From a virus (taxonomy: Duplodnaviria; Caudoviricetes): 64,000 nucleotides of DNA. This document shows, piece after piece, positions 1 to 64,000 of the stretch. Made by a program: the position numbers and the translations under genes. A model generated the notes under the pieces. The model had not been told where the DNA came from, ran no database searches, and worked only from the letters and a program-made list of their open reading frames with translations. The stretch is from positions 1-64,000 of IMG/VR virus record IMGVR_UViG_2515154169_000001. One strand, written 5' to 3'. Numbering within the stretch: the stretch's first letter is position 1; each line of letters opens with the position of its first letter.

Positions 1-183
1 GACGACCAGGACGGTGCCGTGCTTGGCGGTGAGCTTGTCGAGAACGGCCCGCATCTTGGGCTCGCTGTTCGGCAGCCGCTTGTCGAAGACCCGCTTTCCG
101 GCCCGGGTCACCGCGGTTCCGTGGTGCTCGCCCTTGCCGACGTCCAGGCCGAGGAAGACGTCCACATCGCCGGTGTCGATCAC
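1..183 (-). CDS. IS110 family transposase/recombinase, N-terminal part (runs off the window)
   Basis: Reverse strand from GTG at 183 reads VIDTGDVDVFLGLDVGKGEHHGTAV...KRLPNSEPKMRAVL, the DEDD RuvC-like start (GLDVGK) of IS110 transposases. Confidence 0.85.
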   Translation of the reverse strand, partial: MIDTGDVDVFLGLDVGKGEHHGTAVTRAGKRVFDKRLPNSEPKMRAVLDKLTAKHGTVLVV

Positions 184-420
184 GCTGATCCCTTACGAGG
201 TCGTGCTGTCCCGGCCTCGTTGGCGTGGCATCAGTCGCCGGCATCCACGTTACGAAGAGCCTCCCAGCACGCTGGTGGTCCTGCCTCTATTAGCGGTCTA
301 CCGATGCCTCCGGCCCGGTGACACCACCCCCCGGATCATGCGAACTACAGGGGGGAACAGTCATGCCGGACCGGAGGCCGGGAGCCCCATTGCGGGGCCA
401 CGAAGAAGGTAACGGGGGGA
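1..420 (-). mobile_element. IS110 family element (partial), including ~235 bp non-coding end upstream of the recombinase
   Basis: Transposase 5' end plus a long non-coding leader. The boundary near 420 is approximate, set where the early promoter module begins. Confidence 0.7.
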
Positions 421-460
421 TCTGGCCTGGTCAGAGGCCAAAATCCCCCGGCACATCTTT

Positions 461-506
461 GTCCAAATTGGTTTGGCTAATGGGTCCAAAAGAAAGGATG
501 TAGGTA
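461..506 (+). promoter_or_regulatory. Early promoter/operator module, copy 1
   Basis: CCAAATTGGTTTGG at 463-476 and AAGGATGTAGGTA at 494-506, upstream of the ORF at 591. Confidence 0.65.
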
Positions 507-590
507 ACAACAAAAAAGAGAAGCCACGGGCCCCCACACATTCCACCCGTCATTCGGCGGGTGGCCCACCGAAGAGAAAGAGAGCCCATC

Positions 591-905
591 ATGTTGATTG
601 CCGAAGCCTGTGTAGAGATCGACCGGATTATCGAAGCCGGGGGCGTCGAGGACGCCTTGAACCTTTCCCGGCGACTCGCCCGCGAGGGTCAGGTAAACCC
701 GGCGGTGGCCGTACGGCGGACCGTCAGCCGGGGCGAACTCGACCGGGGCGCCCTCTGGAAGACCGGCGAGGACTTCGCCGAGATCGCCGCCCGGAACGGC
801 CAGTGGGTACGCGTTGAACACCTCGACCCCGGCCACGAAGCGGCCCAGTTCGGTGAGTTCGCCTCCATCCGCGAAGGCTGCCCTGAGTCGCAAAGGCTGT
901 TCTGA
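591..905 (+). CDS. Hypothetical protein
   Basis: ATG after purine-rich GAAAGAGAG; follows the promoter module. Confidence 0.55.
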   Translation: MLIAEACVEIDRIIEAGGVEDALNLSRRLAREGQVNPAVAVRRTVSRGELDRGALWKTGEDFAEIAARNGQWVRVEHLDPGHEAAQFGEFASIREGCPESQRLF

Positions 906-917
906 TTTCCGTGTGAT

Positions 918-969
918 CTCCCTGTCCAAATTGGTTTGGACAGGGAGTCATCGCGAAAGGATGTAAGTA
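918..969 (+). promoter_or_regulatory. Early promoter/operator module, copy 2
   Basis: Perfect inverted repeat CTCCCTGTCCAAA-TTGG-TTTGGACAGGGAG (918-947), then AAGGATGTAAGTA (957-969). Confidence 0.7.
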
Positions 970-997
970 ACACCAAATACTGACAAAGGAGGGCAAA

Positions 998-1267
998 GTG
1001 GAAGCCGCCACCACCAAGGCCGTGTTCGCCGAGGCCGCCCGTTCCACCTCGTGGAAGGTCACCAACCTCGGCCCCGTCACCGAGGTCAGCCACAACGGCT
1101 ACACGTACTCGGTCCAGCTGCCCCCCGCCAACGCCCCGAAGCCGTACCCGGCGGCCATCACCTACCGGGAGGGCTGCGGCGGCACCGACTTCCTCGACGT
1201 CCCCGCCACCTGGGCCCAGACCGCCGGAATCGTCGAGTCCGCCATGGCGGCAAGCCGCCTCCTCTGA
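998..1267 (+). CDS. Hypothetical protein
   Basis: RBS AAGGAGG, GTG start, high GC3, followed by a GC hairpin at 1274-1301. Confidence 0.75.
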   Translation: MEAATTKAVFAEAARSTSWKVTNLGPVTEVSHNGYTYSVQLPPANAPKPYPAAITYREGCGGTDFLDVPATWAQTAGIVESAMAASRLL

Positions 1268-1336
1268 CCCTCCCCGGCGGGGCCCCACTGGGCCCCGCCG
1301 GCTCCCCCCTCAACCCTCAGCCGAAGGAGCGCCACC

Positions 1337-1660
1337 ATGCCTCACACCCCGTCCCCCGCCACCATCGCCCGCCAGGCCGCAGAGGCCGCGTACCGCGCCA
1401 ACCCGAACCCGGCGACGCTCGCCGACCTGCGGGCAGCAGGCCAGGCCGAGATGGACGAGTACCTGGCCGGCTTCGACGCCCGCCACGCGGCCGACGTGGA
1501 GGCCACTCCGTGGACCGAGCCCGAGCGGACGCCCGCTGCGGCCCCCTCGCGCGCGGACTACGCGCGGTACGTGTACGACGGCATCGGCGCCACGGACGGC
1601 TACTACGCCCCGATGGACTTCGAGCACTGGGCGCGCACCCTCGGTCGCACCCTCGCCTGA
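1337..1660 (+). CDS. Hypothetical protein
   Basis: RBS GAAGGAG and high GC3. Confidence 0.75.
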   Translation: MPHTPSPATIARQAAEAAYRANPNPATLADLRAAGQAEMDEYLAGFDARHAADVEATPWTEPERTPAAAPSRADYARYVYDGIGATDGYYAPMDFEHWARTLGRTLA

Positions 1661-1753
1661 CTGCCCCTCACCTCACCCACCCACCGGCCCGGCGGCCCGG
1701 CCTCCCAGCGAGGCACGGGCCCCGGGCCGGACCACATCCCGAAGGGACACCCG

Positions 1754-2161
1754 ATGAGCGCGAGCACCTCCCGGTCCACGGGCAAGCTCGCCCCCCACTT
1801 CACCGCCGACGAGATCGAGCAGTTGCTCCGCGCGGTCGTCGACGCCACGTTCTTCGACGCCCACGACATGAGCCCCCGCAGGCAGGCCCTCGCCGCACGG
1901 GTCGACAAGCTGATCCACCTGGACATGGCGGGCAAGCTCCCCGACCCGCCGGAGCGCGAGGACACCGGCGACGAGATCCTCGCCACCGCCATGCGCACCG
2001 CGATCACCGGCGGCACGGGCATCGCCGTCGACCTCTTCCCGGACGGGTTCGAGATCACCGGCCCCGACGACGAATCGCTGTACCGGTCGGCCCGCACGCA
2101 CACCCGGCGCGGCCTGGCCACCTTCCTCGGGATCGCACAGCACGACGTCCACCCCGCCTGA
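1754..2161 (+). CDS. Hypothetical protein
   Basis: RBS GAAGGGA and high GC3. Confidence 0.7.
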   Translation: MSASTSRSTGKLAPHFTADEIEQLLRAVVDATFFDAHDMSPRRQALAARVDKLIHLDMAGKLPDPPEREDTGDEILATAMRTAITGGTGIAVDLFPDGFEITGPDDESLYRSARTHTRRGLATFLGIAQHDVHPA

Positions 2162-2230
2162 CCCCTTCACCCACCGGCCGGGCGCGCACCGCAGCGCGCC
2201 CGGGCGGACCACGTACGGAAGGAACGACGC

Positions 2231-2272
2231 ATGGCCGACATCACGATCAGTCACACCCGGGCCGAGGGCACT
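2231..2272 (+). pseudogene. DUF3560-like gene, 5' stub
   Basis: RBS GAAGGAA, then MADITISHTRAEGT, resembling the N-terminus of actinobacterial DUF3560 proteins; coding style breaks abruptly afterwards. Confidence 0.5.
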
Positions 2273-2530
2273 TCTGTTGGGCCGACGCGCCGGAAGTCGG
2301 CACCCGAGCTGATTGCGCGCTGTCCATCGATGTCGACGAACTCGTCATTCAGGACAGGAAGCTTGCTCATCACCTCGGCATACCCCTCGGGCTGGCCCAG
2401 CCCGCCACTGCCGCGAACCACCTCGACCACCTGCGGCAGTACGCGGTGCAGCGCCACGGCTCCATTGACCTTTTGCAGGACGAAGTCCGACGCCTCTTCG
2501 ACCTTCTGGCTGCCGTCCCGAAAGGTCCGG

Positions 2531-5500
2531 TCACCCGTAACCGAGCCGCTCCCGCCAGGCCCGGGACAGCCGGGGTCGCAGGAAAACCACCCCCTGCTGG
2601 GTGCCGACGGCGAGGTCGAGGACGGGGCTCGCGGGCAGGGCGGCGAGGGAGGTGACGAGCGCCGGGAGAGGCGCCGACCACACCTTCTCGCCACTCGGTA
2701 GATGGCACAGTGCCACGCCCTGTTCGTCGCTCACCGCGACCAGCGTGTCGCCGGCCGGGACCCGTCCCGTCCACAGCAACCGGCAGGCCGGTACACCCAG
2801 CTGACGCGGGGTGTCGGGGGCGGCGGAATCCCAGACGGTGACCGGGGCCGCATGAGCGTCGTCGCAGGCCTCCGGGTCCAGGAGGAGCAGGACGGCGCCT
2901 CCGTCGGACAACTCGGTCCAGCGCAGGAAGACGTCGACTTCGGAGATCAACCGGTGACCGATGTTCGAACGGGGTTCGGCCACCGGCTGGCTCGGCCGGA
3001 CCCGGTACCGGCTGTCCGTCGACAGATCGATGACTTCCGTCGTGCCCTCTCGCCCCTGCTGGGCCACCCACCGCGTCCCAGCTTTGGAGTGGTGCGGCAG
3101 AAGGAGGAAGACGTCGCCGAGGAGTTCCAGCGGCGTGCCCCTGCCGGGCGTGCCCGCTGAGACGTCCCACAGCCGGCCCTCCGTGACGCCGGTCCGCGGA
3201 GCCTCGCCTTCGACCGAGCGGTCGCATCGGCCCGCCACGCTGCTTTCCCAGCGCCAGATCGGGCGGGTGCCCGTCAGCAGCACGGTGGTTCCTGCCAGGG
3301 TGGTGAAGGCCGCCGAGCAGACCCAGTCGTTGCTCGGATCGACCGGCCAGGGAAGGTTGGTCCACCCAGGAGTGGAGTGCGGGGTGTCGAGGAGTCTCAC
3401 CCGGCCGCGGACTGCGTCCAGGCCCAGCAGCCGGGTGTGCGGATGGCTTGATGTCGGTGGCAGCAGGTGCGCCTGGACCCCGAGATAGGCCCACCCCTCC
3501 AGCCAGGTCAGGTTCGTGTGTTCGGCGGGTTCGCCCGGGGCGATGCGGTGCCAGACCGCTTGGGAGTACGGCACGGAACTGGACCACCCGGGCAGGTCGG
3601 AGTGGACGTCCGGCTTCACGTGGCCCGTGTAGTCCCAGGTCAGGAGCTGGAGCGAGCCGTCCGGGTCCACAGCGCGCTCCTGTTCGGAGACTGCGTCGAC
3701 GAACAGCTCCTCGACCAGGTCGAACGTGGTGCCGGGGGGCTCCGGGATGGGGGCAACGCGCCGGACCAAGCGGCCGGAGACGGCCATGACGCCGGTGGAG
3801 TCCTCGGGCCAGGCGATGATTGAGTCGATCTCCGGAGCGGACAGCTCTGGCGGTGCGGATCGCGGGTCGCCCGGGCTGTCGTGGTCGGCCCACCGCCACA
3901 GTCGAGCGGTCCCGTCGTTGCCCACCGCCAGGATGTCGGGTCCCGATTCACCGGGAGCGGGCAGTAGCCGGAGGGCGCAGACTGCGCCCTCGTGCCCCCA
4001 CAGCGGTGAACCCACGGCGTCCGCGGTCGTGCAGCTGACCACGCTGACCTGGCTTCCGTAGCTGGTCGTCGCGGCGTATAGCCCGTCCCGCACCAGCACG
4101 GGTGCCAGGAGACGCGCATGGTCGGCTTCCTTGTCCCGGGCCGTGATGCGTTCTGCGGGGCCGTCGAGACGCGCGATGAGCAGATCGTAGTGGTCCTGCG
4201 TCACGAACACGGGGTCGTCCTCGCTGCTCAGGGCGAAGCCGCTCTCCTGCCAGGCGAAACCGTTGAACGGCAAGGCCACGATCCGCCCCGATCCCGTGCC
4301 GATCAGCGTCACCCGGGTGCGCGGCTCGCACACCGCGGCGACGGTGCCCTGACCGCCATGGATGCGGTCGGCCAGGAAGGGGCGGATGCAGTCGTCGAGC
4401 AGGACGTCGACGTCCCCCTCCGCGTCTAGGGAGTGCAGGGTGACACGACCGCGCACCACGTCGCACAGCAGGAGCCGGACGCGGCCGTCGGCGTCGTGGG
4501 TGAGGCAGGCGGATGCCCTAGGCGTGTCGACATCGTTCTTCGCGGATGTCTCGCAGGCCACCTGGACCAGTGGTTCCAGCAGGGGCAGCGTGCACACGCG
4601 GACCTGTTCGGCGTCCCCGTACACGACCACGGGTGTGCCGTCGTCGTGGAACCCCGCGTCGAACAGCAGCGTTGCCCCACTGGGGGCGGTGTGGAGCAGC
4701 GTCTGGTCGGCGACGTCCCATATTCGGATGTCCCCCCTGGCGTCGAGAGTCACTGCCTGCGCCGGGCTCGCACCGTCAATGAGCAGAGCGAGTCCCGCGA
4801 CGTCGGCGGGATGCGGCAGCAGGGTCGACTGAGAGGGGTCGTCGAGCCACCACACGTGCACGTAGGGGGCTGACGGAGGCGCCGCGAGCACGACGTGGCC
4901 ACCGTCCGGCAGGACCAGGTCCTCTATCTGCCACCCCATGTTGACCGAGCGGATCGCAAAAGCGTCCCCGTCGTGCCGGCCTACCACGCGATGCGGGGTG
5001 ATCTCCCGTGGCTCCACCTGCACGCGCTCCAGCACGACCGACAGGTCCTGGGCCTGCCCGGACAGCGCGCGCTCCCCGTGTGTCGCCGCGACGAAAGCCA
5101 GCAGAGCTGGCTTGTCGACCCGGGCGGAGTCGGTGTTGGCGACGAGGTAGGCGTAGCGCTCGACGGCGAGGGCGAGCGTGGGACGGCGCAGTGCTCGCCG
5201 TACCGCTGGCAGCAGCGTCGCCGGGTCGGCGTGGATGACGAACGAGGCATCTTCGATGAGATCGTCCAGTTCTCCCGAAGCCGCGGCGTGCGTAGACAGG
5301 TGGGTGCGGACGTAACGATGCGCATGCAACCAGTTCCGGTCGGGCACGAGCTCCAGCAGGGTCGCCACGAAGCACTCCTGAAGGTCCGCCAGATCGCGGT
5401 ATTTGAGCGCCCGCCACTTCAGATGATCCGTCAGTTCTTGGTGGTACAAACGGAAGTACTTCGTGCCGTCCACTTCGGCGTGCGCCAGATAGGAGCCGTC

Positions 5501-7192
5501 CTCGTCCAGCAGCAAGTCGACGTCCGCCTGGACGAGGGGGATGCCCGAGAGCTGCGTTGCCACCCGCACCCAAAGACGGCGCGGCAGGCCGTTGCCCTCT
5601 CCGAAGGCCAGCACGGTGAGCAGGGCCATGGTCTTGGCGTGCCGCTCCTGCGGCAGTCGCTGGAGATACGCCTCGAAGGCGCCTCCCACGTCCGAGGGCA
5701 GTTGCTCGGCCCAGCCCGGCGTGGTGGTGTCGACGACCGGGCCGCGCAACAGCGCGCTCGCCGTCATCCGGGCGACCAGGAAACACCTCCCGGCCCGGCG
5801 GGCTACCTCGCGGGCGACCCGGCGGGCCACGTCCGGCCGGTGTTCGTACGGTGCCCCCTCGTCGCAGAGGATCTTCGCCACGTACTCGGCTGGCCTTGTG
5901 TCCTGCGCATACTCACCGTCGTCGAGGTCGATCACCGGCATGTGGCCACCGAGGTGGGGCAGCAGCTCGCGACGTGAGCCGACTACGAGCCGGACACAGG
6001 CCACCGCCGCGAGGGGGCGGAGCAGTTCCCACGCGATGCGGCGGGCCTCGGCCTTGTCACCCGCTGAACCTGCCTCGTCGAGCGAGTCGACGACGATCCG
6101 GAAGGGGCGTTCCCGGTCCATGAGGGCGGTGCACAGGGCTACCGGCGTGCCCGCGCGGACGTCCGCCGCGGCGGCGATGCGCTGTATTAGGGCCTCCAGC
6201 GTTTGATGGTGCGCGTTGACGGAGGCGTCAGCACAGCCCTCCAGCACCAGTCGGCCCAGGACAGCGGACTTGCCCGAGCCGGGGTCGGCGGTGACGACCA
6301 GGGCTCGGCCCTGCTCGTCGCCCTCCAGATGGGCGCGTGCCACCCGCAGGGCCCGCTCACGTCCGGTGAAGTAAGAACCGGGGTCGTGCACATGCTCCAC
6401 ACCACGGCCGCGCGGCTCGAAGTGCGAGGAGAGGTCGGAGGCGTCGAAGACCGTGCGCCCGTCGCCCATGACTTCGGCGCGCGGGTCGAAGGAGGGGTTC
6501 ACGAAGAATGGGGGCCGCTCGGACTGGTCGACGGACGAGCACGCGGCCCGCTGGGCCAGCCCCGCCGCCGTTAGGGAACGATTGATCCGCTCGGCAAGCG
6601 TGCTCGGCGCCAGGTACCGTTGCGATGGCCCGTCACCCCGATGGCTCGCCTCGGCCATTTCGGTCACGAAGGCGCCGTCGACCGCCAGATCGCGATGCCG
6701 GGCGGAGGCCAGCAGCCAGGTGCCCGCGCCGAATCCGTCGCCGCGTCCCCGGCCGGCCACGATGGTGTCGGTGACGGTGCCAATCTCCGCCGTGGCCGCC
6801 GCCGCGTGACAGGCGTCCACCACAAACAGGACGTTGCGGACCGGTGATGTGGCAAGGATTTCGGCAAGGTTGGGCAGTGACAGCCACGAGCGGGGTCGCC
6901 CCGGCTCGCTGTCAGCGCAGGCCAGACGGTACTGGCCGGCTGGGGAGCGGTCCCCGTGCCCGGCGTAGTACACAACGACGACGTCGTCAGCGGTCAGTCC
7001 GGGGGTGTGGCACCAGTCGGCCAAAGCGTTCTCGAAGGACTCGCAGTCCGGGTCGTAGGAGACGGCCGTCAGGACACGCTCGTAGCCCATCGCCACGAAC
7101 AGCTCGGTCGCCTGGTCGACGTCCTTGTGGGCCAGGGGGAGTTCGGGGGCTTCCCGGTAGTGGCGGGTGCCCGCAGCGATGAGGTAACGCAT
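2531..7192 (-). CDS. Caspase-like (peptidase C14) + STAND/NACHT-like ATPase + beta-propeller sensor (NLR-like defence protein), ~1553 aa
   Basis: YYAGHG and VDACHA catalytic dyad, Walker A ADPGSGKS, Walker B IVVDSLDE, YFRLYHQ winged-helix motif, WD40-like repeats (GHEGAVCAL...DGTARLW). ATG at 7192 overlaps the upstream stop (TGATG). Confidence 0.85.
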   Translation of the reverse strand: MRYLIAAGTRHYREAPELPLAHKDVDQATELFVAMGYERVLTAVSYDPDCESFENALADWCHTPGLTADDVVVVYYAGHGDRSPAGQYRLACADSEPGRPRSWLSLPNLAEILATSPVRNVLFVVDACHAAAATAEIGTVTDTIVAGRGRGDGFGAGTWLLASARHRDLAVDGAFVTEMAEASHRGDGPSQRYLAPSTLAERINRSLTAAGLAQRAACSSVDQSERPPFFVNPSFDPRAEVMGDGRTVFDASDLSSHFEPRGRGVEHVHDPGSYFTGRERALRVARAHLEGDEQGRALVVTADPGSGKSAVLGRLVLEGCADASVNAHHQTLEALIQRIAAAADVRAGTPVALCTALMDRERPFRIVVDSLDEAGSAGDKAEARRIAWELLRPLAAVACVRLVVGSRRELLPHLGGHMPVIDLDDGEYAQDTRPAEYVAKILCDEGAPYEHRPDVARRVAREVARRAGRCFLVARMTASALLRGPVVDTTTPGWAEQLPSDVGGAFEAYLQRLPQERHAKTMALLTVLAFGEGNGLPRRLWVRVATQLSGIPLVQADVDLLLDEDGSYLAHAEVDGTKYFRLYHQELTDHLKWRALKYRDLADLQECFVATLLELVPDRNWLHAHRYVRTHLSTHAAASGELDDLIEDASFVIHADPATLLPAVRRALRRPTLALAVERYAYLVANTDSARVDKPALLAFVAATHGERALSGQAQDLSVVLERVQVEPREITPHRVVGRHDGDAFAIRSVNMGWQIEDLVLPDGGHVVLAAPPSAPYVHVWWLDDPSQSTLLPHPADVAGLALLIDGASPAQAVTLDARGDIRIWDVADQTLLHTAPSGATLLFDAGFHDDGTPVVVYGDAEQVRVCTLPLLEPLVQVACETSAKNDVDTPRASACLTHDADGRVRLLLCDVVRGRVTLHSLDAEGDVDVLLDDCIRPFLADRIHGGQGTVAAVCEPRTRVTLIGTGSGRIVALPFNGFAWQESGFALSSEDDPVFVTQDHYDLLIARLDGPAERITARDKEADHARLLAPVLVRDGLYAATTSYGSQVSVVSCTTADAVGSPLWGHEGAVCALRLLPAPGESGPDILAVGNDGTARLWRWADHDSPGDPRSAPPELSAPEIDSIIAWPEDSTGVMAVSGRLVRRVAPIPEPPGTTFDLVEELFVDAVSEQERAVDPDGSLQLLTWDYTGHVKPDVHSDLPGWSSSVPYSQAVWHRIAPGEPAEHTNLTWLEGWAYLGVQAHLLPPTSSHPHTRLLGLDAVRGRVRLLDTPHSTPGWTNLPWPVDPSNDWVCSAAFTTLAGTTVLLTGTRPIWRWESSVAGRCDRSVEGEAPRTGVTEGRLWDVSAGTPGRGTPLELLGDVFLLLPHHSKAGTRWVAQQGREGTTEVIDLSTDSRYRVRPSQPVAEPRSNIGHRLISEVDVFLRWTELSDGGAVLLLLDPEACDDAHAAPVTVWDSAAPDTPRQLGVPACRLLWTGRVPAGDTLVAVSDEQGVALCHLPSGEKVWSAPLPALVTSLAALPASPVLDLAVGTQQGVVFLRPRLSRAWRERLGYG

Positions 7193-8097
7193 CAGACAGG
7201 CCCGTTCCCCGGCAGCAGGCCCGTCAAGATGGCCCGCCCCGTCTCGACGGCGGTCAGGTACCGCGTGGCGTCGTGCATGTGGCTGCCGTTGTGCACCGCC
7301 ACGTCCCGCACGCCGTCGCCGAAGGAAGGGCCGAGTTCGCGTACGACGGCGACGATGTCGGTGTCGTCGGCGATGTTGGTCCATGCCCGCAACGGCTTTG
7401 GCCACACGGCCCGGCAGTTCTCGGGCGCCGGTTCGAGCCGGTCGAGGACGAGGGCGCGCATGCCCAGCGGCGATCCCAGGGTGACGAGCATTGGGATGTC
7501 CCATTCGGCGTTGCGCCGCGGGTCGCAGAGCGTCTCGTAGGCGATGACCGACCCGAGCGAATGGGCCACGACGACCCGTGTCCTCGGGGTGATCCGCGCG
7601 GCCAGCCGGTCCTGCGCCGCACGCCGGATCTCCTCGTCGGTGAAGTAGCCGGTCATCTGCTTGAGACTGCCGATCAGCGCGCGGTCGAGGACTCCTCGCA
7701 GGTACCGGGCGCCCGTGAGGGCGTCCAGAGCTGCTCGTACGGCGTTGAGCCGGAGGGTCCGGGAGGCGGTCCAGCCCACGGGGCCCCGCGTACCGGTGGC
7801 TACGGGATCCGGGACCGCGGGGTCGGTGCGCGCCGCCTCGGCCCACCACTCCATCAGGAGGGCGAACTCCGCGTCGTTGTCGACATCGCCCTCGTCGTAC
7901 GGGAGTTCGGCCCCCGCGCGGGTGCCGCGTGGCCGGAACAGGTCACCGTAGAAGGCCACCCCCACGTCGTCGGACGAAGGCACCGGTCCACCCGCCAGGC
8001 GTGTGCCGCCCTGGAGTTCGGGAACGACGTCCCGTGCCAAGGAATCCTCGCTCAGGTACTGCTTGCCGACGCCGTGCACGAAAACAACCTTGCTCAA
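7192..8097 (-). CDS. Alpha/beta hydrolase (lipase-like), putative effector
   Basis: VFVHGVG oxyanion motif, AHSLGS nucleophile elbow, LVTLGSP, DIVA Asp and a C-terminal His; translationally coupled to the caspase-STAND gene. Confidence 0.85.
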   Translation of the reverse strand: MSKVVFVHGVGKQYLSEDSLARDVVPELQGGTRLAGGPVPSSDDVGVAFYGDLFRPRGTRAGAELPYDEGDVDNDAEFALLMEWWAEAARTDPAVPDPVATGTRGPVGWTASRTLRLNAVRAALDALTGARYLRGVLDRALIGSLKQMTGYFTDEEIRRAAQDRLAARITPRTRVVVAHSLGSVIAYETLCDPRRNAEWDIPMLVTLGSPLGMRALVLDRLEPAPENCRAVWPKPLRAWTNIADDTDIVAVVRELGPSFGDGVRDVAVHNGSHMHDATRYLTAVETGRAILTGLLPGNGPV

Positions 8098-8182
8098 TGC
8101 CCCTCCCCGAGTGAGGGAACAAGATTACGCGGGCAAGGTCAGCCCGGCAGCTGGGTGACCAAGTCGAAGCGGCGCTCAGTCT

Positions 8183-8703
8183 GGGCGGTCGCCTCGGCTG
8201 ACTACGAGAAGCACCGGCGCAGTCCCGGGGTGACGCTCCGCCGGATCGACGTCAAGGAGGCCGACCTGCGCAGGGTCGAGCGGCAGCAGATCCGCACCCT
8301 GCGGTGCCTCGTCGAGGACGTCGCGCGTACCGACCAGATCGCCGAGTCCTGGGAGGAGCTGGGCCGGCGGCACGGCGAACTCGCCGAGGAGATCGGTTAC
8401 TGGCGGGAGGTCATCGCCGAGGCCGAGGCGAACGGCGTGAAGATCTGGTCCCGGGACGACTTCACCAAGGGCGACTTCGTGCGGTCTGGCGGCACCTGGT
8501 ACGAGGTGCTGCGGGTGAACCCGAAGACGCTGACAGTCCCGTACACGCTGAACGTGGCCAAGGTGGTGACGGCCGCCGAGCACCAGCTGCGAGGGGTGAC
8601 GTACCCGATCGAGTACAGCAAGGTGGCCGGGCGCATGAGCGGCGAAGAGATGCAACGGGTGCTCGCCGAGGTCGCCGCCCGCCGCGAGGCGAACCAGCCC
8701 TGA
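8183..8703 (+). pseudogene. DUF3560-like gene, 3' remnant
   Basis: TLRRIDVKEADLRR...WSRDDFTKGDFVRSGGTWYEVLRVNPKTLTV with high GC3 and no start of its own. Confidence 0.6.
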
Positions 8704-8786
8704 CCTGTGGCTCCTTAGAAGTTTCTTTGCCAAATCCACTTGGATTGCACGGTTAGTCCAAGTGGATTTGGCCAAGGATGGAAGTA
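8701..8786 (+). promoter_or_regulatory. Early promoter/operator module, copy 3
   Basis: TGACCTGTGG...GCCAAATCCACTTGGA-N-TCCAAGTGGATTTGGC...AAGGATGGAAGTA, upstream of parB. Confidence 0.8.
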
Positions 8787-8829
8787 GATCAACAACACAC
8801 CATCCATGACAAATCAACAGGGAGCGATT

Positions 8830-9951
8830 ATGACCGTCACCACCACCACTCAGGCCACCACTTCCACCAGGAAGGCCCCGGCCCCCAAGAAGGCGGCACC
8901 CGCCAAGAAGGCCCCGGCCAGCAAGCTGGCGGCCCCCACGGCGGCCGAACCGAAGACGGTTCAGAAGACCATCCCGGTCGACCGCATCGACCGGGACCCC
9001 GGTCAGCCTCGTGAAGAGTTCAACGAGGCCAAGCTGAACGAGCTGGCCGCTTCGATGAAGAAGCTCGGGCAGCTCCAGCCGATCACCGTCCGGTACGTGC
9101 CCAGCACCAAGCGGTTTACGTTGGTCATGGGCGAGCGCCGGTGGCGGGCCGCCAAGATCGCGGGCCTCACCGAGATGACCGCGCTCGTCATGCACGGCGT
9201 CCCGGAAGGTTCCCGCGAGACCTTCGCCAAGGCGGTTGCCGAGAACTGCGGGCGCCTCGACATGACCCCCGTCGAGGAAGCCATGGCGTTCCAGCGCCTG
9301 GTCGACGCCGAGTACAGCATCGAAGAGGTCGCCGAAATGGTCGGCAAGTCCTCGGCCTACGTCGGCTGGAGGATCGACCTCCTCCGGCTGTGCGAGCCCG
9401 CCCGCGAAGCCCTCGGCAAGGGCCACCTGCCCGTCGGCCTCGCCTGGTACGTGTCCTTGCTGAACTGCGACAACCAGATGCGGTTCCTCACCCGGTACGC
9501 CCGGGGCGACTTCAAGAGCACCCGGGAAGCGGAGGCCTTCGCCCAGGCCGCCCGAGCGGAAGAGAAGCGGCAGGCAGAGCAGGGCAGCTTCTTCGTCCTC
9601 GCCGAAGAGGCCGCCACACCCGGCAGCGACCAGGACGCCCTCCCCGGAGCCCTCGACGTCCCCGAGGAGGAGCGCGAGCGCATCGTCTCCGAGCGCACCA
9701 AGTGGGTCGGCAAGATCGACCGGCTCGGCAACGCGGGCGCGATCCTCGCCGAGCTGGCCACCGCCGACCCCGAGGAGCTGGCACTCCTCCTCGCCGGTAC
9801 CCCCGGCGGCGTCCCCGGCCACGCCCTGCGCATCGAGCACCTGCGGGACGTTGCGATGCGCGCCATGAAGAACCTCCGCCAGGCCCAGGCCATCGCCGCG
9901 GTCCGCGCGAACAGCATCCAGATCAACCCGGAGGCCGCCGCCTCCGCCTGA
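8830..9951 (+). CDS. ParB/RepB/Spo0J family protein
   Basis: QPREEF...LAASMKKLGQLQPI...GERRWRAA, ENxxR motif and HTH; Lys/Ala-rich N-terminal tail. Confidence 0.9.
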   Translation: MTVTTTTQATTSTRKAPAPKKAAPAKKAPASKLAAPTAAEPKTVQKTIPVDRIDRDPGQPREEFNEAKLNELAASMKKLGQLQPITVRYVPSTKRFTLVMGERRWRAAKIAGLTEMTALVMHGVPEGSRETFAKAVAENCGRLDMTPVEEAMAFQRLVDAEYSIEEVAEMVGKSSAYVGWRIDLLRLCEPAREALGKGHLPVGLAWYVSLLNCDNQMRFLTRYARGDFKSTREAEAFAQAARAEEKRQAEQGSFFVLAEEAATPGSDQDALPGALDVPEEERERIVSERTKWVGKIDRLGNAGAILAELATADPEELALLLAGTPGGVPGHALRIEHLRDVAMRAMKNLRQAQAIAAVRANSIQINPEAAASA

Positions 9952-9960
9952 CCACCAGCC

Positions 9961-9994
9961 GGCTGCGCCCCGCCCACCCGGGCGGGGCGCAGCC
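9961..9994 (+). terminator. GC hairpin after parB
   Basis: GGCTGCGCCCCGCCC-ACCC-GGGCGGGGCGCAGCC. Confidence 0.65.
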
Positions 9995-10019
9995 GCTGCC
10001 CGAACGAAGGAGACCGAGC

Positions 10020-10560
10020 ATGTACCCACACTACGAGCTACCGAGTGAGCGAGTGATTGCTTATACGGCCGCCATGATCGACGGCGAGGGCAGTATCTGC
10101 ATCCAAGGGTCCCATTACCAGGTCAACATCACCCAAGGCGTGGTGAATGACGGCGAGGACCTTTGCAGGTGGTTCGCCGAAGTCTGGGGATTCGGATACG
10201 TCGGCTGCCATCAGGGCGCGAGGAAGAACATGCACTGGAGGTGGGCGGTTGCTCAGACACATCAGTTGGACCACCTGCTGACGGCCTGCCTCCCGGACAT
10301 GCGGGTCAAGAAGCAGAAGGCAATCGATGCGCTCGAATGGATCCACGGGCGTATCGCAGAGGGACGCAGGTGCCATTGGATGCGGCGAGGACCGGTGGTT
10401 GCTCGACCACTGGGATCAGCCTGATGCGGAGCTGGGTGCGGCATTCGGTCGCTCCAGGCAGTCGGTGATGAACCGCCGGAAGCTCATTCGCCCCGGAGCA
10501 CCTGACCGTCGGGGGCTGGCGAACAAGCGGCGCGCACAGCCCCGGCCGTCCCCCAGCTGA
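10020..10560 (+). pseudogene. LAGLIDADG-like endonuclease with a C-terminal HTH-like tail, frameshifted near 10380
   Basis: AYTAAMIDGEG motif; the protein-like sequence continues as EDRWLLDHW...FGRSRQSVMNRR in another frame. Confidence 0.65.
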
Positions 10561-10699
10561 CGCCCCGGCAGCCGCCCAGGCGTCACCTGCCCTCTCCTGG
10601 GACGTAGGCGGCGCCCCTTCCCCCTCCATCCCCGGAGGGCTTCGCGGCGGTCACAGCGGCGTCCACGCCGCCCCGGCCAGAGGCGCCCCGCACCCTGTC

Positions 10700-10786
10700 T
10701 GACCTGCGGTTTCTTAGAAGTTTTGTTGACCAAATCCACTTGGTCTGTGCGGTTAGTCCAAGTGGTTTTGGTCAAGGATGGAAGTA
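10700..10786 (+). promoter_or_regulatory. Early promoter/operator module, copy 4
   Basis: Near-identical to 8701-8786. Confidence 0.8.
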
Positions 10787-10870
10787 GTGCCAACCACCCC
10801 AAAATCCCCACCCCGAGAGCGCCCGCCAATCGCGGTGAGCGCCGTCCGGCATGCCCGAAAGGAACCTCCG

Positions 10871-11701
10871 ATGCGAATCCCGAACGAAGTCCTCGCCGTC
10901 CTCACCGACCGGCGGACGGTCATCAACCGCGACCGGGTGCAGATCCCGTTCCCGCTCGACCGGCCCGTGTACGACCAGGTCAACCGGATCCTCAAGGAGT
11001 TCGGCGGCCGGTGGGACGGCAGGCAGAAGGTCCGGGCCCACGTCTTCCCTTATCTGATCGAGGACTTCATGCGGCAATCGCTGCTCCTCGGAGAGTTCCC
11101 GTCCAAGCAGGACGAAGGATGGTTCCCCACCCCGCCCGCCGTGGTGGAGGAGATCCTCACGCTCGCCGGCATCCACCAGGGCGTCACGGTCCTCGAGCCG
11201 TCAGCCGGCGCCGGGGCCATCGCCGGACCGGCCGCCGCCCGAGGCGCCGTCGTCGACTGCGTCGAGATCAACGAGCGCCGCGCCCAGGTCCTCCGCGAGC
11301 ACAGCGGAGCCCGCCGCGTCCGCCACGCCGACTTCCTCCAGCTCGACCCGCTCGACTACGAGACCGGGTTCGACCGGGTCCTGATGAACCCGCCGTTCCA
11401 CAGCGGCCTGGACCACATCCGGCACGCCATGGGCTTCCTCGGCGAGGACGCGCTCCTCGTCGCCGTCATGTCCGCAGGCATCACCTGGTGGACGGACCGC
11501 AAGAGCACCGAACTCCGCGAGCTGATCGAAGAGGCCAACGGCGAGTTCATCCCGCTCCCCGACGACGCCTTCGCAGAGTCCGGCGCCAACGTCCGCACCG
11601 TCCTCGTCACCGCCGAGACCTGGCCCGGCCGCCGCCGGGTCCTCCCCGACCACGCCTGGCACCGGGCCCAGCCCCGCCAGCTCGACCTGTTCGCCGCCTA
11701 G
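10871..11701 (+). CDS. SAM-dependent N6-adenine-type DNA methyltransferase
   Basis: WFPTP, VLEPSAGAG (motif I), MNPPF (motif IV); ends in QLDLFAA. Confidence 0.85.
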   Translation: MRIPNEVLAVLTDRRTVINRDRVQIPFPLDRPVYDQVNRILKEFGGRWDGRQKVRAHVFPYLIEDFMRQSLLLGEFPSKQDEGWFPTPPAVVEEILTLAGIHQGVTVLEPSAGAGAIAGPAAARGAVVDCVEINERRAQVLREHSGARRVRHADFLQLDPLDYETGFDRVLMNPPFHSGLDHIRHAMGFLGEDALLVAVMSAGITWWTDRKSTELRELIEEANGEFIPLPDDAFAESGANVRTVLVTAETWPGRRRVLPDHAWHRAQPRQLDLFAA

Positions 11702-11768
11702 CCGGGACGCCCATGCGCGCCCGACTGGTACACCTCTCCACCCATTTCCACCGAGAAAGGACCCCATC

Positions 11769-12200
11769 GTGAGCGATTCGCTCGCCCTCGCCACCTGCAC
11801 CTACCAAGAGTTCCAGCCCGTCATGGGCGTGCCCGTGCGGACCACCGCCGGGCACCCCCGATTCCCCCTCGCCTACCAGCTCGCCGGCCACGCCCGGCTC
11901 GTCACCCCGACCCGACAGCTGCTCGCCGCGAACCTCCCCGAGGATGCCTACGAGTTCAGCTACCGGCGCCTGCTCGCCGGTCACGGCCTCGACGCCATCA
12001 CCGCCGAACTCGCCGCGATCGCCGCAGGCCACGAGCCCGGCCGCCCGCTGGTCCTGCTCTGCTTCGACCGCCTGAACAAGCCCGGCGCATGGTGCCACAG
12101 GAGTCACCTGGCCAGGTGGTGGACCGAGCAGACCGGCCAGGACGTGCCCGAACTCGGGGCCCGCCCCGCCGGGCCCCCGCCCGCAACCCTCTTCGACTGA
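11769..12200 (+). CDS. DUF488-like protein
   Basis: VLLCFD...WCHRSHLARWW motif. Confidence 0.6.
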   Translation: MSDSLALATCTYQEFQPVMGVPVRTTAGHPRFPLAYQLAGHARLVTPTRQLLAANLPEDAYEFSYRRLLAGHGLDAITAELAAIAAGHEPGRPLVLLCFDRLNKPGAWCHRSHLARWWTEQTGQDVPELGARPAGPPPATLFD

Positions 12201-12280
12201 CCCCACCCCGACAACCGACGGCCGGGACGCCAAGCGTCCCGGCCGTCCCCATGCCCGCACGGGAAGAACGGAGCGCCCGC

Positions 12281-12772
12281 ATGAGCGCCAACCACATCAC
12301 CAGCCGCGTCAGCATCGACGACCTGCTCGGCCCCTTCGAGGCCGAGGTCGACCCCACGAACCGGTGGAACGGCTTCCTCTACCCGCACTTCGCACTGGAC
12401 GCCGTCCGCCAGCTCGCCGCCCGCACCCAAGAGGTCGCCGCCCAGTACGGCCACGACGCCTACGACACCGTGCACGTCATCGACGGCAGCGCCGACAGCG
12501 AAGGCCAGCCGCGCGCGGTCGTCCTGCTCATCAGCTGGAGGCACTTCGACGAGGGCCCCGAGTCGGTCACCGACATCGTCCAGCCGGACAGCCGCGGCCT
12601 CTACGACATCGGCGGCGGGTCCTGGGCCTGGTCCTTCGCCGGCTGGTGGTGCGCCTGCGGCTTTGACCAGGACTGGCACGAAACGCAGTGCGGCAACTGC
12701 GACCTGACCCGCGACACCCAGCCGTCCACGAAGCCCGGCGACTGCGGCGAGCCCGCCCAGCCCTCCGCCTGA
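12281..12772 (+). CDS. Hypothetical protein with C-terminal Zn-ribbon-like Cys motifs
   Basis: RBS GGAG; WWCACG...CGNC. Confidence 0.7.
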   Translation: MSANHITSRVSIDDLLGPFEAEVDPTNRWNGFLYPHFALDAVRQLAARTQEVAAQYGHDAYDTVHVIDGSADSEGQPRAVVLLISWRHFDEGPESVTDIVQPDSRGLYDIGGGSWAWSFAGWWCACGFDQDWHETQCGNCDLTRDTQPSTKPGDCGEPAQPSA

Positions 12773-12807
12773 CCTCCCCTCCCTCAACCGAAGCAAGGAG
12801 CAGCGCC

Positions 12808-13501
12808 ATGGCCGCCTACCGCAACGACGACACCGAGTTGACCTTGATGGACTGGTTCTGTGCGGACACAGAGACCGAGATCCTTACCGCCCGTGGCTGG
12901 CGGCGATACGACCAAGTCGCGGTCGGGGATCTGGTCGCCAGCCTCAACACGCGCGACGGCATCGCCCGCTGGGTGCCGGTCCAGCGGATGAACGTCTTCA
13001 ACGTGGCCGAAGCGAAGATGCTGAGGGTCGAAGGCAAGGCGATGTCGGCCCTCGTGACAGCCGGCCACCGCTGGCCCGTACGGCAGCGCATCGGCACCCC
13101 ATCCGGGCGTCGGCAAGAGTGGCAGGTCCGGACCTCCGACCAGCTCACCCTGGAATCGTCGGTCGTCCGCAGCGCCCCCTTCGAGCACCCGGAGCACGGC
13201 AGCCAGGAGCGAGCCGATCGGTACCCTGCCCACTCGCGACCGGTACGCCCTGGTCGCCGGCGAGATCGACGTGAACGACGTCCTGTTCCGGATGCTCGAA
13301 CCCCACGAGATCGGCCGGGCGATGAGCTTCCACCCGGACTACGTGGTGCTCGGCTCCAAGCGGGACCGCGTCCGCCAGTACGGCAACGCCGTCACCCCGC
13401 CCGTCGCCGAGGTCATCCTGTGCGCCCTCGTCGAGGCCATCACCGGCGAGCCGATCGACCGCCACGGGCCGACGAAGGAGCGCTTCGCCCCCGCCGCGTG
13501 A
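12808..13501 (+). pseudogene. C5-cytosine DNA methyltransferase, internally deleted, with an intein remnant
   Basis: Motif I MDWF followed by the intein N-terminus CADTETEILTARGW from 12859. Motifs IX/X (RMLEPHE...QYGNAVTPPVA) lie in another frame; the catalytic PC motif is absent. Confidence 0.8.
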
Positions 13502-13587
13502 CCCCCTGCTGACCGGGCCGGGGCGGGCGACTTCAACCCGCCCGCCCCGGCCCCACCTCCCCTCTCTCAACCCGAAGGAGCACAGCC

Positions 13588-14409
13588 ATGCGCCTCATCG
13601 GCATGCCCGCCAGCACCCAGGCCGCAGGCCTGTTCGTCGCCGCCTTCAACCACGTCTTCGAGGACGACCCGACCATGACGGTCCGCGTCCGCCGCGCGGA
13701 CGGCACCGGCGTGGAAGTCGCCGGCGAGCTCGACGACTACGAGATGCGATTCAGCCCGGCCGCCGTGAGCGCGGTCGTCGGCGAGATCGCCGGCGTCCTC
13801 GACGACCCCGCAGGCCGGGCGGTCTTGTCCGTCACCGTCCCGGACGACCGGAGCCCCAACGGCTCCGGCACCTGGGCGTGGAACCTGCCCGACCTCAGCA
13901 CGCTGACCTCCGAGGGCGCCCGGATGTGGCTCGACGAGCCCGCCTCGTACCTGGGCGCCGAGCACGGAGGGCACGACATCCAGGGCGCGTTCTGCGACCT
14001 CGACGCCACCGCGCTCACCGACGACGTGAAAGGGCTGCTTCTCGCAACCGACATGGCCCGGTACGGCGACCACCGCCCCGGTACGGCCGCCAGCTACCTG
14101 TACCGGGAACTGCGGATCGCCGGCTTCGCCGCGCGGGGCGAGGGCGACAGCAGCGGCGGGTGGCTCGCCATGGACCTCGGCGACGACGTCGAGATCTGGA
14201 TCAACGGCGCCGAGGGGCCGCGCGAGAACGAGATCTCGTACCCGGTCGGCGAGCACCGCGGCTGGTTGGCCTGCTTCTACCCGGACGGCGGCTACAGCGG
14301 CGAGTTCGAAGAGATCTATCGCTCGCAGAGCAACGACTTGCGCGCGGATACCCGGGCGGTCGTCGCGGCGGTGGCCGCACGGATCGCCGAGCACCGTGCC
14401 GCCCGGTAG
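13588..14409 (+). CDS. Hypothetical protein
   Basis: RBS GAAGGAG and high GC3. Confidence 0.75.
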   Translation: MRLIGMPASTQAAGLFVAAFNHVFEDDPTMTVRVRRADGTGVEVAGELDDYEMRFSPAAVSAVVGEIAGVLDDPAGRAVLSVTVPDDRSPNGSGTWAWNLPDLSTLTSEGARMWLDEPASYLGAEHGGHDIQGAFCDLDATALTDDVKGLLLATDMARYGDHRPGTAASYLYRELRIAGFAARGEGDSSGGWLAMDLGDDVEIWINGAEGPRENEISYPVGEHRGWLACFYPDGGYSGEFEEIYRSQSNDLRADTRAVVAAVAARIAEHRAAR

Positions 14410-14534
14410 GCGGCCGGCTGGTGGGGGCCGGGAATCCCGGCCCCAGCTGCGGCGGTGAGCGGGAGTCACAAGGCCGTCCAGCGGCGCCCCTGACCGGCCC
14501 CCGGGGCACACCTCCCCGCGCCTGATGGGCCGGT

Positions 14535-14619
14535 TGACCTGTGGCTTCCTGGAAGTTCCTTTGCCAAATCTCTTTGGATTACGGGTTAGTCCAAAGCGAT
14601 TTGGTCAAGGATGGAAGTA
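14535..14619 (+). promoter_or_regulatory. Early promoter/operator module, copy 5
   Basis: TGACCTGTGG...CCAAATCTCTTTGG...CCAAAGCGATTTGG...AAGGATGGAAGTA. Confidence 0.8.
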
Positions 14620-14661
14620 GAACACAACACCACAAACCGCCACCCCCCAAGGGAGAACGAC

Positions 14662-15036
14662 ATGACCGCCACCGCCCTCACCCCCGCCCAGCTCGCCCAC
14701 GGTCTTCGCATCTTCACCGAGGGCGCGTTCGAACTGGACGAAGCGGCCCGCGCCCGGCTGACCAAGGCCCTGGCCTCCGGCGAGCACATCTCCTCCTTCC
14801 TCCTGGAGGGCGTGGTCGAGAAGCAGGCCGACGCGGCCAACTGGCGGCAGCTGATCAACCGTCTGGACAAGGGCGAGGACGTGATCGAGGCCGTCACCAC
14901 CATCCGCCGGATGCTGACCAAGAAGCTGCTGGAGTACGGCGAGTCGACCTCCACCTCGGCGATCGCGAACGACATGAACCGCCAGGAGCGCGAGGCGGCC
15001 CGGCGCTTCCTCGACCGCACCGGCGGCCTGATCTGA
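14662..15036 (+). CDS. Hypothetical helical protein
   Basis: RBS AAGGGAG and high GC3. Confidence 0.75.
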   Translation: MTATALTPAQLAHGLRIFTEGAFELDEAARARLTKALASGEHISSFLLEGVVEKQADAANWRQLINRLDKGEDVIEAVTTIRRMLTKKLLEYGESTSTSAIANDMNRQEREAARRFLDRTGGLI

Positions 15037-15098
15037 CCCACACCTCACCGGGCCCGCCCCAACCGGGGCGGGCCCCACCCCGCACGAGAGGAACCCCG

Positions 15099-16295
15099 AT
15101 GACCGAGACCTGCCCGACCAGCCCCGAAGAGGCCGCCCTGTCCCACGCGTTCAACGACGCGTACGCGACAGCCACGCAGGCCCGCCGCGATGCGCTGGCC
15201 GCAGCCGCCGCCTACGTCGCCCACCTGATCCGGCCTCACCTGCCGGCCGCCGCGACGATCGGCGTCGACACCGCCGACGGCGAGCTGCGCACCGTCCGCG
15301 ACTGCGACCGCTCGGTGCTCTGGTACGCCCCGGCCAGCGCGGGCGCCGGTCTGCCCGACGGCGTCGTCGACGAGGTCGAGGGCCTGATGCGTGACGTGCT
15401 GGAACTGGGCGCAGACGAGAAGGCGCTCGAGGACATGGGGTGGTCGAACCCCGACGCGTACAGCGGCATGTACGACCTGACCCTGCCCGGGACGCCCGAG
15501 GAGCGTGAGCGCCGCGAGTACATCGTCGCCGGGCAGAAGCAGGGAGCCGGCTTCGAGCTGTGGGACGTTGCCCCGGCCCCGACCGACCCGGACAAGCGGG
15601 CGCGGGCCCTGGAGGAGCTGGAGGTCGACGCGCACGACGCGTTCGGCACGATCGAGACCGTGTGGGCAGCCACCGCCCGCGAGGCCGTCACCACCCTGGT
15701 CGCCGAACTGGGCAAGGTGTCCGGCCTCGCCGACTACGGGCTGACCGAGGACAGCAACACCGACTGCCTCAGCCCGGCTGCGAAGGCGGAGCCCGGGAAG
15801 GCCCGCGCGGCGGCCGTCGTGGGCCGTGTCCTGCACGAGGTCGAAGCCGGGTTCATCGCCGGTCACGGCCCGTTCCGCGTCACCGACTTCGACGGCACCG
15901 AGCAGCGGGAGACCAGCGACCGGATCCTCGCGGCCATCCTGAACTCGGGCATCGGCTGGCCGGGCGGCACCGTGGCCGCCCGCACCACCTGGACCGGCCC
16001 GAGCCCGGCCGGTGACCTGGCCATCGCGTGCGCGGCCCTCTCCGCGGCCGGTCCCCTGCCCGGCACGGTCCTGGAGCACGTGGCCGTCATCGGTGAACTC
16101 GGCCTCGACGGCACCCTCCGGTCGGCCGGCGACGTGCCCGCCGCGGTCGCCGCCGCGAGGAACGTGGGCCGCCGCACGGTGGTCGTGCCCGCCGAGCACG
16201 GCGCGCTCGACCTGCCCGGCGTGTTCGTGTGCGGCGCGGGGAACCTCCGCGACGCCCTGGCCCTGCTCAACGTGGGCGCCCAGGTCCTCCAGTAG
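15099..16295 (+). CDS. Hypothetical protein with a C-terminal ChlI/ComM(YifB)-type Lon-like domain and no ATPase
   Basis: ETSDRILAAILNSG...DLAIACAAL...IGELGLDGTLR...VVVP. Confidence 0.7.
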   Translation: MTETCPTSPEEAALSHAFNDAYATATQARRDALAAAAAYVAHLIRPHLPAAATIGVDTADGELRTVRDCDRSVLWYAPASAGAGLPDGVVDEVEGLMRDVLELGADEKALEDMGWSNPDAYSGMYDLTLPGTPEERERREYIVAGQKQGAGFELWDVAPAPTDPDKRARALEELEVDAHDAFGTIETVWAATAREAVTTLVAELGKVSGLADYGLTEDSNTDCLSPAAKAEPGKARAAAVVGRVLHEVEAGFIAGHGPFRVTDFDGTEQRETSDRILAAILNSGIGWPGGTVAARTTWTGPSPAGDLAIACAALSAAGPLPGTVLEHVAVIGELGLDGTLRSAGDVPAAVAAARNVGRRTVVVPAEHGALDLPGVFVCGAGNLRDALALLNVGAQVLQ

Positions 16296-16405
16296 CAGCC
16301 CGGCAGCAGGTGAGGCCCGGGGAGCAGGCAGCGCTCCCCGGGCCTCACCGCGTTTCTACCGGACTTCGGCCCGCCCGACCTCCCACACCCCGAGAGGACC
16401 CGACG

Positions 16406-17053
16406 ATGCGCCCCATCCGCCTCCCTGACGACCATCTCCCCCAGACCGGCGCGGCCACCTGGACGTGCCGCCAGTGCTCGGCCCCGTGGCCGTGCGATAC
16501 CGCGGCCTCGTACCTGACGCCGGGCCGGTGCGACTGCGGCAGCCCCACCTGGTGGGAGCAGCGCGGCCCCCGCCGCTGGCACACCGGCCCGCGCTGCCAC
16601 ACCGCAGCCGAGGCCGTCGCCGCCCGGGCCGCCGACACCGCGCAGGGCCGCGCGCCGCACTACCCGCCGAGCCACTACTACCCGCCGAAGCCGTACCGGC
16701 CGCGCCGCCAGCGCCCGCCCTACCGGCACGACCTCACCGGCCCCGGCGACGTCCGACCCGGCCTGTGGCTGTGGGTCAAGCCCGGCGGGCTGCACCCCGG
16801 CTGGGGCGACATCCACCTCCTCGCCATGCTCACCGCCCCCCGCGCCCCGAAGTGTGAGATCTGGCTGTCGCTGGACGGCACCGTGCACGACGTCCGGGCG
16901 GACCACCTGATCCTGTTGGGCCTGCCCCGCGGTCTCCGCGCCGACTGGGCCCGGTGGACGGTCGCCCGGCACCTCGAACACGCGGCACCCGCGGCCCCGG
17001 CCCGCCCCCAGCCGGTGCAACCGGACCTGTTCAGCGGCCTCACCGGCGCCTAA
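16406..17053 (+). CDS. Hypothetical Zn-binding protein
   Basis: WTCRQCSAPWPC; RBS GAGAGGA. Confidence 0.65.
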   Translation: MRPIRLPDDHLPQTGAATWTCRQCSAPWPCDTAASYLTPGRCDCGSPTWWEQRGPRRWHTGPRCHTAAEAVAARAADTAQGRAPHYPPSHYYPPKPYRPRRQRPPYRHDLTGPGDVRPGLWLWVKPGGLHPGWGDIHLLAMLTAPRAPKCEIWLSLDGTVHDVRADHLILLGLPRGLRADWARWTVARHLEHAAPAAPARPQPVQPDLFSGLTGA

Positions 17054-17157
17054 GCCGATCACACCCCCCTGCCTTCCCTCCCCCCAAGTGGCCGCCACGA
17101 GGCGGCCACAGCCCCATCCAGCCCCGCCCCCACCGACACCACCAGGAGCCACCCCCC

Positions 17158-17601
17158 GTGACCAGCCCGAATCAGCCCCTCATCGTGATCCCCTGCGCCC
17201 GGCTCAAGTGGCACGAGCCTGCCCCGGCCGGGAAGTTCTACATCGGCCGCTACCACCAGGCGTGCAGGCAGGCCGCCGACGCCCTCACCCGCAACGGCGG
17301 CCAGGTCCTCATCCTGTCCGGCGGCTACGGCCTGGTCACCCTCGACCAGCGCCTGGAGCCGTACGACACCCGCATCGACGACCCGGACGCCGTCACCCCC
17401 GACGAGCTGCGCGCCCAGGCCCGCGCCCTGGCCGTCGACCAGGCCGACGACGTCACCGTGCTCGCCGGCGCCAAGTACGCCGCGGCGGCCCGTTCCGTGT
17501 GGCCCCGCGCGACGGCGCCGCTCCACGGCCTGGGCATCGGCCGCCAGCTCCAGCGCCTCGCACAGATCCGAGACGGGGCTGCAACGGCTGTGCAGCTTTG
17601 A
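17158..17601 (+). CDS. DUF6884/YaaA-like protein
   Basis: IVIPCxxxK...PAGKFYIG...ILSGGYGLV...EPYD. Confidence 0.65.
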   Translation: MTSPNQPLIVIPCARLKWHEPAPAGKFYIGRYHQACRQAADALTRNGGQVLILSGGYGLVTLDQRLEPYDTRIDDPDAVTPDELRAQARALAVDQADDVTVLAGAKYAAAARSVWPRATAPLHGLGIGRQLQRLAQIRDGAATAVQL

Positions 17602-17640
17602 GCGTCCTCGGTACTGACGGGATCTCAGGGGGAGGCGCGA

Positions 17641-18180
17641 ATGCAGACCGCACAGGGCATGGACTGGGGCACGGTACCGGCTTGGTTCAGCGCGATCCTG
17701 TCCGGCGGCTCGGTGCTGCTGGCGCTCTACATCATCCTGCGCGACCGGAAGAAGGCCGAGCGCGAAGATGCCATGAAGGTGATCTGCTGGCGGGACTCGA
17801 GCGATGAAGAGAGAACGACTCACGTGCGCAACGCTGCCGGTCGTGCAATTCACCATGTTCGGATGCTTGGCTGGCTGCGGCCGAATGGCGGGGGTACAGC
17901 CGAGGACGTGGGATTTGAGGGATGGGGGATTGCTGGACTTCTCCATCCCGATGAGGATGCGGAAGTTACGACGCTCTACAGGCTGGGCGATCGCAAGATC
18001 GTCCACTGGGCGGTGCAGTTCACGGATGCCGACGGCAGGCAGTGGGTGCGCGAGTTGAACAGCGGGCGGCTCGCAGAGCAGGTCTCACAGCGGCGCAAGG
18101 CCCTCTGGCGTCGTGCCGTGCGACGCGAAGTACGACACCGGCGCGCCATGTGGCGCCAGGTACGAGGCTACGGCAGATGA
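17641..18180 (+). CDS. Single-pass membrane protein (moron)
   Basis: RBS GGGAGG, N-terminal TM helix, FTDADGRQWVR motif, lower GC3. Confidence 0.7.
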   Translation: MQTAQGMDWGTVPAWFSAILSGGSVLLALYIILRDRKKAEREDAMKVICWRDSSDEERTTHVRNAAGRAIHHVRMLGWLRPNGGGTAEDVGFEGWGIAGLLHPDEDAEVTTLYRLGDRKIVHWAVQFTDADGRQWVRELNSGRLAEQVSQRRKALWRRAVRREVRHRRAMWRQVRGYGR

Positions 18181-18261
18181 CGGCACATCAAATCTGATCA
18201 CGGAGAGTGATGTATGCTCCGTGGCGGCCGGTCGTTCTGAGCAGCGGCGCGATCGGACCGC

Positions 18262-18334
18262 GCGTTGGTGGTGTAACAGCAGCACACCCGGCTTCCGGCC
18301 GGGAGGTCCAGGTGCGAATCCTGGCCGGCGCTCC
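18262..18334 (+). tRNA. tRNA-Gly(TCC), atypical
   Basis: Cloverleaf: acceptor GCGTTGG/CCGGCGC, D-arm GTGT/GCAC, anticodon arm CCCGG-CTTCCGG-CCGGG, T-arm CCAGG-TGCGAAT-CCTGG, discriminator T, then CC(G). Confidence 0.85.
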
Positions 18335-18337
18335 GAT

Positions 18338-18369
18338 GAAGGCCCCCGCCCAGCAGGGCGGGGGCCTTC
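18338..18369 (+). terminator. Hairpin after the tRNA
   Basis: GAAGGCCCCCGCCC-AGCA-GGGCGGGGGCCTTC. Confidence 0.75.
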
Positions 18370-18464
18370 GGCATTGAGCAGGGGAAACGCGGCAGATGCC
18401 GGATTAGCCGGTTGCGTTACCATCTCGCCCCGTCTTGACCGCCCCTCGTCGAGGAGCCGCCCCC

Positions 18465-19910
18465 ATGTTCCACGGCTCGATCCCAGCGGACATGTGCCGC
18501 ATCGTCAGGGAGCACGTCTCCCTCTGGACCGACGTCACCGACGTCTACAACGTGTGCTGCGGGAACTTCACCGTAGAGAAGACCATCGCCAGCCTCGGCA
18601 AGAACCTGCACTCGTGCGACGTGCTGATGTACTCCACCGCGATCGGCCGGTACTACGCCGGCGACCCGTACCCGCTCGTCCTCACCCCGTCCGCCGAGGC
18701 CGAGTTCCCGTGGATCACCCAGTACCACGACGCCCCGGAGAAGCAGCTCGCCACGATGCTGCTGTGCACGCGCCTCGCCCCGCTCATGGGGAAGCGCTCC
18801 AACCCGTACTGGGACAAGATGCGCCTGGCCTACGAGCAGCAGTGGCCCGACCTCCACGCGAAGACCACCGCGAAGATCCTGGCCGCCGGCGAGTCGCTCA
18901 AGCTCGCCTCGTACGCCGCCGAGGACGCCCTGACGTGGGTCGACAAGATCCCCGACGGGGCCGGAGTCGTGTCCTATCCGCCGTTCCACGGCGCGGGCAA
19001 GAACTTCGTGAGGGACTTCGCGAAGCTGGAAGAGATGTTCGAGTGGACTCCGCCCGAGTTCACGATCATGGAGGATCCTGAGCTGGAGTACCTGATCCAG
19101 CGGATCACGGACCGGGAGCACTGGCTGCTCGGCACCAACGAGGAGATCCCGGAGATGGAGGAGTTCCTGCGCGGCCGGACCCGCACCACGAACCGCGGCA
19201 TCCCGATCTGGGTGTACGCCAAGTCCGGGCCGATCCGCCTCGTCCAGCCCCGCCAGCACACCGAAGCGTGGCCCGGCCCGCACCTCGCCGACGAAGAGAT
19301 CGGCGACACCGCCAGCCTCGCGGTCCTCACCTCGGGGCAGTTCGCGGCGCTGCGGTCGGCGTACATGAACCACAACATCCGGCCGGGCTCGGAGTCCCTT
19401 GCCGTCGCCGTCTTCGTCGACCGGAAGCTCGTCGGGGTGTTCGCGTACTCGTGGGCGCCGACCCTCGGGAATTGGGCCGCGCACCTGCCGCAGCAGCCCA
19501 GCGTCTACCTGCTGTCCGACTTCCCCGTGTCCACCAGCCGGTACGCGAAGCTGTCGAAGCTGATCGTGATGGCCGCCGTGTCCCGCGAGGCCCAGCTCCT
19601 CGCCTGGCGGCACGGACACCGCCGCTACCAGTCCCTCGCCACCACGGCGTTCACGAAGCGCCCGGTGTCGATGAAGTACCGCGGCGTGCTGCGCCTGCTG
19701 AAGCGCGATCAGAAAGACGTCCTCAAGGAGGACTGGGCGCACGGCATCGACCCGAACGACTCGTACTACGCGCAGCAGTACCAGCTGCAGTACGGCGGCC
19801 CGTACACCGGGAAGCCCATGCAGCAGGTCCTCACCGAGTGGAAGAAGCGGTACGCCAAGGACCTCAAGCCGGCCGCCGGCGCCCGCGCCGCAGCCGCATC
19901 CGGCGACTGA
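18465..19910 (+). CDS. Putative adenine-modification enzyme: N6-methyltransferase-like fold plus C-terminal Mom-like GNAT domain
   Basis: FHGS, VYNVCCGNFT, SCDV and SYPPF resemble degenerate Dam-type motifs. VFVDRKLVGVFAY, YLLSDF, SKLIV, TTAFT and SMKYRG follow a GNAT-like pattern. Confidence 0.7.
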   Translation: MFHGSIPADMCRIVREHVSLWTDVTDVYNVCCGNFTVEKTIASLGKNLHSCDVLMYSTAIGRYYAGDPYPLVLTPSAEAEFPWITQYHDAPEKQLATMLLCTRLAPLMGKRSNPYWDKMRLAYEQQWPDLHAKTTAKILAAGESLKLASYAAEDALTWVDKIPDGAGVVSYPPFHGAGKNFVRDFAKLEEMFEWTPPEFTIMEDPELEYLIQRITDREHWLLGTNEEIPEMEEFLRGRTRTTNRGIPIWVYAKSGPIRLVQPRQHTEAWPGPHLADEEIGDTASLAVLTSGQFAALRSAYMNHNIRPGSESLAVAVFVDRKLVGVFAYSWAPTLGNWAAHLPQQPSVYLLSDFPVSTSRYAKLSKLIVMAAVSREAQLLAWRHGHRRYQSLATTAFTKRPVSMKYRGVLRLLKRDQKDVLKEDWAHGIDPNDSYYAQQYQLQYGGPYTGKPMQQVLTEWKKRYAKDLKPAAGARAAAASGD

Positions 19911-19976
19911 CCGCCCCGCACCGCCCCCCGCCGCTGCTCACGGCCCCCACCTCACCGCGTCTGGAAGGACGACCCC

Positions 19977-20885
19977 GTGAAGATCAGCGTGCAGTCTGGT
20001 GACCCCCGCGACCTGACCCTCCTCGAACTTAACGCTAGGTACATGCGCCATGAGCAGTTCCAGCAGCTCGTCGGCAACGTGCGCCGCGACGGCGCCCTCA
20101 CGTCCACGCCGTTCGTGTGGTTCAACCAGGAGACCGGGCAGCGCATCGTCCTGTCTGGCAACCACCGCGTGAAGGCCGCCGTCGAAGCGGGCCTCGAAGA
20201 GATCCACTGGCTGGAGACCGACGAGGAACTGCCCGAAGGCCAGCGCCTCGGCATCCAGATCTCCCACAACAGCATCGTCGGCGAGGACGACCTGGCCATC
20301 CTCAAGACCCTGTACGAGCGCATCGACGAACTCGACTGGCGCGAGTACGCGGGCATCGACGACGCCACCCTCGAACTCCTCGCCGACCTCGACAGCCCCT
20401 CCATCAGCGAGGCCAACCTCACCTTCCAGACCCTGGCGATCGTGTTCCTCCCCGACGACCTCAAGGCCGCCCAAGACGTCATCCGTGACGCGCTCGCCCT
20501 GTCCTCGAGCGCAGACGCCGTCTGGGTCGCCCAGCTCCGCCAGTACGACCAGGTCATGGCCGGCCTCGACCTCGCCTCCAAGAGCCACGACGTCACCAAC
20601 GTCGCCACAGCCCTCGGCGTGATCCTCCAGACGTTCACCGACCACGCCGACGAGCTCGCCGACGGCTGGTTCGACCGCGACACCGGCGAAGCGCGGCATC
20701 ACGGCATGGCGCCGCTCCTCACGCTGCTCCACACCGACGCCATCCCCGCACAGTCCGCCGCGACCATCGAGCGGGCCATTCAGCAGGCAGTGGCACGAGG
20801 AGACGTCCCCTCTGAGCACCGGCACAAGGTCTTGGAACTGTGGGCACGGACCTACCTCGACACCCCTGCTCCGGCCACTACCTGA
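19977..20885 (+). CDS. ParB/Srx-like domain protein
   Basis: NARYM...LVGNV...VLSGNHRVKAA...ISHN. Confidence 0.8.
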   Translation: MKISVQSGDPRDLTLLELNARYMRHEQFQQLVGNVRRDGALTSTPFVWFNQETGQRIVLSGNHRVKAAVEAGLEEIHWLETDEELPEGQRLGIQISHNSIVGEDDLAILKTLYERIDELDWREYAGIDDATLELLADLDSPSISEANLTFQTLAIVFLPDDLKAAQDVIRDALALSSSADAVWVAQLRQYDQVMAGLDLASKSHDVTNVATALGVILQTFTDHADELADGWFDRDTGEARHHGMAPLLTLLHTDAIPAQSAATIERAIQQAVARGDVPSEHRHKVLELWARTYLDTPAPATT

Positions 20886-20914
20886 CACCGGCACACGACG
20901 GCCAGGACACGACG

Positions 20915-21562
20915 ATGACCACGAACCCGCCCATCACCCTTGATCCGGCCCTGGATCCCTGGGAACGGCAGCCCAAAGAGACCCCCAAGAAGCACGGCCA
21001 GTTCCTCACGTACCGTGACCTCGGCCGCGCGAGAACCTTGGTGAAGGCTGCGGAGGGCCTGACACTCGCGTACGGGCATGTGAGGAACGTCGCCGGAGAG
21101 TTCCGGTGGCGCGAGCGCGCCGAGGCCCACGACCGCCACCTGGACCGCCTGTACGAGGCCATGTGGCTCGAAGAGCGCCGCAAAGCAGCCGAGACCGACG
21201 CCAAGTTGCTCGGCGCAATCGTCGGCAAGCTGGCGCAGCGCCTCGGCTCGCTGAACGCCGCCGAGATGACCGTCGGCGACTTCGTGCGCCTCCTGGACGT
21301 CGCCATGCGGCACCGGCGCGTCCTGTTCGGCGACCCCACGGAGACGATCGCCCTCACCGGGCAGGGCGGCAACCCACTGGCCGTGCAACTCGCCGAGTTC
21401 GAGCAGCTACCCGCCGACCAGCGGCGCCTGCGCATCGCCGACCTCGCCGCGACCGTCGCCCGCCGCGTCAAAGCCGTCGACGGCAGCGACGACGAGGACG
21501 ACGGCAACGAAGGCGACTGCCCGGCCGCCGGCGACGAGGACGAGGGCAGCGAGGAGGAGTGA
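20915..21562 (+). CDS. Terminase small subunit-like protein
   Basis: PWERQPKE...FLTYRDLG...WRERAEAHD; stop overlaps the TerL start. Confidence 0.7.
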   Translation: MTTNPPITLDPALDPWERQPKETPKKHGQFLTYRDLGRARTLVKAAEGLTLAYGHVRNVAGEFRWRERAEAHDRHLDRLYEAMWLEERRKAAETDAKLLGAIVGKLAQRLGSLNAAEMTVGDFVRLLDVAMRHRRVLFGDPTETIALTGQGGNPLAVQLAEFEQLPADQRRLRIADLAATVARRVKAVDGSDDEDDGNEGDCPAAGDEDEGSEEE

Positions 21563-24370
21563 GCCGCCCGCCCGGGGACGCCCAACTGGTGCACGCCGAC
21601 GACGGCGCGGTGTACCAGCAGCTGGAGGCTGCCAGAAACGCGATGAGCCGGGACCTCCTGGCGAACCCGGTCACCCTGGCCCGGGGCCTCGACGCCACGT
21701 ACCGGATGCGCCCGCACCTTCGGGTCATCGGCGAGGCCCTGGCCCGACTACGACCGCCTGTTGATCATCACCCCGCCGCAGGTCGGGAAGTCCACGACGG
21801 TCGCCGAGTGGTTCCCGTTCTGGTGGCTGGCGATGCACCCCGAGGACAAGGTCGCCGTCACCTCGTACTCGGACGACCTGGCGCTCAGGCGCGGCAAGAC
21901 GATCCGTGCCTATGTGGAGGAGTACGGCGCCGAGTACGACCTGCGGCTGTTGGCCGGCTCCGGTGCCATGCAGGACTGGTCACTGACGAAGGGCGGTGGA
22001 GTCCGATCTGTATCAGTTGGTAAGGGTTTGACGGGGCATTCGGTAAACTGTGTGGCCGGTGACGTGGTGATCCGTACGCCGCGCGGTGACGTTCCCATTG
22101 GTGCATACGTCGGCTCCGGCAGCACGGACCCTGTGCTGGCGTACGACCATGACCACGAACGCGCGGTTTGGGCTTCCGTCACCGCTACGAGCGTGAGCGA
22201 GAGGGAGACCCTTGAAGTCGTCACCCGAGCTGGCCGAACGGTCCGCTGCACCCCAGAGCACCGGTTCTACGTCCCCGGCAGCGGGTACGTTGCTGCCGCC
22301 GACCTCCGCCCGGGAGACCCTCTCATCACGGGGCCGGACGTTGATCGAGGTGGCGTGCGTGCAGTGCAGCGAGACGTTCTGGCGGCTTCCCTCGGTACTC
22401 GCGAGAGCGCGACGCGAGGGGAAGCCGGGGCCGTTCTGCGGTCGGGCCTGCTCGAACAAGGCGCGGGGCGGGGCACCGCAGACCTGCGGACACTGCGGCA
22501 CGGCCATGCCCCGCGTGACGGGCAAGACGTACTGCTCGGCGGACTGTCGGAAGGCCGCGTTTCTGATGACGCTGACCTGCGACGTGTGCGGCGAAATGTA
22601 CCGACTCCCGCAGGCAGACCACGCGAAGAAGGTCCAACGCGGGCAGACGAAGTTTCTGTGCTCTCGCACTTGCTGGGCCAAGGCCAGGGCGCAGACCCGG
22701 GCGTGCGTGGGCTGCGGGACGGAGATGCCGAACCAGCAGTGGCGGCAAATCCGGTACTGCTCGCTGGCCTGCAAGGAACAGCACCCGAAGGAGCGCACAC
22801 GGAAGCTCCCCGAGAAGGCGTGCAAGCAGTGCGGCACGACGTTCCGGCCGAAGAGCAGCAGGACGGCCTACTGCTCACGGCCCTGCGCCGACCTGGCGCA
22901 CTCGCTGCGGATGACCGGCGAGGGCAACTCGCGGTACACCGACGGCACCTCGTATGCAACCTGGTTCCGAGCGATGCGCCCGCTGATCCTCGACCGCGAC
23001 GGGCGACGCTGCGTGGCCTGCAAGACACCCGAGACATTCATGACGATCGTGCGCAAGGGCAAGAAGCAGCGCCGCACAACGTTCCACGTGCACCACATCA
23101 ACGAGGACGTACGGGACAACCACCCGGAGAACCTGGTCAGCCTCTGCAAGACGTGCCATGCGGTGCACCACAAGTCGACTACGACGCCGTGGCCGTGGTT
23201 CGCCCGGTACGCGGCCGACCAGTCCGCGTCTATGACCTCCAAGTGGAAGGAACGAGCAACTTCTTTGCAGGCCAGGTACTCGTCCACAACTGCTTGATCG
23301 TCGACGATCCGCACAAGGACCGGGCCGATGCCGAGTCCGAGGCGTCCCGCAGGCACCTGCACGACTGGTACTCGTCGACCGCGTTGAAGCGTCTGCAGCC
23401 GGACCGGAACGCCGTGGTGGCCATCATGACCCGCTGGCACCCGGACGACTTCGCCGGCCGCCGCCTCGCGGAGGAAGGCCGCGTGGAGGACGGCGGCCGG
23501 TGGAAGGTCGTCCACCTCCCCGCGATCGCCGACCCGAAGTTCGGGCCCGACCCGCTCGGCCGCCAGCCCGAGGACCCGCTGCCGCACCCGAAGATCCCCA
23601 CCAGGGACCGGCGGGCGCTGCTGGCGTGGTGGCAGGACATGAAGCGCACGTCGATCGTGCGTGACTGGCACTCCCTGGCCCAGGGCGACCCGCAGCCGGC
23701 TGAGGGTGCGCTGGTGTCGGAGGAGCTGCTGCGCCTCATCCGCGACCCGGGCGAGACCGTGGAGCCGCAGAAGATCGCCGTGGCCATCGACCCCTCGGGC
23801 GGCGGCCGCGACGTCGCCGGCGTCATCGGCGGCTTCCTGGGTGACGACGGGCGGGTGTGGGTCACCGACGACGTCTCGGCGGCCATGTCGTCGGCCGAGT
23901 GGTCCACCGCGGCGTGCCGCCTCGCTCACCGTACGAACGCGGCGATCATCTACGTCGAGTGGAACTTCGGCCGCGACATGTGCGTGCTCGCCATCCAGAC
24001 GTCCTGGGAGGCGCTGCAGAACGCCGGGGAGATCCCCAAGGGTGTCCTGATGCCCGCCATCGCCCCGGTGCGCGCCAAGCAAGGCAAGCTGCTCCGCGCC
24101 GAACCGGTGGCGCAGCTGATGGTGCAGGACAAGGTGCGGCTGCGCGGGGTGTTCACCGACATGGAGCGGGAGTGGGCGACTTGGATGCCGACCGACCCGG
24201 ACTCGCCCGGCCGGATCGACGCCTCGTGTGTCCTGGCGTACGGCCTGATCCCCGAGGCCAACAAGGGCGCTATCGTCCACGCCCCGCTCCCCACCGCCCC
24301 GCAGCCCAGCCAGATCGGACGGCCGGCCACCGGCGCTGCCGCCGCGTACACCCGGCAGATCTCCCGATGA
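21559..24370 (+). CDS. Terminase large subunit with intein; frameshift near 21745
   Basis: Walker A TPPQVGKS, Walker B CLIVDDPHK after intein removal, MTRWHPDD, nuclease motifs VAIDPS and DSPGRIDA. The N-terminal part (GTG at 21559) is in a different frame. Confidence 0.9.
22049..23290 (+). mobile_element. Intein (414 aa) in TerL
   Basis: Begins CVAGDVVIRT, block B CTPEHRF, ends VYDLQVEGTSNFFAGQVLVHN, followed by Cys+1. Confidence 0.92.
22341..23297 (+). CDS. Zn-finger-repeat HNH endonuclease nested in the intein in the +1 frame (start uncertain; frame open from 22212)
   Basis: Repeated CxxC...FCSxxC units and RDGRRCVAC...HVHHINEDVRDNHPENLVSLCKTCHAVHH; high GC3 in this frame. Confidence 0.85.
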   Translation: MIEVACVQCSETFWRLPSVLARARREGKPGPFCGRACSNKARGGAPQTCGHCGTAMPRVTGKTYCSADCRKAAFLMTLTCDVCGEMYRLPQADHAKKVQRGQTKFLCSRTCWAKARAQTRACVGCGTEMPNQQWRQIRYCSLACKEQHPKERTRKLPEKACKQCGTTFRPKSSRTAYCSRPCADLAHSLRMTGEGNSRYTDGTSYATWFRAMRPLILDRDGRRCVACKTPETFMTIVRKGKKQRRTTFHVHHINEDVRDNHPENLVSLCKTCHAVHHKSTTTPWPWFARYAADQSASMTSKWKERATSLQARYSSTTA

Positions 24371-25140
24371 CCCGCCAGTCTGTCACGGTGATGGAGCCAT
24401 TGTGGCGACGGCCTGAGTCCGGCAGCCTAGCCTCAGCAGTCACAGCGAAACCATCTAATCGGCGAACCGGGCAGCCCGCGGCGAGCGTGTTCGTATCGTC
24501 AGCCCACATCAAGGGGAGGGGGCCCATGACAGAAGGATCTGACGGTGACGGGACCGGCAGGTGGGGTCCGATGGCCGGGGCAGTTGCATCGGTGCTCGCG
24601 ATCGTCGCCTGGCTGGGCGCGGGGAACATGCAAGAGTTGAAGGAGTGGGTGGTCTCTGACGGATCGTCTCCGATCAGCACCGCTACGCCGACGACGTATA
24701 CTCCGCAGCCCATGCCAACCCTTCCGCAGCCCGAACCGACCCCGACGGTTGAGTCGACATTCGGGAGAGACCCCGGGTGTACGGCGGGCTCTGCCGCTAC
24801 TGCCGCCGCGAACGCTGCCCTGGAGGGGGACGTGTCCCACTCCCAACTTGTCGGAATCGCATCCAGTTACACCGACGCCGCCGACGCCGCCCACGACGCT
24901 GATGTCAGATCGGCGCTCACCGCTGTGGCCGCGGACATGCGCTTCTTCGCCGATGCTCGCGAAGCCGGGAACTCCGATGCCATGACGAGTATCAGGAAGC
25001 AACTCTCGATAGACCTGGACCGTTATCTCGTAGCTTGCAACCCGAAACCGGCGGAATGAGCAGGAAGCAGCCCAGCCGGATCGGCCGGCCGGCCACCGGC
25101 GCCGCCGCGGCGTACACCCGGCAGATCTCCCGATGACCCG
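24301..25140 (+). repeat. 74-bp direct repeat of the TerL 3' end (24301-24374 and 25067-25140)
   Basis: GCAGCCCAGCC...CAGATCTCCCGATGACCCG with 4 mismatches, flanking one gene. Confidence 0.9.
24526..25059 (+). CDS. Membrane-anchored hypothetical protein (moron)
   Basis: RBS AGGGGAGG, TM helix, Pro/Thr linker, two Cys. Confidence 0.7.
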   Translation: MTEGSDGDGTGRWGPMAGAVASVLAIVAWLGAGNMQELKEWVVSDGSSPISTATPTTYTPQPMPTLPQPEPTPTVESTFGRDPGCTAGSAATAAANAALEGDVSHSQLVGIASSYTDAADAAHDADVRSALTAVAADMRFFADAREAGNSDAMTSIRKQLSIDLDRYLVACNPKPAE

Positions 25141-25358
25141 TCACCCGCCCAGCCGCGCCGGGATGCGACACCACCGCGGCGGCCGCACGCTGAGACTGGA
25201 GTGAGGGCATCCGAATCCCCCCGAGGAGCCCTCGTTGCATTGAGTAGGGCCCCCGCTGCGCGATCGGCGGGGGCCCGCCCTGTGCCTTGATCCGGCCTTC
25301 TTGGGAGCCATCCACCGCTACCGTGCGTCCCCTTGTCCAGAGATGCGAGGAGGAGCAC

Positions 25359-26171
25359 GTGCCAGAGACGGGGACCCCGAGGCGAACCAGACTGCGTCTG
25401 GCCAGGCAGCGGCCTGGTCCGACACGCGTTCGGGCCCGCGAAAGAGTTGAAGTGGTTGATCAGCAAGAACCGGACCCGCCGCAGCCCTGGTGGCGTCGGA
25501 TTCAGTGGACTGGGGTAGGGGCGACGGTCACGGTTCTCCTGGGTATCGGGAGCCTTGCATTCACCGCCTGGTCCACCTACTACGGCGCCCGTGTCGCCTC
25601 CGACCAGCTCGCACAGGGGCAGGAGGAGGCTGAACTGAGGGCGCGCGGCCAGGCCATGCGGGTCTCCGTCTATGGGAGCCAGGGGTCCGACCGCCGTCAA
25701 CTCCTGCACCTGATCAACGGGTCATCTGACCCAGTTCAGCGTGTGCACGTCCAATTCCGTACCAAGATTGGCGATAAGGGCCAGCCCCAGCTAGCGGTGA
25801 ATTACACGCTGGAGGAGCCGAGCATTCCGCCGTGTTCAGTGCTTGTCTACGACTTCGCGAAGTTCATGTACCGGCTGGACACAGCCAAGCCGCCCCTTGG
25901 CGACCTCCCAAAGCGCAACGCTCCACTAGTGCCACCTAACGAATGGCACAAGCAGCCGCGCATCGAGTGGTTGGATCTGGAGCGCTTTGTCTTCAGTGAC
26001 CGCGATGGTATCGGGTGGCTACGGCGTTGGAACTCCCTGGAGCGACTAGGCGGCAACGCCGTGGCCGTCAGCCCGCGAGATTCTCATGCGCGCAAGGTAG
26101 GGACGGGCGTCTTGCGGGGGGAACCTCAGGTGAAACCTGTGCCAGCCTGTGGCGGTGGTGCGGCCGGCTAA
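25359..26171 (+). CDS. Single-pass membrane protein, paralog A
   Basis: RBS GAGGAGGAG, TM helix, DQL...QA.RVS, PPC, FSDRDGIGWLR. Confidence 0.7.
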   Translation: MPETGTPRRTRLRLARQRPGPTRVRARERVEVVDQQEPDPPQPWWRRIQWTGVGATVTVLLGIGSLAFTAWSTYYGARVASDQLAQGQEEAELRARGQAMRVSVYGSQGSDRRQLLHLINGSSDPVQRVHVQFRTKIGDKGQPQLAVNYTLEEPSIPPCSVLVYDFAKFMYRLDTAKPPLGDLPKRNAPLVPPNEWHKQPRIEWLDLERFVFSDRDGIGWLRRWNSLERLGGNAVAVSPRDSHARKVGTGVLRGEPQVKPVPACGGGAAG

Positions 26172-26337
26172 CCGCTGGGGGAGGAGGGCCGACGGTTGCG
26201 GGAGTGCACACGTCCCCGCGCCGACCGAACGCTGCCGCCGACACCCGGTATGGGCCCATCCTGTCTTGATCCGGCCTCCAAGGGAGCCAGCCGTCGGTAC
26301 CGTGCGTCCCTCTGTGCAGAGCAGCGAGGAGGAGCAC

Positions 26338-27117
26338 GTGCCGGGCTACGCCACCCCACGACGTACGAGATTCCGACGAGCGAGGCACGCGCCTGGTCCC
26401 AGCGGAATCCGGCCCCTTGGGCGAGCCGAAGCAGGTCAGGGAGAAGAAGGGGCCCAGCCAGCGGAAGCGGGTCCGAGGCACGGGAAGCTTGTCACCTGGG
26501 GTGCGGTCATCACGATCGTTGCGAGCGTCGGTGGCCTGCTGGCAACCGGCGTTGGCACGATCTACAGCGCCCTCGTGGCGAATGACCAGTTGACTCAATC
26601 CCAAGAGCAGCGCGAAGACCAACAGCGAGAGCAGGCATCGCGTGTGTCGGTCTGGGTGGCTGACAGCGGTGTACACGTGCTGAATCGATCTCCAGATCCA
26701 GTGGTTGATGCCCGCGTCACCTTCTATGCCTGGTGGCCAGATTTCACGAGGTCGAGCAACAAGAGGCACGTGCGAGACGTCACCTTCAACATTGTCCTGG
26801 GAGACCTACCGCCCTGCACGGACACCGTGATGGACCGCAAAGCCTTGAGGTTCATGGAGGGCACGCCTGCGTGGACTCCGCCACAACCAGGGGTGAGCAC
26901 CAAGCCACTTCCGGACGTGGCCGTCATCAGCGGGCTAGGCATTTGGTTTGTAGACCGCGACGGCGTGGAGTGGAGTCGCGTGACGGGTGACCTCGGCCGC
27001 GATGACGATGACTCTGAAAACGGCAGCATTGGGCCGGGCGCAGGCCAGCTGGGGATTGTCACGAAGGAGCCGCAGGTTCGGCCAGCGTCGGGCTGTGGGA
27101 GTGAGGCTAAGAGCTGA
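26338..27117 (+). CDS. Single-pass membrane protein, paralog B
   Basis: Same upstream block and motifs as paralog A (FVDRDGVEWSR). Confidence 0.7.
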   Translation: MPGYATPRRTRFRRARHAPGPSGIRPLGRAEAGQGEEGAQPAEAGPRHGKLVTWGAVITIVASVGGLLATGVGTIYSALVANDQLTQSQEQREDQQREQASRVSVWVADSGVHVLNRSPDPVVDARVTFYAWWPDFTRSSNKRHVRDVTFNIVLGDLPPCTDTVMDRKALRFMEGTPAWTPPQPGVSTKPLPDVAVISGLGIWFVDRDGVEWSRVTGDLGRDDDDSENGSIGPGAGQLGIVTKEPQVRPASGCGSEAKS

Positions 27118-27349
27118 CCCCGCTGGGGAGGAGGGCCGACGGCTGCGGAGGTGCACACGCCCCGCGCCAGCCGAGCACGCAGCCGGTTCCCGATACGGGC
27201 AGCCTACACAACCCGGCCCGTAGCGCCCTCAATCCGTCGTGATCGGAAATAGCGGGCCTGACCTGCGAATTCGCTCACGGACGCCCGGATCGGTGATCCC
27301 CCTATGATATCCGCCGACATCCGGCGGATCTTCACCAGAGGGGCGAACC

Positions 27350-27691
27350 TTGATCGGTCCCGTTGAACTCGCCCTGCTAGGGCTCGCGGGGTACCGCGGC
27401 ACCCAGCTGCTCGTCCATGACTCCATCCTCGATCCGGCCCGTGACAAGGTGTTCGCCTGGCACCTGGAGCGGCCCGAGTCGAAGCCCCGCACGTTCGTGA
27501 TCACCCTGATCTCGTGCGTGTACTGCACCGGCTGGTGGGTCGCCGGGGCCATCCTCGCGACTTACCTCCTCGCCACCGGCCGGTTCGACCAGGCGCCGCT
27601 GCTGGTGCACGGCATCGAGTGGCTCGCGGTCGCGGGCGCCGCGGTGCTGATGAACCGTGTCGACGACACGATGGGCCGGGTGGGCTCATGA
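27350..27691 (+). CDS. DUF1360-like membrane protein
   Basis: YRGTQLLVHDSILDP.R...LISCVYCTGWW; TATGAT -10-like box at 27303. Confidence 0.75.
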   Translation: MIGPVELALLGLAGYRGTQLLVHDSILDPARDKVFAWHLERPESKPRTFVITLISCVYCTGWWVAGAILATYLLATGRFDQAPLLVHGIEWLAVAGAAVLMNRVDDTMGRVGS

Positions 27692-29442
27692 CCACCGCCG
27701 CGCCCACGATGCTCTCCGCCGCCGCGTCCCGCTACGTCGCCCGCAAAGTCCGGGGCAAGGGCGGCAGCCCCGATCAGGGCTGGCAGAACCGCGCCTGGGA
27801 CATGTACCACGCCGTGCCCGAGGTGCGGTTCGCCGCGAACTGGATCGGCAACGCCATGTCCGGCGCCCTGCTGTACGCCGCCCGCCGCGCCGACGACGGC
27901 ACGATCGAACGCGCCCCCGACAACCACCGGGCGAACGAGATCGTGTCCCAGATCGCCGGAGGCCCCGACGGGCAGGCCAAGATGCTCGGCGCGTTCGGGA
28001 AACACCTCACCGTCCCCGGAGAGGGCTGGATCATCGTCCGCCCGAACGCGGACGTCCTCAGCCCCGACAGCCCCGAAGACGGCCACGACTGGCGTGTGCT
28101 GTCGGTGCGTGAGGTGAGGCAGCAGGCCGGGAAGCTGATCGCCACCATCGAAGGCGACGAGATCGAGGTCCCCGAAGGCGACCAGGAGAACGTCGACCCC
28201 GACGCCCCCGTGGCGATCCGCGTGTGGGAAGCCGACCCCGAGCGCGCCATCGAAGCCGACTCCCCGGTCCGCTCCTCCCTGGAGCTGCTGGAAGAACTCC
28301 AGCTGCTGAACGCCGCCGTGAAGGCCATCGCCCGCTCCCGCCTGACCGGCCGCGGCATCCTCCTCGTCCCCAAGGGCACCCGCTTCCCGACGACGACCAC
28401 GCAGGCCGGCGCCGAGGACGACCTGATCGAGATCCTGATGACGGTCGCCGAGACCGCCATCCGCGACCCCGAGAGCGCCGCCGCCACCGTCCCGATCGTG
28501 CTGGAAGTCCCCGCCGAGTCCATCAGCGACTTCAAGCTGCTGACGTTCGAGTCCGACTTCGACGAGCTCGCGCTCAAGCTCCGAGAGGAGGCCGTGCGCC
28601 GCTTCGCGATCGGCATGGAGATCCCCGCCGAATTCCTCCTCGGCCTCGGCGACGTCAATCATTGGAGCGCATGGGCCCTCACAGAAGAGGCGATCCGCCT
28701 CGGTATCGAACCCAAGCTGGCCACGCTCTCGTACGCCATCACGCAGCAGTGGATGCGCCCGCTCCTCGAAGCCGAAGGCATCGAAGACTGGCACCGCTGG
28801 ATGGTCTGGTACGACAGCAGCCCCCTGCGGGTCCGCGCCAACCGGTCCGAGACCGCGCTGCAGGTCCACGACCGAGGCGTCATCAGCGACGAGGCGCTGC
28901 GCCGTGAGACCGGCTTCGACGACTCCGACGCCCCCGACGAGGCAGAGCTCGCCCGCCGGAAGAAGGCCGCCGAAGAGGAGGCACCGGCCGAGCCCGAGCT
29001 GCCGGTCGACGAGACGACCAGCCCGCCCGACACCCAGCAGGACGAGCCCGAGCCCGACGACCTCCCGGCCTCCGCCGCCCCCGACCGGGCTGCCCTGTAC
29101 GCAGCCGCCGACGGCCTGATCTGGGCCGCCCTCTCCGCCGCCGGGGAGAAGCTGAAGCGCACCCCGGCCTGCCCCCGCTCCGAACGCTCCCGGGCCCGCG
29201 AGATCCAGGCCGCCGCCCTCCATACCGCCCTGCCGGTCGCCGCCGACGGCGTGGAGAAGTGGCGCCTCCTCGACGGGGCATGGGCACGCGTCCCCGAGAT
29301 CGCCGGCCGGTACGGCCTCGACCCCGAATGCCTGACCGCCTCGCTCGACGACTACGCCCGCGAGCTGATCGCCGCCGGAGTAGAGCACGACTACGGCGTG
29401 GTCCCCGGCGTCCTCACCTCGTGCCTGGCAGCGGCCGCGTGA
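27688..29442 (+). CDS. Portal protein
   Basis: Position; WQNRAWDMY..VPEVRF, ADSPVRS, NHWSAW motifs of actinophage portals. Confidence 0.8.
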   Translation: MTTAAPTMLSAAASRYVARKVRGKGGSPDQGWQNRAWDMYHAVPEVRFAANWIGNAMSGALLYAARRADDGTIERAPDNHRANEIVSQIAGGPDGQAKMLGAFGKHLTVPGEGWIIVRPNADVLSPDSPEDGHDWRVLSVREVRQQAGKLIATIEGDEIEVPEGDQENVDPDAPVAIRVWEADPERAIEADSPVRSSLELLEELQLLNAAVKAIARSRLTGRGILLVPKGTRFPTTTTQAGAEDDLIEILMTVAETAIRDPESAAATVPIVLEVPAESISDFKLLTFESDFDELALKLREEAVRRFAIGMEIPAEFLLGLGDVNHWSAWALTEEAIRLGIEPKLATLSYAITQQWMRPLLEAEGIEDWHRWMVWYDSSPLRVRANRSETALQVHDRGVISDEALRRETGFDDSDAPDEAELARRKKAAEEEAPAEPELPVDETTSPPDTQQDEPEPDDLPASAAPDRAALYAAADGLIWAALSAAGEKLKRTPACPRSERSRAREIQAAALHTALPVAADGVEKWRLLDGAWARVPEIAGRYGLDPECLTASLDDYARELIAAGVEHDYGVVPGVLTSCLAAAA

Positions 29443-29648
29443 CGCCCGCCCCCGTCCCGCTCCTCACGGTCGTCCCCGGCAACGTCGCGACGGCCTGGTG
29501 CTACCGCTGCAAGGCGTGGACGCGCCTCGACGGCCAACTGCTGCTGCTCACCCCCGAGGGGGTGTCGACGGTCGGCACCTGGTCGTGGTGCGAGATCTGC
29601 GACGACCCGAGCGACCAGGAGGTGCCCCGCCGTGACGGAGCCGCCTAG
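29439..29648 (+). CDS. Small CxxC..CxxC protein
   Basis: Overlapping GTGA start; WCYRC...WCEIC. Confidence 0.55.
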   Translation: MTPAPVPLLTVVPGNVATAWCYRCKAWTRLDGQLLLLTPEGVSTVGTWSWCEICDDPSDQEVPRRDGAA

Positions 29649-29844
29649 CGAGTACGTGCCGCTGTACGCGGCGAACGCCGTTGCGGACGTCGCCCGGCGC
29701 TGCCCTGAGTGCGCCGAGGACGCGCTGACCGTCATCACGGTGTCGGTCGTCGTCCCCGACGGGTCGCGGCCGGCTGGCGGCTGGGCCGTCTGCACCGCGT
29801 GCAACGCCCTCCCTCACCCGCGTCTGGAGCTGCCCGATGCCTGA
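29632..29844 (+). CDS. Small CxxC..CxxC protein
   Basis: RBS AGGAGG; CPEC...CTAC. Confidence 0.55.
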   Translation: MTEPPSEYVPLYAANAVADVARRCPECAEDALTVITVSVVVPDGSRPAGGWAVCTACNALPHPRLELPDA

Positions 29845-30043
29845 CGAGTCCTCACCGCGCGTGGCGCCGCCCGGGCACTCCCGTGCCTCCCACCGTGCGC
29901 ACGGCTGGTGCTCGCGCTGCCCGGGCCGCGAGGTCTGGGAGGAGCTGCACGCCTGGCGCATCCGGGAGAACGCCCTGGAGGGCGAGCCGGGCGTGCCGGA
30001 CAAGGCCGTCGGCCCAAGCCCGGAGGTGCAGCGCCGTGGCTGA
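29837..30043 (+). CDS. Small His/Cys protein
   Basis: RBS GGAG; HxxHGWCxxC. Confidence 0.5.
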   Translation: MPDESSPRVAPPGHSRASHRAHGWCSRCPGREVWEELHAWRIRENALEGEPGVPDKAVGPSPEVQRRG

Positions 30044-33000
30044 ACTCGAGGAGCGCCTGGCCGCCGCAGAGCAGGACATCGCCCGCACGGTCGCCGACGT
30101 CCTGCGCGAAGTCGCCACGGAGTTCGGGCAGGAGCTGGCGGTCGCGGACGAGATCGTTGCCGCCCGCTTCTCGGTGTCCCGCATCGCGCGGATGTTCACC
30201 AGCCGGATGCCGCGCATCGTGCGCCGCCTGCTGCGCGTCTCCGAAGAGGCCGCGACGGTCTCGGCCGACGCGGTCGACGCGCCCCTCCCGGCCGGCTGGG
30301 ACGACCTCCCGGGCCGGTACGACGACGGCACCCTCCCCGAGCCGTTCCGTGCCTACGTGGAGACCACGGAGCACCTGCTGCGGGCTGTCGGTGACCGCCT
30401 GGCCGACGTCGCCACCGCCGAGCTGTCGGAGGGCGTGCAGGCGGGGGAGACCATCGACCAGCTCCGCGCCCGCCTCCGCACGGCCTTCGACCGCGAGGGC
30501 GCGCAGCTCGGCGACACCCGCGAGGAGCGCATCGCCCGCACCGAAGCAGGGCGCGCCTGGAACACCGCCACCCTCGCCACCGCCCGCGCGGTGACTGGCC
30601 CGGACCGGCCGATCGTGAAGCAGTGGATCACCCGACGCGACGACCGGGTGCGGGAGTCTCACGAGGACGTGAACGGGCAGATCCGCCTGGTCGACGAGCC
30701 GTTCACGGTCGCCGGGATCGCCATGGACTGCCCGCACGACCCGACGGCCCCCGCGGCGGAGGTGGTGAACTGCCGCTGCGTCCTCGCTTTGTACCCGGAA
30801 ATCCGAAGTGCCGCATTTGATTCTCAAGCGAGCCCACGGGCCCGTGTCTTCGAATCGCAGGAGCCGCCCGTGACGACTGCCCCCAGCCCCGCCCTACAGG
30901 CCGCCGCCGACGGGTCCCACCTCAAGCGCGCGATGATCGCCCTCATCCCGTCGGACGAGGACGCCCAGCGCTTGGCCCTCGACGGCGGAGAGGACGCGGC
31001 CGAGCTCCACCTGACGCTGTACTTCCTCGGCGAGGGAGCCGACTGGAGCGACGAGTCCCGCGCCGAGCTGACTGACCTGGTCCGTGCGGCAGCCGCCGAC
31101 CTCGGCGGCCCCGTCCACGCCAACGCGTTCGGCGCCGCCCACTGGAACGCCGACAGCGACGCCCCGTCATGGGTGTGGTCCGTCGGCGACGACCGCGACC
31201 GCCCCAGCGAAGCGCCTACCCTCGGCGAGACCCGGGCCGCCGCAGGCGTGGCCCTGGAGGACTCGCGCGGCCCCGAGATCCCCGTGCAGCACTCGCCCTG
31301 GCAGCCGCATGTGTGTGCGGCGTACAGCGCCGACTTCGGGCTGCTGGGCGCGCTCGTGGAACGCCTCGGCCCCATCACCTTCGACTGCATCAGGGTCGCC
31401 TTCGCCGGCGACCACACGGACATCCCGCTCGCCACCGAGGAGGACACACCCATGGGAGACGACGAGGAGACCACCGCGGCGGCCCTGGCCACGCGTACCT
31501 GGTCCACACCCGACGACACCGCGCTGGCCTTCGAGAACCAGGAGACCGGCGACGGCCGGATCTTCGCCGCAGGCGCCCTGTACTGGGAGGCCGGGCCGTG
31601 GCCGCTCCAGTACGCCGACGAGATGCTGATGGGCCACGAAGGCGCCGAACTGGCCGGGGCCATCGATACCGTCGGCCGCGACGGCGACCGCATCACCGGC
31701 TCCGGCGTGCTGTACGCGAACCGGCCGGCCGGTGCCGACGCGTGCACGCTCCTCGATGAGGGCGCCCCGCTCGGCGTCTCCGTCGACCTGGACTCGGTCG
31801 ACGTCGAGTTCGTCGACCGCACCGTCACCGAAGACGAAGAGGGCTTCCTGATCTACGCCTCCGCGCATCTCCCGCAGGCCAGCCTTCTCCGCCTTGAGGA
31901 CGGCGCCTGGATGCTCACGGCGCGGAGCGCCGCAGACTGGGCGGCGGCCGGGATCGCGCTGTCCCGGTCGGCGAGCGCGGTGCAGCTCATCACCGGCCCC
32001 GGCGGCAGGGTGTCCCGCGACGCGGTCCGGCAGGCGTTCGCCGGAACCGGCATGCTCACCGCCGCGGCCGGGGACGCCGACGACCCCGAAGGCGTCGTGG
32101 TCCACTCCGAGCAGGCCGGTGACTTCCTCATCCGCATCACCCGCGCCCGCATGCGCGGCGCCACCCTCGTGGCGATGCCCGCGTACGACCGGGCCCGCAT
32201 CGTCATCGACCCGCCCGGCGACCAGGAGGAAGCGGCGGCCGCCGCGGTGGTCGCTGCCGCCTCCACCGACCCACACGAGCGCGTCATCACGTACGTGTCG
32301 TCGTCCCCGCTCCCCGTCGGCCCCCGCGAAGTCGCCCGCGCCCTCGGCATGCGCATGGACGTCGTCCACGGCCACCTGGTGCGTGCCGCCCAGTCCGGCC
32401 GCATCGTCCGCCTCGCCCGAGGCCAGTACATGGCCGCCTCCACCATCCCCGAAGGCCCCGCCGTCACCGCGTCAGGCGCCGAGGCCCTGACGGAGCTTGA
32501 GGCGTCCGCCTGGTCGGCGATGCGGGACACCCCGCCGATGCCCGCAGCCTGGTTCCGTGAGCCCACCCCCGAGGAGCTGCCGCCGGGCTCGGGCGGGGTG
32601 CACTACGCGGGCGGCCGGATCTACGGCTGGGTCGCCCAGGCCGGTGAGCCGCACGCCGGGTTCCCCGGCAAGAAGATCACCATCGACAGTCTCGGCAAGC
32701 TCGACCTCACCCACTTCCTACGGGCCCGGTTCCAGCTCGACGACGGCCAGACCGTGCGCGCCGGTGCCTTCACCATGAACGTCGGCCACCACCGCGACGG
32801 AGCCGAGTGCGAGACCGCCGCCTGCCAGTTCGACGACACCCGCACCGTGGCCGGCATCGTCACCGTCGGCATGAGCAAGGGCGGACTGTGGTTCTCCGGC
32901 GCCGCCGCCCCCTGGCTGTCCGAGTGGGACCGGCAGGTGTTCGCCGCCTGCCAGCCCAGCTACCACATGGTGAAGGGCCGCAACGGCTGGCAGCTTCGCG

Positions 33001-33359
33001 CCGTGCTGTCCGTACCGGTGCCCGGACACTCGTCCCCGCTCGTCGCGACCGCAGTCGCCGAGCGGGCGAACCTCGCCCTGGCAGCGTCGGCCGCAGGGCT
33101 GCTGACCAGCGCGGACACCGTGTCCGGACACCCGGACGCCGCGCCCGGACACGGTGAGGACACGGTATCCCCGGCCGTGGACGGCCCTGTGGATCACGCC
33201 TCCACCGTGGCGGCGCTCCTCGCCGACCCTGGCCTGATCGACGCCCTCACCGCCGCCATGGCCCGACGTGACGAGGAACGGCGCGCTGAAGCTGCCGCGC
33301 TCGCGGCCTCCATCACCCTGCCCGACCAGACCACGCCCGAACCGAAGGGAACCCACTGA
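30036..33359 (+). CDS. MuF-like minor head protein fused to a 2H phosphoesterase and a capsid maturation protease-like region
   Basis: KQWITRRDDRVRESH...NCRC (MuF); LHLTL and PHVC (2H); ETGDGRIF...PLQY...GHEGA (protease-like); internal wHTH-like segment. Confidence 0.8.
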   Translation: MAELEERLAAAEQDIARTVADVLREVATEFGQELAVADEIVAARFSVSRIARMFTSRMPRIVRRLLRVSEEAATVSADAVDAPLPAGWDDLPGRYDDGTLPEPFRAYVETTEHLLRAVGDRLADVATAELSEGVQAGETIDQLRARLRTAFDREGAQLGDTREERIARTEAGRAWNTATLATARAVTGPDRPIVKQWITRRDDRVRESHEDVNGQIRLVDEPFTVAGIAMDCPHDPTAPAAEVVNCRCVLALYPEIRSAAFDSQASPRARVFESQEPPVTTAPSPALQAAADGSHLKRAMIALIPSDEDAQRLALDGGEDAAELHLTLYFLGEGADWSDESRAELTDLVRAAAADLGGPVHANAFGAAHWNADSDAPSWVWSVGDDRDRPSEAPTLGETRAAAGVALEDSRGPEIPVQHSPWQPHVCAAYSADFGLLGALVERLGPITFDCIRVAFAGDHTDIPLATEEDTPMGDDEETTAAALATRTWSTPDDTALAFENQETGDGRIFAAGALYWEAGPWPLQYADEMLMGHEGAELAGAIDTVGRDGDRITGSGVLYANRPAGADACTLLDEGAPLGVSVDLDSVDVEFVDRTVTEDEEGFLIYASAHLPQASLLRLEDGAWMLTARSAADWAAAGIALSRSASAVQLITGPGGRVSRDAVRQAFAGTGMLTAAAGDADDPEGVVVHSEQAGDFLIRITRARMRGATLVAMPAYDRARIVIDPPGDQEEAAAAAVVAAASTDPHERVITYVSSSPLPVGPREVARALGMRMDVVHGHLVRAAQSGRIVRLARGQYMAASTIPEGPAVTASGAEALTELEASAWSAMRDTPPMPAAWFREPTPEELPPGSGGVHYAGGRIYGWVAQAGEPHAGFPGKKITIDSLGKLDLTHFLRARFQLDDGQTVRAGAFTMNVGHHRDGAECETAACQFDDTRTVAGIVTVGMSKGGLWFSGAAAPWLSEWDRQVFAACQPSYHMVKGRNGWQLRAVLSVPVPGHSSPLVATAVAERANLALAASAAGLLTSADTVSGHPDAAPGHGEDTVSPAVDGPVDHASTVAALLADPGLIDALTAAMARRDEERRAEAAALAASITLPDQTTPEPKGTH

Positions 33360-33544
33360 TGCCCTGCTCCTGCCAGTCCAAGCGCCAGCAGTTCGAGGTC
33401 GTCGCCCAGAACGGGAAGGTCGTCTTCACGTCCGCGAACAAGGCCACCGCCGAGGCCGTAGGTAAGCGGTACCCGGACAGCGAGGTCCGCGAGAAGGGCA
33501 AGACGCCGGCCGACGCGAAGGTCGGGAAGGAGCCCGACGCCTGA
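33359..33544 (+). CDS. Small protein starting MPCSC
   Basis: TGATG coupling and RBS GAAGGGA. Confidence 0.7.
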   Translation: MPCSCQSKRQQFEVVAQNGKVVFTSANKATAEAVGKRYPDSEVREKGKTPADAKVGKEPDA

Positions 33545-33647
33545 CCGGCCGAGCCCGGCGCGTCGCACGGCGCGCCGGGCTCCCGGAACCGAGGTAGCCG
33601 ATCTGCACGTCTCCTAGAGCCTCCAAAAGTATGCGGACGGGGGCGAG

Positions 33648-34244
33648 ATGGCAGATCCGGATTGGGTCGCGCGCGGCATAGCTGGGGGAAGTGCCCTATT
33701 CACGGCATGCAACATGGCGATCGCCCACGCCAACTACAGGCGTAAGAAGCCACGACTTTCCCTAAGGGTGTTGATGGCGGGCGCGTCCCTCAAGCCTGGG
33801 AGGAGGTCGGCTGCCTTCAATCTCTTTCTCGCCAACCTCGGTGAGACGCCGATCCAGATCCAGCAGGTGTGGATAGAGGTGAGACCGGCAGCAACGTTGC
33901 GTAGGCGAAGGCATCTGATTCCGCCCCGTAAGCGGCATTGGCAGAGCGTGGGCCAGGGCCTCAAACTTGTCGCCATAGACGATGATAAGGAATCAGTCCC
34001 CAGCAAATTGCCACCCCTGGGACAGTTCGAGCACGTAAAAGCCACGTACGCCCTGGGTGCGTGCGGCGATCAGATACTGCGCGCTGTACCCGGACCGCCC
34101 CTGTTTCGCATTCAGGTGCAGCTTCCCGGCGATCGGTACGTGAATAGCCCCTGGGAGGTGCCGGACATGGCGTACTTCGACTGCGAGTGCAGCCAGTGCG
34201 GCGGGCGGTCCGTACAGATGACGTTCGACGAACTGGATGCCTGA
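33648..34244 (+). CDS. Hypothetical protein with N-terminal hydrophobic helix (moron)
   Basis: Lower GC than neighbours; lies between head genes. Confidence 0.6.
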   Translation: MADPDWVARGIAGGSALFTACNMAIAHANYRRKKPRLSLRVLMAGASLKPGRRSAAFNLFLANLGETPIQIQQVWIEVRPAATLRRRRHLIPPRKRHWQSVGQGLKLVAIDDDKESVPSKLPPLGQFEHVKATYALGACGDQILRAVPGPPLFRIQVQLPGDRYVNSPWEVPDMAYFDCECSQCGGRSVQMTFDELDA

Positions 34245-34300
34245 ATGTTGGGCATAGCTCCCCCACGCCGCAGGGCCTGCGGACGAATGGACGCGCGGGC

Positions 34301-34339
34301 TAAGATGCCCCACTAGACGACTGCTGGTTGTGGGCCGGG
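34301..34339 (+). promoter_or_regulatory. Late promoter/leader motif before the capsid gene
   Basis: TAAGAT followed by GCTGGTTGTGGGCCGGG. Confidence 0.7.
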
Positions 34340-34369
34340 TCTCCTGATCGATCACTGGAGATCCGTCCC

Positions 34370-36019
34370 ATGGCCGAGTTCGAGCTTCCTGAGGACCTGA
34401 CTGCCCTCTCCGACGATGAGCTGTCTGAGGTTCTCGACGGCGCCCGCGCCGCGTTCGATGCCCTGTCGTCGTCCGACAACGTCACCCCCGACGGCCTCGC
34501 CGCTATGCGCGAGCTGGCCGCCGGTGTCGAGTCCATCCGCACCGAGCAGGCCGCCCGCGTCGCTGCCGCCGAGGAGGCCGCCCGCGAGATCGAGGCCCTG
34601 GCCGCGCAGATCCGCGGCGAGGAGGAGGCCACCGCAGCGGCCGAGGCCGAGCAGGCCGCCGAGCCGGCCACCGCCGCCGCCGAGCCCGCCCCGGTGGTGG
34701 AGCCGGAGCCCGTCGCCCCGCCCGCCCCGGTCGCGCAGACCGCTTCGGCCGCGCGCCGCTCCCTGAACCTGTCCGGTGTGCGGCAGCGTCAGCCCCGCGT
34801 CCTGCCGGAGCCGCCGGCCCCGACCACCAGCATCACTGCGGCGGTCGATGTCCCCGGCTACACCCCCGGTTCGGCCCTGGAGTTCGGCCAGATCACCGCT
34901 GGGATCATCTCCCGCGCCAACGCCCTCAAGACCGCGGGCGGCGGCGTCGGTCAGGTCATCTCCTACCGGCACCCGTACGCGGCTGACCTCATCGTCACCG
35001 ACTCGTCGTCGGCGCCGGAGGGCACCGAGGTTGCGATGCGGGCGGCCGACCAGCGGCGCCTGCCGCAGCAGAACCTAGTCGCGTCCGGTGGCTGGTGCGC
35101 CCCGTCGGAGACGCTGTACGAGATCACCGACATCGCCTGCCCCGACATGCTGTGGGACCTGCCCGAGGTGCAGCTCGCCCGGGGCGGCCTGCGCTACTAC
35201 AAGACGCCGTCGCTGGACGTCGGCGCCCTGACCTGGGTCCACACCGAGGCCGACGACATCTCCGGCGCCACGAAGCCGTGCTTCAAGGTGCCGTGCCCGG
35301 ACCCGGTGGAGGTCCGCTGTGACGCGGTCGGTGTCTGCCTTGAGGCAGGCATCCTGACGCAGCGCCACTTCCCGGAGCTTGTGTCCTGGTACCTGCGGAA
35401 CACGATGGTCGCCCACGAGATCCGCATCCGCTCCGAGCTGTGGACGAAGGCCACCGCCCTGGCGACCCCGGTCACGCTGGCCGCCACGTTCGGCGCCGTG
35501 TCCGCCGTGTTCGCCGCTGTGGCGCTGCAGGCCGCCGACATGATCGAGCGCCACAGCTTCTGTGACTCGATCAGCCTCGAAGTGGTCTTCCCGTGGTGGT
35601 CGCGGAACCTGTTCCTCGCCGACATCGCGCGCCGTAACGGCGTCGGCATCGACGAGGTCTCCAACGCCGACGTGCAGGACGTGTTCAGCCCGCTCGGTGT
35701 CCGCATCCAGTGGGCCCGCAACCTCACCCCGGCCGTGCCGACCGACATCGGCGGCGCCACCCCCGCCACGGCGTGGCCGGACGAGATCAGCTTCCTGATC
35801 TACCCGGCCGGCCAGCTCCAGCTGGGCCGCGGCGAAGAGGTCAACCTCGGCGTGATCCACGACAGCACGAAGTTCAGCACCAACGACTACACGGCGCTGT
35901 TCGCGGAGGAGTGCATCGCGCTGATCGACCGCTCCGTCGACACCCGGTACGTCACCGTCCCGGTCTGCCCCTCGGGCACCACCGGCGGCCAGCAGCTCCT
36001 GACCTGCCCCGCGGCCTGA
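34370..36019 (+). CDS. Major capsid protein with N-terminal scaffold-like region
   Basis: Ala/Glu coiled coil, ITAAVDVPG, LVASGGWCAPSE..Y, RGG, DS....NDYTALFAEE; position in the module. Confidence 0.85.
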   Translation: MAEFELPEDLTALSDDELSEVLDGARAAFDALSSSDNVTPDGLAAMRELAAGVESIRTEQAARVAAAEEAAREIEALAAQIRGEEEATAAAEAEQAAEPATAAAEPAPVVEPEPVAPPAPVAQTASAARRSLNLSGVRQRQPRVLPEPPAPTTSITAAVDVPGYTPGSALEFGQITAGIISRANALKTAGGGVGQVISYRHPYAADLIVTDSSSAPEGTEVAMRAADQRRLPQQNLVASGGWCAPSETLYEITDIACPDMLWDLPEVQLARGGLRYYKTPSLDVGALTWVHTEADDISGATKPCFKVPCPDPVEVRCDAVGVCLEAGILTQRHFPELVSWYLRNTMVAHEIRIRSELWTKATALATPVTLAATFGAVSAVFAAVALQAADMIERHSFCDSISLEVVFPWWSRNLFLADIARRNGVGIDEVSNADVQDVFSPLGVRIQWARNLTPAVPTDIGGATPATAWPDEISFLIYPAGQLQLGRGEEVNLGVIHDSTKFSTNDYTALFAEECIALIDRSVDTRYVTVPVCPSGTTGGQQLLTCPAA

Positions 36020-36038
36020 TCCCTGCCCGCCCCCATTC

Positions 36039-36071
36039 GTGCCGGGCCCGACCGAGGCGCGGGCCCGGCAC
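36039..36071 (+). terminator. Hairpin after the capsid gene
   Basis: GTGCCGGGCCC...GGGCCCGGCAC. Confidence 0.6.
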
Positions 36072-36096
36072 ACCCCTATGAACACGGAGGCGAGCA

Positions 36097-36930
36097 GTGG
36101 CCGCAGGCCTGCGAAGGTACGTCGAGGCGATCCCCGGGAGGCCACTCCCGCACGGGATCCTCAACACGTGCACGGACGTCCGCGACGTCGACGACGTCCA
36201 CGAGCTGCTGGGCGTCGAGTGGCTGGCGCTCGGCTGCTGCCCCGTGCAGGTGTGGCAGGACCCGTGCATCAACGATGACGAGTCGCCGGGCGCCCCGGCG
36301 CAGAAGGAGTTCTGCCGCCCTGAGCTGGAGCACGCCGAGCCCATCACGGTCTACGCCGGGTCGGAGTGCTCCACGATGGGCTGGACCTACGCCGAGGCCC
36401 GCGCCCATGCCGAAGCCTCGTTGGCGCTCGGCGAGCAGCAGGCCGTAGAGGCCGGGTTCTGGACACAGCACCTCGCCACGACGGCTGTCGACCTCACCCC
36501 CGCTGAGGGGCCGGTGAACATCGCGCAAGGCGTCGCCGCCCTGGAGGGCTGCCTGGCCGAGTCGTACGGCGGCGTCGGCACCCTCCACGTCCCCGCCGGA
36601 GCGGCCGCCCTCCTCGGCTGCTGCAACCTCGTCCGCGAAGAGCCCGAGACCGGGTCGCTGCGCACCCTCGCCGGGAACTGCGCGATCATCGGCGCCGGCT
36701 ACTCGGCGATGAACACCGGCCCCGGCAACATCCCGGCCGACCCCGGCACCGCCTGGCTCTACATCACCGGCCCCGTCGTCGTGCGCCGGGGCCCGACCGT
36801 GACCGTGCCCGACCAGCCCGGCCAGTCCGTGAACATCCGCAACAACGACCGGCGCGTCCTGGTCGAGCGGACCTACGTCGTCGCCACGACCTGCGTCGTG
36901 TGCGCCATCTCGGTGGTGACTTGCCCGTGA
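36097..36930 (+). CDS. Putative capsid-associated/decoration protein
   Basis: Follows the capsid gene; Cys-rich; WLYITGPV...NDRRVLVERTYVV. Confidence 0.7.
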   Translation: MAAGLRRYVEAIPGRPLPHGILNTCTDVRDVDDVHELLGVEWLALGCCPVQVWQDPCINDDESPGAPAQKEFCRPELEHAEPITVYAGSECSTMGWTYAEARAHAEASLALGEQQAVEAGFWTQHLATTAVDLTPAEGPVNIAQGVAALEGCLAESYGGVGTLHVPAGAAALLGCCNLVREEPETGSLRTLAGNCAIIGAGYSAMNTGPGNIPADPGTAWLYITGPVVVRRGPTVTVPDQPGQSVNIRNNDRRVLVERTYVVATTCVVCAISVVTCP

Positions 36931-37406
36931 GCAGCAGGAACCTGATCCACATTCAGCCGACCAGGGACCGCCGTGTCGGCTTCGCCCGCTGGGCCGTCGC
37001 GCAGCGCCCGAAGGTCGGCACCGTCGGCCCGCACACGTTCGCCGTCCCGGCCCGCCTCTTCCCCGACATCGCGGAGGAGCTGCTGATCGGCGCTGTGGTC
37101 GACGGCCGGCCGTACGTGTCGCCCGACCAGGCCCCGGCAGCGGCGTCCCCGGAGAGGGAGGGGATCCCCGGGGAGCCGCTGCCGCCCGCTCCTGAGGCGG
37201 CGTACCCGGCGGACCCGGTGCCGCTGCCGCCGCCGGACTTCGCGCCGCTGGAGGACGCCCCCGCCGACGACAGCGACCGAAGCGACGCAAGCCAGGACGA
37301 AGAACCCAACTCGGATGGCAGGTTCGCGTGCGGCGGCTGCCCGCGCGACTTCTCCACGAAGCGCGGGCGGGACCTCCACCAGCGCCAGGCACACCCGGAG
37401 GACTGA
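36927..37406 (+). CDS. Hypothetical protein with C-terminal C2H2 zinc finger
   Basis: FACGGCPRDFSTKRGRDLHQRQAH. Confidence 0.7.
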   Translation: MSSRNLIHIQPTRDRRVGFARWAVAQRPKVGTVGPHTFAVPARLFPDIAEELLIGAVVDGRPYVSPDQAPAAASPEREGIPGEPLPPAPEAAYPADPVPLPPPDFAPLEDAPADDSDRSDASQDEEPNSDGRFACGGCPRDFSTKRGRDLHQRQAHPED

Positions 37407-37410
37407 GCGG

Positions 37411-40400
37411 ATGCCCGTCGAGCCCGTTCCCTGCCAGACCGGCGGTGGCGATACCCCGGTAGAGGTCACCACCTGCTGCGCGCCGTCGATCGCCTCGGCG
37501 GCGCTCTGTCGCGCTGACGGCTCGACGGTCCTCCTCGTCGTCCGGTCCGGCTGCGTCGAGTGCGGCGAGGCCGCCCCCGATCCTGAGGTCGCCGGCTGGA
37601 TCGACGCCGCCACCGGCGCGTTCACCGCCGGGCCCCCTCCTGCCGACGCGGGCCCGTGCGATGCCGGCTGTGTGGACACGGTGTGCCGCCAACTGTGCGA
37701 CGACACCGACGGCGACGGCCAGGCCGACGCCACGTACAGCGAGCTGTGGTGCATCCGTGCGGACGGTTCCGCCGAGCTCGTCCTGACGTACCAGGTCGAC
37801 CCGTCCGTGCCATACGTGCCGGTCGCGCCGGTGGAGTGCGCCTACGGGTGCCCCGAGTCGGAGACGGTGACGCTATGCGACGACTCCGGCCCGTTCCTGC
37901 GCCGGTACAGCTTCCTCAACGGGACAGCAACGTACGAGGACGTCGCCCTCGACGGGCAGACCCCGCACGTCGTCACCGGCACCGTCGGCGTCTGCGGGCC
38001 TGACACCTCCTCGGACTGCGTCACCGTCTGCCGCCAACTGTGCGACGACACCGACGGCGACGGCCAGCCCGACGCCACCTACAGCGAACTGTGGTGCGTC
38101 CACGCCGACGGCACCGCCGAGCTCGTCCTCACCTACCAGGACGACCCGTCCGTGCCGTACACGCCGGTCGCCCCGGTCGACTGCGAGTACGCCAACGAGA
38201 CGACCGAAGTCCTGACCCTGTGCGACGACACCGGGCCGTTCCTGCGCCGCTACTCCTGGCTCGGCGACACCGCCAGCTTCGAGGACGTCGAACTGGACGG
38301 CGTCACCCCGCACGTCGTCACCGGCACCGTCGGCGTCTGCGCCGCCCAGACCGAGTGCGAGGCGGCCACGACCCCGGCGGCGACGCTCGGCCTGTGCCTC
38401 GCGGACGGCACACCGATCGCCGTCCTCGTCACCCGCGACTGCACCGGCACGACGACGCAAGACGGATGGCTCAACCTCACCACCGGCGCCTACAGTGCGG
38501 GCAGCCCGCCGGCCGGGACCATGGCGTGCGGCAATCCCCGCAGCATCACCACGGCCGGAACGTTCTGCGACGTCGACCCCAGCACAGGGGACGTCCTCGG
38601 CCTGGTGCTCATCGAGTACACGTACGGCGCGGACGGCGCGGTCACCGCAGTGCGCCTGGTCGACGCCACCACCGGCCAGACCTACGTGCCCCAGGGCGAG
38701 GTGACGACCTGCCCGGCCGGCGTCGAGCAGCCCGAACGCGACCTCGTCCAGCTCTGCGACACCGCCGCCGACGGCACCGTCACCGAGTTCGTCCGGGACT
38801 ACGCCCGCGACGAGAACGGCGCCATCACCGGCCACACGGACTACCTCCTGGACGGTGCGCCCTACACCCCGGCCGGGACCGTGGGCCGCTGCGTCGACCA
38901 GTGCCAGGACTGCGAGACCGTCGTCCTGTGCGACGCCGACGCCAACGAACCGGCCACCGTCGCCGGGACCGCCTCGTCCGGGACGCTGCCCAACGGTGTC
39001 GCTTGGTCGGCAACCGGCCCGGCCCCGTTCGCGCCGAACCGGCAGAGCGACGGCGCGGCCTGGTGGGGCGTGGGTCTCTTCCCCAACCAGGTCGTACCCG
39101 TCACCACGTGGACGTTCAGCCGGCCCGTGACCGTGGACTTCAGCGTCGCCCTGGTCTACGTGGCCGGCACCACCGGCGGGGAGAACACGGTCCAGCTCCC
39201 GCCCGGCGCGATCCCGATCAGCCTCCCGCCCGGCTACACCTACGACCCGGCCACGCGCATCCTGCGCGGGGACGCCACCCTCACCGGCTGCACGATCAAC
39301 GCCCCCACCAGGGCGGCGAGCGCCCGCTTCCGTGTCATCGGGGTGTCCTCCTTCGCGCTGCAGTATCTCGGCCCGCGCGTCCTCGTCCCCGCCTGCCAGC
39401 GCTTCGGGAACTGGCAGTTCGGCGCCCTCGATGTTTCCCTCGGCGGGCAGTTCCTCCGCACCGTGTGCCGGGACTGCACCGGTGCCACCACGTCCGTCAC
39501 GGACACCCTCCTCGACGGCTCCACGCCGTACACGCCGGTCGGGCTCGTGGGCGTCTGCCCGCCCGGAGATGACGGCGAGGGCTGCACCAACGGCACCACG
39601 GTCCTGCTGTGCGACCAGCCTGCCGGGGGGAGCGGGCCGGTCACCGCGGCGATCACGGACGCCACGTCCGCCGACGTCGGGCAGACCCAGTTCACCAACC
39701 TGCCCGGCTCGTACACGTCGCTGTGGTCTGGTGGCTCGCTGGTCTACCCGGCCGGGACGGGTCCGAATCAGGAGCACGCGCAGGCCACGGGCCGGATCAC
39801 CGCCGTGGCGCCGGCCGGGTGCGAGACGTCCGGCGGCACCCTCACGGTGTCCGTCCGGGTCACGCAGAACGGCCCCGGCACCGGGCAGGCATGGGACGGC
39901 GCACTCCGGCTTTTCCGGGGGACGACGCTCCTGGACTTCGACGACGCCCTCACCTACGCGCCGCCCGGCTGGACGAAGACGCTCACCGTGTCCGCTCCGG
40001 TCACGGCCGCCGACCTCACCAGCGGCAACCTGTTCGTCGGTCTCCCCCTGGAGACCTTCCACGGCACCGCGAAGCACTGGACCGCCGACCAGTTCGAGGC
40101 GACGGTCCAGCTCACGGACTGCGCGAGCAGCGAGAGCGTCCAGTTCCTCCGCACGATCGTCACGGACTGCGAGACCGGCGCGGTCGTCGCCACCAGCGAC
40201 ACCACCCTGGACGGCGACCCGTACACCGTCACCGGCGACGTCGGCCAGTGCGCGGCGGCTGGCGGCGACGAGGAGGAGTGCTGCGAGAGCGGCAGCACGC
40301 TGACCCTGTGCGACGTCGCCGACGACGGCACGAGCACGCCGTTCCTGCGCCGCCTCACCTACACCCCCGGTATCGCCACGCCCACCGTTGCGGACTTCGC

Positions 40401-42342
40401 CCTCGACGGCATCACGCCGTACACGGTGGCGGGCACCGTTGGCGTCTGCGCCCCGGAGGCCGAGCCGTGCCGGAACTCCAACTCGCTCCTGCTGTGTGAC
40501 CTGCCCACGGACGGCGACCCTGCGCCGACCGTCACCGACACCCCCGGCGGGCCGTACTACCCGTACACAACGGGCGTGGCCATGCCCGGGGCTCAAACCC
40601 TGTGGGACGGCGGCACGCTCGTCTTCCCGGACGCGGCGGGTCCGCAGCCGGGCACGGGCGGGACCGTCCGCACCGCCGCGGCGGTCATCCAGGCTCCGCG
40701 GCCGGCCTGTGACACGGGCACCGCGCACGTGACGGTGCAGGTCGACGTCACCCAGCTCGGCCCCGACAACGGCTGCCGGAACAGTGGCTTCCTCGGCCTC
40801 TACAACGGCCCCGGCGACGCGAACCGGGTGGCCCTGGCGCTCGCCCCGCTCGACACCCCCGCCGGGTGGTCCGGAACGCTCACCGCCGAGGCCGACGTCC
40901 CCGCCGCCGATCTCGCCGCCGGGAACATCGCCGTCCTAGTCGCGTTCGACGCCTACGACGACAGCGGCGCCACCTGCCCGCCGCCGCGCCGCACCGCCTG
41001 GCAGCTCTCCGCGTTCACCGCCACCACGGCGTACGACCAGACCGGATGCGACACGCAGTTCCTGCGCACCGTCACCGTGGACTGCGAGACCGGGGCCGTG
41101 ACCGCCGTGGTGGACACCACCATGGACGGGCAGCCCTACACGCCCACAGGTCAGCCCGGCCAGTGCTCGGCCACCGGCGGCGCCTGCTGCCCCGAGCAGC
41201 CGTGCGGGGACACCGAGGTCGTCCAGCTCTGTGACCTGACCTACGACCCGCAGGCCCCCATCCCGACCCCGGCCGGAGACTTCACACTGACCGGGAACGT
41301 GGTGGCCGCCAACAACGGCACCACCCTCTGGTTCGCCCAGGCCAATCAGGTGGCCAACGGCGTCGCCGAGCTCCTCGTCTCCGGGCTGCTCCCGGCCACG
41401 CTGTACGAGTTCCGGTTCGCGTCCGCCTGGATCGGCGCGGGAGGCTCCGACCCGGTCGGCAACGCCGCGATCTACCGGCTGGACATCCTCGACGGCGCAA
41501 CGCTGCTCGCCACCAGGACCCGGAACGTCTCCAACGGGTCGAACGTGTTCCCCGGCGGTGTACTGACCGAAGACCTCCCGCCGCTGGCGTTCATCGCCCC
41601 CGCAACGGGCGCGGTCACAATCAGGTTCACCGACCAGACAACCGGCGGCGCGGTCAACGACCGCGACCTGTTCCTCATGCCGTTGGAGGTGCGGACGGCG
41701 GCGCTGACCGTCACCCGCACACCGTTCCTGCGGCGCTTCACCTACGACTGCGACGGCGCCCTCACCTCGACCCAGGACCTCGGGCTGGACGGCACCACGC
41801 CGTACGTTGTGGAGGGCGAGGCAAGCAACTGCGCTGGTGACAGCACGGCTGCCGGGTCGGTAACCCCGTGCGACGTGCAGAACGTCGTCCAGGCGTGCAG
41901 GTGCGACGACACGGACGGCGACGGCCTCGCCGACACCGATTACCTGGAGCTGCTGGGCGTCGACTGTGACGGCCAGCTCACCAGCCTCGGCACCTACCTG
42001 CCGGACCTCTCTGCCCCGTACACCCCGGTCGCCCCGGTCGACTGCGGGCAGGTCGACGAAGGCGCGGACCCGGCCGTCGGAGTCCAGGCGCACCGGATCG
42101 AGCTCAACGCCGAGGCCTCCTGGGACGCCGCTTCGGTCGCGGCCCTGCAATCCGTCACCGCCGTCGCGCACGGCGGCACCGGAACGATCACCACCGTGGA
42201 CGGGGCCAGCACCCTGCACACCGGCGAGGCGGCCACCTGGAGCGTCGCCCGCACCGAGGACGCCGCCCTGACCGGCCCGCTCACCATCACCGCCAATAGC
42301 GGCACCGTGACCGTGACCTGGACGCAGGGGGTGACCCTGTAG
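37411..42342 (+). CDS. Large Cys/Thr/Asp-rich repeat protein (1643 aa), putative virion fibre
   Basis: Repeats LCD...FLR...LDG.TPY...GTVG.C, DTDGDG motifs and inserted beta-rich domains. Confidence 0.85.
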   Translation: MPVEPVPCQTGGGDTPVEVTTCCAPSIASAALCRADGSTVLLVVRSGCVECGEAAPDPEVAGWIDAATGAFTAGPPPADAGPCDAGCVDTVCRQLCDDTDGDGQADATYSELWCIRADGSAELVLTYQVDPSVPYVPVAPVECAYGCPESETVTLCDDSGPFLRRYSFLNGTATYEDVALDGQTPHVVTGTVGVCGPDTSSDCVTVCRQLCDDTDGDGQPDATYSELWCVHADGTAELVLTYQDDPSVPYTPVAPVDCEYANETTEVLTLCDDTGPFLRRYSWLGDTASFEDVELDGVTPHVVTGTVGVCAAQTECEAATTPAATLGLCLADGTPIAVLVTRDCTGTTTQDGWLNLTTGAYSAGSPPAGTMACGNPRSITTAGTFCDVDPSTGDVLGLVLIEYTYGADGAVTAVRLVDATTGQTYVPQGEVTTCPAGVEQPERDLVQLCDTAADGTVTEFVRDYARDENGAITGHTDYLLDGAPYTPAGTVGRCVDQCQDCETVVLCDADANEPATVAGTASSGTLPNGVAWSATGPAPFAPNRQSDGAAWWGVGLFPNQVVPVTTWTFSRPVTVDFSVALVYVAGTTGGENTVQLPPGAIPISLPPGYTYDPATRILRGDATLTGCTINAPTRAASARFRVIGVSSFALQYLGPRVLVPACQRFGNWQFGALDVSLGGQFLRTVCRDCTGATTSVTDTLLDGSTPYTPVGLVGVCPPGDDGEGCTNGTTVLLCDQPAGGSGPVTAAITDATSADVGQTQFTNLPGSYTSLWSGGSLVYPAGTGPNQEHAQATGRITAVAPAGCETSGGTLTVSVRVTQNGPGTGQAWDGALRLFRGTTLLDFDDALTYAPPGWTKTLTVSAPVTAADLTSGNLFVGLPLETFHGTAKHWTADQFEATVQLTDCASSESVQFLRTIVTDCETGAVVATSDTTLDGDPYTVTGDVGQCAAAGGDEEECCESGSTLTLCDVADDGTSTPFLRRLTYTPGIATPTVADFALDGITPYTVAGTVGVCAPEAEPCRNSNSLLLCDLPTDGDPAPTVTDTPGGPYYPYTTGVAMPGAQTLWDGGTLVFPDAAGPQPGTGGTVRTAAAVIQAPRPACDTGTAHVTVQVDVTQLGPDNGCRNSGFLGLYNGPGDANRVALALAPLDTPAGWSGTLTAEADVPAADLAAGNIAVLVAFDAYDDSGATCPPPRRTAWQLSAFTATTAYDQTGCDTQFLRTVTVDCETGAVTAVVDTTMDGQPYTPTGQPGQCSATGGACCPEQPCGDTEVVQLCDLTYDPQAPIPTPAGDFTLTGNVVAANNGTTLWFAQANQVANGVAELLVSGLLPATLYEFRFASAWIGAGGSDPVGNAAIYRLDILDGATLLATRTRNVSNGSNVFPGGVLTEDLPPLAFIAPATGAVTIRFTDQTTGGAVNDRDLFLMPLEVRTAALTVTRTPFLRRFTYDCDGALTSTQDLGLDGTTPYVVEGEASNCAGDSTAAGSVTPCDVQNVVQACRCDDTDGDGLADTDYLELLGVDCDGQLTSLGTYLPDLSAPYTPVAPVDCGQVDEGADPAVGVQAHRIELNAEASWDAASVAALQSVTAVAHGGTGTITTVDGASTLHTGEAATWSVARTEDAALTGPLTITANSGTVTVTWTQGVTL

Positions 42343-42350
42343 ACCGCCTG

Positions 42351-42383
42351 GGGCCCGCCGCACCGACCGGTTCGGCGGGCCCC
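42351..42383. terminator. Hairpin between convergent genes
   Basis: GGGCCCGCCG...CGGCGGGCCC. Confidence 0.6.
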
Positions 42384-42420
42384 AGTACGGAGTAATTGTC
42401 AATAGTTGTGGATCAACGGA

Positions 42421-42744
42421 TCAGAACGCTTCATGGGCCAGTGCTTCGAGCCCTTCGATGGAGGTCAGGGTGCCGTTGAGCACGCTGTCCAATGCCGGTG
42501 CAGTGACCAGCACGAGGGTCTGGAATGCTGCGTGCTCCGAAGCGTAGAGATCGTCTTCTTCGTCGTCTCCAGGGATAGCGTTGGGCTGGATCTCGATCTC
42601 AGTGCCCCCTGCCTCGGCCTTGAGGTATTCGCCGCGGAAGTAGCTGTCGTGCTCGGCGAAGGTCAGGTTGAGGAGTGGCGCGAGCAGCCCGGCCAGCTCC
42701 TTGACCGTGTGGGTCTTGGTCCCGTAGGTGTCGTAAATGGTCAT
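42421..42744 (-). CDS. Acidic 107-aa passenger protein inside the IS256
   Basis: ORF downstream of the transposase and inside the inverted repeats. Confidence 0.7.
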   Translation of the reverse strand: MTIYDTYGTKTHTVKELAGLLAPLLNLTFAEHDSYFRGEYLKAEAGGTEIEIQPNAIPGDDEEDDLYASEHAAFQTLVLVTAPALDSVLNGTLTSIEGLEALAHEAF

Positions 42745-42751
42745 CGCGGGG

Positions 42752-43999
42752 TCACCCTAGGCCGCGAGGCGATCGGGGCGTTCGACGAGGTGGCCGCGTT
42801 CGAAGCGGTCGCCGGCTCGGACGAGGGCGACCAGGTGAGGTGCGCCACCGTTGCTGGGCGGACTCGACGAGTTTGAAGACCATAGTCAGGGCAGCGGCCG
42901 CGCTGCCGGCCCCGCGGGTGACCTTGGTTCGCAGCCGGACGGTGGCGAGGGTCGACTCAATGGGATTCGTGGTCCGCAGGTGGATCCAGTGCTCGGCCGG
43001 AAAGTCGTAGAACGCCAGCAGCTCGTCCGAGTCGTCGGTGATCTTCTTGACGGCCTTGGGGAACTTCGCGCCGTATGCCTTCTCGAACGCAGTGATGGCC
43101 TTGAGCGCGTGGTCGCGGTCCTCGGCGTTGTAGATCTCCTGCAGGGCCTTCTTCGCGCTGGGCTGCGCGGACTTCGGCAGGGCGCTCGCGACATTGGCGG
43201 TCTTGTGAACCCAGCACCTCTGGTGCCGGGTGGCGGGGAACACCTCGCTGATCGCCTTCCCGAAGCCCAAGGCTCCGTCGCCGACCGCGAGGACGGGGGC
43301 GCGCATGCCGCGTCGCTGGGCGTCCCGCAGCAAGTCGGCCCAGGAGTCGGCCGATTCGCGGTAGCCGTCGGCCATGGCGATCAGTTCCTTGGTGCCGTCG
43401 GCGCGCACGCCCATCAATACCAGCACATATGACCTGGCCTCGCGCAGGCGGATGCGCAGGTGGATGCCGTCGGCCCAGACGTAGACGTAGTCGGCCCCTG
43501 GCAGGTCGCGCTCGCCGAACGCGGTGTGGTCGGCCTGCCACTGCTGGGTGAGCCGCGTGACGGTCGCCGGGGAGAGTCCGGCGGAGCTGCCCAGGAACTG
43601 CTCCAGGGCGGCCACGAAGTCGCCGGTGGACAGGCCGTGCAGGTAGAGCAGCGGCAGCACCTCGCTGATCTTCGGGGACTTGCGGCACCAGGGCGGCAGG
43701 ATCGCCGAGGAGAACCGCTTGCGCTCACCCGTCGCCTCGTCGACGCGCTTGTCGTTCACCCGCGGGGCCTTCACCTCGACCGTCCCGGCCGCGGTGGTGA
43801 CCTTCCGCGGCTGGTGGTGGCCGTTGCGGACCACCAGACGGCGCCCGCGCTCGTCGCGCTCGCCAGCCAACTCGGCTATATAGGCATCGACTTCGGCCTC
43901 CAATGCGGCGGCCAGCATCCGCCTTGCACCCTCACGGACGATGTCGTCGATCAGAGAGCGGGTCTCGGTCGTTCCATCGGCATTCACTACGCTCAGCAC
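42752..43999 (-). CDS. IS256 (Mutator) transposase, frameshifted near the C-terminus
   Basis: VRNG, YVWADG, AVGDGA, QRCWVH, RTTNPIES; the expected APHLVALVRAG tail is in another frame from ~42845. Confidence 0.9.
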   Translation of the reverse strand: MLSVVNADGTTETRSLIDDIVREGARRMLAAALEAEVDAYIAELAGERDERGRRLVVRNGHHQPRKVTTAAGTVEVKAPRVNDKRVDEATGERKRFSSAILPPWCRKSPKISEVLPLLYLHGLSTGDFVAALEQFLGSSAGLSPATVTRLTQQWQADHTAFGERDLPGADYVYVWADGIHLRIRLREARSYVLVLMGVRADGTKELIAMADGYRESADSWADLLRDAQRRGMRAPVLAVGDGALGFGKAISEVFPATRHQRCWVHKTANVASALPKSAQPSAKKALQEIYNAEDRDHALKAITAFEKAYGAKFPKAVKKITDDSDELLAFYDFPAEHWIHLRTTNPIESTLATVRLRTKVTRGAGSAAAALTMVFKLVESAQQRWRTSPGRPRPSRRPLRTRPPRRTPRSPRGLG

Positions 44000-44136
44000 G
44001 GGCGTGCGTTCCCGACCGACGGTGCAACGTCGGCCTACTCGATGACCAGAAGTCGATCACTCGGGAAGGTACGCCCTCCGCGTCCAACCCAAGGCCCGTC
44101 CACAGGTCATGAGCATTGCTCCCCAGTACGCGCGGG

Positions 44137-45258
44137 CTACCAGAGAGGTACTTGCTCCGCTCGCGGTCGCGGGATGGCGAGACGGTCGTCGACGAAGGCC
44201 AAGACAGCCGCGAGGGTGTGCCCTTGGAAGTACTCCCGGCCGACAATGGGAACTTCCCCAGCATCCCGCAAGACGGCAAGGAGATCGCGCTCCAGGTCCG
44301 GAGCCACAGTGTCGGGCAGCCCGGTGTGGAGGCGGATCACTTCCCGGTATCCCACGCGTGCGTGATTGGACAGGCGCGGCCGGGGATCACCCGATGTGAT
44401 GCCGAACTTCACAGCGTCCGCTGCTGGATTGCGCACGACATAGAACGCGTCCCAGGTTTTGCCCGCACACAGACGGCACGCGCCATGTCCTTGGAGAACA
44501 CCGTTCGGGCGTGGAGCGCATGCGTGACCGCTATCGCAGACCATGTCGACGGGCGTGACCGCGTTGACGTAGCGGCCGATGACGGTCCAGCCACGTTGGC
44601 CACTCAGTGTCCGGAAGCGCAGTTCGGCCTCATCCGAATTCAACCCGGCGCAGATGGAGCAGATGCCGCGACCGACAAGCACCTTGTTCGGAGTGGGCAT
44701 GCATGCGTGGCCTGCCGCACATGTCATTTCGATCGGCGTGCGGTTGTTGACGTACGTCCCGGCGATCGTCCAGCCGTGCCGGGCGGCGATCTGGCGGAAC
44801 CTGGCCTCAGTAGTTGCAGGGTCCCGGTCAGCGCAAATGCGGCAGATGCCCTGACCTGCCAGCACGCCGTTAGGGCGAGGACGGCACGGGTGCCCCTCGG
44901 TGCAAATCATGCTGATCGGCGTATGCCGCCCCCGGTAGTCCCCGGTGATGGTCCATCCGCGCTCCGCTGCGATTGCGCGAACGCGGGCCTCTGCGGCCTC
45001 TGGAGACCGCCCCGCGCAGACTCGACAGCCACTGCCCTGCATCACCTGGGAAGGTCGCGGGACCCACTGATGCCCTTTGTCGCAGCTCAGTGGAATGGGA
45101 GTCCGATTGTTCACGTATGGGGCGTGGACGGTCCAGCCCCTCCGCGTGACTACCTCGCGGAACTCCGCCTCGGCACGGATGGACTTCGCCTGCCGCTTGG
45201 GCGCGCGGGCAGGCGGTGCCGTAGTCTCGGGCACAGCCGGTCTCCTTGCTCTGATCAA
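44137..45258 (-). CDS. Zn-ribbon repeat protein with a C-terminal GIY-YIG/T5orf172-like domain (putative homing endonuclease)
   Basis: Four C..GH...P.....G...C..C repeats, then FYVV...VKFGITS...RL..H...E...EYF. Confidence 0.75.
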   Translation of the reverse strand: MIRARRPAVPETTAPPARAPKRQAKSIRAEAEFREVVTRRGWTVHAPYVNNRTPIPLSCDKGHQWVPRPSQVMQGSGCRVCAGRSPEAAEARVRAIAAERGWTITGDYRGRHTPISMICTEGHPCRPRPNGVLAGQGICRICADRDPATTEARFRQIAARHGWTIAGTYVNNRTPIEMTCAAGHACMPTPNKVLVGRGICSICAGLNSDEAELRFRTLSGQRGWTVIGRYVNAVTPVDMVCDSGHACAPRPNGVLQGHGACRLCAGKTWDAFYVVRNPAADAVKFGITSGDPRPRLSNHARVGYREVIRLHTGLPDTVAPDLERDLLAVLRDAGEVPIVGREYFQGHTLAAVLAFVDDRLAIPRPRAEQVPLW

Positions 45259-45351
45259 GGTTTTCGGTCAGAGGGCCGCCGGTGTTACCGCACCTGCGGC
45301 CTTCGTCGTGTTCAACGCAGTAGCGGACGGTGTGGTTCCCGTCTCGGACGG

Positions 45352-45388
45352 TAGCCTTATCGGTGATGCCGCTGGTTCTGGGCCGGGC
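45352..45388 (+). promoter_or_regulatory. Late promoter/leader motif
   Basis: TAGCCT-N10-GCCGCTGGTTCTGGGCCGGGC. Confidence 0.8.
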
Positions 45389-45420
45389 TCCTTGTCATCA
45401 GTGACCGAGGAGTTCTCCCT

Positions 45421-47757
45421 GTGAGTGGATGCTGCGGGCAGGGGCCCGTGATCGTCTCTGGAGCCGCCGCCACGCCCCGGCTGGACGCAGAGGCCACACT
45501 CCTCTGCGATGTACTGGCGGACGGCACGGCGGCTGGGGTCGCGCTGGTTGAGGCCCTGTACGACGCGACGAGCGGCGCCCGCGTGGGCACGCGCATCGTG
45601 GACCCGGTCACCGGCGCCACCTACACCCCCCAAGGCACCCTGGGCCCGTGCTCGCCGGACGGCTGCAACGCCACGACCTCCGTCCTGGTCCTGTGCGACG
45701 TAGCAGCGGATGGCACCGCCACCCAGTTCGTACGGGCCACCACGTACGACTGTGCGGGCGCGCTCCTCGCCACCCTTGACCGCGACCTGGCCGGCGCCGC
45801 CTACACAGTTACCGGCACTGTGGGCGTCTGCCCGACCTCCCCAGACTGCGAGTCGCCGACCACCCCTGTGACCTCGGTCGGCCTGTGCCTGGCGGACGGC
45901 ACGCCCATCGCCGTGACCGTGGTCCGCGACTGCGACGGAGTGGTCACCAGCGAAGGCTGGATCAACCTCGCCACCGGGGCGTGGTCGGCGGGCGCGGTCC
46001 CGGCCGGCACCGTCGCATGCGGGGAGTCCCGCTCGATTCAAGTGAGCGGAACCTTCTGCGACCTGGACACCAACGGCGACGTGGTGGGCCTGGTCCTGGT
46101 CGAGTACACCTACGGCGAGGACGGGGCGATCGCCTCCGTCCGCCTGGTCGACGCCGTCACCGGCGGCACCTACACCCCGACCGGCACTGTCACCGTCTGC
46201 CCGGCCGGCGTGGCACAGCCCGAGCGTGATCTCCTCCAGCTCTGCGACACCGCCACCGACGGCACCGTGACCGCGTTCGTGCGGGACTACGCCCGCGACG
46301 AGAACGGCGCCATCGTCGGTCACAGCGACTACGCCCTCGACGGCACGCCCTACACCCCGGCCGGGACTGTCGGCTCCTGCTCTCTGGAGCCGTGCCGCGA
46401 CTCCCAGACCGTCATGGTGTGCGACGTCCCGGCGGACTCCACGACGACGATCACGCCCACGATCACGGACGCCTCCGGCGCCGATGCCGGGCTCGGCCGG
46501 TTCCCGGACCTCCCCGGCCCGTATACGCCGCTGTGGACGGGCGGCTCGATGGTGTGGCCGGCCGACCCGGGCCCGGCCCCGGCGCAGATCCATCCGGTCG
46601 CCACCGGCCTGATCGCCGCCGACCTGGCGGGGTGTGATGGCGCGTCCGGCACCCTCAGCGTCTCTGTACGCGTCACGCAGGACGGGCCCGGCACCGGGCA
46701 GGCGTGGGACGGCGCGCTCCAGCTCATCAAGGGGACGACGGTCCTCGACTCGCAGGACGCGCTTCATGACGCGCCTGCGGGGTGGTCCGGCACCCTGAGC
46801 GTGAGCGCCCCCGTTACGGCCGCCGACGTCGCCGCCGGGGACCTCTACGTAGCCCTCATCCTGGAGACCTTCCACCTGTCCTCGAAGCAGTGGACGGCCG
46901 ACCAGTTCACCATGTCCCTGGAGCTGGAGGGCTGCGAGGCCACCACCTCGACGCAGTTCCTCCGGACGCTGGTGACGGACTGCGCGACCGGTGAGGTCGT
47001 CGCCACCACGGACACCACCATGGACGGGCAGCCCTACACCGTCACCGGCGAGGTCGCCCAGTGCACGGCCACCCCCGACAGCAGCACCCCGGACTGCCAG
47101 AGCTGCGCCCCGGTCGTCCTGTGCGACACGGACGACACCGGCGCCACCGTGCCGTTCCTGCGCACCGTCTGCCGGGACTGCAACGGCCTCGTCGTCAGCA
47201 GCACGGACACCGAGCTCGACGGGACCACCCCGTACGCCGTGGCCGGCACGGTCGCCAACTGCGCGGGCGGCTCGGCGGACACCTGCGCGAAGCAGATCAT
47301 CGAACGATGCGGCTGCTCGGATGAGGATGGAGACGGCATCGGTGACGTCATGTACACCGAGCTGTGGGCCATCGACCCGTGCGGCACCGACGCCCCCGTG
47401 CTCCTCGGCACCTACGAGGACGGCGACCCGGCCAAGCCTTACACGCCGACCGCCCCGGTGGAGTGCACCGTCGACGAGGACGCCGGACCGACGCCGCTGA
47501 GCACAGGCGTACGGGCCGTGACGGGCACCGCGGCGCAGGACCTCGTCGCGGGCTTCCCCGGCCTGCAGAGCATCTCCCTGACCGTCCTCGCGGGCGCGGT
47601 GAACGTGACCATGACGGATGGCAGCGCCGTGCCGATCCCGGCCGGAATCACGATGACGTGGTCCGTCGCCAAGGACGAGGACAGCGCCCTCGCGGCGGCC
47701 TCCTTCGCCGGCGCCTCGGCCGCCGCCTCCTACCTCCTGAACTACACCTTCCGCTGA
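45421..47757 (+). CDS. Cys-rich repeat protein (778 aa), paralog of 37411-42342
   Basis: Shares GLCLADGTPIAV, QPERDL.QLCDTA and GPGTGQAWDGAL blocks. Confidence 0.85.
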   Translation: MSGCCGQGPVIVSGAAATPRLDAEATLLCDVLADGTAAGVALVEALYDATSGARVGTRIVDPVTGATYTPQGTLGPCSPDGCNATTSVLVLCDVAADGTATQFVRATTYDCAGALLATLDRDLAGAAYTVTGTVGVCPTSPDCESPTTPVTSVGLCLADGTPIAVTVVRDCDGVVTSEGWINLATGAWSAGAVPAGTVACGESRSIQVSGTFCDLDTNGDVVGLVLVEYTYGEDGAIASVRLVDAVTGGTYTPTGTVTVCPAGVAQPERDLLQLCDTATDGTVTAFVRDYARDENGAIVGHSDYALDGTPYTPAGTVGSCSLEPCRDSQTVMVCDVPADSTTTITPTITDASGADAGLGRFPDLPGPYTPLWTGGSMVWPADPGPAPAQIHPVATGLIAADLAGCDGASGTLSVSVRVTQDGPGTGQAWDGALQLIKGTTVLDSQDALHDAPAGWSGTLSVSAPVTAADVAAGDLYVALILETFHLSSKQWTADQFTMSLELEGCEATTSTQFLRTLVTDCATGEVVATTDTTMDGQPYTVTGEVAQCTATPDSSTPDCQSCAPVVLCDTDDTGATVPFLRTVCRDCNGLVVSSTDTELDGTTPYAVAGTVANCAGGSADTCAKQIIERCGCSDEDGDGIGDVMYTELWAIDPCGTDAPVLLGTYEDGDPAKPYTPTAPVECTVDEDAGPTPLSTGVRAVTGTAAQDLVAGFPGLQSISLTVLAGAVNVTMTDGSAVPIPAGITMTWSVAKDEDSALAAASFAGASAAASYLLNYTFR

Positions 47758-47821
47758 CCGCCCCGGGGGCTGCCGCCCACGCCCCGGGCGGCGGCCCCTC
47801 CAGCCGTGAGGAGACACCCCG

Positions 47822-48001
47822 ATGAGCGACGAGACACCGAACCCCCGCTACTTCACCAAGGAGGGGGAGAGCGTCCAGGTGGTCTACAACCTGCGGGACG
47901 CTACCCCGTACTTCGATCTCGGATATGAGGAGGTGGACGAGGCCGCTTACCTGGCGAGCCTGCCCGCCCCTGCCAACGTCTCTACTGTGGAGGGTGACTG
48001 A
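47822..48001 (+). CDS. Small hypothetical protein (59 aa)
   Basis: RBS GAGGAG; MSDETPNPRYF...; TGATG coupling to the next gene. Confidence 0.6.
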   Translation: MSDETPNPRYFTKEGESVQVVYNLRDATPYFDLGYEEVDEAAYLASLPAPANVSTVEGD

Positions 48002-48687
48002 TGGCTGGTAAGTGCTGCGGCGGTGGAACCATGGTGGTCCGCTCCGCCTCCTCGTCGGCCGCCCTGGACCCGGCCGCGTGCAACACACTCACGCAGTCGG
48101 CGGCCGGCCTCCTCGTGCCGTCCGTCGCCGTCCAGGGCATCGCCCCCGGCGGCGCCGTCTCCACGGAGCGGTCCGTGGACGTGGACGTGACCGCCCCGGC
48201 GGCCGGCGGCTGCCCGGCCGTCTGGCAGGTCGGGGCGCGGCTCACGCCCGCGCTCGGGGAGTCGCTCCTCCCGGCCATCGTGGACCTGGCCCCCATCGCC
48301 AACGACACCTGGATCAACACGGGCCTGACGGTCGCACTCCCGGAGGCCGGCGTCTACGAGGTCACCGCGACCGTGCGGTCCTCGATCGCCCGTGGGGCGT
48401 CGACCGCGCCGTTCGCCGTCAACATCAGCGCCCGCCTGTTCAACCTCACCGGCGGCAACGCCATCCCGAGCACGGACTACACCGTGCAGCAGGTCAACGA
48501 GGCATCCCCGAGCAGCGGCCAGACCACGCAGGTGGCGCTGTCCACCTTCCACAAGTTCGTGACGGTGACCGGGCCGACGACCATCGGTCTCCAGGCCAAC
48601 CGGAACACGATCAACGGCACGGCCGTGAACGTCACCGCCATCCAGACCGGAAATACCCGCCTCGGTTTCAAGAAGGTGGCGGACTAA
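48001..48687 (+). CDS. Beta-rich fibre/adhesin-like protein
   Basis: LPEAGVYEV motif; paralog of the next gene. Confidence 0.75.
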   Translation: MAGKCCGGGTMVVRSASSSAALDPAACNTLTQSAAGLLVPSVAVQGIAPGGAVSTERSVDVDVTAPAAGGCPAVWQVGARLTPALGESLLPAIVDLAPIANDTWINTGLTVALPEAGVYEVTATVRSSIARGASTAPFAVNISARLFNLTGGNAIPSTDYTVQQVNEASPSSGQTTQVALSTFHKFVTVTGPTTIGLQANRNTINGTAVNVTAIQTGNTRLGFKKVAD

Positions 48688-49338
48688 GTGAGCGGCACCA
48701 ATGCTGGGCTGCGCGCTGGCGCGGTGGCGCTCGACCCCGCCGGTTGTAATGCCCTCCAGCAGACGGCGGATGGGCTCCTCGTGCCGCACGCCGAGGTCAC
48801 CGGGATCGCTCCCGGTGGCGCGGTGTCGGCGACCCGCTCGGTCGACGTCGACGTGCAGGGACCGGCCGCCAGCGCCTGCCCGGAGACCTGGACGGTCGGC
48901 GCGCGTCTCACCCCCGTCAGCGGTGAAGTGTTCGGAGCAGACACGGATCTCCAAGCCGCTGCAGCCGGAACATGGGTGGCGACCGGTACCCAGGTTGTGC
49001 TGCCCGAGGCCGGGACGTACGCCCTGTCCGCAGACCTCTATTCGCATGTCGCGGCGACCACGCCATGGGCGGTGGCGATCAACGCCCGGCTGTTCAATGT
49101 TGCCGCGGGGGCACTCGTGCCCGGCACCAACCGGCGGATCCAGTTCGGCAACATCAACGACCCCGGCGGTGGCACGGTGATGTCCCTCCAGACCGCCGGC
49201 AGCCTCAGCGCCTTCCTCACCGTCACCGGGCCGACGACGATCCGCGTGGACGGGAACCGGCAGCACGTCGGATTCAACGACTCCAGCCAGGCCATCCTCG
49301 GAGGACCACGCCTCGGCTTCGTAAAGGTGAGCGACTGA
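48688..49338 (+). CDS. Beta-rich fibre/adhesin-like protein (paralog)
   Basis: Shares LDPA.CN.L...RSVDVDV...RLGF.KV.D with the previous gene. Confidence 0.75.
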   Translation: MSGTNAGLRAGAVALDPAGCNALQQTADGLLVPHAEVTGIAPGGAVSATRSVDVDVQGPAASACPETWTVGARLTPVSGEVFGADTDLQAAAAGTWVATGTQVVLPEAGTYALSADLYSHVAATTPWAVAINARLFNVAAGALVPGTNRRIQFGNINDPGGGTVMSLQTAGSLSAFLTVTGPTTIRVDGNRQHVGFNDSSQAILGGPRLGFVKVSD

Positions 49339-49463
49339 TGGCCGAACGGGGGGTTGGCGTGCGGCCTCCGGGACCACCACGCAGAGGGCTGTATGGGCCC
49401 AGCGTCGCCCGCATCGCCAGGCTCTTCCCCCTGTAATGCCCCACTGCCCCAAGGAGGCCACCC

Positions 49464-49937
49464 ATGTCCGGTACCACCGGAAGCGTCGGCGCCGCCGGTG
49501 TCGATGCTGAGTTCGTCGTCCTTTGTGACGACGACGGGGCGGGCGTGATTACCCCGTTCGTGCGGCGCTTCTCCACGACCCCGGCCGGAGCCGTCACCAC
49601 CGTGGACACCGAGCTGGACGGCACCACGCCGTACACCGCGGCGGGCACGATCGGCCTGTGTGGGAAAGTCCCGCCGGTCGACGTCGTCCCGCACGGCGTG
49701 GAGAACACGGACTGGTCCCTGGCCACCAACCCGGGAACGCAGTCGGTGACCCTCCTCGTCTTCACCGGCACCGTGGCGGTCACCACCGCCGAGGGCGCGC
49801 TGACCGTCCCGGCGGGCACGGCCCTGTCGTGGTCGGTAGACGGCGACGAGGTCGACGGTCGGCTGGCCGGGACGCTCAGCATCGACGGCACGGCTCCGGC
49901 CGCGTCGTGGCAGGTGCTGTGGACCACGCAGGCCTGA
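49464..49937 (+). CDS. Short member of the Cys-repeat protein family
   Basis: One LCD...PFVR...LDGTTPY unit plus the shared C-terminal QSVT...WSV domain. Confidence 0.75.
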   Translation: MSGTTGSVGAAGVDAEFVVLCDDDGAGVITPFVRRFSTTPAGAVTTVDTELDGTTPYTAAGTIGLCGKVPPVDVVPHGVENTDWSLATNPGTQSVTLLVFTGTVAVTTAEGALTVPAGTALSWSVDGDEVDGRLAGTLSIDGTAPAASWQVLWTTQA

Positions 49938-49944
49938 GCAGCCG

Positions 49945-50262
49945 GTGAGCACCAGCGGAGCGGTCAAGCCGTCATCGGGGCGGCGGGTGTACGCGGCCAC
50001 GGGCGTCAGCGGCGCGGCGGGCACGGTCACGTTCAACTTCGTGCCGCCGTTCGCCGCGCCGCCCGTGGTCTCGCACGCGACGCAGACCGCGGTGGCCGAC
50101 CTGACCGAGTGCCGGATCACGGCCCTGTCGGCGGCGGCGGTGACGTTCGCGGTGCGCCGCTCGCCGGCGGTGACGCTCCTCGGCATCGCCATCCTCCAGG
50201 TGCCGCAGGCCGCGCCTGGGGTGACGGTGCACTGTACGGCGGTCGAGGCTGGTCCGATCTGA
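49945..50262 (+). CDS. Small beta-rich structural protein
   Basis: TFNFVPPFAAPPVV motif, also seen in 62790-63224. Confidence 0.65.
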   Translation: MSTSGAVKPSSGRRVYAATGVSGAAGTVTFNFVPPFAAPPVVSHATQTAVADLTECRITALSAAAVTFAVRRSPAVTLLGIAILQVPQAAPGVTVHCTAVEAGPI

Positions 50263-50307
50263 CCTGACGGAGCGTGAGAGCCCAGGCTTGCGGCGCTGTC
50301 ACCTGGC

Positions 50308-50343
50308 TATGCTGGTGGCAGCGCCGCTGGTTCTGGGCCGGGC
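50308..50343 (+). promoter_or_regulatory. Late promoter/leader motif
   Basis: TATGCT-N9-GCCGCTGGTTCTGGGCCGGGC. Confidence 0.8.
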
Positions 50344-50369
50344 CGCACCAACACGTGTTGGAGGGCCTG

Positions 50370-51074
50370 ATGACCTGCCCCCTGATCAGCAACCTGGACG
50401 TGGTCCGCGTTACGCGCCTCGACCAGTGTGGTCGACCCGTCTGTGGCGATGACAACGGATTCGTGTTCGACTGCCTCGCGAGTATTGCCATGAATCCGTC
50501 AATTGAGGACGGAGAGGACGTCACGTACAAGGCCGCTAATGGCCGCCAGTGCGGGTTCAAGAAGGGCTGCCCGTCGCTGCAGAACTACGACCTGGAGATC
50601 AACTTCTTCTCGGTGTCGCCCGAGTTCCTGGAGATCACCACCGGCAACCCGGTCGTGTTCGGCTGGGACGGCAAGCCGATCGGCTACGACGACTGCTCCA
50701 TCAAGTGCGACACCGGCTTCGCCCTGGAGTTCTGGACCGAGGTCCTGGGCGACGACGTGTGCGCCGCCGACGGCGCCGGCGAAGGCCAGTGGATCTACTT
50801 CCTGCTGCCGTGGGTGACCAACGGCATCCTCGGCGACCTGGAGATCGGATCCGAGGCCGTCACGCTCCAGCTGCAGGGCGCAAGCCGCGCCGGAGGCGGC
50901 TGGGGCACCGGCCCGTACGACGTCATGCCGATCGATGCCGCGAACACCGCGGGTCCGATGCTCACGCCGGTCGGACCGTCCTGCCACCGCCGGTCGTTCC
51001 TCACGTCGATCGCTCCGCCGGAGCCGATCTGCGAGTACACGCCGGTCACGGGCGGCCTCTGCCTGGCTTCCTGA
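50370..51074 (+). CDS. Major tail (tube) protein
   Basis: RVTRLDQCG.P, A.G..C, ALEFW, YFLLPWV, WGTGPY motifs; position. Confidence 0.75.
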   Translation: MTCPLISNLDVVRVTRLDQCGRPVCGDDNGFVFDCLASIAMNPSIEDGEDVTYKAANGRQCGFKKGCPSLQNYDLEINFFSVSPEFLEITTGNPVVFGWDGKPIGYDDCSIKCDTGFALEFWTEVLGDDVCAADGAGEGQWIYFLLPWVTNGILGDLEIGSEAVTLQLQGASRAGGGWGTGPYDVMPIDAANTAGPMLTPVGPSCHRRSFLTSIAPPEPICEYTPVTGGLCLAS

Positions 51075-51778
51075 TGGGACCGCTCGACCTGGTCGTGCCC
51101 GTGCGTGAGGGCCCCGTCAACGAGCAGCTGCGGTACGCGCTGCGCTCGTGGGCGGCGCACCTCCCGCACGGGCGCGTGTGGATCATCGGCTACCTGCCTG
51201 CGTGGGTGGCCGGTGTCCGGCACGTCCCCACCGAGCAGGCCGGGCGGACCAAGTACGTCAACACCACCAGCGCGGTGCGGGCGGCATGCGAGCATCCGGA
51301 GGTCAGCGACCCGATCCTGCTGTGCAATGACGACTTCTTCACGATGCGGCCCATCGAGGAGATGCCGGTGCTGCACCGCGGGCCCGTGCGCGAGGTAGAG
51401 GCGTACTACGCGAGTCGTGGCAACGGCTCGTACCTGCGCGGGCTTCGGGAGACCCGGGATCTCCTCGTCCAGCTCGGGCACGCCGACCCGCTGTCGTACG
51501 AGCTGCACGTCCCGCTCGAGGTCGGCAAGGCGGCGATGCTGGCGGCCCTTGACGCGGGCCGCCACCTCGACGTGATCCACAAGCGGACGATGTACGGCAA
51601 CCTGGCCGGCCTCGGCGGGGAGCGCATCGACGACGTGAAGGTGCTGCACCGCATGCCCCGCTTCGACAAGGGCGCGGCGTTCCTGTCGACGATGCCGGAC
51701 TCCTTCACCAACGGCGCCGTCGGCCACCACATCCGGCGCGCCTTCCCGCAGGCCTGCACGTACGAGAGGAGGCGCTGA
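51074..51778 (+). CDS. Stealth-like (CR2) sugar-phosphotransferase-like protein
   Basis: DLVVP, EQLRYALRS...RVWIIG, ILLCNDDFF, ELHVP. Confidence 0.7.
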   Translation: MGPLDLVVPVREGPVNEQLRYALRSWAAHLPHGRVWIIGYLPAWVAGVRHVPTEQAGRTKYVNTTSAVRAACEHPEVSDPILLCNDDFFTMRPIEEMPVLHRGPVREVEAYYASRGNGSYLRGLRETRDLLVQLGHADPLSYELHVPLEVGKAAMLAALDAGRHLDVIHKRTMYGNLAGLGGERIDDVKVLHRMPRFDKGAAFLSTMPDSFTNGAVGHHIRRAFPQACTYERRR

Positions 51779-52593
51779 TGCCGCTGCAGATCGGGCCGTG
51801 TGAGCCCTGGCCGGTCGACCTGTGCTGTGAGGTGCCGGAGGGCGACGACGGCCCTGCCATCGTCGAGAAGTGGCAGCGCGTCGCCTCGCAGATCCTGTGG
51901 GCGCTGTCCGGGCGCAGGATCGGCCCGTGCCCCGTCACCGTGCGGCCGTGCCGCCGGTCCTGCATGGACGCCAGCCCGATCAGTTTCCAGGCCGGGGCGT
52001 ACGGTACCGGCGGCTGGATCCCGTACATCGGCGTCGACGGGGCGTGGCGGAACGCGTCGCTCGCGTGCGGCTGCGCCTCCGACTGCTCCTGCGGCGAGCT
52101 GTGCGATGTCTACCTGCCCGGGCCGGTCTACGACGTGGTCGAGGTCGACATCGACGGCGACGTCCTGGTCCCGGAGGCGTACCGCGTCGATGCGCCCGGC
52201 CGGCTGGTCCGTACCGACGGTGAGTGCTGGCCGGACTGCCAGGACATGGCCGCCCCGCCAGGTACGCCAGGGACGTTCACCGTGACGTACCGGTGGGGCC
52301 TGCCAGTCGACGACGCCGCCGAGGCCGCGGTGTCCGAGCTGACGTGCCACCTGATGAAGGGTTGCGGCGGCGCCGGGTCGTGCGGCTGCAAGGCGAACCC
52401 GCGCGCGACCCGTCTGGTGCGGCAGGGCTTCGAGATGGAGATGCCCGACCCGACGCTGCTCTACAGCGAGGGCCGCACCGGGCTGCCCCTCGTCGACCTG
52501 TGGCTGAGCGTCGTCAACCCGTACCGCATGACCAGCCCGAGCCGGGTCTACAGCCCCGACTTCAAGCGCCCGCGGGTGACGACGTGGCCCTGA
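51778..52593 (+). CDS. Head-to-tail adaptor
   Basis: LWALSGR....C..TVRPC, LVRTDG.CWP.CQD, TGL..VD.W...VNP. Confidence 0.75.
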   Translation: MPLQIGPCEPWPVDLCCEVPEGDDGPAIVEKWQRVASQILWALSGRRIGPCPVTVRPCRRSCMDASPISFQAGAYGTGGWIPYIGVDGAWRNASLACGCASDCSCGELCDVYLPGPVYDVVEVDIDGDVLVPEAYRVDAPGRLVRTDGECWPDCQDMAAPPGTPGTFTVTYRWGLPVDDAAEAAVSELTCHLMKGCGGAGSCGCKANPRATRLVRQGFEMEMPDPTLLYSEGRTGLPLVDLWLSVVNPYRMTSPSRVYSPDFKRPRVTTWP

Positions 52594-53177
52594 CCGCCTT
52601 CTCCATCCACGACCTCGCCGAGTCCGTCCTCGCCTGCGTGTGCGCCGCCCTGGAGACCACCGCGGCCGAGGTTGACGGGCAGCCCGGCTGCCCCGACTGC
52701 GGGGCGTGCCTCGTCCCCGGCTCGCCGGCGTGGGACCGCTGCGACGACCCGTGCTCTCAGTCGACGACCGGCGGCCAGTTGTCGGTCAACGTCGCCCGGA
52801 TCTATCCGTCGACCGAGTTCCCGGCGGAGGATCGGCAGGTGCGCGGCCTGCGCGGCTGCGTCCCACCGCCGGTGACCGCCGTGGAGCTGGTCATCACGCT
52901 GCTGCGGTGCGCGCCCGTGCCCTCCGAGAACGGGTGCCCGCCCACCTGTGACGAGCTGAGCGACGCGGCGCGCATCCTCCACGTCGACCAGGTGACGCTC
53001 TACAACGCCATGCTGTGCTGCCTCCCCGGCACAGACCCGAACCGGCGCCGCGGCCGGAAGTTCGTCCTGGGCGCGCAGCGCGTCGTCGGCCCCGAAGGCG
53101 GCTGCGTCGGCATCGAGCAGCGGGTCACCGTGGCCCTGCCCGGCTGCTCGCCCTGCCCCGGAGGCGACACGTCGTGA
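52584..53177 (+). CDS. Tail completion/terminator-like protein
   Basis: Position; GQL.V, LLRC.P, GPEGGCVG. Confidence 0.65.
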   Translation: MALTAFSIHDLAESVLACVCAALETTAAEVDGQPGCPDCGACLVPGSPAWDRCDDPCSQSTTGGQLSVNVARIYPSTEFPAEDRQVRGLRGCVPPPVTAVELVITLLRCAPVPSENGCPPTCDELSDAARILHVDQVTLYNAMLCCLPGTDPNRRRGRKFVLGAQRVVGPEGGCVGIEQRVTVALPGCSPCPGGDTS

Positions 53178-53356
53178 AGTCCGACGCGCTGATCGCCGAG
53201 CTGCAGCGCCTCCAGGACGAGCACGGCGTCCTGGAGGTCCGCGTCTACGACTACGCCGAGATCGAGCCGGACGCCGTCACGGCCGGAGGTCGAGAGGGAC
53301 CGGCAGGGCGAGACGTACGTCCTGCTGCGGCCGTAAGGAGCCCCTGTGAGCGTTGA
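53174..53356 (+). CDS. Small hypothetical protein
   Basis: GTGA overlap and RBS GGAGG. Confidence 0.5.
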   Translation: MKSDALIAELQRLQDEHGVLEVRVYDYAEIEPDAVTAGGREGPAGRDVRPAAAVRSPCER

Positions 53357-53723
53357 GATGTACCTGGACCAGGGCCGGCTGAGCCGGTTCCTGCGGCTGC
53401 GTGGCGGGCGCGTGGAGCGCAAGCTGCGCGAGCGCACCGCCCGCGTCGCCCGCTACGCCGAAGAGGGCGCACCGGGCCGCATGGGCGCGTACGTGTCGTG
53501 GAAGATCACCGAGGGCCCCAAGGGTCTCCAGGGCGTCATCGTCTGCGACCACCCGGCAGTGCACTACGTCCTCAACGGCACCCGGCCCCACATCATCCGG
53601 CCGCGCCGCGCGAAGGTGCTGCGGTTCGAGATCGGCGGCCGCGAGGTCTTCGCCGCGTACGTGCGTCACCCGGGCACGAAGCCCAACGACTTCATGCTGC
53701 GGGCCCTCGAGCGCGGACGCTGA
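53346..53723 (+). CDS. HK97 gp10-like neck/tail protein
   Basis: YVLNGTRPHIIRP...V.HPGTKPNDFM.RAL. Confidence 0.75.
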   Translation: MSVEMYLDQGRLSRFLRLRGGRVERKLRERTARVARYAEEGAPGRMGAYVSWKITEGPKGLQGVIVCDHPAVHYVLNGTRPHIIRPRRAKVLRFEIGGREVFAAYVRHPGTKPNDFMLRALERGR

Positions 53724-53978
53724 TCAGAAAAGGGGCAGGGCGTCCTCGTCGTCGACGTGCCCGGACTCGTCGGCGCCGAGCTCCAGCTGTAGGTCGCCGT
53801 CGGCGGGCAGGTCCACGACGGCGCGGGAGCCCGAGCAGGACACCAGGACGCCGGCGAAGTCCTCCCGCATGCCGGGCTCGTCGTGCCGCCGCAGGCGGCC
53901 CCGGCCGAGACGACCCGCCACGGGCCCGGCCGCGATCGGCCGGCCACAGGTCGGGCAGGAGATGCGAGGCAGCTTCAT
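53724..53978 (-). CDS. Small Zn-binding protein
   Basis: MKLPRISCPTCGR...RRHD...SCSGS. Confidence 0.55.
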   Translation of the reverse strand: MKLPRISCPTCGRPIAAGPVAGRLGRGRLRRHDEPGMREDFAGVLVSCSGSRAVVDLPADGDLQLELGADESGHVDDEDALPLF

Positions 53979-54374
53979 GCCACCAGTGTCGACCTGACGA
54001 CCGACACCAGGCGGGCTGCCAGCCGAACCGGCTGCCTGAGAAGGGCCTGACCTGCACGAACATGCTGGAAGCATTGTGGGAGACGGACAATGGTCAGCGC
54101 TGTACGGCAGATAGTTACTGCGGATCTATGTTGCGATCGCTGCCGCACGATGTATCTGGATCTAAGTTCCGGCGCCGGAGCATAGTTACAGGAAGGCTCG
54201 GACCCGAGGTTAAGGACTCCGCTAATTATCGGGTTAGCGTTGTCCGTAGGTTAGAAACGTAACTATAGTTGGGTTAGCGCATCAGGGGTTGCACTATCGC
54301 GGTGCGTCAACCTTGATGTAGAGGTGGACGCCGACCCGTCGGTCGACGCCCACACTCACCACACGGTCGCCGAG

Positions 54375-54476
54375 TCAGTGGGGGCTGGTCTTCTCGATCA
54401 CATCCAGTGCTAGCTGGATGAGGTCGATCGCTAGGAAGACCCAGATCCCCCACCTCGGCGATTGGCCATCGGGCAT
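54375..54476 (-). CDS. 33-aa hydrophobic peptide (type I toxin-like)
   Basis: RBS AGAGGAGGTG; MPDGQSPRWGIWVFLAIDLIQLALDVIEKTSPH; the SD sits in an inverted repeat at 54481-54517. Confidence 0.55.
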   Translation of the reverse strand: MPDGQSPRWGIWVFLAIDLIQLALDVIEKTSPH

Positions 54477-54845
54477 GTTTCACCTCCTCTTTCGTCACGT
54501 GCGCGGAAGAGGGGGTGTTTGCCAGCGAAGGCACACCGTTGAAGGACAAGCCTATGGGCGCCTGGGCAGTTGAAATGACGATTCTCGGGACTTTTCTTCT
54601 GTGGCAGCAGCAACTCGGTTGCCAACCGCGTGAATTCGCAGGTCAGGGAAGCCATCCGGTGAAGTCGACGGCGAGACGTGTTGTGCGCGACCAGCCCAAC
54701 CCAAAGGCGCATGCCGGGCATCTCGTGCTTATCGGTCGTTAACGCCGGACTCTCACGGTAGTGGCGGGTGATCTCCGCGCTGCATCCGTCCCCGAGTTGA
54801 TCACTCCGGGATCACGCTGAAGCGCTCGCCGGCGAGGCGTACGAC

Positions 54846-54881
54846 TACCCTTCCCCATACGCCGCTGGTTCTGGGCCGGGC
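54846..54881 (+). promoter_or_regulatory. Late promoter/leader motif
   Basis: TACCCT-N9-GCCGCTGGTTCTGGGCCGGGC. Confidence 0.8.
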
Positions 54882-54909
54882 GAAGCGCGGGAGACCAAGG
54901 ACTACGCCC

Positions 54910-55440
54910 GTGAAGAAGACGTTCTCGTTGCATACGGAGCCGCACATCGCCGATGTGGGCGGCCGGGAGTTGCAGTTCCTGCCCGAGGTGATGGGCGATC
55001 AGTTCATGGACGCTTACAGCGGGCTCATCGAGGCGCAGCGGACGGCCAGCGGCATCGACCTCGAAGACCTCTCGACCGTCGACGCGAACCAGCTGCGAGG
55101 CGCGGCCCGGGCGATGCGGACGTTCCTGGCGGAGCTGATGCTGCCGGAGTCCGCCGAGCTGTTCACCCGCGTGCACGTGGTCAAGGACGGCCAGGTGCTG
55201 ATGCAGTTGCCGAACCGGGAGGCCGCTCAGGAGTACGCGGACCAGGTGGAGGGCGGTCCTGCGCAGGTCGTGGACGCGTTCCCGCTGCCGGACCGCATCC
55301 TGGTCCAGCTGCTGGAGTGGGTCGTCGAGCTGTACGGAGGGGGCGCCGGAGAGCGCCCTACTGGACCGTCCTCAGGCTCTGCGACAGCATCGCGGAGGGC
55401 TGGGAGGCGTGGGATGGGAGTGCCCTCCTCCAGGGCGTGA
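54910..55440 (+). CDS. Tail assembly chaperone (G-like)
   Basis: Upstream of the tape measure gene; ends WVVELYG...RPT..SS.S. Confidence 0.8.
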   Translation: MKKTFSLHTEPHIADVGGRELQFLPEVMGDQFMDAYSGLIEAQRTASGIDLEDLSTVDANQLRGAARAMRTFLAELMLPESAELFTRVHVVKDGQVLMQLPNREAAQEYADQVEGGPAQVVDAFPLPDRILVQLLEWVVELYGGGAGERPTGPSSGSATASRRAGRRGMGVPSSRA

Positions 55441-55697
55441 ACATCCGGACGTTCACGCTGCGCCAGATGCTCGCCGCAGCGGAGGCCACCATGGACCAGG
55501 CGGCCAACGATGACGCGGAGCGGGCCCGGAACAGGGCCCAGCTGTACGCCCCGCCGAAGGGTCAGCGACGCCGCCGCACTCGGGACGGCGAGCGCGACCG
55601 GCCGACGGGCGACGGCATGAAGATGCGTGACGCGCAGCAGCTCATGGCACAGCTGGCCGCCCAAGACGCCCACCTTGCCGGGGGGCGCAGCGGCTAG
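55356..55697 (+). CDS. Tail assembly chaperone frameshift extension (T-like, -1 frame)
   Basis: Overlapping -1 ORF PYWTVLRLCDSIAEGW...QLYAPPKG. Confidence 0.7.
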   Translation, partial: PYWTVLRLCDSIAEGWEAWDGSALLQGVNIRTFTLRQMLAAAEATMDQAANDDAERARNRAQLYAPPKGQRRRRTRDGERDRPTGDGMKMRDAQQLMAQLAAQDAHLAGGRSG

Positions 55698-55734
55698 TCT
55701 GGGATCACCGGCGGGCCTCTGGGGCGCCGCCGAT

Positions 55735-55755
55735 GCCGCTGGTTCTGGGCCGGGC
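55735..55755 (+). promoter_or_regulatory. Late leader motif before the tape measure gene
   Basis: GCCGCTGGTTCTGGGCCGGGC, about 30 nt before the GTG. Confidence 0.8.
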
Positions 55756-55784
55756 AACCTCTCCACACCTCGTGAGGTTGCCCG

Positions 55785-58700
55785 GTGCCCGGCGATGAGA
55801 TCGACTACGGCAGCGCGACCATCCGGATCGAGCTGGATGACGTCGAGGCTGTCAGCGACGCCCGCGATCTGGGTCTGCGGATCCGGCGGGCCTTGGACCG
55901 GGCGACGCGCGACACCGGCGACCTGATCCGCCGCAACATCGAGCGCGGCATGCGCGCCGCCGCCGTCGCGGTCACCGTCGAGCCCGACCTGCGCCGCTTC
56001 GAGTCGGCGCTCCTCACCGGCCTGCGGGGCCTGGGCAGCATCAGCATCCCCGTGGAGCCGGACCTGACCGGCTTCACCGAGCGCCTGCGCGCCCACCTCG
56101 CAGGGGAGGAGCTGCGCGTCCAGGTCGTGCCGGACCTGGCCCGCTTCGACTCGGGCCTCCTCACCGGCCTGAGGTCGCTGGACTCCATCAACGTGCCGGT
56201 GACGCCGGACCTGACCGGGTTCGTCGAGCGGATCCGGGCGCTCCTCGCCGGCGAGGAGTTCGCCGTCCGGGTCGTGCCGGACATGGACGGCTTCGATGAC
56301 CGGATCCGGGCGCACAACCCGCCGGACGTGACGGTCGACGTGAATGCCGACGTCGACAGCAACCGGTTCACGCGGGCCCTGTCCGGCCTCGGCAGGATCG
56401 CAGGCCGTGTCGGCTCGGGCCTGACCAGCCTGCTGCAGTTCGGCGCGGTCGGGATCGCCGCGGCGGGCGCCGCGCAGGGCGTGATCGGCCTGACGGCCGC
56501 GCTCGCCCCCGCGGCCGGGATCATCGCTGCGCTGCCCGCCGCCGTCGCGGGGTTCCAGGCCGCGCTGGGCACGCTGCGCCTGGCCGTCGTCGGTGTCGGT
56601 GACGCCCTCGGTGCCGCGTTCGCCGGCGACGCCGCGAAGTTCCAGGAGGCCCTGGAGAAGCTGTCGCCGTCCGCGCAGAAAGCCGTCCTCGCGGTCAAAG
56701 AGTTCGCGCCGGAGCTGAAGAAGGTCCAGCAGTCCGTCCAAGAGGCGTTCTTCTCCCAGTTCGCCGGCGAGATCTCCGGCGCGGTCAAGAACCTGCTGCC
56801 GATGCAGAGCGGGCTGCGGGCCATCGCGTTGGGGTTCGGGCAGGCCGCGCAGGAGGGGTTGAAGTTCCTGCAGACGCGGCAGGCCCTCGCGTCCGTGATG
56901 GGTGTCCTCGCCGGGACGTCCGACGCCGTGGAGGGTTTGTCTGCCGCTGTAGGCCCGCTGGCGCAGGGCCTCCTCAGTGTGGCGTCGTCTGTGTCGCAAG
57001 CGTTCGGGGCGCGGCTGGGCACGGCGCTGGGCGGCCTCGGCCAGCAGCTCGGGGACTTCCTGACCCGCATCGCGAACAACGGGCAGGCGGTCGCCTGGGT
57101 TGAGGGTGCGCTGACGGTCTTCAAGCAGCTCGGCTCGATCATCTCGAACGTTGGCCAGATCCTCAGCGGCGTCTTCCAGGCCGCGAACGCCTCCGGCGGC
57201 GGGCTGCTGAACAACCTCAAGCAGATCACCGCCTCGTTCGCCGAGTTCGTCAACTCCGCGCAGGGCCAGGAGGCGATCGGGAACATCTTCTCAACGCTGG
57301 CCACGGTCGCCGCCCAGCTCGGCCCGATCCTGTCTGCCGTCGTGACGCAAGTCGGCGCCATCGCGCCCGCGCTGGCGCCGATCTTCACCGCGCTCGGCCC
57401 CGCCATCGTCAACCTCGTCAACGCGCTCGGCCCCGCGCTGGCCGCGATCGCGCCCGCGCTCGCTACCGTCGGCCAGGCCCTCGCGCAGGGGCTCGGCGCG
57501 CTCGGCCCGTCCTTAGCGCCGCTCGGCGAGGCCATCGGCCGCGCAGTCACCGCGCTGGCCCCGCTGCTGCCCCTGGTCGGCGAGGTCGCCGGCGCCGTGG
57601 CGCAGATCCTCGCCCCCGCGCTGGACATCCTGACGTCGGTCCTGTCCCCGATCATCGACGCGCTCGTGGCGGCGCTCCTGCCGATCCTGCCGCAGATCGC
57701 CACCGCGTTCACGACCCTCGGCGCCGCCCTGGGGCCGGTCGCGGACGTCCTCGGCAAGAGCCTCGGCGACGCCCTGACCCGCCTGCTGCCGCCGATCCTG
57801 GAGCTGATCCCGCAGATCCAGGGGAAAATGGTCCCGGCGTGGATCGCGCTGGCGGAGGCGGTCACTCCGCTGATCCCGGAGCTGGTCAACCTCGTCGTGC
57901 TGGCCATCGAGCCGCTGCTGCCGATGCTGCCTCAGCTCGTCGACATGATCGCCGACCTGTCCGCGAACTTCGTGCTGGCGCTGGCCGCGGTCGTGCCGAT
58001 CCTGCCGCCGCTGGTCCGGCTGTTCACGACCGTCTCGCAGTTCATCGCGTCGAAGACGACTTTCCCCCTGCTGCAAGGACTGGTCGACGTCCTCGGGCTC
58101 CTCGTCGGCGCAGTGACGACGGCCCAGACGGCGGCGCGGAACTTCTTCACCGGCACCATCCAGTTCTTCGTCGACCTGGGCTCGGGCATCCTCGACGCGC
58201 TGACCAGCCTGCCCGAGCGGATCGCGACGTTCTTCACCGGCCTGTGGACCACGGTCAGCACGGCCGTGGTGACCGGCTTCAACGCCGTGGTGACGTTCTT
58301 CGCCCAGCTACCCGGGTTGATCCTGTCGGCACTGGCCGCACTGCCAGGCCTCCTGATCTCCTTCTTCGTCAACGCCATCGCTGGGCTCGGCATCGCGATC
58401 CTCACCGGCATCGCCGCCGTGATCTTCGTGTTCACCGAGCTGCCCGGCATGATCGTCAGCGCGCTGGCGTCGCTCGGCTCGACGCTGCTGACGTTCTTCA
58501 CCACCGCGTTCACCACGGTCGTAGCGGCGGTGACCAGCTTCATCAGCCAGGTCGTGGCGTTCTTTGCCGCCCTACCAGGGCAGATCGCCTCGTTCCTGGC
58601 TTCGCTGCCCGGGCGCGTCGTCAGCTTCTTCCGGTCGGCCGGCTCGTCCGCGCTCTCCACGGCACGCAGCTACGGCACGCAGGTGATCAACTTCTTCCGG

Positions 58701-60401
58701 GAGTTGCCCGGCCGGATCGCCTCCGGCCTGTCGTCGCTGGGCTCGAAGCTCGCCGAGAAGCTGCAGAGCGCGGGCTCGGCGGCGTTGCGCGGCGCGCAGC
58801 AACTGATCTCGACCATCGCGAACGCCTTCACCAAGCTGCCCGGTCTGATCCTCGGGAAGATCGGCGACATCGGCAGCCAGATCCGCCAGAAGATCGCGGG
58901 CGGCCTCCCGGCGAGCGTGCGCGGCCTCATCCCCGGCTTGGCGAACGGCGGCATCGTCACCGGCCCGACGTTCGCCATGCTGGGCGAGGGCAGCCGGCCC
59001 GAGGTCGTCATCCCCCTAACCAAGCCGAAGCGTGCGCGGGAACTCGCAGCGAAGTCCGGCCTGCTGAACCTGCTGGCCGGGCCGGCGCAGGCCGCCACGC
59101 TCGCGGCGAGCAGCGTGCCCGCGGTGCGCGGCGGCGGCTCCGTGAAGGACTTTGAGAACGTCGGGCGGCAGATCGGGGCGGGCCTCGTCGCGGGCCTGCG
59201 CGCCTCCCTCGGCGACGTGGACCAGACGACCCAGGACCTCGTCGGCATCGCCATCACCACGGCGGAGAAGGTTCTCGAGATCGCTAGCCCTTCGAAGGTG
59301 TTCGCCCGGATCGGGAAGGACACCGGCCGAGGCTTCATCGTCGGACTGACCGGCACCGCCGACCAGATCAAGGCGACCACGGACAAGCTGATCAAGTCCA
59401 TCACGGACGCCTTCAAGGGCAAGGCGACCAAGGTCGACGACCGGCTCGTGACGCTGCTGCAGAGCGGCAACAAGAAGCTGACGAGCCTGGCAGCGCAGCG
59501 CGACGCGCTCGTGAAGAAGATCGCCGACGCCCAGAAGTTCGCCGCCGACACCACGGCGTCGGTACTCCAGGCGTTCTCTCTGCAGAGCCTCACCCAGGGC
59601 GGCGGGAAGCTGACGGCGGACAGCATCGTCGCGGGCCTGGACGGGGCCCTGTCGAAGGTGCGCAGTTTCACGTCGCAGATCAACGCCCTCGCGCGGCGCG
59701 GGCTCCGCAAGGATCTGCTGCAGCAGATCATCGGGCTCGGCCCTGAGCAGGGCGCTGAGCTCGCGCGGGTCCTCAGCACCACGGACAAGGCGACGTTCAA
59801 GCGGATCAACTCGATGCAGGCGCAGCTCGTCAGCGCCTCCAACGTCCTCGGCCGCACCGGCGCCGACGTCCTGTTCGACGCGGGCAAGAACGCGGGCGCC
59901 GGGTTCCTCGCCGGGTTGCAGGGGCAGCGTAAGGCGATCGAGAAGCTGATGGTGGACATCGCCAAGTCCATGCAGAAGGCCATCCGTACGGCGCTGAGGA
60001 TCAAGAGCCCGTCGGTGGTTTTCCGGAAGATCGGCGAGATGACCGGCCTCGGTCTGCGGCTCGGTCTGGTCGGTCAGATCGCCGCGCTGCAGAAGGCGTC
60101 GACGTCGGCGGCCCGCGCTGTGGTCGATGCGGTCGGCGGGCAGTTCGATGCGCTGCCCGGCCGGGTCGGGTCGCCGCTTGACGGGCTGGGCACCGGCAAC
60201 GTCATCCCGCTGACCCGGGCGCAGAAGCGCCGCCAGGTCGCCACTGAGATCAGCGCCGCCGAGCTGGCCCGGGGCCGCGCCGCCGTCGACAAGGCCGGGA
60301 CGGTCTTCAACAACACGTTCAACATCACCGAGGTCGGAGACGCAGGCGCGACCGCGCAGCGCGTCCTGAACCGCCTCACGTACGCGGCAGGGGTGAGCTG
60401 A
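55785..60401 (+). CDS. Tape measure protein
   Basis: 1538 aa, Ala/Leu helical repeats, LANGGIV...GE..PEVVIPL and I.SPS motifs. Confidence 0.92.
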   Translation: MPGDEIDYGSATIRIELDDVEAVSDARDLGLRIRRALDRATRDTGDLIRRNIERGMRAAAVAVTVEPDLRRFESALLTGLRGLGSISIPVEPDLTGFTERLRAHLAGEELRVQVVPDLARFDSGLLTGLRSLDSINVPVTPDLTGFVERIRALLAGEEFAVRVVPDMDGFDDRIRAHNPPDVTVDVNADVDSNRFTRALSGLGRIAGRVGSGLTSLLQFGAVGIAAAGAAQGVIGLTAALAPAAGIIAALPAAVAGFQAALGTLRLAVVGVGDALGAAFAGDAAKFQEALEKLSPSAQKAVLAVKEFAPELKKVQQSVQEAFFSQFAGEISGAVKNLLPMQSGLRAIALGFGQAAQEGLKFLQTRQALASVMGVLAGTSDAVEGLSAAVGPLAQGLLSVASSVSQAFGARLGTALGGLGQQLGDFLTRIANNGQAVAWVEGALTVFKQLGSIISNVGQILSGVFQAANASGGGLLNNLKQITASFAEFVNSAQGQEAIGNIFSTLATVAAQLGPILSAVVTQVGAIAPALAPIFTALGPAIVNLVNALGPALAAIAPALATVGQALAQGLGALGPSLAPLGEAIGRAVTALAPLLPLVGEVAGAVAQILAPALDILTSVLSPIIDALVAALLPILPQIATAFTTLGAALGPVADVLGKSLGDALTRLLPPILELIPQIQGKMVPAWIALAEAVTPLIPELVNLVVLAIEPLLPMLPQLVDMIADLSANFVLALAAVVPILPPLVRLFTTVSQFIASKTTFPLLQGLVDVLGLLVGAVTTAQTAARNFFTGTIQFFVDLGSGILDALTSLPERIATFFTGLWTTVSTAVVTGFNAVVTFFAQLPGLILSALAALPGLLISFFVNAIAGLGIAILTGIAAVIFVFTELPGMIVSALASLGSTLLTFFTTAFTTVVAAVTSFISQVVAFFAALPGQIASFLASLPGRVVSFFRSAGSSALSTARSYGTQVINFFRELPGRIASGLSSLGSKLAEKLQSAGSAALRGAQQLISTIANAFTKLPGLILGKIGDIGSQIRQKIAGGLPASVRGLIPGLANGGIVTGPTFAMLGEGSRPEVVIPLTKPKRARELAAKSGLLNLLAGPAQAATLAASSVPAVRGGGSVKDFENVGRQIGAGLVAGLRASLGDVDQTTQDLVGIAITTAEKVLEIASPSKVFARIGKDTGRGFIVGLTGTADQIKATTDKLIKSITDAFKGKATKVDDRLVTLLQSGNKKLTSLAAQRDALVKKIADAQKFAADTTASVLQAFSLQSLTQGGGKLTADSIVAGLDGALSKVRSFTSQINALARRGLRKDLLQQIIGLGPEQGAELARVLSTTDKATFKRINSMQAQLVSASNVLGRTGADVLFDAGKNAGAGFLAGLQGQRKAIEKLMVDIAKSMQKAIRTALRIKSPSVVFRKIGEMTGLGLRLGLVGQIAALQKASTSAARAVVDAVGGQFDALPGRVGSPLDGLGTGNVIPLTRAQKRRQVATEISAAELARGRAAVDKAGTVFNNTFNITEVGDAGATAQRVLNRLTYAAGVS

Positions 60402-61726
60402 TGACGGCCGACTGGTACATGGCGTACGGCGGGGTGGAGGTCGCCAACCATGCCCGCCTCGGGGCGTATCTGCAGACGGTCGGGTCGCCGCTGACGTCCG
60501 CCGGCGCCTGCGGCTGCCCCACCGTCGGCGCGGAGCAGCTCGGCGACCTGCCATACACGACCCCGGACGACGCCGACAGCCCCGCCCCCTGGTACGACCC
60601 GGACGTGCCGGAGAGCACGGACTTCGCCGGGATCATGGTTCTCGAGATGGCGGGCATCGACGACTTCCCGGTCCGCCGGAACGTCACCGGCGGGATCATC
60701 GGCGGCGGCTCCATCGGGCCGGCCCGGGCGCTGCCCCGCACCATCACCGTGACGGCGCTCGTCCTCGGCTCCACCTGCTGCGGCGTCGAGTACGGCCTGC
60801 ACTGGCTCGGGGAGGTACTGCAGGGCTGCACAGGCAGCGCCTGCGACGGGGACTGCCTGACGCTGTACTCCTGCTGCCCCGGCGAGGACCTGACGCCGGA
60901 GCAGTTCAATGCCGAGCACCGGAGGACCCTACGCCGGGTCGCCCTCGTTGACGGCCCGAACGTGGTGGCCCGCAGCGGCACCGGCTGTGCCACCGGCGAC
61001 TGCCAGTCCGGCGCGGACATCATCACCGTGGAGTTCGTGCTGACGGCCGCCATGCCGTGGCTGTGGACGGACACCACGCCGGTGCTGGAGGTGGCACCGC
61101 CCGGCGACGACTCCACGGACTGCATCGACTGGTGCGTGCACCCACCAAACGGACCCGGTTGCGACGGGCCGTGCCGGTTCGCGCCCTGCCCCGACCCGAC
61201 CGCGGCCTGCGCCGACCCGCGTTGCGCGCCGCCTCCTCCACCGACACCGACCCTGCCCAGCGAGACGTGCTACTGCCTGCCCGTGGCTGTCGAGCGCGAG
61301 TGCTACGACCTCGACCTGACCGACCGGCCCGCCTGGTCCACGGACGCCCCCATGATCACGGTGCGGGCGGGCAGTGGCGATCTACGCAATTTGACCCTCG
61401 AAATTTTCGAGCGGGCCGCCGGCGACGAAGCCCTGACGCCCGGCGAGGTCGCCGACCTGTACCGCTGCACGCCGTTCTCGGCCTTCCACGTGACGTACGT
61501 GCCTGCCGGTGGCGCCTTGACGCTGGACGGGCAGGTAGGGCGGGCCACCGTCGAGTGCGGCGGGGTCTGCGAGTCGTCGCCGGACGTCTACGGCCGGGAA
61601 GGGCTGCCGCCGACCTGGCGGACGCTCGGCTGCGCCTCCTACGTGCTCTGCCTGACCTCGGACGTGAGCAACCCGCCGTCGCCGTCGGCGATGGTGTCTG
61701 TCGGCGTCTCGGGACGGGGGCGGTAA
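60401..61726 (+). CDS. Distal tail (Dit)-like minor tail protein, Cys-rich
   Basis: Follows the tape measure gene; APWYDP, VEF.L.A..PW. Confidence 0.75.
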   Translation: MTADWYMAYGGVEVANHARLGAYLQTVGSPLTSAGACGCPTVGAEQLGDLPYTTPDDADSPAPWYDPDVPESTDFAGIMVLEMAGIDDFPVRRNVTGGIIGGGSIGPARALPRTITVTALVLGSTCCGVEYGLHWLGEVLQGCTGSACDGDCLTLYSCCPGEDLTPEQFNAEHRRTLRRVALVDGPNVVARSGTGCATGDCQSGADIITVEFVLTAAMPWLWTDTTPVLEVAPPGDDSTDCIDWCVHPPNGPGCDGPCRFAPCPDPTAACADPRCAPPPPPTPTLPSETCYCLPVAVERECYDLDLTDRPAWSTDAPMITVRAGSGDLRNLTLEIFERAAGDEALTPGEVADLYRCTPFSAFHVTYVPAGGALTLDGQVGRATVECGGVCESSPDVYGREGLPPTWRTLGCASYVLCLTSDVSNPPSPSAMVSVGVSGRGR

Positions 61727-62790
61727 TGGCCGTTGCCGGATGCGGGAGTCACTCGGTGCGCGTGGTCGACCGGGGCGGTGGTGTTGTCGCCACCGGCTCC
61801 GTCCTCACCGAGGTGGAATGGAGCCGCGTGCTCGATGACGTCTCCACGGCCCGGGCGGTGATCAACCCGGATGGCGACTGCTGCGGCCCGCTCGGCGCCG
61901 TCCGCGCGTGGAGGCACCGCCTGGTGGTCTACCGGGACGACCGGTACGTGTGGGACGGTCCGATCACCAACGTGGACTGGGGGATCGGCAGCGTTGAGCT
62001 GTTCGCAGAGGACGTCACGGCTTGGCTCGGGAACCGGGTGCCGCACCAGAACCTGACGTACAAGAACGCCGACCTGACGACCATCGCAGCCGAGTTGATC
62101 GCGGACGGGTTCTTCCCGGACGACCCGGGTCACGACGTCCGGATCATGGCCCCGGCCGAGGTCACCGGCTCCCGCACGTACACGCGGAACGTGGGCCAGG
62201 TCCTCGACCACCTGAAAGACCTCGCTGAGGCCGGGCTCGACTTCACCGCGATCGGCTCGACGATCCTGCTGCTCCCCGAGACGTGGCGCGAGCGCGTCGG
62301 CCGGCTCTCCGATGCCGACTTCCCCGAGGGCCTGTCGGTGGCGGAGGACGGCAAGGGCTTGGCGACCCGCGTGATCGTCGCCGGGCAACAGCAGACCGCT
62401 TCGGACGGCACCGTGACGGACCAGGTGATCGGCGAGGCCGGGGGGATCGACCCGTACTACGGGCTGCACGAGCGGTACGTGGAGCAGACCAGCATCACGG
62501 ACACCGCGTCGGCGACGTCGGCGGCGCAGGCCCTCGTGCGGTCGAGCCGGACTGTGCCGGTCTTCATCGACACCCAGGAGGTGACGATCAGCCCGGACAG
62601 CGCCGTCGACGTCGCCGACCTCGTGCCGGGCTGGTGCCTGGACGTCACCAGCGCCGCGACGTGCCGGACCGTCGCCCAGCGCCTCAAGATCGTCGGCGTC
62701 AAGGTCACCGAGACCGGCGGCAGCGACACCGACCCGGGCGGGGAGAGCGTGCAGGTCCAGGTGGCGGCAAGCGGAGCGGAGGCGGCCTGA
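61726..62790 (+). CDS. Minor tail (hub-like) protein
   Basis: WSRVLDDVS.A, L.VYRD...VW.GP, LVPG. Confidence 0.75.
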   Translation: MAVAGCGSHSVRVVDRGGGVVATGSVLTEVEWSRVLDDVSTARAVINPDGDCCGPLGAVRAWRHRLVVYRDDRYVWDGPITNVDWGIGSVELFAEDVTAWLGNRVPHQNLTYKNADLTTIAAELIADGFFPDDPGHDVRIMAPAEVTGSRTYTRNVGQVLDHLKDLAEAGLDFTAIGSTILLLPETWRERVGRLSDADFPEGLSVAEDGKGLATRVIVAGQQQTASDGTVTDQVIGEAGGIDPYYGLHERYVEQTSITDTASATSAAQALVRSSRTVPVFIDTQEVTISPDSAVDVADLVPGWCLDVTSAATCRTVAQRLKIVGVKVTETGGSDTDPGGESVQVQVAASGAEAA

Positions 62791-63224
62791 TGGCGATGCG
62801 AGGAACACCGGCCCGGCGGGCCGCAGTCGTGGGGGGCCCGCTCGTCGGCGTGCTGCGTGAGGTCGACCGGCGCTCCCGGTCGACGACCCGGGTCCGGGGC
62901 CCCGTCGCGCAGCCCGTGGAGGGCCGTGAGGGTCCGCCCGGCCCGCAGGGTCCGCCCGGGCCGCCGGCCACGCGGACCGCGGCCGCCGTCGTCGAGACAG
63001 GCGCCGACGGGTCCGTGCGGTGGGACTTTGCCGAGGCGTTCGCCGCGCCGCCCGTGGTCGGGGCGCTGCTGGTGACGCCCGGCGGGGGCCAGCTGCTGAC
63101 CGCGACGCTGGAGGAGGTGACGGCCGCGTACGCCGTCGTCCGGGTGTGGCGGCACAAGGGCGGCCGGTCCTACGCGGCGGACCCGGGCCAGGCTGTGCAC
63201 CTGACCGCGACGGCGGCGAGCTGA
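62790..63224 (+). CDS. Small tail protein with a short collagen-like stretch
   Basis: GPPGPQGPPGPP and FAAPPVV. Confidence 0.65.
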   Translation: MAMRGTPARRAAVVGGPLVGVLREVDRRSRSTTRVRGPVAQPVEGREGPPGPQGPPGPPATRTAAAVVETGADGSVRWDFAEAFAAPPVVGALLVTPGGGQLLTATLEEVTAAYAVVRVWRHKGGRSYAADPGQAVHLTATAAS

Positions 63225-63231
63225 CGCGGGC

Positions 63232-63265
63232 TACCCTGCTGGGGCAGTCGCTGGTTCTGGGCCGG
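63232..63265 (+). promoter_or_regulatory. Late promoter/leader motif
   Basis: TACCCT-N9-GTCGCTGGTTCTGGGCCGG. Confidence 0.8.
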
Positions 63266-63292
63266 ACTCACTTGATCACTCAGGGGTGAGCC

Positions 63293-64000
63293 ATGGCCAG
63301 CGTTTGTGCGTGCGGGGACTACTTCATCGTCAACGACGAGGGCGAACTCTGCCTCATCCCTGGCCAGCAGGGCCTGCGCCAGGTCCTCGTCTTCACCGAC
63401 CCGGGCACCTTCCAGTTCACGAAGGCGTCGTACCCGTGGCTGGCCCGGATCAACGTCAAGGTGCAGGCCGCAGGCGGCGGGTCTGCGGGCGCCAACGCTG
63501 CGGCCAACCAGTGCATCGTCCGGCCCGGCGGTGCGGGTGGCGGCTACTCCGAGTCCCTGATCCCCGTTGGTGCGCTCGGGGCGTCGGAGTCGATCGTCGT
63601 CGGAGCCGGCGGCCCGGCCGGCGCGAGCAACGCGCCCGGCGGCGCGGGCGGCTCCTCGTCCTTCGGTGGCCTCGTCATCGCGCTCGGCGGCGACGGCGGC
63701 ACCGCCGCTCAGGGTTCGGGGACCGTCCCTGACGCGGTGTCGGGCGTTGCCGGGCCGTTCGCCGGAACCGGCCAGCAGGTGTCCGGCGGTGGCGCGGGAG
63801 GGGGCGGCATTCGCCTGTCCGGAGTCAACGGCCTGTCCGGCGCGGGAGGCGACAGCCGCATGGGGCACGGCGGGTTCCCGCGCGCCTCCGACGGAGTGGG
63901 CACCGCGCCCCGCGGCTACGGCGGAGGAGCCGGAGGCGCCCTGTCGTACGGAGGCTCGCAGGCTGGAGCCGATGGCGGTAAGGGCTGCGTGATCATCGAG
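63293..64000 (+). CDS. Glycine-rich tail fibre-like protein (runs off the window)
   Basis: MASVCACG...FTDPGTF...V.VQAAGGG...GG.GGGYSE...VGAGG...SSFG. Confidence 0.8.
   Translation, partial: MASVCACGDYFIVNDEGELCLIPGQQGLRQVLVFTDPGTFQFTKASYPWLARINVKVQAAGGGSAGANAAANQCIVRPGGAGGGYSESLIPVGALGASESIVVGAGGPAGASNAPGGAGGSSSFGGLVIALGGDGGTAAQGSGTVPDAVSGVAGPFAGTGQQVSGGGAGGGGIRLSGVNGLSGAGGDSRMGHGGFPRASDGVGTAPRGYGGGAGGALSYGGSQAGADGGKGCVIIE

Follow-up and report, generated by a model that had tools for sequence, protein, structure and literature searches.

Two adjacent genes occupy positions 2531-8097 of the window (the whole 64,000-nt stretch of DNA that was analysed), both on its minus strand. The coordinates and strand first given for this reverse-strand pair, in a reading made from the letters of the DNA before any database search (hereafter the sequence-only reading), proved exact. 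The genes overlap by 1 nt.

8097..7192, minus strand: alpha/beta-hydrolase ORF (301 aa; TTG start), a predicted protease-activated zymogen effector
8100..8108, minus strand: Shine-Dalgarno-like GGGGAGGGG, 2 nt 5' of the hydrolase TTG, read from the sequence
7560-7558, minus strand: codon of hydrolase catalytic residue S180, held in the motif AHSLG; the other catalytic residues are D247 and H275
7192..2531, minus strand: caspase-NTPase-propeller gene (1553 aa; true start ATG 7192)

The hydrolase stop codon (TGA, 7194-7192) shares one nucleotide with the ATG of the caspase gene (TGATG), and translational coupling of the two genes is plausible because of this overlap. The longest possible start for the long ORF (7849) was rejected, the real start being ATG 7192. 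Values of GC3 were 0.87 for the hydrolase and 0.85 for the long gene, a bias expected of real genes (window DNA is 70% GC), and the bias was even along the whole of the long gene. A promoter and terminator scan of positions 2100-8900 gave no signal exceeding shuffled expectation. Both genes and their motifs are intact: AHSLG, AGHGD, VDACH and the Walker A and B motifs were all found, in agreement with the earlier claim of intact catalytic motifs, and the hydrolase triad and the caspase His and Cys are conserved.

In its domain order the long protein resembles apoptosome and NLR proteins, with a caspase-like protease, a putative STAND-type NTPase and two beta-propellers.

6473..7192, minus strand: caspase-like protease domain (clan CD, C14), residues 1-240, matching Pfam Peptidase_C14
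6958-6956, 6811-6809 and 7123-7121, minus strand: codons of caspase H79, C128 and the predicted S1 residue D24, respectively
4913..6412, minus strand: P-loop NTPase module, putatively STAND type, about residues 261-760, assigned by Walker motifs and architecture
6280-6266 and 6097-6074, minus strand: Walker A GSGKS (residues 305-309) and Walker B IVVDSLDE (366-373)
2534..4912, minus strand: C-terminal tandem divergent beta-propellers, residues 761-1553, the presumed sensor, assigned by AF2 and Foldseek

Judged by its profile match (Peptidase_C14, PF00656; 47.4 bits, cut-off 21.4), the N-terminal region is a clan CD family C14 peptidase domain, with H79 in AGHGD and C128 in VDACH. Residues H79, G80, D126 and C128 were invariant across 43 aligned partner domains, and profile matches in the PDB were to metacaspase-4, metacaspase-9, MALT1 and caspase-1. 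The NTPase is labelled putatively as STAND-type on the basis of its Walker motifs and of sub-threshold Pfam matches (AAA_16, 23.7 bits, cut-off 32.6; nSTAND1, 22.7 bits, cut-off 27.1), and the architecture fits. This region had no sequence relative in the PDB and was matched by tblastn in 78 of the 80 family loci surveyed below, the match in locus L018 being a 30-residue remnant only. For the C-terminal part, Pfam WD40 gave marginal matches and no significant propeller call, and the predicted beta-propeller fold was established by structure only. The AF2 model of residues 761-1553 (mean pLDDT 81.7) consists of nearly all strands, and its best Foldseek matches in the PDB were tandem WD40 propellers (2ymu, Gemin5, Utp21 and full-length Apaf-1, 3shf), with E values from 4e-15 to 2e-13, bearing out the propellers proposed by the sequence-only reading. 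This part of the protein also diverged fastest, with a median identity of 41% compared with 68-75% elsewhere and the lowest identity in 22 of 22 loci.

The description of the pair as "NLR-like" stood for domain architecture but not for family membership. Avs and NACHT profiles gave no significant match in PADLOC or Pfam, and the PADLOC check on such membership returned a sole weak match to PDLC02987 "caspase" (E 2e-4); "NLR-like" therefore denotes architecture, not family. PADLOC 2023 contains no model for an alpha/beta-hydrolase-caspase system.

The three hydrolase catalytic residues (S180, D247 and H275) were each conserved in 99 of 100 aligned sequences, comprising the query and 99 family representatives. 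Pfam PGAP1 and Abhydrolase_6 matched the protein weakly. The AF2 model was of high confidence (pLDDT 94.5), and its closest solved folds were lipases, at weak similarity (TM 0.3-0.5). Two arginines stand out as candidate cleavage sites (↓, predicted cut).

7918..7920, minus strand: codon of R60, candidate site 1 (GTR↓AG), coil in the model, in a clade-conserved G-T/A-R motif
7786..7788, minus strand: codon of R104, candidate site 2 (GTR↓GP), coil in the model, in a clade-conserved G-[TGS]-R-G motif
7815-7774, minus strand: loop peptide VPDPVATGTRGPVG (residues 95-108), containing R104 and GTRGPVG

The candidate bonds, R↓A at R60 and R↓G at R104, are spaced 44 residues apart, and the segment that they delimit (61-104) is modelled as a loop, a helix (75-91) and a second loop; block 101-110 has the lowest pLDDT within the fold (69). 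An insertion had been put forward as the candidate cleavage loop. R104 does sit inside it, but the stretch is clade-specific rather than a private insertion, and the second candidate, R60↓A, had been missed.

Absence of conserved linkage between the two genes had been named by the sequence-only reading as something that would count against a functional pair. Among 80 loci with hydrolase homologues (40-95% identity), the caspase partner was kept in 78 (77 by tblastn and L062 by caspase motifs in the alignment), and in three orders: hydrolase then caspase, adjacent (49 loci), caspase-STAND then hydrolase (23 loci, every one with a 4-nt overlap), and divergent (5 loci). Of 53 metagenome loci flanked by 1.5 kb or more, 38 gave a caspase HMM match. 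A few hydrolase genes were orphans (L018, L059), and the hydrolase may therefore not always depend on a protease; others were fused to further domains, as TIR-hydrolase (P0206) and WD40-CHAT-hydrolase (P0149). Three paralogous modules occur together in a single Streptomyces genome of the set. A sample of 401 Actinomycetota genomes yielded two genomes with a match at E 1e-30 or better, neither of them Met-type; contexts for Met-type hydrolases came from the metagenome scan.

We then compared the two candidate sites with each other and with the protease. Across 97 representatives, the two loops of one protein shared a better top 4-mer match than in any of 2000 permutations (z = 5.0), and both sites switched together across the family between R, K, L, M or Q, with the motif types T-R↓, T-K↓, T-L↓, E-[FV]-L↓, [SAT]-M↓ and Q↓G occurring in step in both loops. 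An automatic best-4-mer classifier of basic sites proved too noisy, since it frequently matched PPG to PPG, and was replaced by a test for R/K in the site-1 window. By this test, 108 of 128 hydrolase-caspase pairs had R/K in the window together with D/E at caspase column 24 (D24 here), 15 had neither and five were discordant, a concordance of 123/128 (Fisher p = 8e-15, uncorrected for phylogeny). These co-variation statistics take no account of shared ancestry, and with about five motif types making up the non-basic class, independent events are few. In alignment, the Asp in the C-x-N-D motif of metacaspase-4 falls at column 24, and this Asp may be equated, by matching Cys-x-x-Asp spacing, with Asp95 of TbMCA2, described as lying on helix alpha1 and forming part of a proposed S1 pocket (PMC4357240). 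In sister clades, this alpha1 Asp gives way to A, S, V or Y where the substrate loops have also lost their basic residues; the pocket residue changes in step with the loops, Asp/Glu becoming Ala, Ser, Val or Tyr, as do columns 18, 159 and 165. A rule that every Leu-type module has D24 changed to Ala was rejected, since modules of the R-x-L type retain Asp/Glu: what the column-24 residue tracks is whether the loop contains a basic residue, rather than Leu itself.

We consider it quite probable that the pair is an alpha/beta-hydrolase-caspase immune module joined to its own sensor and acting as follows. The propellers would bind a trigger, probably a foreign (phage) protein, and the NTPase, as expected from its family, would drive oligomerisation, bringing caspase domains together and so activating them. 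The caspase, predicted to be Arg-specific through D24, D126 and C128, would cut the co-translated hydrolase after R60 and R104, and this double cut would excise a 44-residue inhibitory segment (residues 61-104). The activated hydrolase would then kill or arrest the cell in time to stop the invader from completing its cycle (abortive infection). Trigger, oligomerisation, hydrolase substrate and anti-phage outcome are the parts of this scheme that we infer. By analogy with a homologous module from Lysobacter, the caspase most likely switches on a dormant lipase-like hydrolase by cutting it. The sequence-only reading had likewise supposed that the caspase cleaves its neighbour and so frees a toxic activity, a proposal that matches the homologous module and that the linkage and both co-variations support. 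On this scheme, the hydrolase should be cut after R60 and R104, the effect should require C128, S180 and D24, and fragments 1-60 plus 105-301 should be toxic.

The hydrolase might instead be no substrate of the caspase but a second, independent effector, or else a factor that regulates the protease or protects against it, with the R motifs having a structural role. The fusions to TIR (P0206) and to WD40-CHAT (P0149), which have no obvious need for a separate protease, and the orphan genes point this way, although in P0149 itself the hydrolase directly follows a CHAT (caspase-like) protease. Cleavage has been demonstrated for the Lysobacter pair (Evans et al. 2025), the matched changes between the two loop motifs, and between them and the caspase pocket residue, would not be predicted by a purely structural role, and both motifs are modelled in coil or lower-confidence loops bracketing one helix. 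We therefore regard a non-substrate hydrolase as very unlikely. Cleavage-activated killing might alternatively serve a role other than anti-phage defence, such as programmed cell death, kin or colony conflict or a stress response in a multicellular actinomycete, or an addiction that keeps the carrier element stable. Such systems are reported to be statistically tied to multicellular prokaryotes (Kaur et al., PMC7159879), roles beyond phage defence are among those discussed by Evans et al. (2025), and the family is overwhelmingly chromosomal, with at least 566 relatives among 600 genomic stretches examined against four among 2.9 million viral contigs (one of them full-length besides this record). 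The closest relative among the matches listed, L001, lies in a conjugative element with a TraG/T4SS coupling protein and DUF4913, a setting that fits defence islands and element addiction alike. However, a fast-diverging sensor would be expected under pressure from changing targets, for instance invader proteins, sister modules that join a protease and effector to STAND sensors have been shown to respond to phage terminase and portal proteins, and carriage in a prophage fits exclusion of superinfecting phages. A non-phage role thus seems unlikely, if far from negligible.

The carrier was identified as a Streptomyces prophage, with portal, major head and tape-measure genes, as the sequence-only reading had surmised in calling it phage-like; related proviruses lack the cassette at the corresponding position.

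2281..8152, strand not assigned: extent of the portable two-gene cassette, from the alignment limits of L001 and L002
971..1267, plus strand: small phage ORF on the left flank of the cassette, with homologues beside DUF3560/ParB genes in L181 and L179
8326..8559, plus strand: remnant of a DUF3560-family gene, the right-hand scar (tblastx 58-60% to L181 and L179)

The closest genomic relatives among those listed, L001 and L002, share 91-93% nucleotide identity with the window, but their alignments are limited to 2361-8152 and 2281-8148, and their flanks are unrelated. Homologues of the left ORF occur in two related proviruses that are at least 96% complete: L181 (44% over 93 aa, E 2e-21), a few genes upstream of the ParB gene, and L179 (46% over 90 aa, E 1e-17), directly upstream of it. 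Intact DUF3560 relatives, which have a Pfam DUF3560 match, precede ParB in related proviruses; the window fragment at 8326-8559 had no Pfam match. Comparison with these proviruses shows that the cassette has been inserted into the prophage at their DUF3560 position, where it replaces phage sequence, being flanked by the left phage ORF and the right DUF3560 remnant. The pair could alternatively be host chromosomal DNA, or an independent islet, taken in by an over-extended provirus call, in which case there would be no need to explain how the phage's own proteins escape the sensor. The record begins within an IS110-like fragment and has the cassette near its left end, 2.5-8 kb in; the right end overshoots into host-like genes (radical-SAM-like, PP-binding, enoyl-reductase); neither integrase family searched for (PF00589, PF07508) was found in the 76-kb record; and in the one other viral contig that has both genes, they too lie at the edge. 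Given the phage homology of the ORF at 971-1267, the DUF3560 remnant to the right of the cassette and the hydrolase's presence in 0 of 5 related virus records, we judge a host-DNA origin to be rather improbable. Further searches concerned the prophage itself: ParB and methyltransferase queries found nothing in viral contigs, a DAM-like/GNAT protein query found relatives of the prophage there, a separate ParB protein search gave no indication of boundaries, and megablast/blastn against sequenced phages found nothing beyond short matches at gene level (head protein, methylase, IS110 element).

With the pair read as a phage-carried immune module, we lean slightly towards a broader view, namely that the family has repeatedly re-coded its cleavage specificity and that the window's Arg-type copy, captured by a phage, replaced a DUF3560 gene and may arm the prophage against superinfection. 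If so, natural caspase-like proteases exist with a P1 preference neither basic nor acidic, and each module would be insulated from the many paralogous modules of the same genome. This apparent re-coding of specificity may be new. The co-variation of sites and pocket offers independent comparative evidence for the double-cleavage mechanism and suggests how paralogous protease-effector pairs avoid cross-activation. Prophage carriage also raises the question of how a temperate phage avoids triggering its own sensor, and of which phages are excluded.

The kind of system is already described (Kaur 2020, Evans 2025), and the locus adds one member to it, compared here by published description. The pairing was first noted by Kaur et al. 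2020 (eLife; PMC7159879), according to whom a caspase domain in these conflict systems is in every case accompanied by an adjacent gene for an alpha/beta-hydrolase. Evans et al. (bioRxiv 2025.11.14.688446) describe a pair from Lysobacter capsici AZ78 in which LcCaspase (Cys129) cuts LcHydrolase after Arg73 and Arg117, both R↓G, the N- plus C-terminal LcHydrolase fragments being toxic; for the hydrolase module, the preprint describes cleavage and fragment toxicity, apparently without a phage-defence assay. Compared by published residue positions rather than by sequence alignment, the window pair resembles this one in its lipase-like alpha/beta-hydrolase of about 300 aa adjoining a caspase-like protease, in the position of the catalytic Cys (128 here, 129 there), and in two Arg sites 44 residues apart that bracket a small middle fragment. 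The protease is in both cases fused to sensors of the beta-propeller/STAND kind, the STAND part being putative in the window protein, and the module is widespread in Actinobacteria. The window pair differs in its site 1 (R↓A, against R↓G in the published logo), in an N-terminal fragment of 60 rather than 73 residues, and in being carried in a prophage. Its propellers are barely seen by Pfam WD40, unlike those of relatives L033, L036, L054 and L062, and none of 10 family representatives looked up was Lysobacter-named. The locus is thus a well-preserved actinomycete example of a module biochemically characterised so far in one Lysobacter pair.

Other known systems share parts of this design. A hydrolase from Microcystis (L066, 41% identity) lies directly upstream of a caspase-VMAP-M14-VMAP-C protein, as in VMAP ternary systems (Kaur 2020), an arrangement that ties the window's hydrolase family to the pairing described by Kaur et al. 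However, the window protein has a putative STAND NTPase and propellers in place of the VMAP scaffold, and identity as a VMAP ternary system was rejected, there being no VMAP-M or VMAP-C domains and no vWA or MoxR neighbours but phage genes instead. Gasdermin-protease and EACC1-caspase systems similarly have a neighbouring latent death effector licensed by site-specific cleavage, although the effector predicted here is an enzyme zymogen needing two cuts rather than a pore-former freed by one. The EACC1-associated caspase model of NCBIfam (NF047832) was the best caspase subfamily match, at 57.6 bits, far below its cut-off of 140, and EACC1-caspase identity was rejected on this score and for want of a 5' EACC1 transmembrane gene: the locus holds no EACC1 or gasdermin gene, and its 5' gene encodes a soluble hydrolase. 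With the metacaspases and paracaspases (C14B: AtMC4, AtMC9, TbMCA2, MALT1), the group of its best sequence matches in the PDB, the window caspase shares His-Gly, Asp-x-Cys and an Asp starting helix alpha1, the last in line with cutting after Arg/Lys; unlike them, it has no p10-type or Ca-regulatory region, and its activation would presumably come from sensor-driven oligomerisation. Like the Apaf-1/NLR STAND sensors, the long protein combines, in this order, an effector or recruitment domain, a P-loop NTPase putatively of STAND type and a C-terminal repeat sensor, but its protease is fused directly, whereas that of Apaf-1 is recruited through CARD.

The cassette consists of two open reading frames on the minus strand of the window, which has a base composition of 70% GC:

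8097-7192, minus strand: hydrolase, 301 aa, from a TTG at 8097 to a TGA at 7192, preceded by GGGGAGGGG
7192-2531, minus strand: caspase-STAND-propeller protein, 1553 aa, from an ATG at 7192

One base is common to the hydrolase stop codon and the ATG of the 1553-aa frame (TGATG), and third-position GC bias was as in real genes for both the hydrolase (0.87) and the long gene (0.85, even along its length). Therefore, the coordinates, strand and translational coupling assigned to this pair in the sequence-only reading were right. A start at 7849 for the long frame, taken from a mechanical ORF list, was rejected as an out-of-frame overlap with the hydrolase gene.

Against Pfam, the 301-aa protein matched PGAP1 and Abhydrolase_6, both sub-threshold. 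In an alignment of the query with 99 representatives, H8-G9, S180 (AHSLG), D247 and H275 were each conserved in no fewer than 97 of the 100 sequences. The AlphaFold2 model was confident (pLDDT 94.5); its closest solved folds, distant only, were lipases (Archaeoglobus lipase, Bacillus LipA), and no solved structure was found as a sequence relative. At least 922 relatives were detected among 8000 candidates scored in a 90%-clustered collection, mostly from Streptomyces, Kitasatospora, Embleya and Nocardia, while cluster representatives of the family numbered 4397 at E ≤1e-3 and 471 at E ≤1e-30. Many family entries (P0003, P0013, P0020 and others) bear the wrong name "antibiotic ABC transporter ATP-binding protein"; these proteins are alpha/beta-hydrolases, and the misnaming may originate from a true ABC-F ATPase gene located directly upstream of the hydrolase in some genomes (5412-7103 in locus L003). 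Fused forms also occur, namely a TIR-hydrolase (P0206) and a single 1598-aa WD40-CHAT-hydrolase chain (P0149), and the hydrolase is C-terminal in further long proteins (P0154, P0163, P0165, P0200, P0203).

All of the motifs and domains named for the pair in the earlier reading were found by Pfam, motif position or structure model. The caspase domain of the long protein scored 47.4 bits against Pfam Peptidase_C14 (cut-off 21.4), with H79-G80 and D126-x-C128 invariant across 43 partner sequences. Its closest PDB sequences were metacaspases 4 and 9 and MALT1, proteases that cleave after basic residues. P-loop NTPase motifs follow (Walker A GSGKS, 305-309; Walker B IVVDSLDE, 366-373), and STAND-family Pfam matches to this part were below threshold. 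The C-terminal 793 residues are almost pure beta-strand in the predicted model (pLDDT 81.7), which resembles tandem WD40 propellers, including those of Apaf-1. This C-terminal region is common to only 23 of the 80 fetched loci, and more distant partner proteins have canonical WD40 repeats or VMAP domains instead. In all 22 loci with a full-length match, it was more divergent than any of the other three parts (median identity 41%, versus 68-75% for the others), a pattern that would be expected of a target-recognition domain.

We assessed the linkage of the two genes by scanning 185,579 species genomes, in which at least 566 loci encode a hydrolase relative, and fetching the best 80 with 8-kb flanks. 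Searches by tblastn recovered a caspase homologue in 77 of these 80 loci and an NTPase-region match in 78, although the match in L018 was only a 30-residue remnant. One locus with no tblastn caspase match (L062) has AGHG and DTCHSG motifs visible in the alignment; L018 and L059 are orphan hydrolases adjoining LysE and TetR genes. Gene order varied: the hydrolase preceded an adjacent caspase in 49 loci, the caspase-STAND gene preceded the hydrolase in 23 (with a 4-nt overlap in all), and the genes were divergent with epimerase genes in between in 5. Of 80 metagenome loci taken, 53 had 1.5 kb of flank or more, and a caspase was present in 38 of those. The conserved linkage, the lack of which had been named as counting against the proposal, is thus present in nearly all of the best 80 genomic loci and in most of those metagenome loci. 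Because the linkage persists through changes of gene order and in relatives as distant as 40% identity (in Microcystis, at a locus with the caspase fused to VMAP domains), these comparisons constitute strong evidence that hydrolase and caspase form a functional unit. Three paralogous cassettes were observed in a single Streptomyces genome (L015, L030, L071), with hydrolases 47-75% identical to that of the window; these systems multiply within genomes.

The closest cassettes among the best 80 loci (L001 and L002) shared 91-93% nucleotide identity with the window, limited to 2281-8152, and their settings differ (a conjugative element; beside a patatin gene). Therefore, the two genes travel as a unit. 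The hydrolase was present in none of five related virus records, three of which have ParB. Two of the ParB-bearing relatives have a homologue of the window ORF at 971-1267, placed upstream of either a DUF3560 gene or a DUF3560-ParB fusion. In the related provirus records L179 (773-4387) and L180 (13007-16303), ParB forms the C-terminal portion of a protein of 1099-1205 aa whose N-terminus is a DUF3560 domain. The interval 8304-9951 (plus strand) of the window contains a ParB gene encoding 388 aa and, of the part upstream of ParB in those relatives, only a short remnant:

8326-8559: remnant of a DUF3560 gene, of which 60-75 residues survive

Together, the position of the ORF 971-1267 homologues in relatives and this remnant indicate that the cassette and ORF 1661-2161 took the place of phage sequence that lay between two phage genes. 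Among 2.9 million viral contigs, only one other full-length hydrolase relative was detected; it lies at the edge of its contig and likewise adjoins a caspase-STAND gene. Carriage of the cassette by phages is rare.

The window makes up the opening 64 kb of a 76-kb record listed as a "provirus" in IMG/VR (CheckV completeness 100), which has the following features:

27445-29442: portal
34304-36019: major head protein
42752-44056, minus strand: Mutator-family (IS256-like) transposase (Pfam E 3e-69)
55776-60401: tape measure
73214-76158 of the record (13214-16158 of L082, the stretch covering its right end): radical-SAM-like, phosphopantetheine-binding and enoyl-ACP-reductase-like genes

Portal, major head, tape measure and lysin genes bear out the phage-like carrier proposed from sequence, and further phage-type genes encode a Mu-F-like protein, an HNH endonuclease, methylases and ParB. 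The transposase is inserted among phage structural genes on the strand opposite to theirs, and a prophage with such an insertion may be damaged or domesticated. Window positions 1-418 match a gene for a hypothetical protein in Streptomyces phage TurkishDelight at 77% identity and show weak similarity to an IS110-family element; the record begins inside this IS110-like fragment, and its left end probably reflects a break in the assembly or a boundary that falls within an IS. The right-end genes look like host secondary-metabolism genes, and therefore the provirus call overshoots. Given the IS elements, this host-like right end and an integrase search of the record that found none, the provirus boundaries are uncertain. 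Elsewhere, a tRNA-Gly(TCC) (18262-18334, plus strand) lies directly upstream of a gene (18408-19910, plus strand) with Pfam "phage DAM-like domain 1" and "phage GNAT-like" domains, which occurs at 84-90% identity in five other virus records. A 1752-aa phage ORF (37087-42342, plus strand) had no Pfam match, and the only match of a 797-aa phage ORF (45367-47757, plus strand) was the unannotated family phrog_18824.

Two candidate cleavage sites were identified in the window hydrolase, GTR60|AG (site 1) and GTR104|GP (site 2), both in coil of the model. Its least confident internal block is 101-110 (pLDDT 69), and R104 of predicted site 2 falls in the very peptide that the sequence-only reading had proposed as a candidate loop for cleavage. 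Across the family, the same short motif occurs in both loops of one protein, and motifs differ between clades: T/H-R in the clade of the window and its "GHR|G / xR|LRTP" sister clade, and T-K, T-L, R-x-L, E-[FV]-L, [SAT]-M or Q-G in others. When the two loops of each protein were compared in 97 representatives less than 50% identical to each other, their best 4-mer match exceeded all 2000 permutations (z = 5.0). We also compared hydrolase with caspase in 128 pairs, of which 78, the window pair among them, were genomic and 50 metagenomic. R or K in the site-1 window accompanied Asp or Glu at the alignment column of caspase D24 in 108 pairs, 15 had neither (A, S, V, Y or R at the column), and 5 were discordant (Fisher p = 8e-15, ignoring shared ancestry; the non-basic class comprises about five motif types). 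The co-variation spans L001-L080 and metagenome loci L089-L168, and corresponds to hydrolase residues 56-66 and 94-119 and caspase D24 in the window. In the alignment, column 24 falls on the Asp of the metacaspase-4 C-x-N-D motif, and by matching Cys-x-x-Asp spacing we equated it with TbMCA2 Asp95. The latter is described as lying on helix alpha1 within a proposed S1 pocket, and in gingipain the alpha1 Asp forms a salt bridge to P1 Arg (PMC4357240). If both loops are cleaved, the protease pocket would be predicted to change in step with them; no such change would be predicted for loops that were structural only. The co-variation of loops and column 24 across clades suggests that cleavage specificity has been re-coded and paralogous modules insulated from each other.

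Kaur et al. (eLife 2020, PMC7159879) reported that wherever these conflict systems have a caspase domain, a neighboring alpha/beta-hydrolase gene is always found with it. According to Evans et al. (bioRxiv 10.1101/2025.11.14.688446), the Lysobacter capsici caspase (Cys129) cleaves its hydrolase at Arg73 and Arg117, and the N-terminal plus C-terminal fragments are toxic; R|G occurs at both sites in a logo of 161 homologues, and in this family, common in Actinobacteria, the proteases carry beta-transducin repeats or STAND NTPases as fused domains. The main-text passages of that study on specificity, co-evolution and LcHydrolase (the L. capsici hydrolase) make no mention of non-Arg cleavage motifs. 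This described module, the conserved linkage and the loop-pocket co-variation all lend support to the mechanism put forward in the sequence-only reading, in which sensing would activate the caspase to cleave the hydrolase and release a toxic activity. By residue position, the window hydrolase resembles that of L. capsici in having two Arg motifs with 44-residue spacing, and the catalytic Cys of the window caspase is residue 128 rather than 129; unlike the R|G of L. capsici, site 1 of the window hydrolase is R|A. The window system is a new member of a kind already described and partly characterized, set apart by propellers that diverge strongly, by R|A at site 1 and by its carriage in a prophage.

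What the first reader, a model, noticed from the sequence alone, without database searches (positions are those of the whole stretch)
18213..20885. Candidate glycyl-tRNA-dependent DNA hypermodification module carrying its own atypical tRNA-Gly
Seen: a complete tRNA-Gly(TCC) cloverleaf (18262-18334, U discriminator) with its own -10 box and terminator hairpin. It deviates from translational tRNAs: T-loop TGCGAAT instead of TTCGAAT, G38, two G-U acceptor pairs, no encoded CCA. It lies ~130 nt before a gene with degenerate N6-methyltransferase motifs (VYNVCCG, SYPPF) fused to a GNAT-like domain, followed by a ParB/Srx gene and the terminases. Known: phage Mu Mom is a GNAT-fold enzyme that makes N6-carbamoylmethyl-adenine and has, as I recall, been reported to use glycyl-tRNA as donor; non-proteinogenic tRNA-Gly species with altered T-arms exist in staphylococci. 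Inference: the element encodes a dedicated donor tRNA, diverted from translation, to feed an anti-restriction adenine modification made just before packaging.
Basis: partly seen in the sequence, partly recalled or inferred. Interest (0 to 1): 0.92.

Follow-up and report, generated by a model that had tools for sequence, protein, structure and literature searches.

The report
Phage DNA-modifying enzyme with private tRNA-Gly
This Streptomyces-type prophage carries an odd glycine tRNA gene just ahead of a two-domain enzyme (a Dam-like fold joined to an acyltransferase fold) and a ParB-like gene, a unit shared by many phages, so the tRNA probably hands glycine to phage DNA rather than to ribosomes.

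Summary
A tRNA-Gly(UCC) lies at 18262-18334 (ARAGORN; Rfam 53.2 bits), 130 nt before a 481-aa gene made of Pfam DAM-like-phage1 plus GNAT-phage-like, followed by a ParB-like gene and the terminases.

The tRNA keeps what I recall as the bacterial GlyRS identity set (G1-C72, C2-G71, G3-C70, U73, C35, C36). It has G55 in the T loop, no GG in the D loop and a pairable C32-G38.

The unit recurs. A tRNA-Gly-like gene lies near the homologue in 52 of 80 IMG/VR loci and 29 of 80 species-genome loci. None of the 74 tRNAs ARAGORN called there is typed as anything but Gly. Across 53 distinct copies position 34 takes all four bases, U33 is kept in 40 and U55 in 34. Eight of eight host tRNA-Gly sequences are canonical.

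The ParB-like gene follows in 83 of 83 loci, and a DUF488-like gene recurs in 121 of 163.

The C-terminal domain has a GNAT fold. Phage Mu Mom, which moves glycine from Gly-tRNA to adenine N6 (PMC13219725), is its nominal best structural match (Z 11.2, tied with other GNATs).

The most likely reading is a Mom-like, tRNA-dependent adenine modification with a private donor tRNA. The chemistry is inferred, not shown. This scan noted the same kit before on other DNA.

The parts
18262..18337 (+). Atypical tRNA-Gly(UCC) gene, taken through U73 and the encoded CC (genome reads CCG). It has G55 in the T loop, no G18G19, and a pairable C32-G38. Proposed private glycyl donor.
   Evidence: ARAGORN. Rfam tRNA 53.2 bits. 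Family model R1 79 bits. Features read.
18339..18370 (+). 15-bp G+C-rich hairpin directly after the tRNA. It may act as a terminator or a processing signal; it has no T run.
   Evidence: Sequence and RNA fold. The rule-based terminator scan did not call it.
18465..19910 (+). Two-domain enzyme of 481 aa. N-terminal Dam-like domain with (Y/F)PPF in place of (D/N/S)PP(Y/F). C-terminal GNAT-fold domain. Proposed aminoacyl (glycyl) transferase acting on DNA adenine.
   Evidence: PF22555 1.6e-94 and PF22559 2.6e-54. Model pLDDT 88.3. Dam 2g1p_A Z 13.2 with 198 residues aligned. GNAT domain model pLDDT 89.6. Mom 8bv8_B Z 11.2. Motif counts.
19977..20885 (+). ParB/Srx-like partner protein of 302 aa with an invariant SG(N)HR motif. 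Proposed activator or DNA loader for the enzyme.
   Evidence: phrog_7405 2.9e-62 and phrog_620 (ParB-like) 9.7e-7. A homologue lies directly downstream of the enzyme gene in 83 of 83 loci. Invariant columns.
11769..12200 (+). DUF488-like gene of 143 aa with the LVLLCF...WCHR motif. It is the fourth recurrent component of the kit and here lies about 6 kb upstream of the tRNA.
   Evidence: All 15 family queries hit it by tblastn (E 1e-12 to 3e-43), and hmmsearch with the family profile gives E 1.5e-41. ORF. Homologues lie upstream in 121 of 163 related loci. Pfam gives no hit for the window copy. The L048 copy scores 23.8 bits on PF22751 DUF488-N3a, below the cut-off of 27.
20915..21562 (+). Terminase small subunit. 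Context only: it puts the module next to the packaging genes.
   Evidence: phrog_6299 1.5e-22.
21761..24370 (+). Terminase large subunit interrupted by an intein. Context only.
   Evidence: phrog_38 2.9e-67. PF14890 Intein_splicing 5.7e-12.

Best explanation
The module is a phage DNA-modification kit that works like phage Mu's Mom but brings its own donor RNA. Every step below is inferred.

1. The tRNA-Gly-like RNA is made and matured. RNase P and 3' processing act on it, and the CCA enzyme adds the missing A76.
2. The host glycyl-tRNA synthetase charges it. It keeps G1-C72, C2-G71, G3-C70, U73, C35 and C36.
3. It has lost features that ribosomes and EF-Tu rely on: U55, G18G19 and an open 7-nt anticodon loop. 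It is therefore a private pool of activated glycine that does not compete with translation.
4. The Dam-like domain no longer carries the polar catalytic residue of motif IV but keeps the PPF adenine pocket. It binds DNA and presents a target adenine.
5. The fused GNAT domain moves the glycyl group from the tRNA's 3' end to the adenine. N6 is the most likely site. The product may then rearrange to N6-carbamoylmethyl-adenine as in Mu.
6. The always-adjacent ParB-like protein activates or loads the enzyme on DNA. The position next to the terminases suggests that DNA is marked around packaging, to blunt host restriction.
For: Shown here:

- The tRNA and the domain architecture are real.
- A covariance model of the tRNA-like gene hits 52 of 80 IMG/VR loci and 29 of 80 species-genome loci that encode a homologue. 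It also hits Jeon, Clawz and Jollymon.
- In one search, 50 of 82 rows have the gene within 400 nt upstream.
- ARAGORN called 48 tRNAs in 46 of 80 loci and 26 tRNAs in 25 of 80 loci. Of these 74, 70 are typed Gly and 4 have an odd anticodon loop and stay untyped. None is typed as another amino acid.
- Across 53 distinct copies: G1, C2, G71, C72 and U73 are 53/53; G3 and C70 52/53; C35 52/53; C36 53/53.
- In the same 53 copies: position 34 is U27, A15, C9, G2; U33 is kept in 40; U55 in 34 (G in 14); and the full canonical set (U33, U54, U55, C56, GG) in 10.
- The 32-38 pair covaries (CG 43, UA 5, AU 3), which closes the loop to 5 nt.
- The cloverleaf is strongly supported: 98.3% of cells are paired against 66.0% in shuffles and 38-42% when slid, and 19 of 22 pairs show double changes.
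- Host control: 8 of 8 distinct host tRNA-Gly sequences from two genomes are canonical, while the prophage copy in one of those genomes has C33 and C32-G38.
- Dam-like fold: 2g1p_A Z 13.2, 198 residues aligned.
- Motif IV is (Y/F)PPF in 43 of 43 family members, never D, N or S.
- GNAT fold, with Mom as nominal top hit.
- The ParB-like gene lies downstream in 83 of 83 loci.
- Sixteen loci holding true Mom-family genes were examined. Three also hold an adjacent R1 hit: Microbacterium phage Antuna, and Arthrobacter phages Martha and LeeroyJ. In these three a ParB-like gene lies directly next to or one gene from the Mom-like gene.

From papers:

- Mom transfers glycine from Gly-tRNAGly to N6 of adenine in dsDNA. 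All three isoacceptors work, and Gly-tRNAAla does not (PMC13219725: abstract, sections 10 and 14).
- A ParB-like protein is a required activator of a phage DNA-modifying dioxygenase (PMC13229309: abstract and passages).
- Staphylococcal non-proteogenic tRNA-Gly have TGC/TGT in the T loop and bind EF-Tu poorly (PMC7826273: passages).
Against: - There is no direct evidence of expression, charging or any DNA modification.
- By sequence the GNAT domain is not a Mom-family member. The window's own domain has no PF25680 match at E <= 10; 1 of 39 members reaches E 0.057. hhalign gives 31% probability over 59 columns. A profile search of PDB sequences gave 0 hits.
- Mom's structural lead is within 1 Z unit of two ordinary GNATs. 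In Foldseek it ranks 28th.
- 28 of 80 IMG/VR loci and 51 of 80 species-genome loci show no tRNA-like gene within about 2.5 kb. These include one tight Streptomyces clade: 15 rows.
- Of 16 Mom-family loci, 13 have no adjacent hit. Four of those had only 300-nt flanks.
- The window's own copy keeps U33 and a UCC anticodon, so decoding is not formally excluded for this copy.
- Model R1 also scores host tRNA-Gly highly, so it does not by itself tell private copies from ordinary ones.
- The target atom, and even the target molecule, is inferred from the Dam-like fold and the analogy with Mom.
Confidence: 0.6

Rival explanations
1. The tRNA-like RNA is not a donor for the enzyme. It is a decoy or replacement tRNA that counters host defences aimed at tRNA-Gly or Gly-tRNA, such as GNAT toxins that acetylate Gly-tRNA, anticodon nucleases or toxSAS. 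It sits next to the modification genes only because both are anti-defence cargo.
For: Phage tRNAs that offset tRNA-targeting defences are described, and some toxins pick tRNA-Gly (abstracts of PMC12409363, PMC11559606 and PMC9177977, seen only in the listing). The acceptor end, which such toxins inspect, is the best conserved part.
Against: - A replacement tRNA must decode. Yet U33 is lost in 13 of 53 copies, position 34 is A in 15 of 53, and 32-38 pairs and covaries.
- Every tRNA ARAGORN could type beside these genes is Gly, in phages of very different hosts.
- The gene is normally 20-170 nt upstream on the same strand. That points to a functional unit, not to loose cargo.
- The same RNA type also lies beside true Mom-family genes.
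Confidence: 0.1
2. The tRNA-like structure is a cis-acting part of the operon's transcript. It could be an RNase P/Z processing site that frees the enzyme's mRNA, or a sensor of glycine or GlyRS status that controls expression. It would not be an aminoacyl donor.
For: In many loci the gap to the start codon is only 22-78 nt, so co-transcription is likely. tRNA-like punctuation of transcripts is known in other systems (recalled, no call).
Against: - A processing signal would not need C35, C36, U73 and an encoded CCA, which are kept in 45-53 of 53 copies.
- In two loci (L043, L093) the gene lies on the opposite strand, and in five rows it lies elsewhere in the locus.
- In the window a strong hairpin separates the tRNA from the gene.
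Confidence: 0.08
3. The enzyme transfers the tRNA-borne glycine, or an acyl group from acyl-CoA, to something other than DNA adenine. Candidates are a protein of the packaging machinery, the ParB-like partner, another base, or a DNA end.
For: - GNAT enzymes that use aminoacyl-tRNA have many kinds of targets (PMC13219725, section 14, figure 5 legend).
- The DUF488-like partner may belong to a clade for which I recall predictions of action on nucleic-acid termini. That paper is not held and I did not read it.
- Nothing here shows the target.
Against: - The N-terminal domain aligns over about 196-200 residues with DNA adenine methylases: E. coli Dam, T4 Dam and DpnM, Z 12.4-13.2.
- It keeps an invariant PPF, which in my recollection is the adenine-binding part of motif IV.
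- The ParB-like partner and the terminase neighbourhood fit a DNA substrate (PMC4738411 passage on ParB-terminase loci).
Confidence: 0.12
4. The gene is what NCBI calls it, an antirestriction adenine methyltransferase that makes plain m6A. The tRNA is then an ordinary phage tRNA that helps translation.
For: NCBI names relatives 'putative antirestriction adenine methyltransferase'. The fold is Dam-like, and G33 and D52 of the Rossmann-type core are invariant.
Against: - Motif IV has Y or F where N6-methylases have D, N or S, in 43 of 43 members.
- Motif I reads GCSGNF in the family consensus, not FxGxG.
- The fused GNAT domain is kept in every full-length relative listed, 117 of 120 rows. The three rows with only PF22555 are short, at 300-321 aa.
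- The tRNA features argue against decoding.
- A separate NPPF methyltransferase gene lies at 10778-11701.
Confidence: 0.05

Closest known systems
Mom of bacteriophage Mu (Pfam PF25680; PDB 8bv8; Silva et al. 2026, PMC13219725)
   Same: It has a GNAT fold and is phage-encoded. Its glycyl donor, shown by experiment, is Gly-tRNAGly, and its target is N6 of adenine in dsDNA. It is the nominal best structural match of the window's C-terminal domain (Z 11.2). Some true Mom-family genes of actinophages also sit beside a ParB-like gene and a tRNA-Gly-like gene.
   Different: There is no significant sequence kinship. Mom is a single-domain protein that scavenges host tRNA-Gly and is controlled by Com. 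Here the GNAT domain is fused to a Dam-like domain, always paired with a ParB-like protein, and usually accompanied by its own tRNA-like gene and a DUF488-like gene. Whether Mom's HTH-like insertion (residues about 175-209) and its essential R111 and S124 have equivalents here was not resolved.
Non-proteogenic tRNA-Gly (NP1-NP3) of Staphylococcus aureus and S. epidermidis, donors for FmhB/FemA/FemB (PMC7826273)
   Same: These are extra tRNA-Gly species, charged by the normal GlyRS, that feed a GNAT-fold aminoacyl transferase outside translation. They have TGC/TGT in place of TTC in the T loop, the same change as TGCGAAT in the window and as G55 in 14 of 53 copies. They bind EF-Tu and ribosomes poorly.
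   Different: They are cellular, not viral. They serve peptidoglycan synthesis, not nucleic-acid modification. That paper says such tRNAs had been detected only in staphylococci. The phage copies go further: any base occurs at position 34, U33 is lost in 13 of 53, and 32-38 forms a covarying pair.
Dam-type (alpha-group) DNA N6-adenine methyltransferases (E. coli Dam, T4 Dam, DpnM)
   Same: The N-terminal domain shares the fold, including the inserted DNA-recognition region: Z 12.4-13.2 with 186-200 residues aligned. The PP(F) part of motif IV is kept.
   Different: Motif IV starts with Y or F instead of D, N or S in 43 of 43 members. Motif I is GCSGNF. No methyl transfer is expected. The domain probably serves only to bind DNA and present the adenine.
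ParB-dependent phage thymine dioxygenases (5mYOX with a ParB-like activator; PMC13229309)
   Same: A phage DNA-modifying enzyme that needs an adjacent stand-alone ParB-fold protein. ParB-terminase loci had been predicted to modify DNA at packaging (PMC4738411 passage).
   Different: The chemistry and the enzyme fold are different. No tRNA is involved. Dependence on ParB is shown there by experiment. Here it is inferred only from 83 of 83 adjacency.

Membership tests
Pfam PF22555 DAM-like-phage1 + PF22559 GNAT-phage-like fusion family | Both domain models matched above Pfam's gathering score, in this order | tested here: met
   316.7 and 183.9 bits against a cut-off of 27. The same two families are listed for 117 of the 120 relatives.
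Mom family (PF25680) | Sequence match to the family model or to Mom homologues | tested here: not met
   The window's domain has no PF25680 match at E <= 10, and 1 of 39 family members reaches E 0.057. hhalign against 8 Mom homologues gives probability 31% over 59 columns. A profile search against PDB sequences gave 0 hits.
Mom family (PF25680) | GNAT fold | tested here: met
   Domain model pLDDT 89.6. 185 Foldseek hits at E <= 0.001. 8bv8_B Z 11.2, rmsd 3.5 A, 154 residues aligned, rank 1 of 48,161 chains but tied within 1 Z with 1y9k_A (10.7) and 8zt4_B (10.5).
Mom family (PF25680) | Essential residues R111 and S124, and the HTH-like insertion (PMC13219725) | tested here: inconclusive
   The low-probability hhalign puts the family's invariant Lys of LSKL (K365 of the protein) opposite Mom R111, and a variable A/S/G position opposite S124. 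No residue-level structural alignment was available.
Mom family (PF25680) | Uses Gly-tRNAGly to modify N6 of adenine in dsDNA | not testable with these tools
   Only indirect support: the adjacent tRNA-Gly-like gene and the fused Dam-like domain.
DNA N6-adenine methyltransferases (Dam type) | Rossmann-type methyltransferase fold with a Dam-like target-recognition insert | tested here: met
   2g1p_A Z 13.2 with 198 aligned; T4 Dam 1q0s Z 12.5 with 186; DpnM 2dpm Z 12.4 with 200.
DNA N6-adenine methyltransferases (Dam type) | Catalytic motif IV (D/N/S)PP(Y/F/W); the motif definition is recalled | tested here: not met
   Position 171 is Y in 33 and F in 10 of 43 members. P172, P173 and F174 are invariant.
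DNA N6-adenine methyltransferases (Dam type) | SAM-binding motif I FxGxG; the motif definition is recalled | tested here: inconclusive
   The family has G-C-S-G-N-F (VCCGNF in the window). G33 and the acidic D52 are invariant. SAM binding cannot be judged from this.
Elongator (translational) tRNA-Gly | Cloverleaf with the GlyRS identity set G1-C72, C2-G71, G3-C70, U73, C35, C36; the identity set is recalled | tested here: met
   All are present in the window and in 52-53 of 53 distinct copies. Cloverleaf covariation.
Elongator (translational) tRNA-Gly | Universal decoding and elbow features: U33, an open 7-nt anticodon loop, G18G19, U54-U55-C56 | tested here: not met
   The window has U33 but a pairable C32-G38, no GG in the D loop, and G55. 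Across the family: U33 in 40/53, U55 in 34/53, the full set in 10/53, and 32-38 pairable in 51/53. Host tRNA-Gly are canonical in 8 of 8.
Staphylococcal-type non-proteogenic tRNA-Gly | TGC/TGT instead of TTC in the T loop | tested here: met
   The window has TGCGAAT. The defining feature is taken from PMC7826273 passages.
Staphylococcal-type non-proteogenic tRNA-Gly | Poor binding to EF-Tu and ribosomes; use by a Fem-type transferase | not testable with these tools
   Needs biochemistry.
ParB/Srx N-terminal fold proteins | Match to ParB N-terminal domain models and a conserved arginine-containing box | tested here: inconclusive
   PF02195 E 0.036, 14.5 bits against a cut-off of 26.3. phrog_620 and phrog_723 'ParB-like partition protein' at 9.7e-7 and 4.3e-6. 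S60, G61, H63 and R64 are invariant in 36 sequences. No structure was predicted.

The most novel reading that the evidence does not exclude
Many phages of Actinomycetota, Bacillota and other phyla carry a four-part DNA hypermodification kit built around a virus-encoded tRNA that has left translation. The RNA is kept only as a GlyRS-chargeable handle, with a 5-nt anticodon loop and any base at position 34. It delivers glycine to a Dam-like/GNAT fusion enzyme. With an obligatory ParB-like partner and a DUF488-like enzyme, perhaps acting on the tRNA's or the DNA's end, that enzyme aminoacylates adenines in phage DNA around packaging. This would be the first viral non-proteinogenic tRNA, and a second, independently built route to tRNA-dependent DNA modification beside Mom.
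Probability: 0.5. Interest if true: 0.9.

Novelty: new variant of a known kind. Interest (0 to 1): 0.8.

Why it matters
tRNA-dependent modification of DNA has so far been shown for one enzyme, Mu Mom, which borrows host tRNA. Dedicated non-proteogenic tRNAs have been reported only from staphylococci (PMC7826273).

A widespread phage module that joins the two ideas would show three things. First, viruses can evolve their own aminoacyl-donor RNAs. Second, it would explain a class of 'odd' phage tRNA genes that annotation now treats as codon-usage helpers or misses altogether. ARAGORN and Rfam miss the Gordonia copies, and Rfam also misses the Jeon copy that ARAGORN finds. Third, it would point to a new DNA hypermodification in culturable actinophages such as Jeon, Clawz and Jollymon, where it can be tested directly.

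It would also give a natural series of tRNA bodies that map what GlyRS and the transferase need, as opposed to what the ribosome needs. And it would add a second case of a ParB-fold protein serving a DNA-modifying enzyme.

Tried and rejected
- Expression evidence: the look-up of sequencing runs listed no RNA holder. It listed only three metagenome DNA runs with small word shares. I did not lay reads.
- Sequence kinship to solved structures: the A1 profile against PDB sequences gave 0 hits at E <= 10.
- NCBIfam gives nothing for the enzyme.
- tRNA-like genes in loci without a hit: a full-model search with filters off over 15 such loci gave only weak matches (best 15.4 bits, E 0.18). These are short GCG...CGCUCCA hairpins, which I treat as chance.
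- I asked whether the window's DUF6884 gene (16954-17601) or the ORF at 17641-18180 stands in for the DUF488-like gene. hhalign probabilities are 0.4% and 0.1%, so they are unrelated. The real copy is at 11769-12200.
I saw none among the 74 ARAGORN calls in my 160 loci. These loci are only the best 80 of 558 and the best 80 of 292 relatives.
- Integration-site reading of the tRNA: rejected. The gene lies inside the prophage, between replication-side genes and the terminases, and it recurs in lytic phage genomes.
- The tree is the quick IQ-TREE, because the careful search did not finish. L076 and L086 were dropped because their translated ORFs came out short.
- Literature: searches found no paper in the held library that describes this fusion enzyme with a tRNA. 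In PMC13219725 a word search found 0 occurrences of fusion, methyltransferase, mycobacteri, actinobacteri or 'encoded tRNA'.
- I recall a paper by Burroughs and Aravind (2023) on the rhodanese-phosphatase superfamily, including DUF488. It may be the source of these Pfam entries and may already describe the protein neighbourhood. It is not held and I did not read it.
The Mom paper's metagenome mining tables may bear on the novelty claim.

Full report
WHAT IS THERE

The window is part of a 76-kb IMG/VR provirus record with high G+C. Its closest relatives are Streptomyces prophages. ARAGORN finds a single tRNA in the 64 kb: tRNA-Gly(tcc) at 18262-18334 on the + strand. Rfam's tRNA model scores it 53.2 bits, E 3.1e-10.

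Read directly from the sequence:
- the acceptor stem is G1-C72, C2-G71, G3-C70, U4-G69, U5-G68, G6-C67, G7-C66;
- the discriminator is U73, followed by CCG, so CC is encoded and A76 is not;
- the D loop is AACAGCA, without GG;
- the anticodon loop is C-U-U-C-C-G-G;
- the T loop is UGCGAAU, with G where tRNAs have U55.

A 15-bp G+C hairpin follows at about 18339-18370. The rule-based scan called no promoter and no terminator.

The ATG at 18465, 130 nt after the tRNA, opens a 481-aa gene. It matches Pfam PF22555 'DAM-like-phage1' (1.6e-94, residues 2-274) and PF22559 'GNAT-phage-like' (2.6e-54, residues 281-463). Next come:
- a 302-aa ParB-like gene at 19977-20885 (phrog_7405 2.9e-62; ParB-like phrogs near 1e-6; Pfam ParB_N only E 0.036);
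- the terminase small subunit at 20915-21562;
- an intein-bearing terminase large subunit at 21761-24370.

THE UNIT RECURS IN DISTANT PHAGES

tblastn against 50,697 phage records finds the enzyme in 15 records. Ten are Mycobacterium phages (Jeon, Taptic, D12, PR and others, about 36% identity). Five are Gordonia phages (Jollymon, Soos, Sting, Clawz, 39-41%).

In Jeon an annotated tRNA-Gly(tcc) lies directly before the homologue, which is followed by the ParB-like gene. In the Gordonia phages neither ARAGORN nor Rfam finds a tRNA. By eye, however, the same intergenic place holds a cloverleaf with GCGCGAC...GUCGCGC-U-CCA and compensatory changes between Clawz and Jollymon.

The family is large. 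There are 253 or more proteins in the 5.8-billion-protein set, 558 stretches in IMG/VR and 292 in one-genome-per-species contigs. Hosts include Streptomyces, Actinomadura, Kitasatospora, Nakamurella, Cytobacillus, Neobacillus, Oscillospiraceae, Selenomonadaceae, Synergistaceae, Chloroflexi and Dormibacterota.

I built a covariance model, R1, from 37 ARAGORN-called copies.
- It hits 52 of the 80 IMG/VR loci kept, plus the window, Jeon, Clawz and Jollymon.
- It hits 29 of the 80 species-genome loci kept.
- ARAGORN called 48 tRNAs in 46 of 80 IMG/VR loci and 26 in 25 of 80 genome loci. Seventy are typed Gly, four are untyped because of an odd loop, and none is typed as another amino acid.
- The gene is nearly always on the same strand, 20-170 nt upstream.
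- On a quick maximum-likelihood tree of 82 enzyme rows, 50 have the RNA within 400 nt upstream, 5 elsewhere in the locus, 24 nowhere, and 3 cannot be judged (L076 and L086 were dropped as short).
- Carriers lie on both halves of the tree. Most rows without it form one tight Streptomyces clade of 15.
- A full-model search of 15 loci without a hit found nothing convincing.

THE RNA LOOKS CHARGEABLE BUT NOT FIT FOR DECODING

The counts below are for 53 distinct copies aligned to the model.

Kept:
- G1, C2, G71, C72 and U73 in 53/53;
- G3 and C70 in 52/53;
- C35 in 52/53 and C36 in 53/53;
- an encoded CCA in 45-50 of 53.

This is what I recall as the bacterial GlyRS identity set.

Not kept:
- position 34 is U 27, A 15, C 9, G 2;
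- U33 is present in 40/53;
- U55 is present in 34/53, and G in 14;
- GG in the D loop together with U55 occurs in 14/53;
- no copy with G55 has GG;
- the full canonical set occurs in 10/53.

Positions 32 and 38 can pair in 51/53, and the pair covaries (CG 43, UA 5, AU 3; 8 double changes). The loop is therefore effectively 5 nt.

The cloverleaf itself is strongly supported. 98.3% of cells are paired, against 66.0% in shuffles and 38-42% with slid partners, and 19 of 22 pairs show double changes. The alignment is fitted to the model, which favours the structure somewhat.

As a control I pulled the tRNA-Gly genes of two host genomes that carry such prophages. All 8 distinct host sequences have U33, A37-A38, TTC in the T loop and GG in the D loop. 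The prophage copy in one of those genomes has C33 and C32-G38.

R1 also scores host tRNA-Gly highly. The model therefore finds tRNA-Gly in general, and it is the listed features that set the phage copies apart.

THE ENZYME

The whole-protein model (pLDDT 88.3) aligns over residues 1-257 with DNA adenine methylases:
- E. coli Dam 2g1p_A, Z 13.2, 198 residues aligned;
- T4 Dam, Z 12.5, 186 aligned;
- DpnM, Z 12.4, 200 aligned.

Motif IV, however, is (Y/F)PPF in 43 of 43 aligned members and never D, N or S. Motif I reads GCSGNF in the family consensus. G33 and D52 are invariant.

The C-terminal domain, folded alone (pLDDT 89.6), is a GNAT. Foldseek gives 185 hits at E <= 0.001. In a search of 48,161 representative chains that does not lean on Foldseek, Mu Mom (8bv8_B) comes first with Z 11.2, rmsd 3.5 A and 154 residues aligned. 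It is within 1 Z of 1y9k_A (10.7) and SbzI (10.5), so this is a tie.

By sequence there is no kinship:
- 0 PDB hits with the family profile;
- no PF25680 match for the window's own domain at E <= 10, and E 0.057 in 1 of 39 members;
- hhalign probability of 31% against eight Mom homologues.

I therefore say it works like Mom, and I do not file it in the Mom family.

THE PARTNERS

A homologue of the ParB-like protein lies directly downstream in 83 of 83 loci tested. S60, G61, H63 and R64 are invariant.

A DUF488-like ORF with the motif LVLLCFED..KP..WCHR lies upstream in 121 of 163 loci. One copy scores 23.8 bits on PF22751 'DUF488-N3a', below the cut-off of 27. The usual order is DUF488-like, tRNA, enzyme, ParB-like.

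In the window the DUF488-like gene lies at 11769-12200, about 6 kb upstream. The window's DUF6884 gene and the ORF at 17641-18180 are unrelated to it.

A BRIDGE TO MOM

I examined 16 loci that hold true Mom-family genes, found with Mu Mom as the query. Three also have an R1 hit beside the gene:
- Microbacterium phage Antuna, on the opposite strand, annotated tRNA-Gly(ccc);
- Arthrobacter phage Martha;
- Arthrobacter phage LeeroyJ, which belongs to the same genus as Martha.

In these three a ParB-like gene lies directly next to, or one gene from, the Mom-like gene. The other 13 have no hit; four of those had only 300-nt flanks. The trio of ParB-like gene, GNAT gene and tRNA-Gly has therefore formed around two GNAT families that are unrelated by sequence, and one of them is known by experiment to use Gly-tRNAGly.

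WHAT IS KNOWN

Silva et al. (Nat Commun 2026, PMC13219725; abstract, passages, sections 10 and 14 read) show the following:
- Mom transfers glycine from Gly-tRNAGly to N6 of adenine in dsDNA.
- An on-base rearrangement then gives N6-carbamoylmethyl-adenine.
- All three E. coli isoacceptors work and Gly-tRNAAla does not.
- Recognition is thought to centre on the 3' acceptor end.
- They describe Mom as scavenging host tRNA. A word search of the main text found no mention of a fusion, a methyltransferase domain, actinobacterial phages or a phage-encoded tRNA.

Rietmeyer et al. (PMC7826273, passages) describe staphylococcal non-proteogenic tRNA-Gly. These have TGC/TGT in the T loop, bind EF-Tu poorly, and are preferred by the Fem transferases. 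The authors say such tRNAs had been detected only in staphylococci.

PMC13229309 (abstract and passages) shows that a ParB-like protein is a required activator of a phage thymine dioxygenase. PMC4738411 (passage) mentions ParB-terminase loci predicted to modify DNA at packaging.

The Pfam entries and NCBI's name, 'putative antirestriction adenine methyltransferase', show that the protein family is catalogued. I found no paper in the held library that links it to a tRNA. A paper that I recall as the likely source of the Pfam entries is not held. Supplements were closed.

This scan had already noted the same kit on other DNA (eight notes). I re-derived the main points here and added three things: the host-tRNA control, the 32-38 covariation, and the Mom-family loci with ParB-like genes and a tRNA.

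VERDICT

I am fairly sure, about 0.85, that the RNA is a non-translational partner of the enzyme. Taken as a whole, that it donates glycine to DNA adenine, I put the explanation at about 0.6.

It is a new variant of known kinds: Mom-type tRNA-dependent DNA modification and staphylococcal-type non-proteogenic tRNA. It is not a categorically new principle. It is testable at once in culturable actinophages.

Noticed in passing
window 21761-24370 (+): The terminase large subunit is interrupted by an intein. PF14890 Intein_splicing matches at 5.7e-12 over residues 125-510, with terminase matches on both sides.
   Followed up: no
window 10778-11701 (+): A separate methyltransferase ORF with LEPSAGAGA and VLMNPPF motifs (PF05175 MTS 1.2e-6) lies directly before the DUF488-like gene. 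The prophage may therefore also make ordinary m6A.
   Followed up: partly
window 16954-17601 (+) and 14541-16295 (+): There is a DUF6884 protein (6.9e-20) and a 584-aa protein with a C-terminal ChlI-like domain (4.2e-11) upstream of the module. The DUF6884 protein is unrelated to the DUF488-like family. Their roles are unknown.
   Followed up: partly
L026 2271-2344 and 2349-2422; L034 1478-1551 and 1553-1626; L040 2261-2333 and 2351-2424; L102 2272-2345 and 2350-2423: Some loci carry two tandem tRNA-Gly-like genes before the enzyme, with different bases at position 34, for example CCC then ACC.
   Followed up: no
L043 2361-2434 (-); L093 2154-2228 (-): In two loci the tRNA-Gly-like gene lies on the strand opposite to the enzyme gene. 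One is a fusion-family locus and the other is the Mom-family locus of Microbacterium phage Antuna.
   Followed up: no
L001 4821-4894; L003 4823-4896 (Gordonia phages Jollymon and Clawz): tRNA-like genes with an 8-nt T loop (UAACCAAU or UAACCACU) are unannotated in GenBank. ARAGORN and Rfam both miss them; only the family model finds them, at 50 and 53.6 bits. Jollymon has CCC with C33.
   Followed up: partly
L028 against L029: These are near-identical enzymes (end branches 0.017 and 0.0096). L029 has the tRNA-like gene 63 nt upstream, while L028 shows none in its 421 nt of upstream sequence. This could be a recent loss or an assembly difference.
   Followed up: no
L077 5465-5494; L048 894-931: Short hairpins of the form GCG...CGCUCCA, a possible acceptor-arm minihelix, occur in loci that lack the tRNA-like gene. 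Their scores are weak (15.4 and 11.8 bits; E 0.18 and 1.3) and probably chance.
   Followed up: no

Follow-up and report, generated by a model that had tools for sequence, protein, structure and literature searches.

Leader units at the locus

The analyzed window, 64,000 nucleotides long, belongs to a Streptomyces prophage, an IMG/VR provirus record of 76,158 bp, and contains six copies of the core GCTGGTTNTGGGCCGG, all on the plus strand and each ahead of a gene start. In the capsid unit, the hexamer TAAGAT (34301..34306) resembles a -10 box, and its end is 16 nt upstream of G1, the first core base of copy 1. This copy, ACU-GCUGGUUGUGGGCCG-GGU (34320..34340; 32.4 bits with model R1), is a predicted hairpin closed by A-U, C-G, and U-G pairs. 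A second leader hairpin found by folding, GUCUCC...GGAGAU (34339..34369), carries the Shine-Dalgarno site and is followed by the ATG start of the major capsid gene (34370-36019; phrog_777, major head protein). A similar arrangement is observed for copy 2 (45368..45388; 37.4 bits), which has a GCC/GGC stem and lies between the -10-like hexamer TAGCCT (45352..45357) and a predicted hairpin CUCCUU...GAGGAG with a Shine-Dalgarno site (45387..45420); the downstream gene has a GTG start and encodes a 778-aa protein matching phrog_18824 (45421-47757). The major tail protein gene (ATG start, 50370-51074; phrog_792) is preceded by TATGCT (50308..50313), copy 3 (50323..50343; 38.7 bits), and a leader that folds as CCAACA..UGUUGG followed by GGAGGG (50342..50369).

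The tail assembly chaperone-like gene (GTG start, 54910-55440), which matches gene 26 of phage TurkishDelight, follows the hexamer TACCCT (54846..54851), copy 4 (54861..54881; 37.7 bits), and a leader with GGGAG (54880..54909). Copy 5 (55735..55755; 40.3 bits) is separated from its hexamer TAGTCT (55695..55700) by a GC-rich, hairpin-forming insert that places the hexamer 37 nt ahead of the core. Downstream of this copy are a predicted hairpin GCAACCUC...GAGGUUGC with a Shine-Dalgarno site (55754..55784) and the tape measure gene (GTG start, 55785-60401). Copy 6 (63247..63267; 35.2 bits) has a GUC/GAC stem, that is, a compensated middle pair U-A; it lies between TACCCT (63232..63237) and a hairpin CUCAC...GUGAG with GGGG (63266..63292), ahead of a tail-fibre-like gene (phrog_863) that starts with ATG at 63293 and extends beyond the window end.

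These are exactly the six copies of the original prediction, which had described them as heading morphogenesis units; the copies indeed mark a set of virion-gene units. Four of them (45368, 50323, 54861, and 55735) match the core exactly, the copy at 63247 has one mismatch, and the copy at 34320 has three. In 100 shuffles of the window the mean number of matches was 0.17 and the maximum was 1, so that none of the shuffles reached six. The intergenic, sense-strand placement about 30 nt ahead of the start codon was also recovered, with 31, 34, 28, 30, 31, and 27 nt between the core end and the start codon for copies 1 to 6, respectively. The end of the TAnnnT hexamer is 16, 13, 12, 12, 37, and 12 nt from G1; the distances given before (13, 10, 9, 9, "much further", and 9) are the same values recounted from a 19-mer. 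As had been noted, the six copies have a -10-like box but no -35 element in common. A seventh, degenerate copy had been claimed at 18227, directly preceding tRNA-Gly (18262-18334). We rejected this site as a family member, since it does not match the family covariance model even at E<=10.

In the whole provirus record, the 16-nt core with at most one mismatch is found nine times on the forward strand and never on the reverse strand, and the reversed-pattern control gives no matches. The copies beyond the window are at record positions 64168, 65084, and 67483. All nine provirus copies are intergenic, are preceded by a TAnnnT box, and lie on the plus strand, 26-34 nt ahead of virion-gene starts; for the ninth, we read the TTG at 67527 as the start codon.

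Conservation, pairing, and spacing across the family

The exact 16-mer is present in 107 IMG/VR stretches. In the isolated phage TurkishDelight there are 10 copies; each is on the plus strand and within the structural module. In TurkishDelight and many proviruses the unit precedes the capsid, tail-tube, chaperone, tape-measure, and fibre genes, and the lysis cassette and minor tail genes are also among the units headed in TurkishDelight-like Streptomyces phages and prophages. Woodruffvirus (phiSAJS1, TP1604) and Gordonia phage Kroos carry sibling versions. The element is never found within genes of these phages. An 18-mer turns up by chance within membrane-protein genes of unrelated bacteria. 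In the complete 7.3-Mb Streptomyces chromosome G001, all eight exact copies fall into one 25-kb prophage stretch (4,571,577-4,596,697), and outside it one-mismatch matches are no more frequent than in the control. Thus, one of the outcomes that would have refuted the original prediction, a genome-wide host repeat, does not hold. A host regulon sharing the frame GCTGG-N5-GGCCGG was rejected as well, with 53 matches in this chromosome, including the eight prophage copies, versus 61 for the reversed control.

In total, 411 instances were collected. The seed copies were retrieved by exact match, so the invariance is partly built in; the 163 of the 411 that have one or two mismatches give a less biased view. 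Of the core positions in 275 flank-filtered instances, only position 8 (C154/G75/T34/A12) falls below 95% conservation. The mutual information between position 8 and the leader or start region does not exceed 0.10 bit; because of this, pairing between them was rejected, and position 8 is taken to be unconstrained within the loop.

A covariation analysis across related elements, one of the checks proposed with the original prediction, was carried out on 234 instances selected by a sole criterion, the presence of another copy on the same locus and strand. It revealed a 3-bp flank helix that includes G-U pairs. The flanks are GCC/GGC in 157 instances, GCT/GGC in 30, GCT/AGC in 12, and GCC/AGC in none; the rarer variants are ACC/GGT (4), GTC/GAC (3), and GTT/GAC (2), and ACC/GGC is the lone A-C case. 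The change of G16 to A is always accompanied by U at position -1 (13/13). By a hand tally, the stem contains roughly 39 G-U cells versus one A-C. In a random 150 of the 234 instances, two-sided changes were observed at all three pairs (7, 4, and 8 cells), 94.8% of the stem was paired, and the covariation score was reached by none of 500 shuffles. In the Gordonia-phage set this stem recurs with ATC/GAT and GTC/GAC flanks. This covariation of the flanking bases indicates that the element is a sense-strand RNA hairpin with a 3-bp stem around an invariant 15-nt loop. The stem pairs positions -3 to -1 with 16 to 18 and encloses the nearly invariant loop GCUGGUUNUGGGCCG. The loop interior likely forms an inner helix (G4-C14, G5-C13, and U6-G) with a tetraloop-like tip and a GCU/G internal loop; A is found at the tip position 10 in four instances, all with G at position 7. 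Folded alone, the 21-mer has the originally proposed structure as its thermodynamic optimum (-5.3 kcal/mol), and to this extent that fold stands; the covariation contradicts the outer pair, C2-G16. It also contradicts the stem registers of a T-loop, an anticodon loop, or Chi; a likeness to these was considered by eye and dropped, and the sibling clades alter the loop tip.

The spacing is different on the two sides of the element. The start codon is 25-34 nt past the core in 187 of 225 instances. A TAnnnT box ends 6-20 nt upstream in 184 of 223 instances, with 168 of them at 9-14 nt versus at most four at any single distance beyond 21 nt. Only two gaps are shorter than 9 nt, and the first stem base therefore almost never precedes the expected start site; in most TurkishDelight-like copies, those with a gap of 9-14 nt, the 5' tail predicted to be unpaired measures 0-5 nt. 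The 39 instances without a near TAnnnT box include 18 with an extra intervening hairpin and the box 21-70 nt upstream, the class to which copy 5 belongs, and 12 second copies in tandem pairs. Position 5 of the hexamer is C in 94% of instances, and no -35 element was found across the family instances with a TAnnnT box. The boxes may thus belong to promoters of the sigma-70 (HrdB/SigA) type, for which a TAnnnT hexamer closely ahead of the start site is expected and a -35 is optional. Thus, the -10 spacing has a hard minimum with room for additional hairpins, and the start-codon spacing is tight. In Kroos-like phages the start codon is 41-51 nt away and the -10 box is 15-22 nt away; since these distances are longer, the tight geometry is clade-specific.

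When leaders are folded, the covariation-supported fold is part of the minimum-energy structure in only 2 of 202 leaders. In the folding model, imposing it costs about 10 kcal/mol and modestly increases start-codon accessibility, from 0.34 to 0.54, a gain that is non-specific, as sequestering any G-rich 21-mer would give the same. Pairing of the Shine-Dalgarno site is 0.67 versus 0.545 with a shuffled upstream arm, again a modest, model-based difference. The complementarity of the 3' half of the motif to the pre-start region is weakly above controls (-10.5 versus -9.6 kcal/mol, p 0.006).

Possible role of the hairpin and rival explanations

To our knowledge, little has been established about how virion genes are turned on in actinobacteriophages. 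The interpretation that we prefer, giving it about an even chance, is that the element is a 5'-leader RNA site for a putative factor gating translation or stability of late mRNAs. Each copy would be the template for a 21-nt RNA stem-loop located at, or a few bases from, the predicted 5' end of a late transcript that initiates at a predicted "-10 only" promoter (TAnnCT). Immediately 3' of the stem-loop would be the ribosome-binding-site hairpin, with the start codon about 30 nt past the core. The stem-loop would serve as a docking site for a conserved trans-acting factor, phage- or host-encoded, whose existence we infer. In the presumed direction of control, keeping the leader in the hairpin fold would free the start region from stronger alternative pairing, protect the 5' end, or both, and all virion mRNAs would thereby be gated jointly in their translation and stability. 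The downstream-element late regulon of the original prediction is retained in that the element appears to act downstream of the promoter. Its 5'-leader RNA form is favored because the flanks covary as a G-U-tolerant 3-bp helix and extra hairpins are tolerated before the element, whereas a DNA "downstream activator site" is unsupported because it leaves the covariation and the variable promoter distance unexplained.

More tentatively, and with a chance that we put clearly below even, the element is a late-message tag: a single factor would read the invariant GCU/G internal loop, licensing translation and 5'-end protection of all virion mRNAs, as a post-transcriptional switch common to TurkishDelight-like phages, Woodruffvirus, and Gordonia Kroos-like phages. 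If true, this would fill part of a long-open gap on late-gene activation in actinophages. The element provides a sequence-defined handle on virion-gene switching: a hairpin supported by covariation that heads 9-10 late units in each genome and is conserved in Streptomyces prophages as well as in phage isolates of Streptomyces and Gordonia. The isolates make the question directly testable. For annotators it is a marker of late transcription units, and in Streptomyces engineering it is a compact candidate part for expression that depends on a phage.

The main rival is a nut- or TAR-like site, where the nascent 5' hairpin would recruit a processivity or antitermination factor for read-through of downstream terminators. 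Lambda N-boxB (nut) and HIV Tat-TAR are small hairpin sites of that shape, promoter-proximal in the nascent RNA, with an invariant loop or bulge, and acting in cis, in one orientation, and at variable promoter distance. The present element is likewise a promoter-proximal, oriented RNA hairpin at variable distance from the promoter, and such sites are usually small hairpins in which an internal loop is invariant. Lambda-type nut sites pair boxA with a boxB hairpin and go together with an N-like protein and with terminators further downstream. GC-rich hairpins (<=-25 kcal/mol) are found upstream of 13.7% of units versus 4.4% of coding controls, but this enrichment is modest, and a terminator ahead of each unit was rejected on this ground; a simple terminator scan gave two sites versus 4.1 expected. 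Read-through is not obviously needed, because nearly all units own a -10 box (184 + 18 + 2 of 223). Unlike N-boxB and TAR, to which it has no sequence likeness, the element has a start-codon spacing far tighter than its promoter spacing, and we consider antitermination unlikely. A passive 5'-terminal stabilizer, which would have no dedicated partner and do no more than block RNases that depend on the 5' end (RNase E, RNase J), is improbable in our view. Such stabilizers follow the rule of a short unpaired 5' tail, which the predicted 0-5 nt would suit; however, they need no fixed sequence, and here 14 loop positions are invariant over hundreds of copies from three phage clades. Moreover, a 3-bp stem with a 15-nt loop is predicted to be weak by standard energy rules, and some copies are behind other hairpins or second in tandem.

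The hairpin could also be cut by a host or phage endoribonuclease to give a separate stable message for each virion gene, much as T7 messages are processed by RNase III. The intergenic location upstream of genes for abundant proteins, the tandem copies, and the copies without a near -10 box are consistent with processing. We nevertheless give it a low probability, as 184 of 223 copies directly follow a -10-like box with a sharply defined minimum distance, which processing would not require, and the helix is much shorter than RNase III substrates. Quite improbable is a DNA site at +1 to +20 of late promoters, be it a repressor operator, a stoperator, or a downstream activator site. L5 and Cluster A stoperators are sites for a repressor in duplex DNA, and the element resembles them in being asymmetric, oriented with transcription, intergenic, and present in many copies in the virion-gene arm; it also overlaps the predicted start site. 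However, the compensatory changes at the three closing pairs preserve pairing, not sequence, with G-U tolerated, and together with the coupling of G16-to-A to U at -1 they point to RNA; the distance to the -10 box ranges from 9 to more than 37 nt, and the motif is identical across many prophages, where we would expect immunity operators to differ. It is highly improbable that the element is a chance repeat, a host genome-wide repeat, or a Chi-like recombination signal. E. coli Chi begins with GCTGGT, as does the motif, and the 18-mer has its chance occurrences elsewhere; against this stand the shuffle expectation in the window, the confinement to prophage and the control-level frame counts in G001, and the absence from phage genes.

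Candidates for the factor of the preferred 5'-leader RNA model were sought among small ORFs. Neither the small Zn-ribbon ORFs that follow the portal gene (29421-30043) nor a 61-aa ORF (33359-33544) matched an RNA-binding family; a Pfam scan of these and other small ORFs gave no family above cut-off, and an Atlas search gave no usable match. In phiSAJS1 the Zn-ribbon ORFs have no counterpart, and the portal and MuF-like genes abut. WhiB was rejected as a common late activator, as a WhiB-like gene is present in TurkishDelight, phiSAJS1, and TP1604 and none was found in this provirus record. Two pairing partners were also rejected. Pairing with 16S rRNA (-34.4 kcal/mol versus a shuffled-motif mean of -30.1) was equaled by 11 of 300 shuffles, and a 7-9-nt match of the motif to CGGCCCAGA is within chance. 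As for the host 6C sRNA, its C-rich loops would pair with any Shine-Dalgarno site, irrespective of the motif.

Comparison with known systems

The element looks like an undescribed family of leader hairpins, an apparent tag for the joint control of virion genes. An Rfam search, also proposed at the outset, yielded no family for it: in the Rfam 15 scan of the whole window tRNA was the sole match, so that no family reached its gathering threshold at the element, and a permissive scan of 54700-55900, which includes two copies, gave one 17-bit snoRNA chance match (E 2.4). The literature outside supplementary files, searched for the motif as DNA of either strand and as RNA, gave no description of it, and TurkishDelight was not named among the matches listed.

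In phage Mu, Com activates translation of the mom mRNA (PMC6483171). The similarity is a small phage RNA hairpin beside a structure that, in the present case, may occlude the start, so that binding of a factor would open the start region. The difference is that Mu has one target gene, compared with 9-10 per genome here. In the present case activation is presumed, and the Pfam scan of the small ORFs recovered no small zinc-finger protein of the Com family.

Among the repeats of actinobacteriophages, a close parallel is provided by the Start-Associated Sequences (SAS/ESAS) of Cluster K mycobacteriophages; SAS is a 13-bp sequence, GGGATAGGAGCCC, located 3-7 bp from the start, overlapping the ribosome-binding site, in the non-structural arm (PMC3203893). 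Like the present element, it is a short, asymmetric, multi-copy repeat in one orientation just upstream of gene starts that the host genome lacks and that different subclusters share (PMC3203893). Its sequence is different, however, and the element described here lies about 30 nt upstream (26-34 nt in the provirus), in the virion-gene arm, after a -10 box, and with RNA-type covariation. According to that report, the function of SAS and ESAS is unknown, a role in translation initiation is suggested, and RNA pairing of the ESAS repeats is unsupported; L5 stoperators are also mentioned there (PMC3203893).

Another multi-copy repeat is the 17-bp Cluster O sequence TGTTCGGNNNCCGAACA, a perfect palindrome with dozens of copies, some of them near gene starts and several predicted SigA-like promoters alongside (PMC4351075). 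Little evidence ties its orientation to the direction of transcription, as its authors report (PMC4351075). The present element is also a short multi-copy repeat of an actinophage genome near gene starts but, unlike the Cluster O repeat, it is asymmetric, and every copy lies on the sense strand.

Copies of the motif and their distribution among phages

A scan of the window for the 19-mer with at most three mismatches returned exactly the six sites named in the original prediction, all on the plus strand; the chance level is 0.17 matches, and six were reached in none of 100 shuffles. The window makes up the first 64 kb of an IMG/VR provirus record of 76,158 bp with approximately 70% G+C. In the whole record, the 16-nt core GCTGGTTNTGGGCCGG has nine copies at no more than one mismatch, all forward and none reverse, and the reversed pattern used as a control gives no matches. 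The three copies beyond the window are at record positions 64168, 65084, and 67483, also forward. The top repeated 11-mer of the record is the motif itself.

The intergenic placement described for the six sites holds for all nine record copies. They precede the genes for the major capsid protein (start at 34370), a 778-aa phrog_18824 protein (45421), the major tail protein (50370), a tail-chaperone-like protein (54910), the tape measure protein (55785), three Cys-rich fibre or minor-tail proteins (63293, 64211, and 65126), and the product of the gene preceding the endolysin (~67527). In the record scan no copy was found at the terminase, portal, and MuF-protease genes, which lie upstream of the copy-bearing units. 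The start codon follows the core end by 26-34 nt. On the upstream side, the distance from the end of a TAnnnT hexamer to the core is 9-16 nt, except in the tape-measure copy, where a GC-rich hairpin-forming insert extends it to 37 nt.

In IMG/VR contigs, 107 stretches contain the exact 16-mer, and most of them show the layout of a -10 box, 'gcc', the core, 'gc', a variable hairpin holding the RBS, and the start codon. In bacterial genomes, the 18-mer was found in at least 119 stretches; the matches listed are either phage-type units in Streptomyces, Kitasatospora, and Micromonospora or chance matches within coding sequences of unrelated bacteria. In a complete 7.3-Mb Streptomyces chromosome, all eight exact matches are on one strand inside a 25-kb prophage stretch. 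Elsewhere in that chromosome one-mismatch matches are no commoner than those of the reversed pattern, and relaxing the motif to GCTGG-N5-GGCCGG likewise gives no excess over the control outside the prophage. The motif is a trait of a phage family and not a host repeat. Ten copies are present in TurkishDelight (MW291017, 93.6 kb), an isolated temperate Streptomyces phage, all on the plus strand of its structural module, at the genes for capsid, tail tube (a tandem pair), chaperone, tape measure (a tandem pair), and three minor-tail or tailspike proteins. The part common to this phage and the provirus is essentially the portal-to-lysin module and three other genes.

No Rfam family matches the motif. 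In a literature search of openly accessible main texts, the motif strings retrieved unrelated papers only, the strings of its sibling forms retrieved none, and TurkishDelight was not mentioned among the matches listed. Among published elements, the closest counterpart is the Start-Associated Sequence of Cluster K mycobacteriophages, which differs in sequence, distance, and genome arm and, in the available part of its description, comes without RNA pairing (PMC3203893). The element described here is genuine, widespread, and structured, and belongs with phage leader RNAs or start-associated regulatory repeats.

Enterobacterial plasmids of ~34 kb hold up to four copies each of an unannotated 29-nt stretch that agrees with the motif region in 26 of its 29 positions (E 0.08), probably a plasmid repeat with no relation to the motif.

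Covariation of the leader hairpin and its sibling forms

Within the fetched loci, a search at up to two mismatches gave 411 instances, 380 of them unique. Among the 275 with phage-type flanks, core conservation is at least 95% at every position except 8 (C154, G75, T34, A12). Seed copies were fetched by exact match, and the 163 one- or two-mismatch copies accompanying them are the fairer witnesses.

Covariation was analyzed in 234 instances, selected by the presence of at least two copies on the same locus and strand regardless of architecture, a rule that admits about nine chance matches. The covarying flanks are the three bases before the core, on one side, and the last core base with the next two, on the other; counted from the first core base G1, they form a 3-bp stem (-3:18, -2:17, -1:16) that closes a 15-nt loop. 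The flank combinations are GCC/GGC (157 instances), GCT/GGC (30), GCT/AGC (12), ACC/GGT (4), GTC/GAC (3), GCC/GGT (3), GTT/GAC (2), GTC/GGC (2), and ACC/GGC (1), and GCC/AGC is never seen. In an alignment of 150 of these instances drawn at random, all three pairs show two-sided changes (7, 4, and 8 cells, respectively), the helix is 94.8% paired, and the covariation score is 0.109, a value reached by none of 500 shuffles (0.069 for shuffled data); slid-register controls are far below it. A16 combined with U at -1 occurs in the second copies at tail-tube genes and in leaders of tape-measure, minor-tail, and other genes, and a U-A middle pair in those of fibre and chaperone genes. Because these gene contexts differ, the compensated variants represent several independent events. 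By our tally of the 234 instances, G-U pairs are common (~39 cells) and A-C nearly absent (one cell), and therefore it is the sense strand that folds, as RNA. We consider it highly probable that the element itself is an RNA hairpin.

The fold originally predicted, pairing C2 with G16 and inward, did not survive this analysis in its register, which lacks covariation and has eight C-A cells, but its inner part (G4-C14, G5-C13, U6-G12, and U7-G11) can be kept. The GCC/GGC stem is retained in a class that has one additional base behind G1 (gccG-A/U-CUGG). In the TurkishDelight-like clade, A10 always occurs with G7 (four of four A10 instances); alternation of U...G and G...A is known from tetraloops.

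Sibling forms share the same frame behind TAnnnT boxes and the same closing-stem logic. Phage phiSAJS1 carries GCTGGCGGTAGGCCGG upstream of its tail-tube and capsid genes and a one-base-longer form upstream of the tape measure gene; TP1604 carries GCTGGCGTTAGGCCGG; and Gordonia phage Kroos has GCTGGCTAGGGGCCGG upstream of the capsid and tail-tube genes and a variant upstream of the lysin gene. According to their taxonomy lines, phiSAJS1 and TP1604 belong to Woodruffvirus; YDN12, Maih, and BabyGotBac, which like TP1604 gave matches to the window, are placed in Cluster BG in the available part of the source (PMC5511901). Two scans of IMG/VR found sibling cores in 87 and 30 stretches. The 19 unique Kroos-type instances have flanks GCT/GGC (9), GTC/GGC (4), ATC/GAT (2), and ATC/GGT, ATC/GAG, and GTC/GAC (one each); the one remaining instance is a chance match. 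With a covariance model built from the TurkishDelight-like clade only, the window copies score 32-40 bits, and the sibling forms reach 11-17 bits and do not rise above noise; assignment of the sibling forms therefore rests on context and manual alignment.

Common to all clades are GCUGG-N5-GGCCG and the covarying stem, and the five tip bases are clade-typical (UUNUG, CGKUA, or CUAGG). Since some contigs, e.g., IMGVR_UViG_2558860984_000001, contain both tip types, the loop tip looks structural from these sequences, and recognition would more probably involve the GCU/G internal loop and the G-C pairs that flank it.

Leader architecture and possible mechanism

The upstream TAnnnT box proved to be family-wide: it ends 6-20 nt before G1 in 184 of the 223 instances with enough upstream sequence, nearly all at 9-14 nt and two below 9 nt, and beyond 21 nt no single distance has more than four matches. 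The hexamer consensus reads TA[G/C][A/C]CT; 94% of instances have C at its position 5, and 60% have G two bases upstream of the hexamer. As had been noted for the window copies, no shared -35 box is visible across the family. The usual gap between such a hexamer and the start site is 6-8 nt; with this gap, the predicted transcript begins 0-5 nt before the first stem base. The 9-nt lower limit fits a need for the whole hairpin to be transcribed. The other 39 instances comprise 18 with a box 21-70 nt upstream and an intervening hairpin, 12 second copies of tandem pairs, two with a distant box and no hairpin, and seven without a box, four of these being non-phage chance matches. In 187 of 225 instances the distance from core to start codon is 25-34 nt, and longer distances belong to first copies of tandems.

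A second hairpin begins at position 17 and has the Shine-Dalgarno bases in its 3' arm (e.g., CUCC...GGAG or GCAACC...GGUUGC). The Shine-Dalgarno pairing probability is 0.67, versus 0.545 with a shuffled upstream arm (n=202, Wilcoxon p = 5e-13). In 29 tape-measure leaders, RNAalifold extended this hairpin into motif bases G15-C18, in competition with the covarying stem. Under standard energy rules, only 2 of 202 leaders have the covarying fold in their minimum-energy structure, and enforcing this fold costs ~10 kcal/mol. When enforced, it raises the unpaired probability from 0.34 to 0.54 for the start codon and from 0.30 to 0.34 for the Shine-Dalgarno bases, an opening that is generic for any G-rich segment; specific complementarity between the motif and the pre-start region is weak. 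We read these models as suggesting that the functional fold would need outside stabilisation and, once held, would open the start region.

Given the RNA hairpin, the most likely mechanism, at roughly an even chance, is a cis-acting element of the 5' leader to which a putative conserved factor would bind, gating the translation of every virion message, its stability, or both. The chief competing explanation, in which an elongation factor would load at a nut- or TAR-like site, appears unlikely: almost all units have a predicted promoter of their own, and the element keeps a tighter spacing to the start codon than to the promoter. At least one of the features shown here contradicts each of the remaining explanations, of which a passive 5' stabiliser and a processing site are both improbable and a DNA operator is very improbable.

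Candidates for such a factor include three small ORFs of Zn-ribbon type that follow the portal gene (29421-30043). TurkishDelight shares them, and phiSAJS1 has no counterpart, its portal gene directly adjoining the MuF-like gene. Another candidate is a 61-aa M-x-C-x-C ORF (33359-33544) just before the capsid leader, common to the Streptomyces clades and absent from Kroos. None of these ORFs matches a known RNA-binding family.

Other features of the provirus

Proteins encoded just after the hairpins often start with Cys-x-Cys or Cys-Cys within the first 5-8 residues. Such starts are seen in the genes at 45421 and 63293 of the window and 64211 and 65126 of the record, as well as in ORF 33359-33544; the 'CxC' group is the biggest class of downstream genes (64 of 225).

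A degenerate copy of the motif had been proposed after TATGCT (18227). The covariance model has no match at window 18207-18245 at E<=10, and the site is not a family member; most simply, it is the promoter region of a tRNA-Gly gene. This tRNA-Gly(UCC) (18262-18334) is 130 nt upstream of a gene (18465-19910) with the Pfam domains 'Phage DNA Adenine Methylase-like domain 1' and 'Phage GNAT-like domain', whose product has no sequence match in PDB. The GNAT enzyme Mom of phage Mu moves glycine from Gly-tRNA-Gly onto DNA adenine, according to the available part of its description (PMC13219725). By analogy, given the tRNA-Gly/GNAT neighbourhood, the phage tRNA may feed a Mom-like DNA hypermodification enzyme.

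The large terminase gene (21761-24370) contains an intein (PF14890, residues 125-510), around which the terminase matches are split. Two large phrog_18824 paralogues of 1643 and 778 aa (37411-42342 and 45421-47757) match no Pfam family; only the latter has the leader hairpin. Between them is a Mutator/IS256-family transposase gene (42752-43999, minus strand) with 74% DNA identity to transposases of mycobacteriophages UncleRicky and Eradicator. At the provirus edge, a defence-like gene (2531-7192, minus strand) encodes a 1553-aa protein with a caspase-like domain (Peptidase_C14) and STAND NTPase signatures. The fibre gene at record positions 65126-67087 contains a ~315-bp repeat, with 11-mers recurring at 65458, 65773, 66088, and 66412, and includes the single N of the record, at position 65452.
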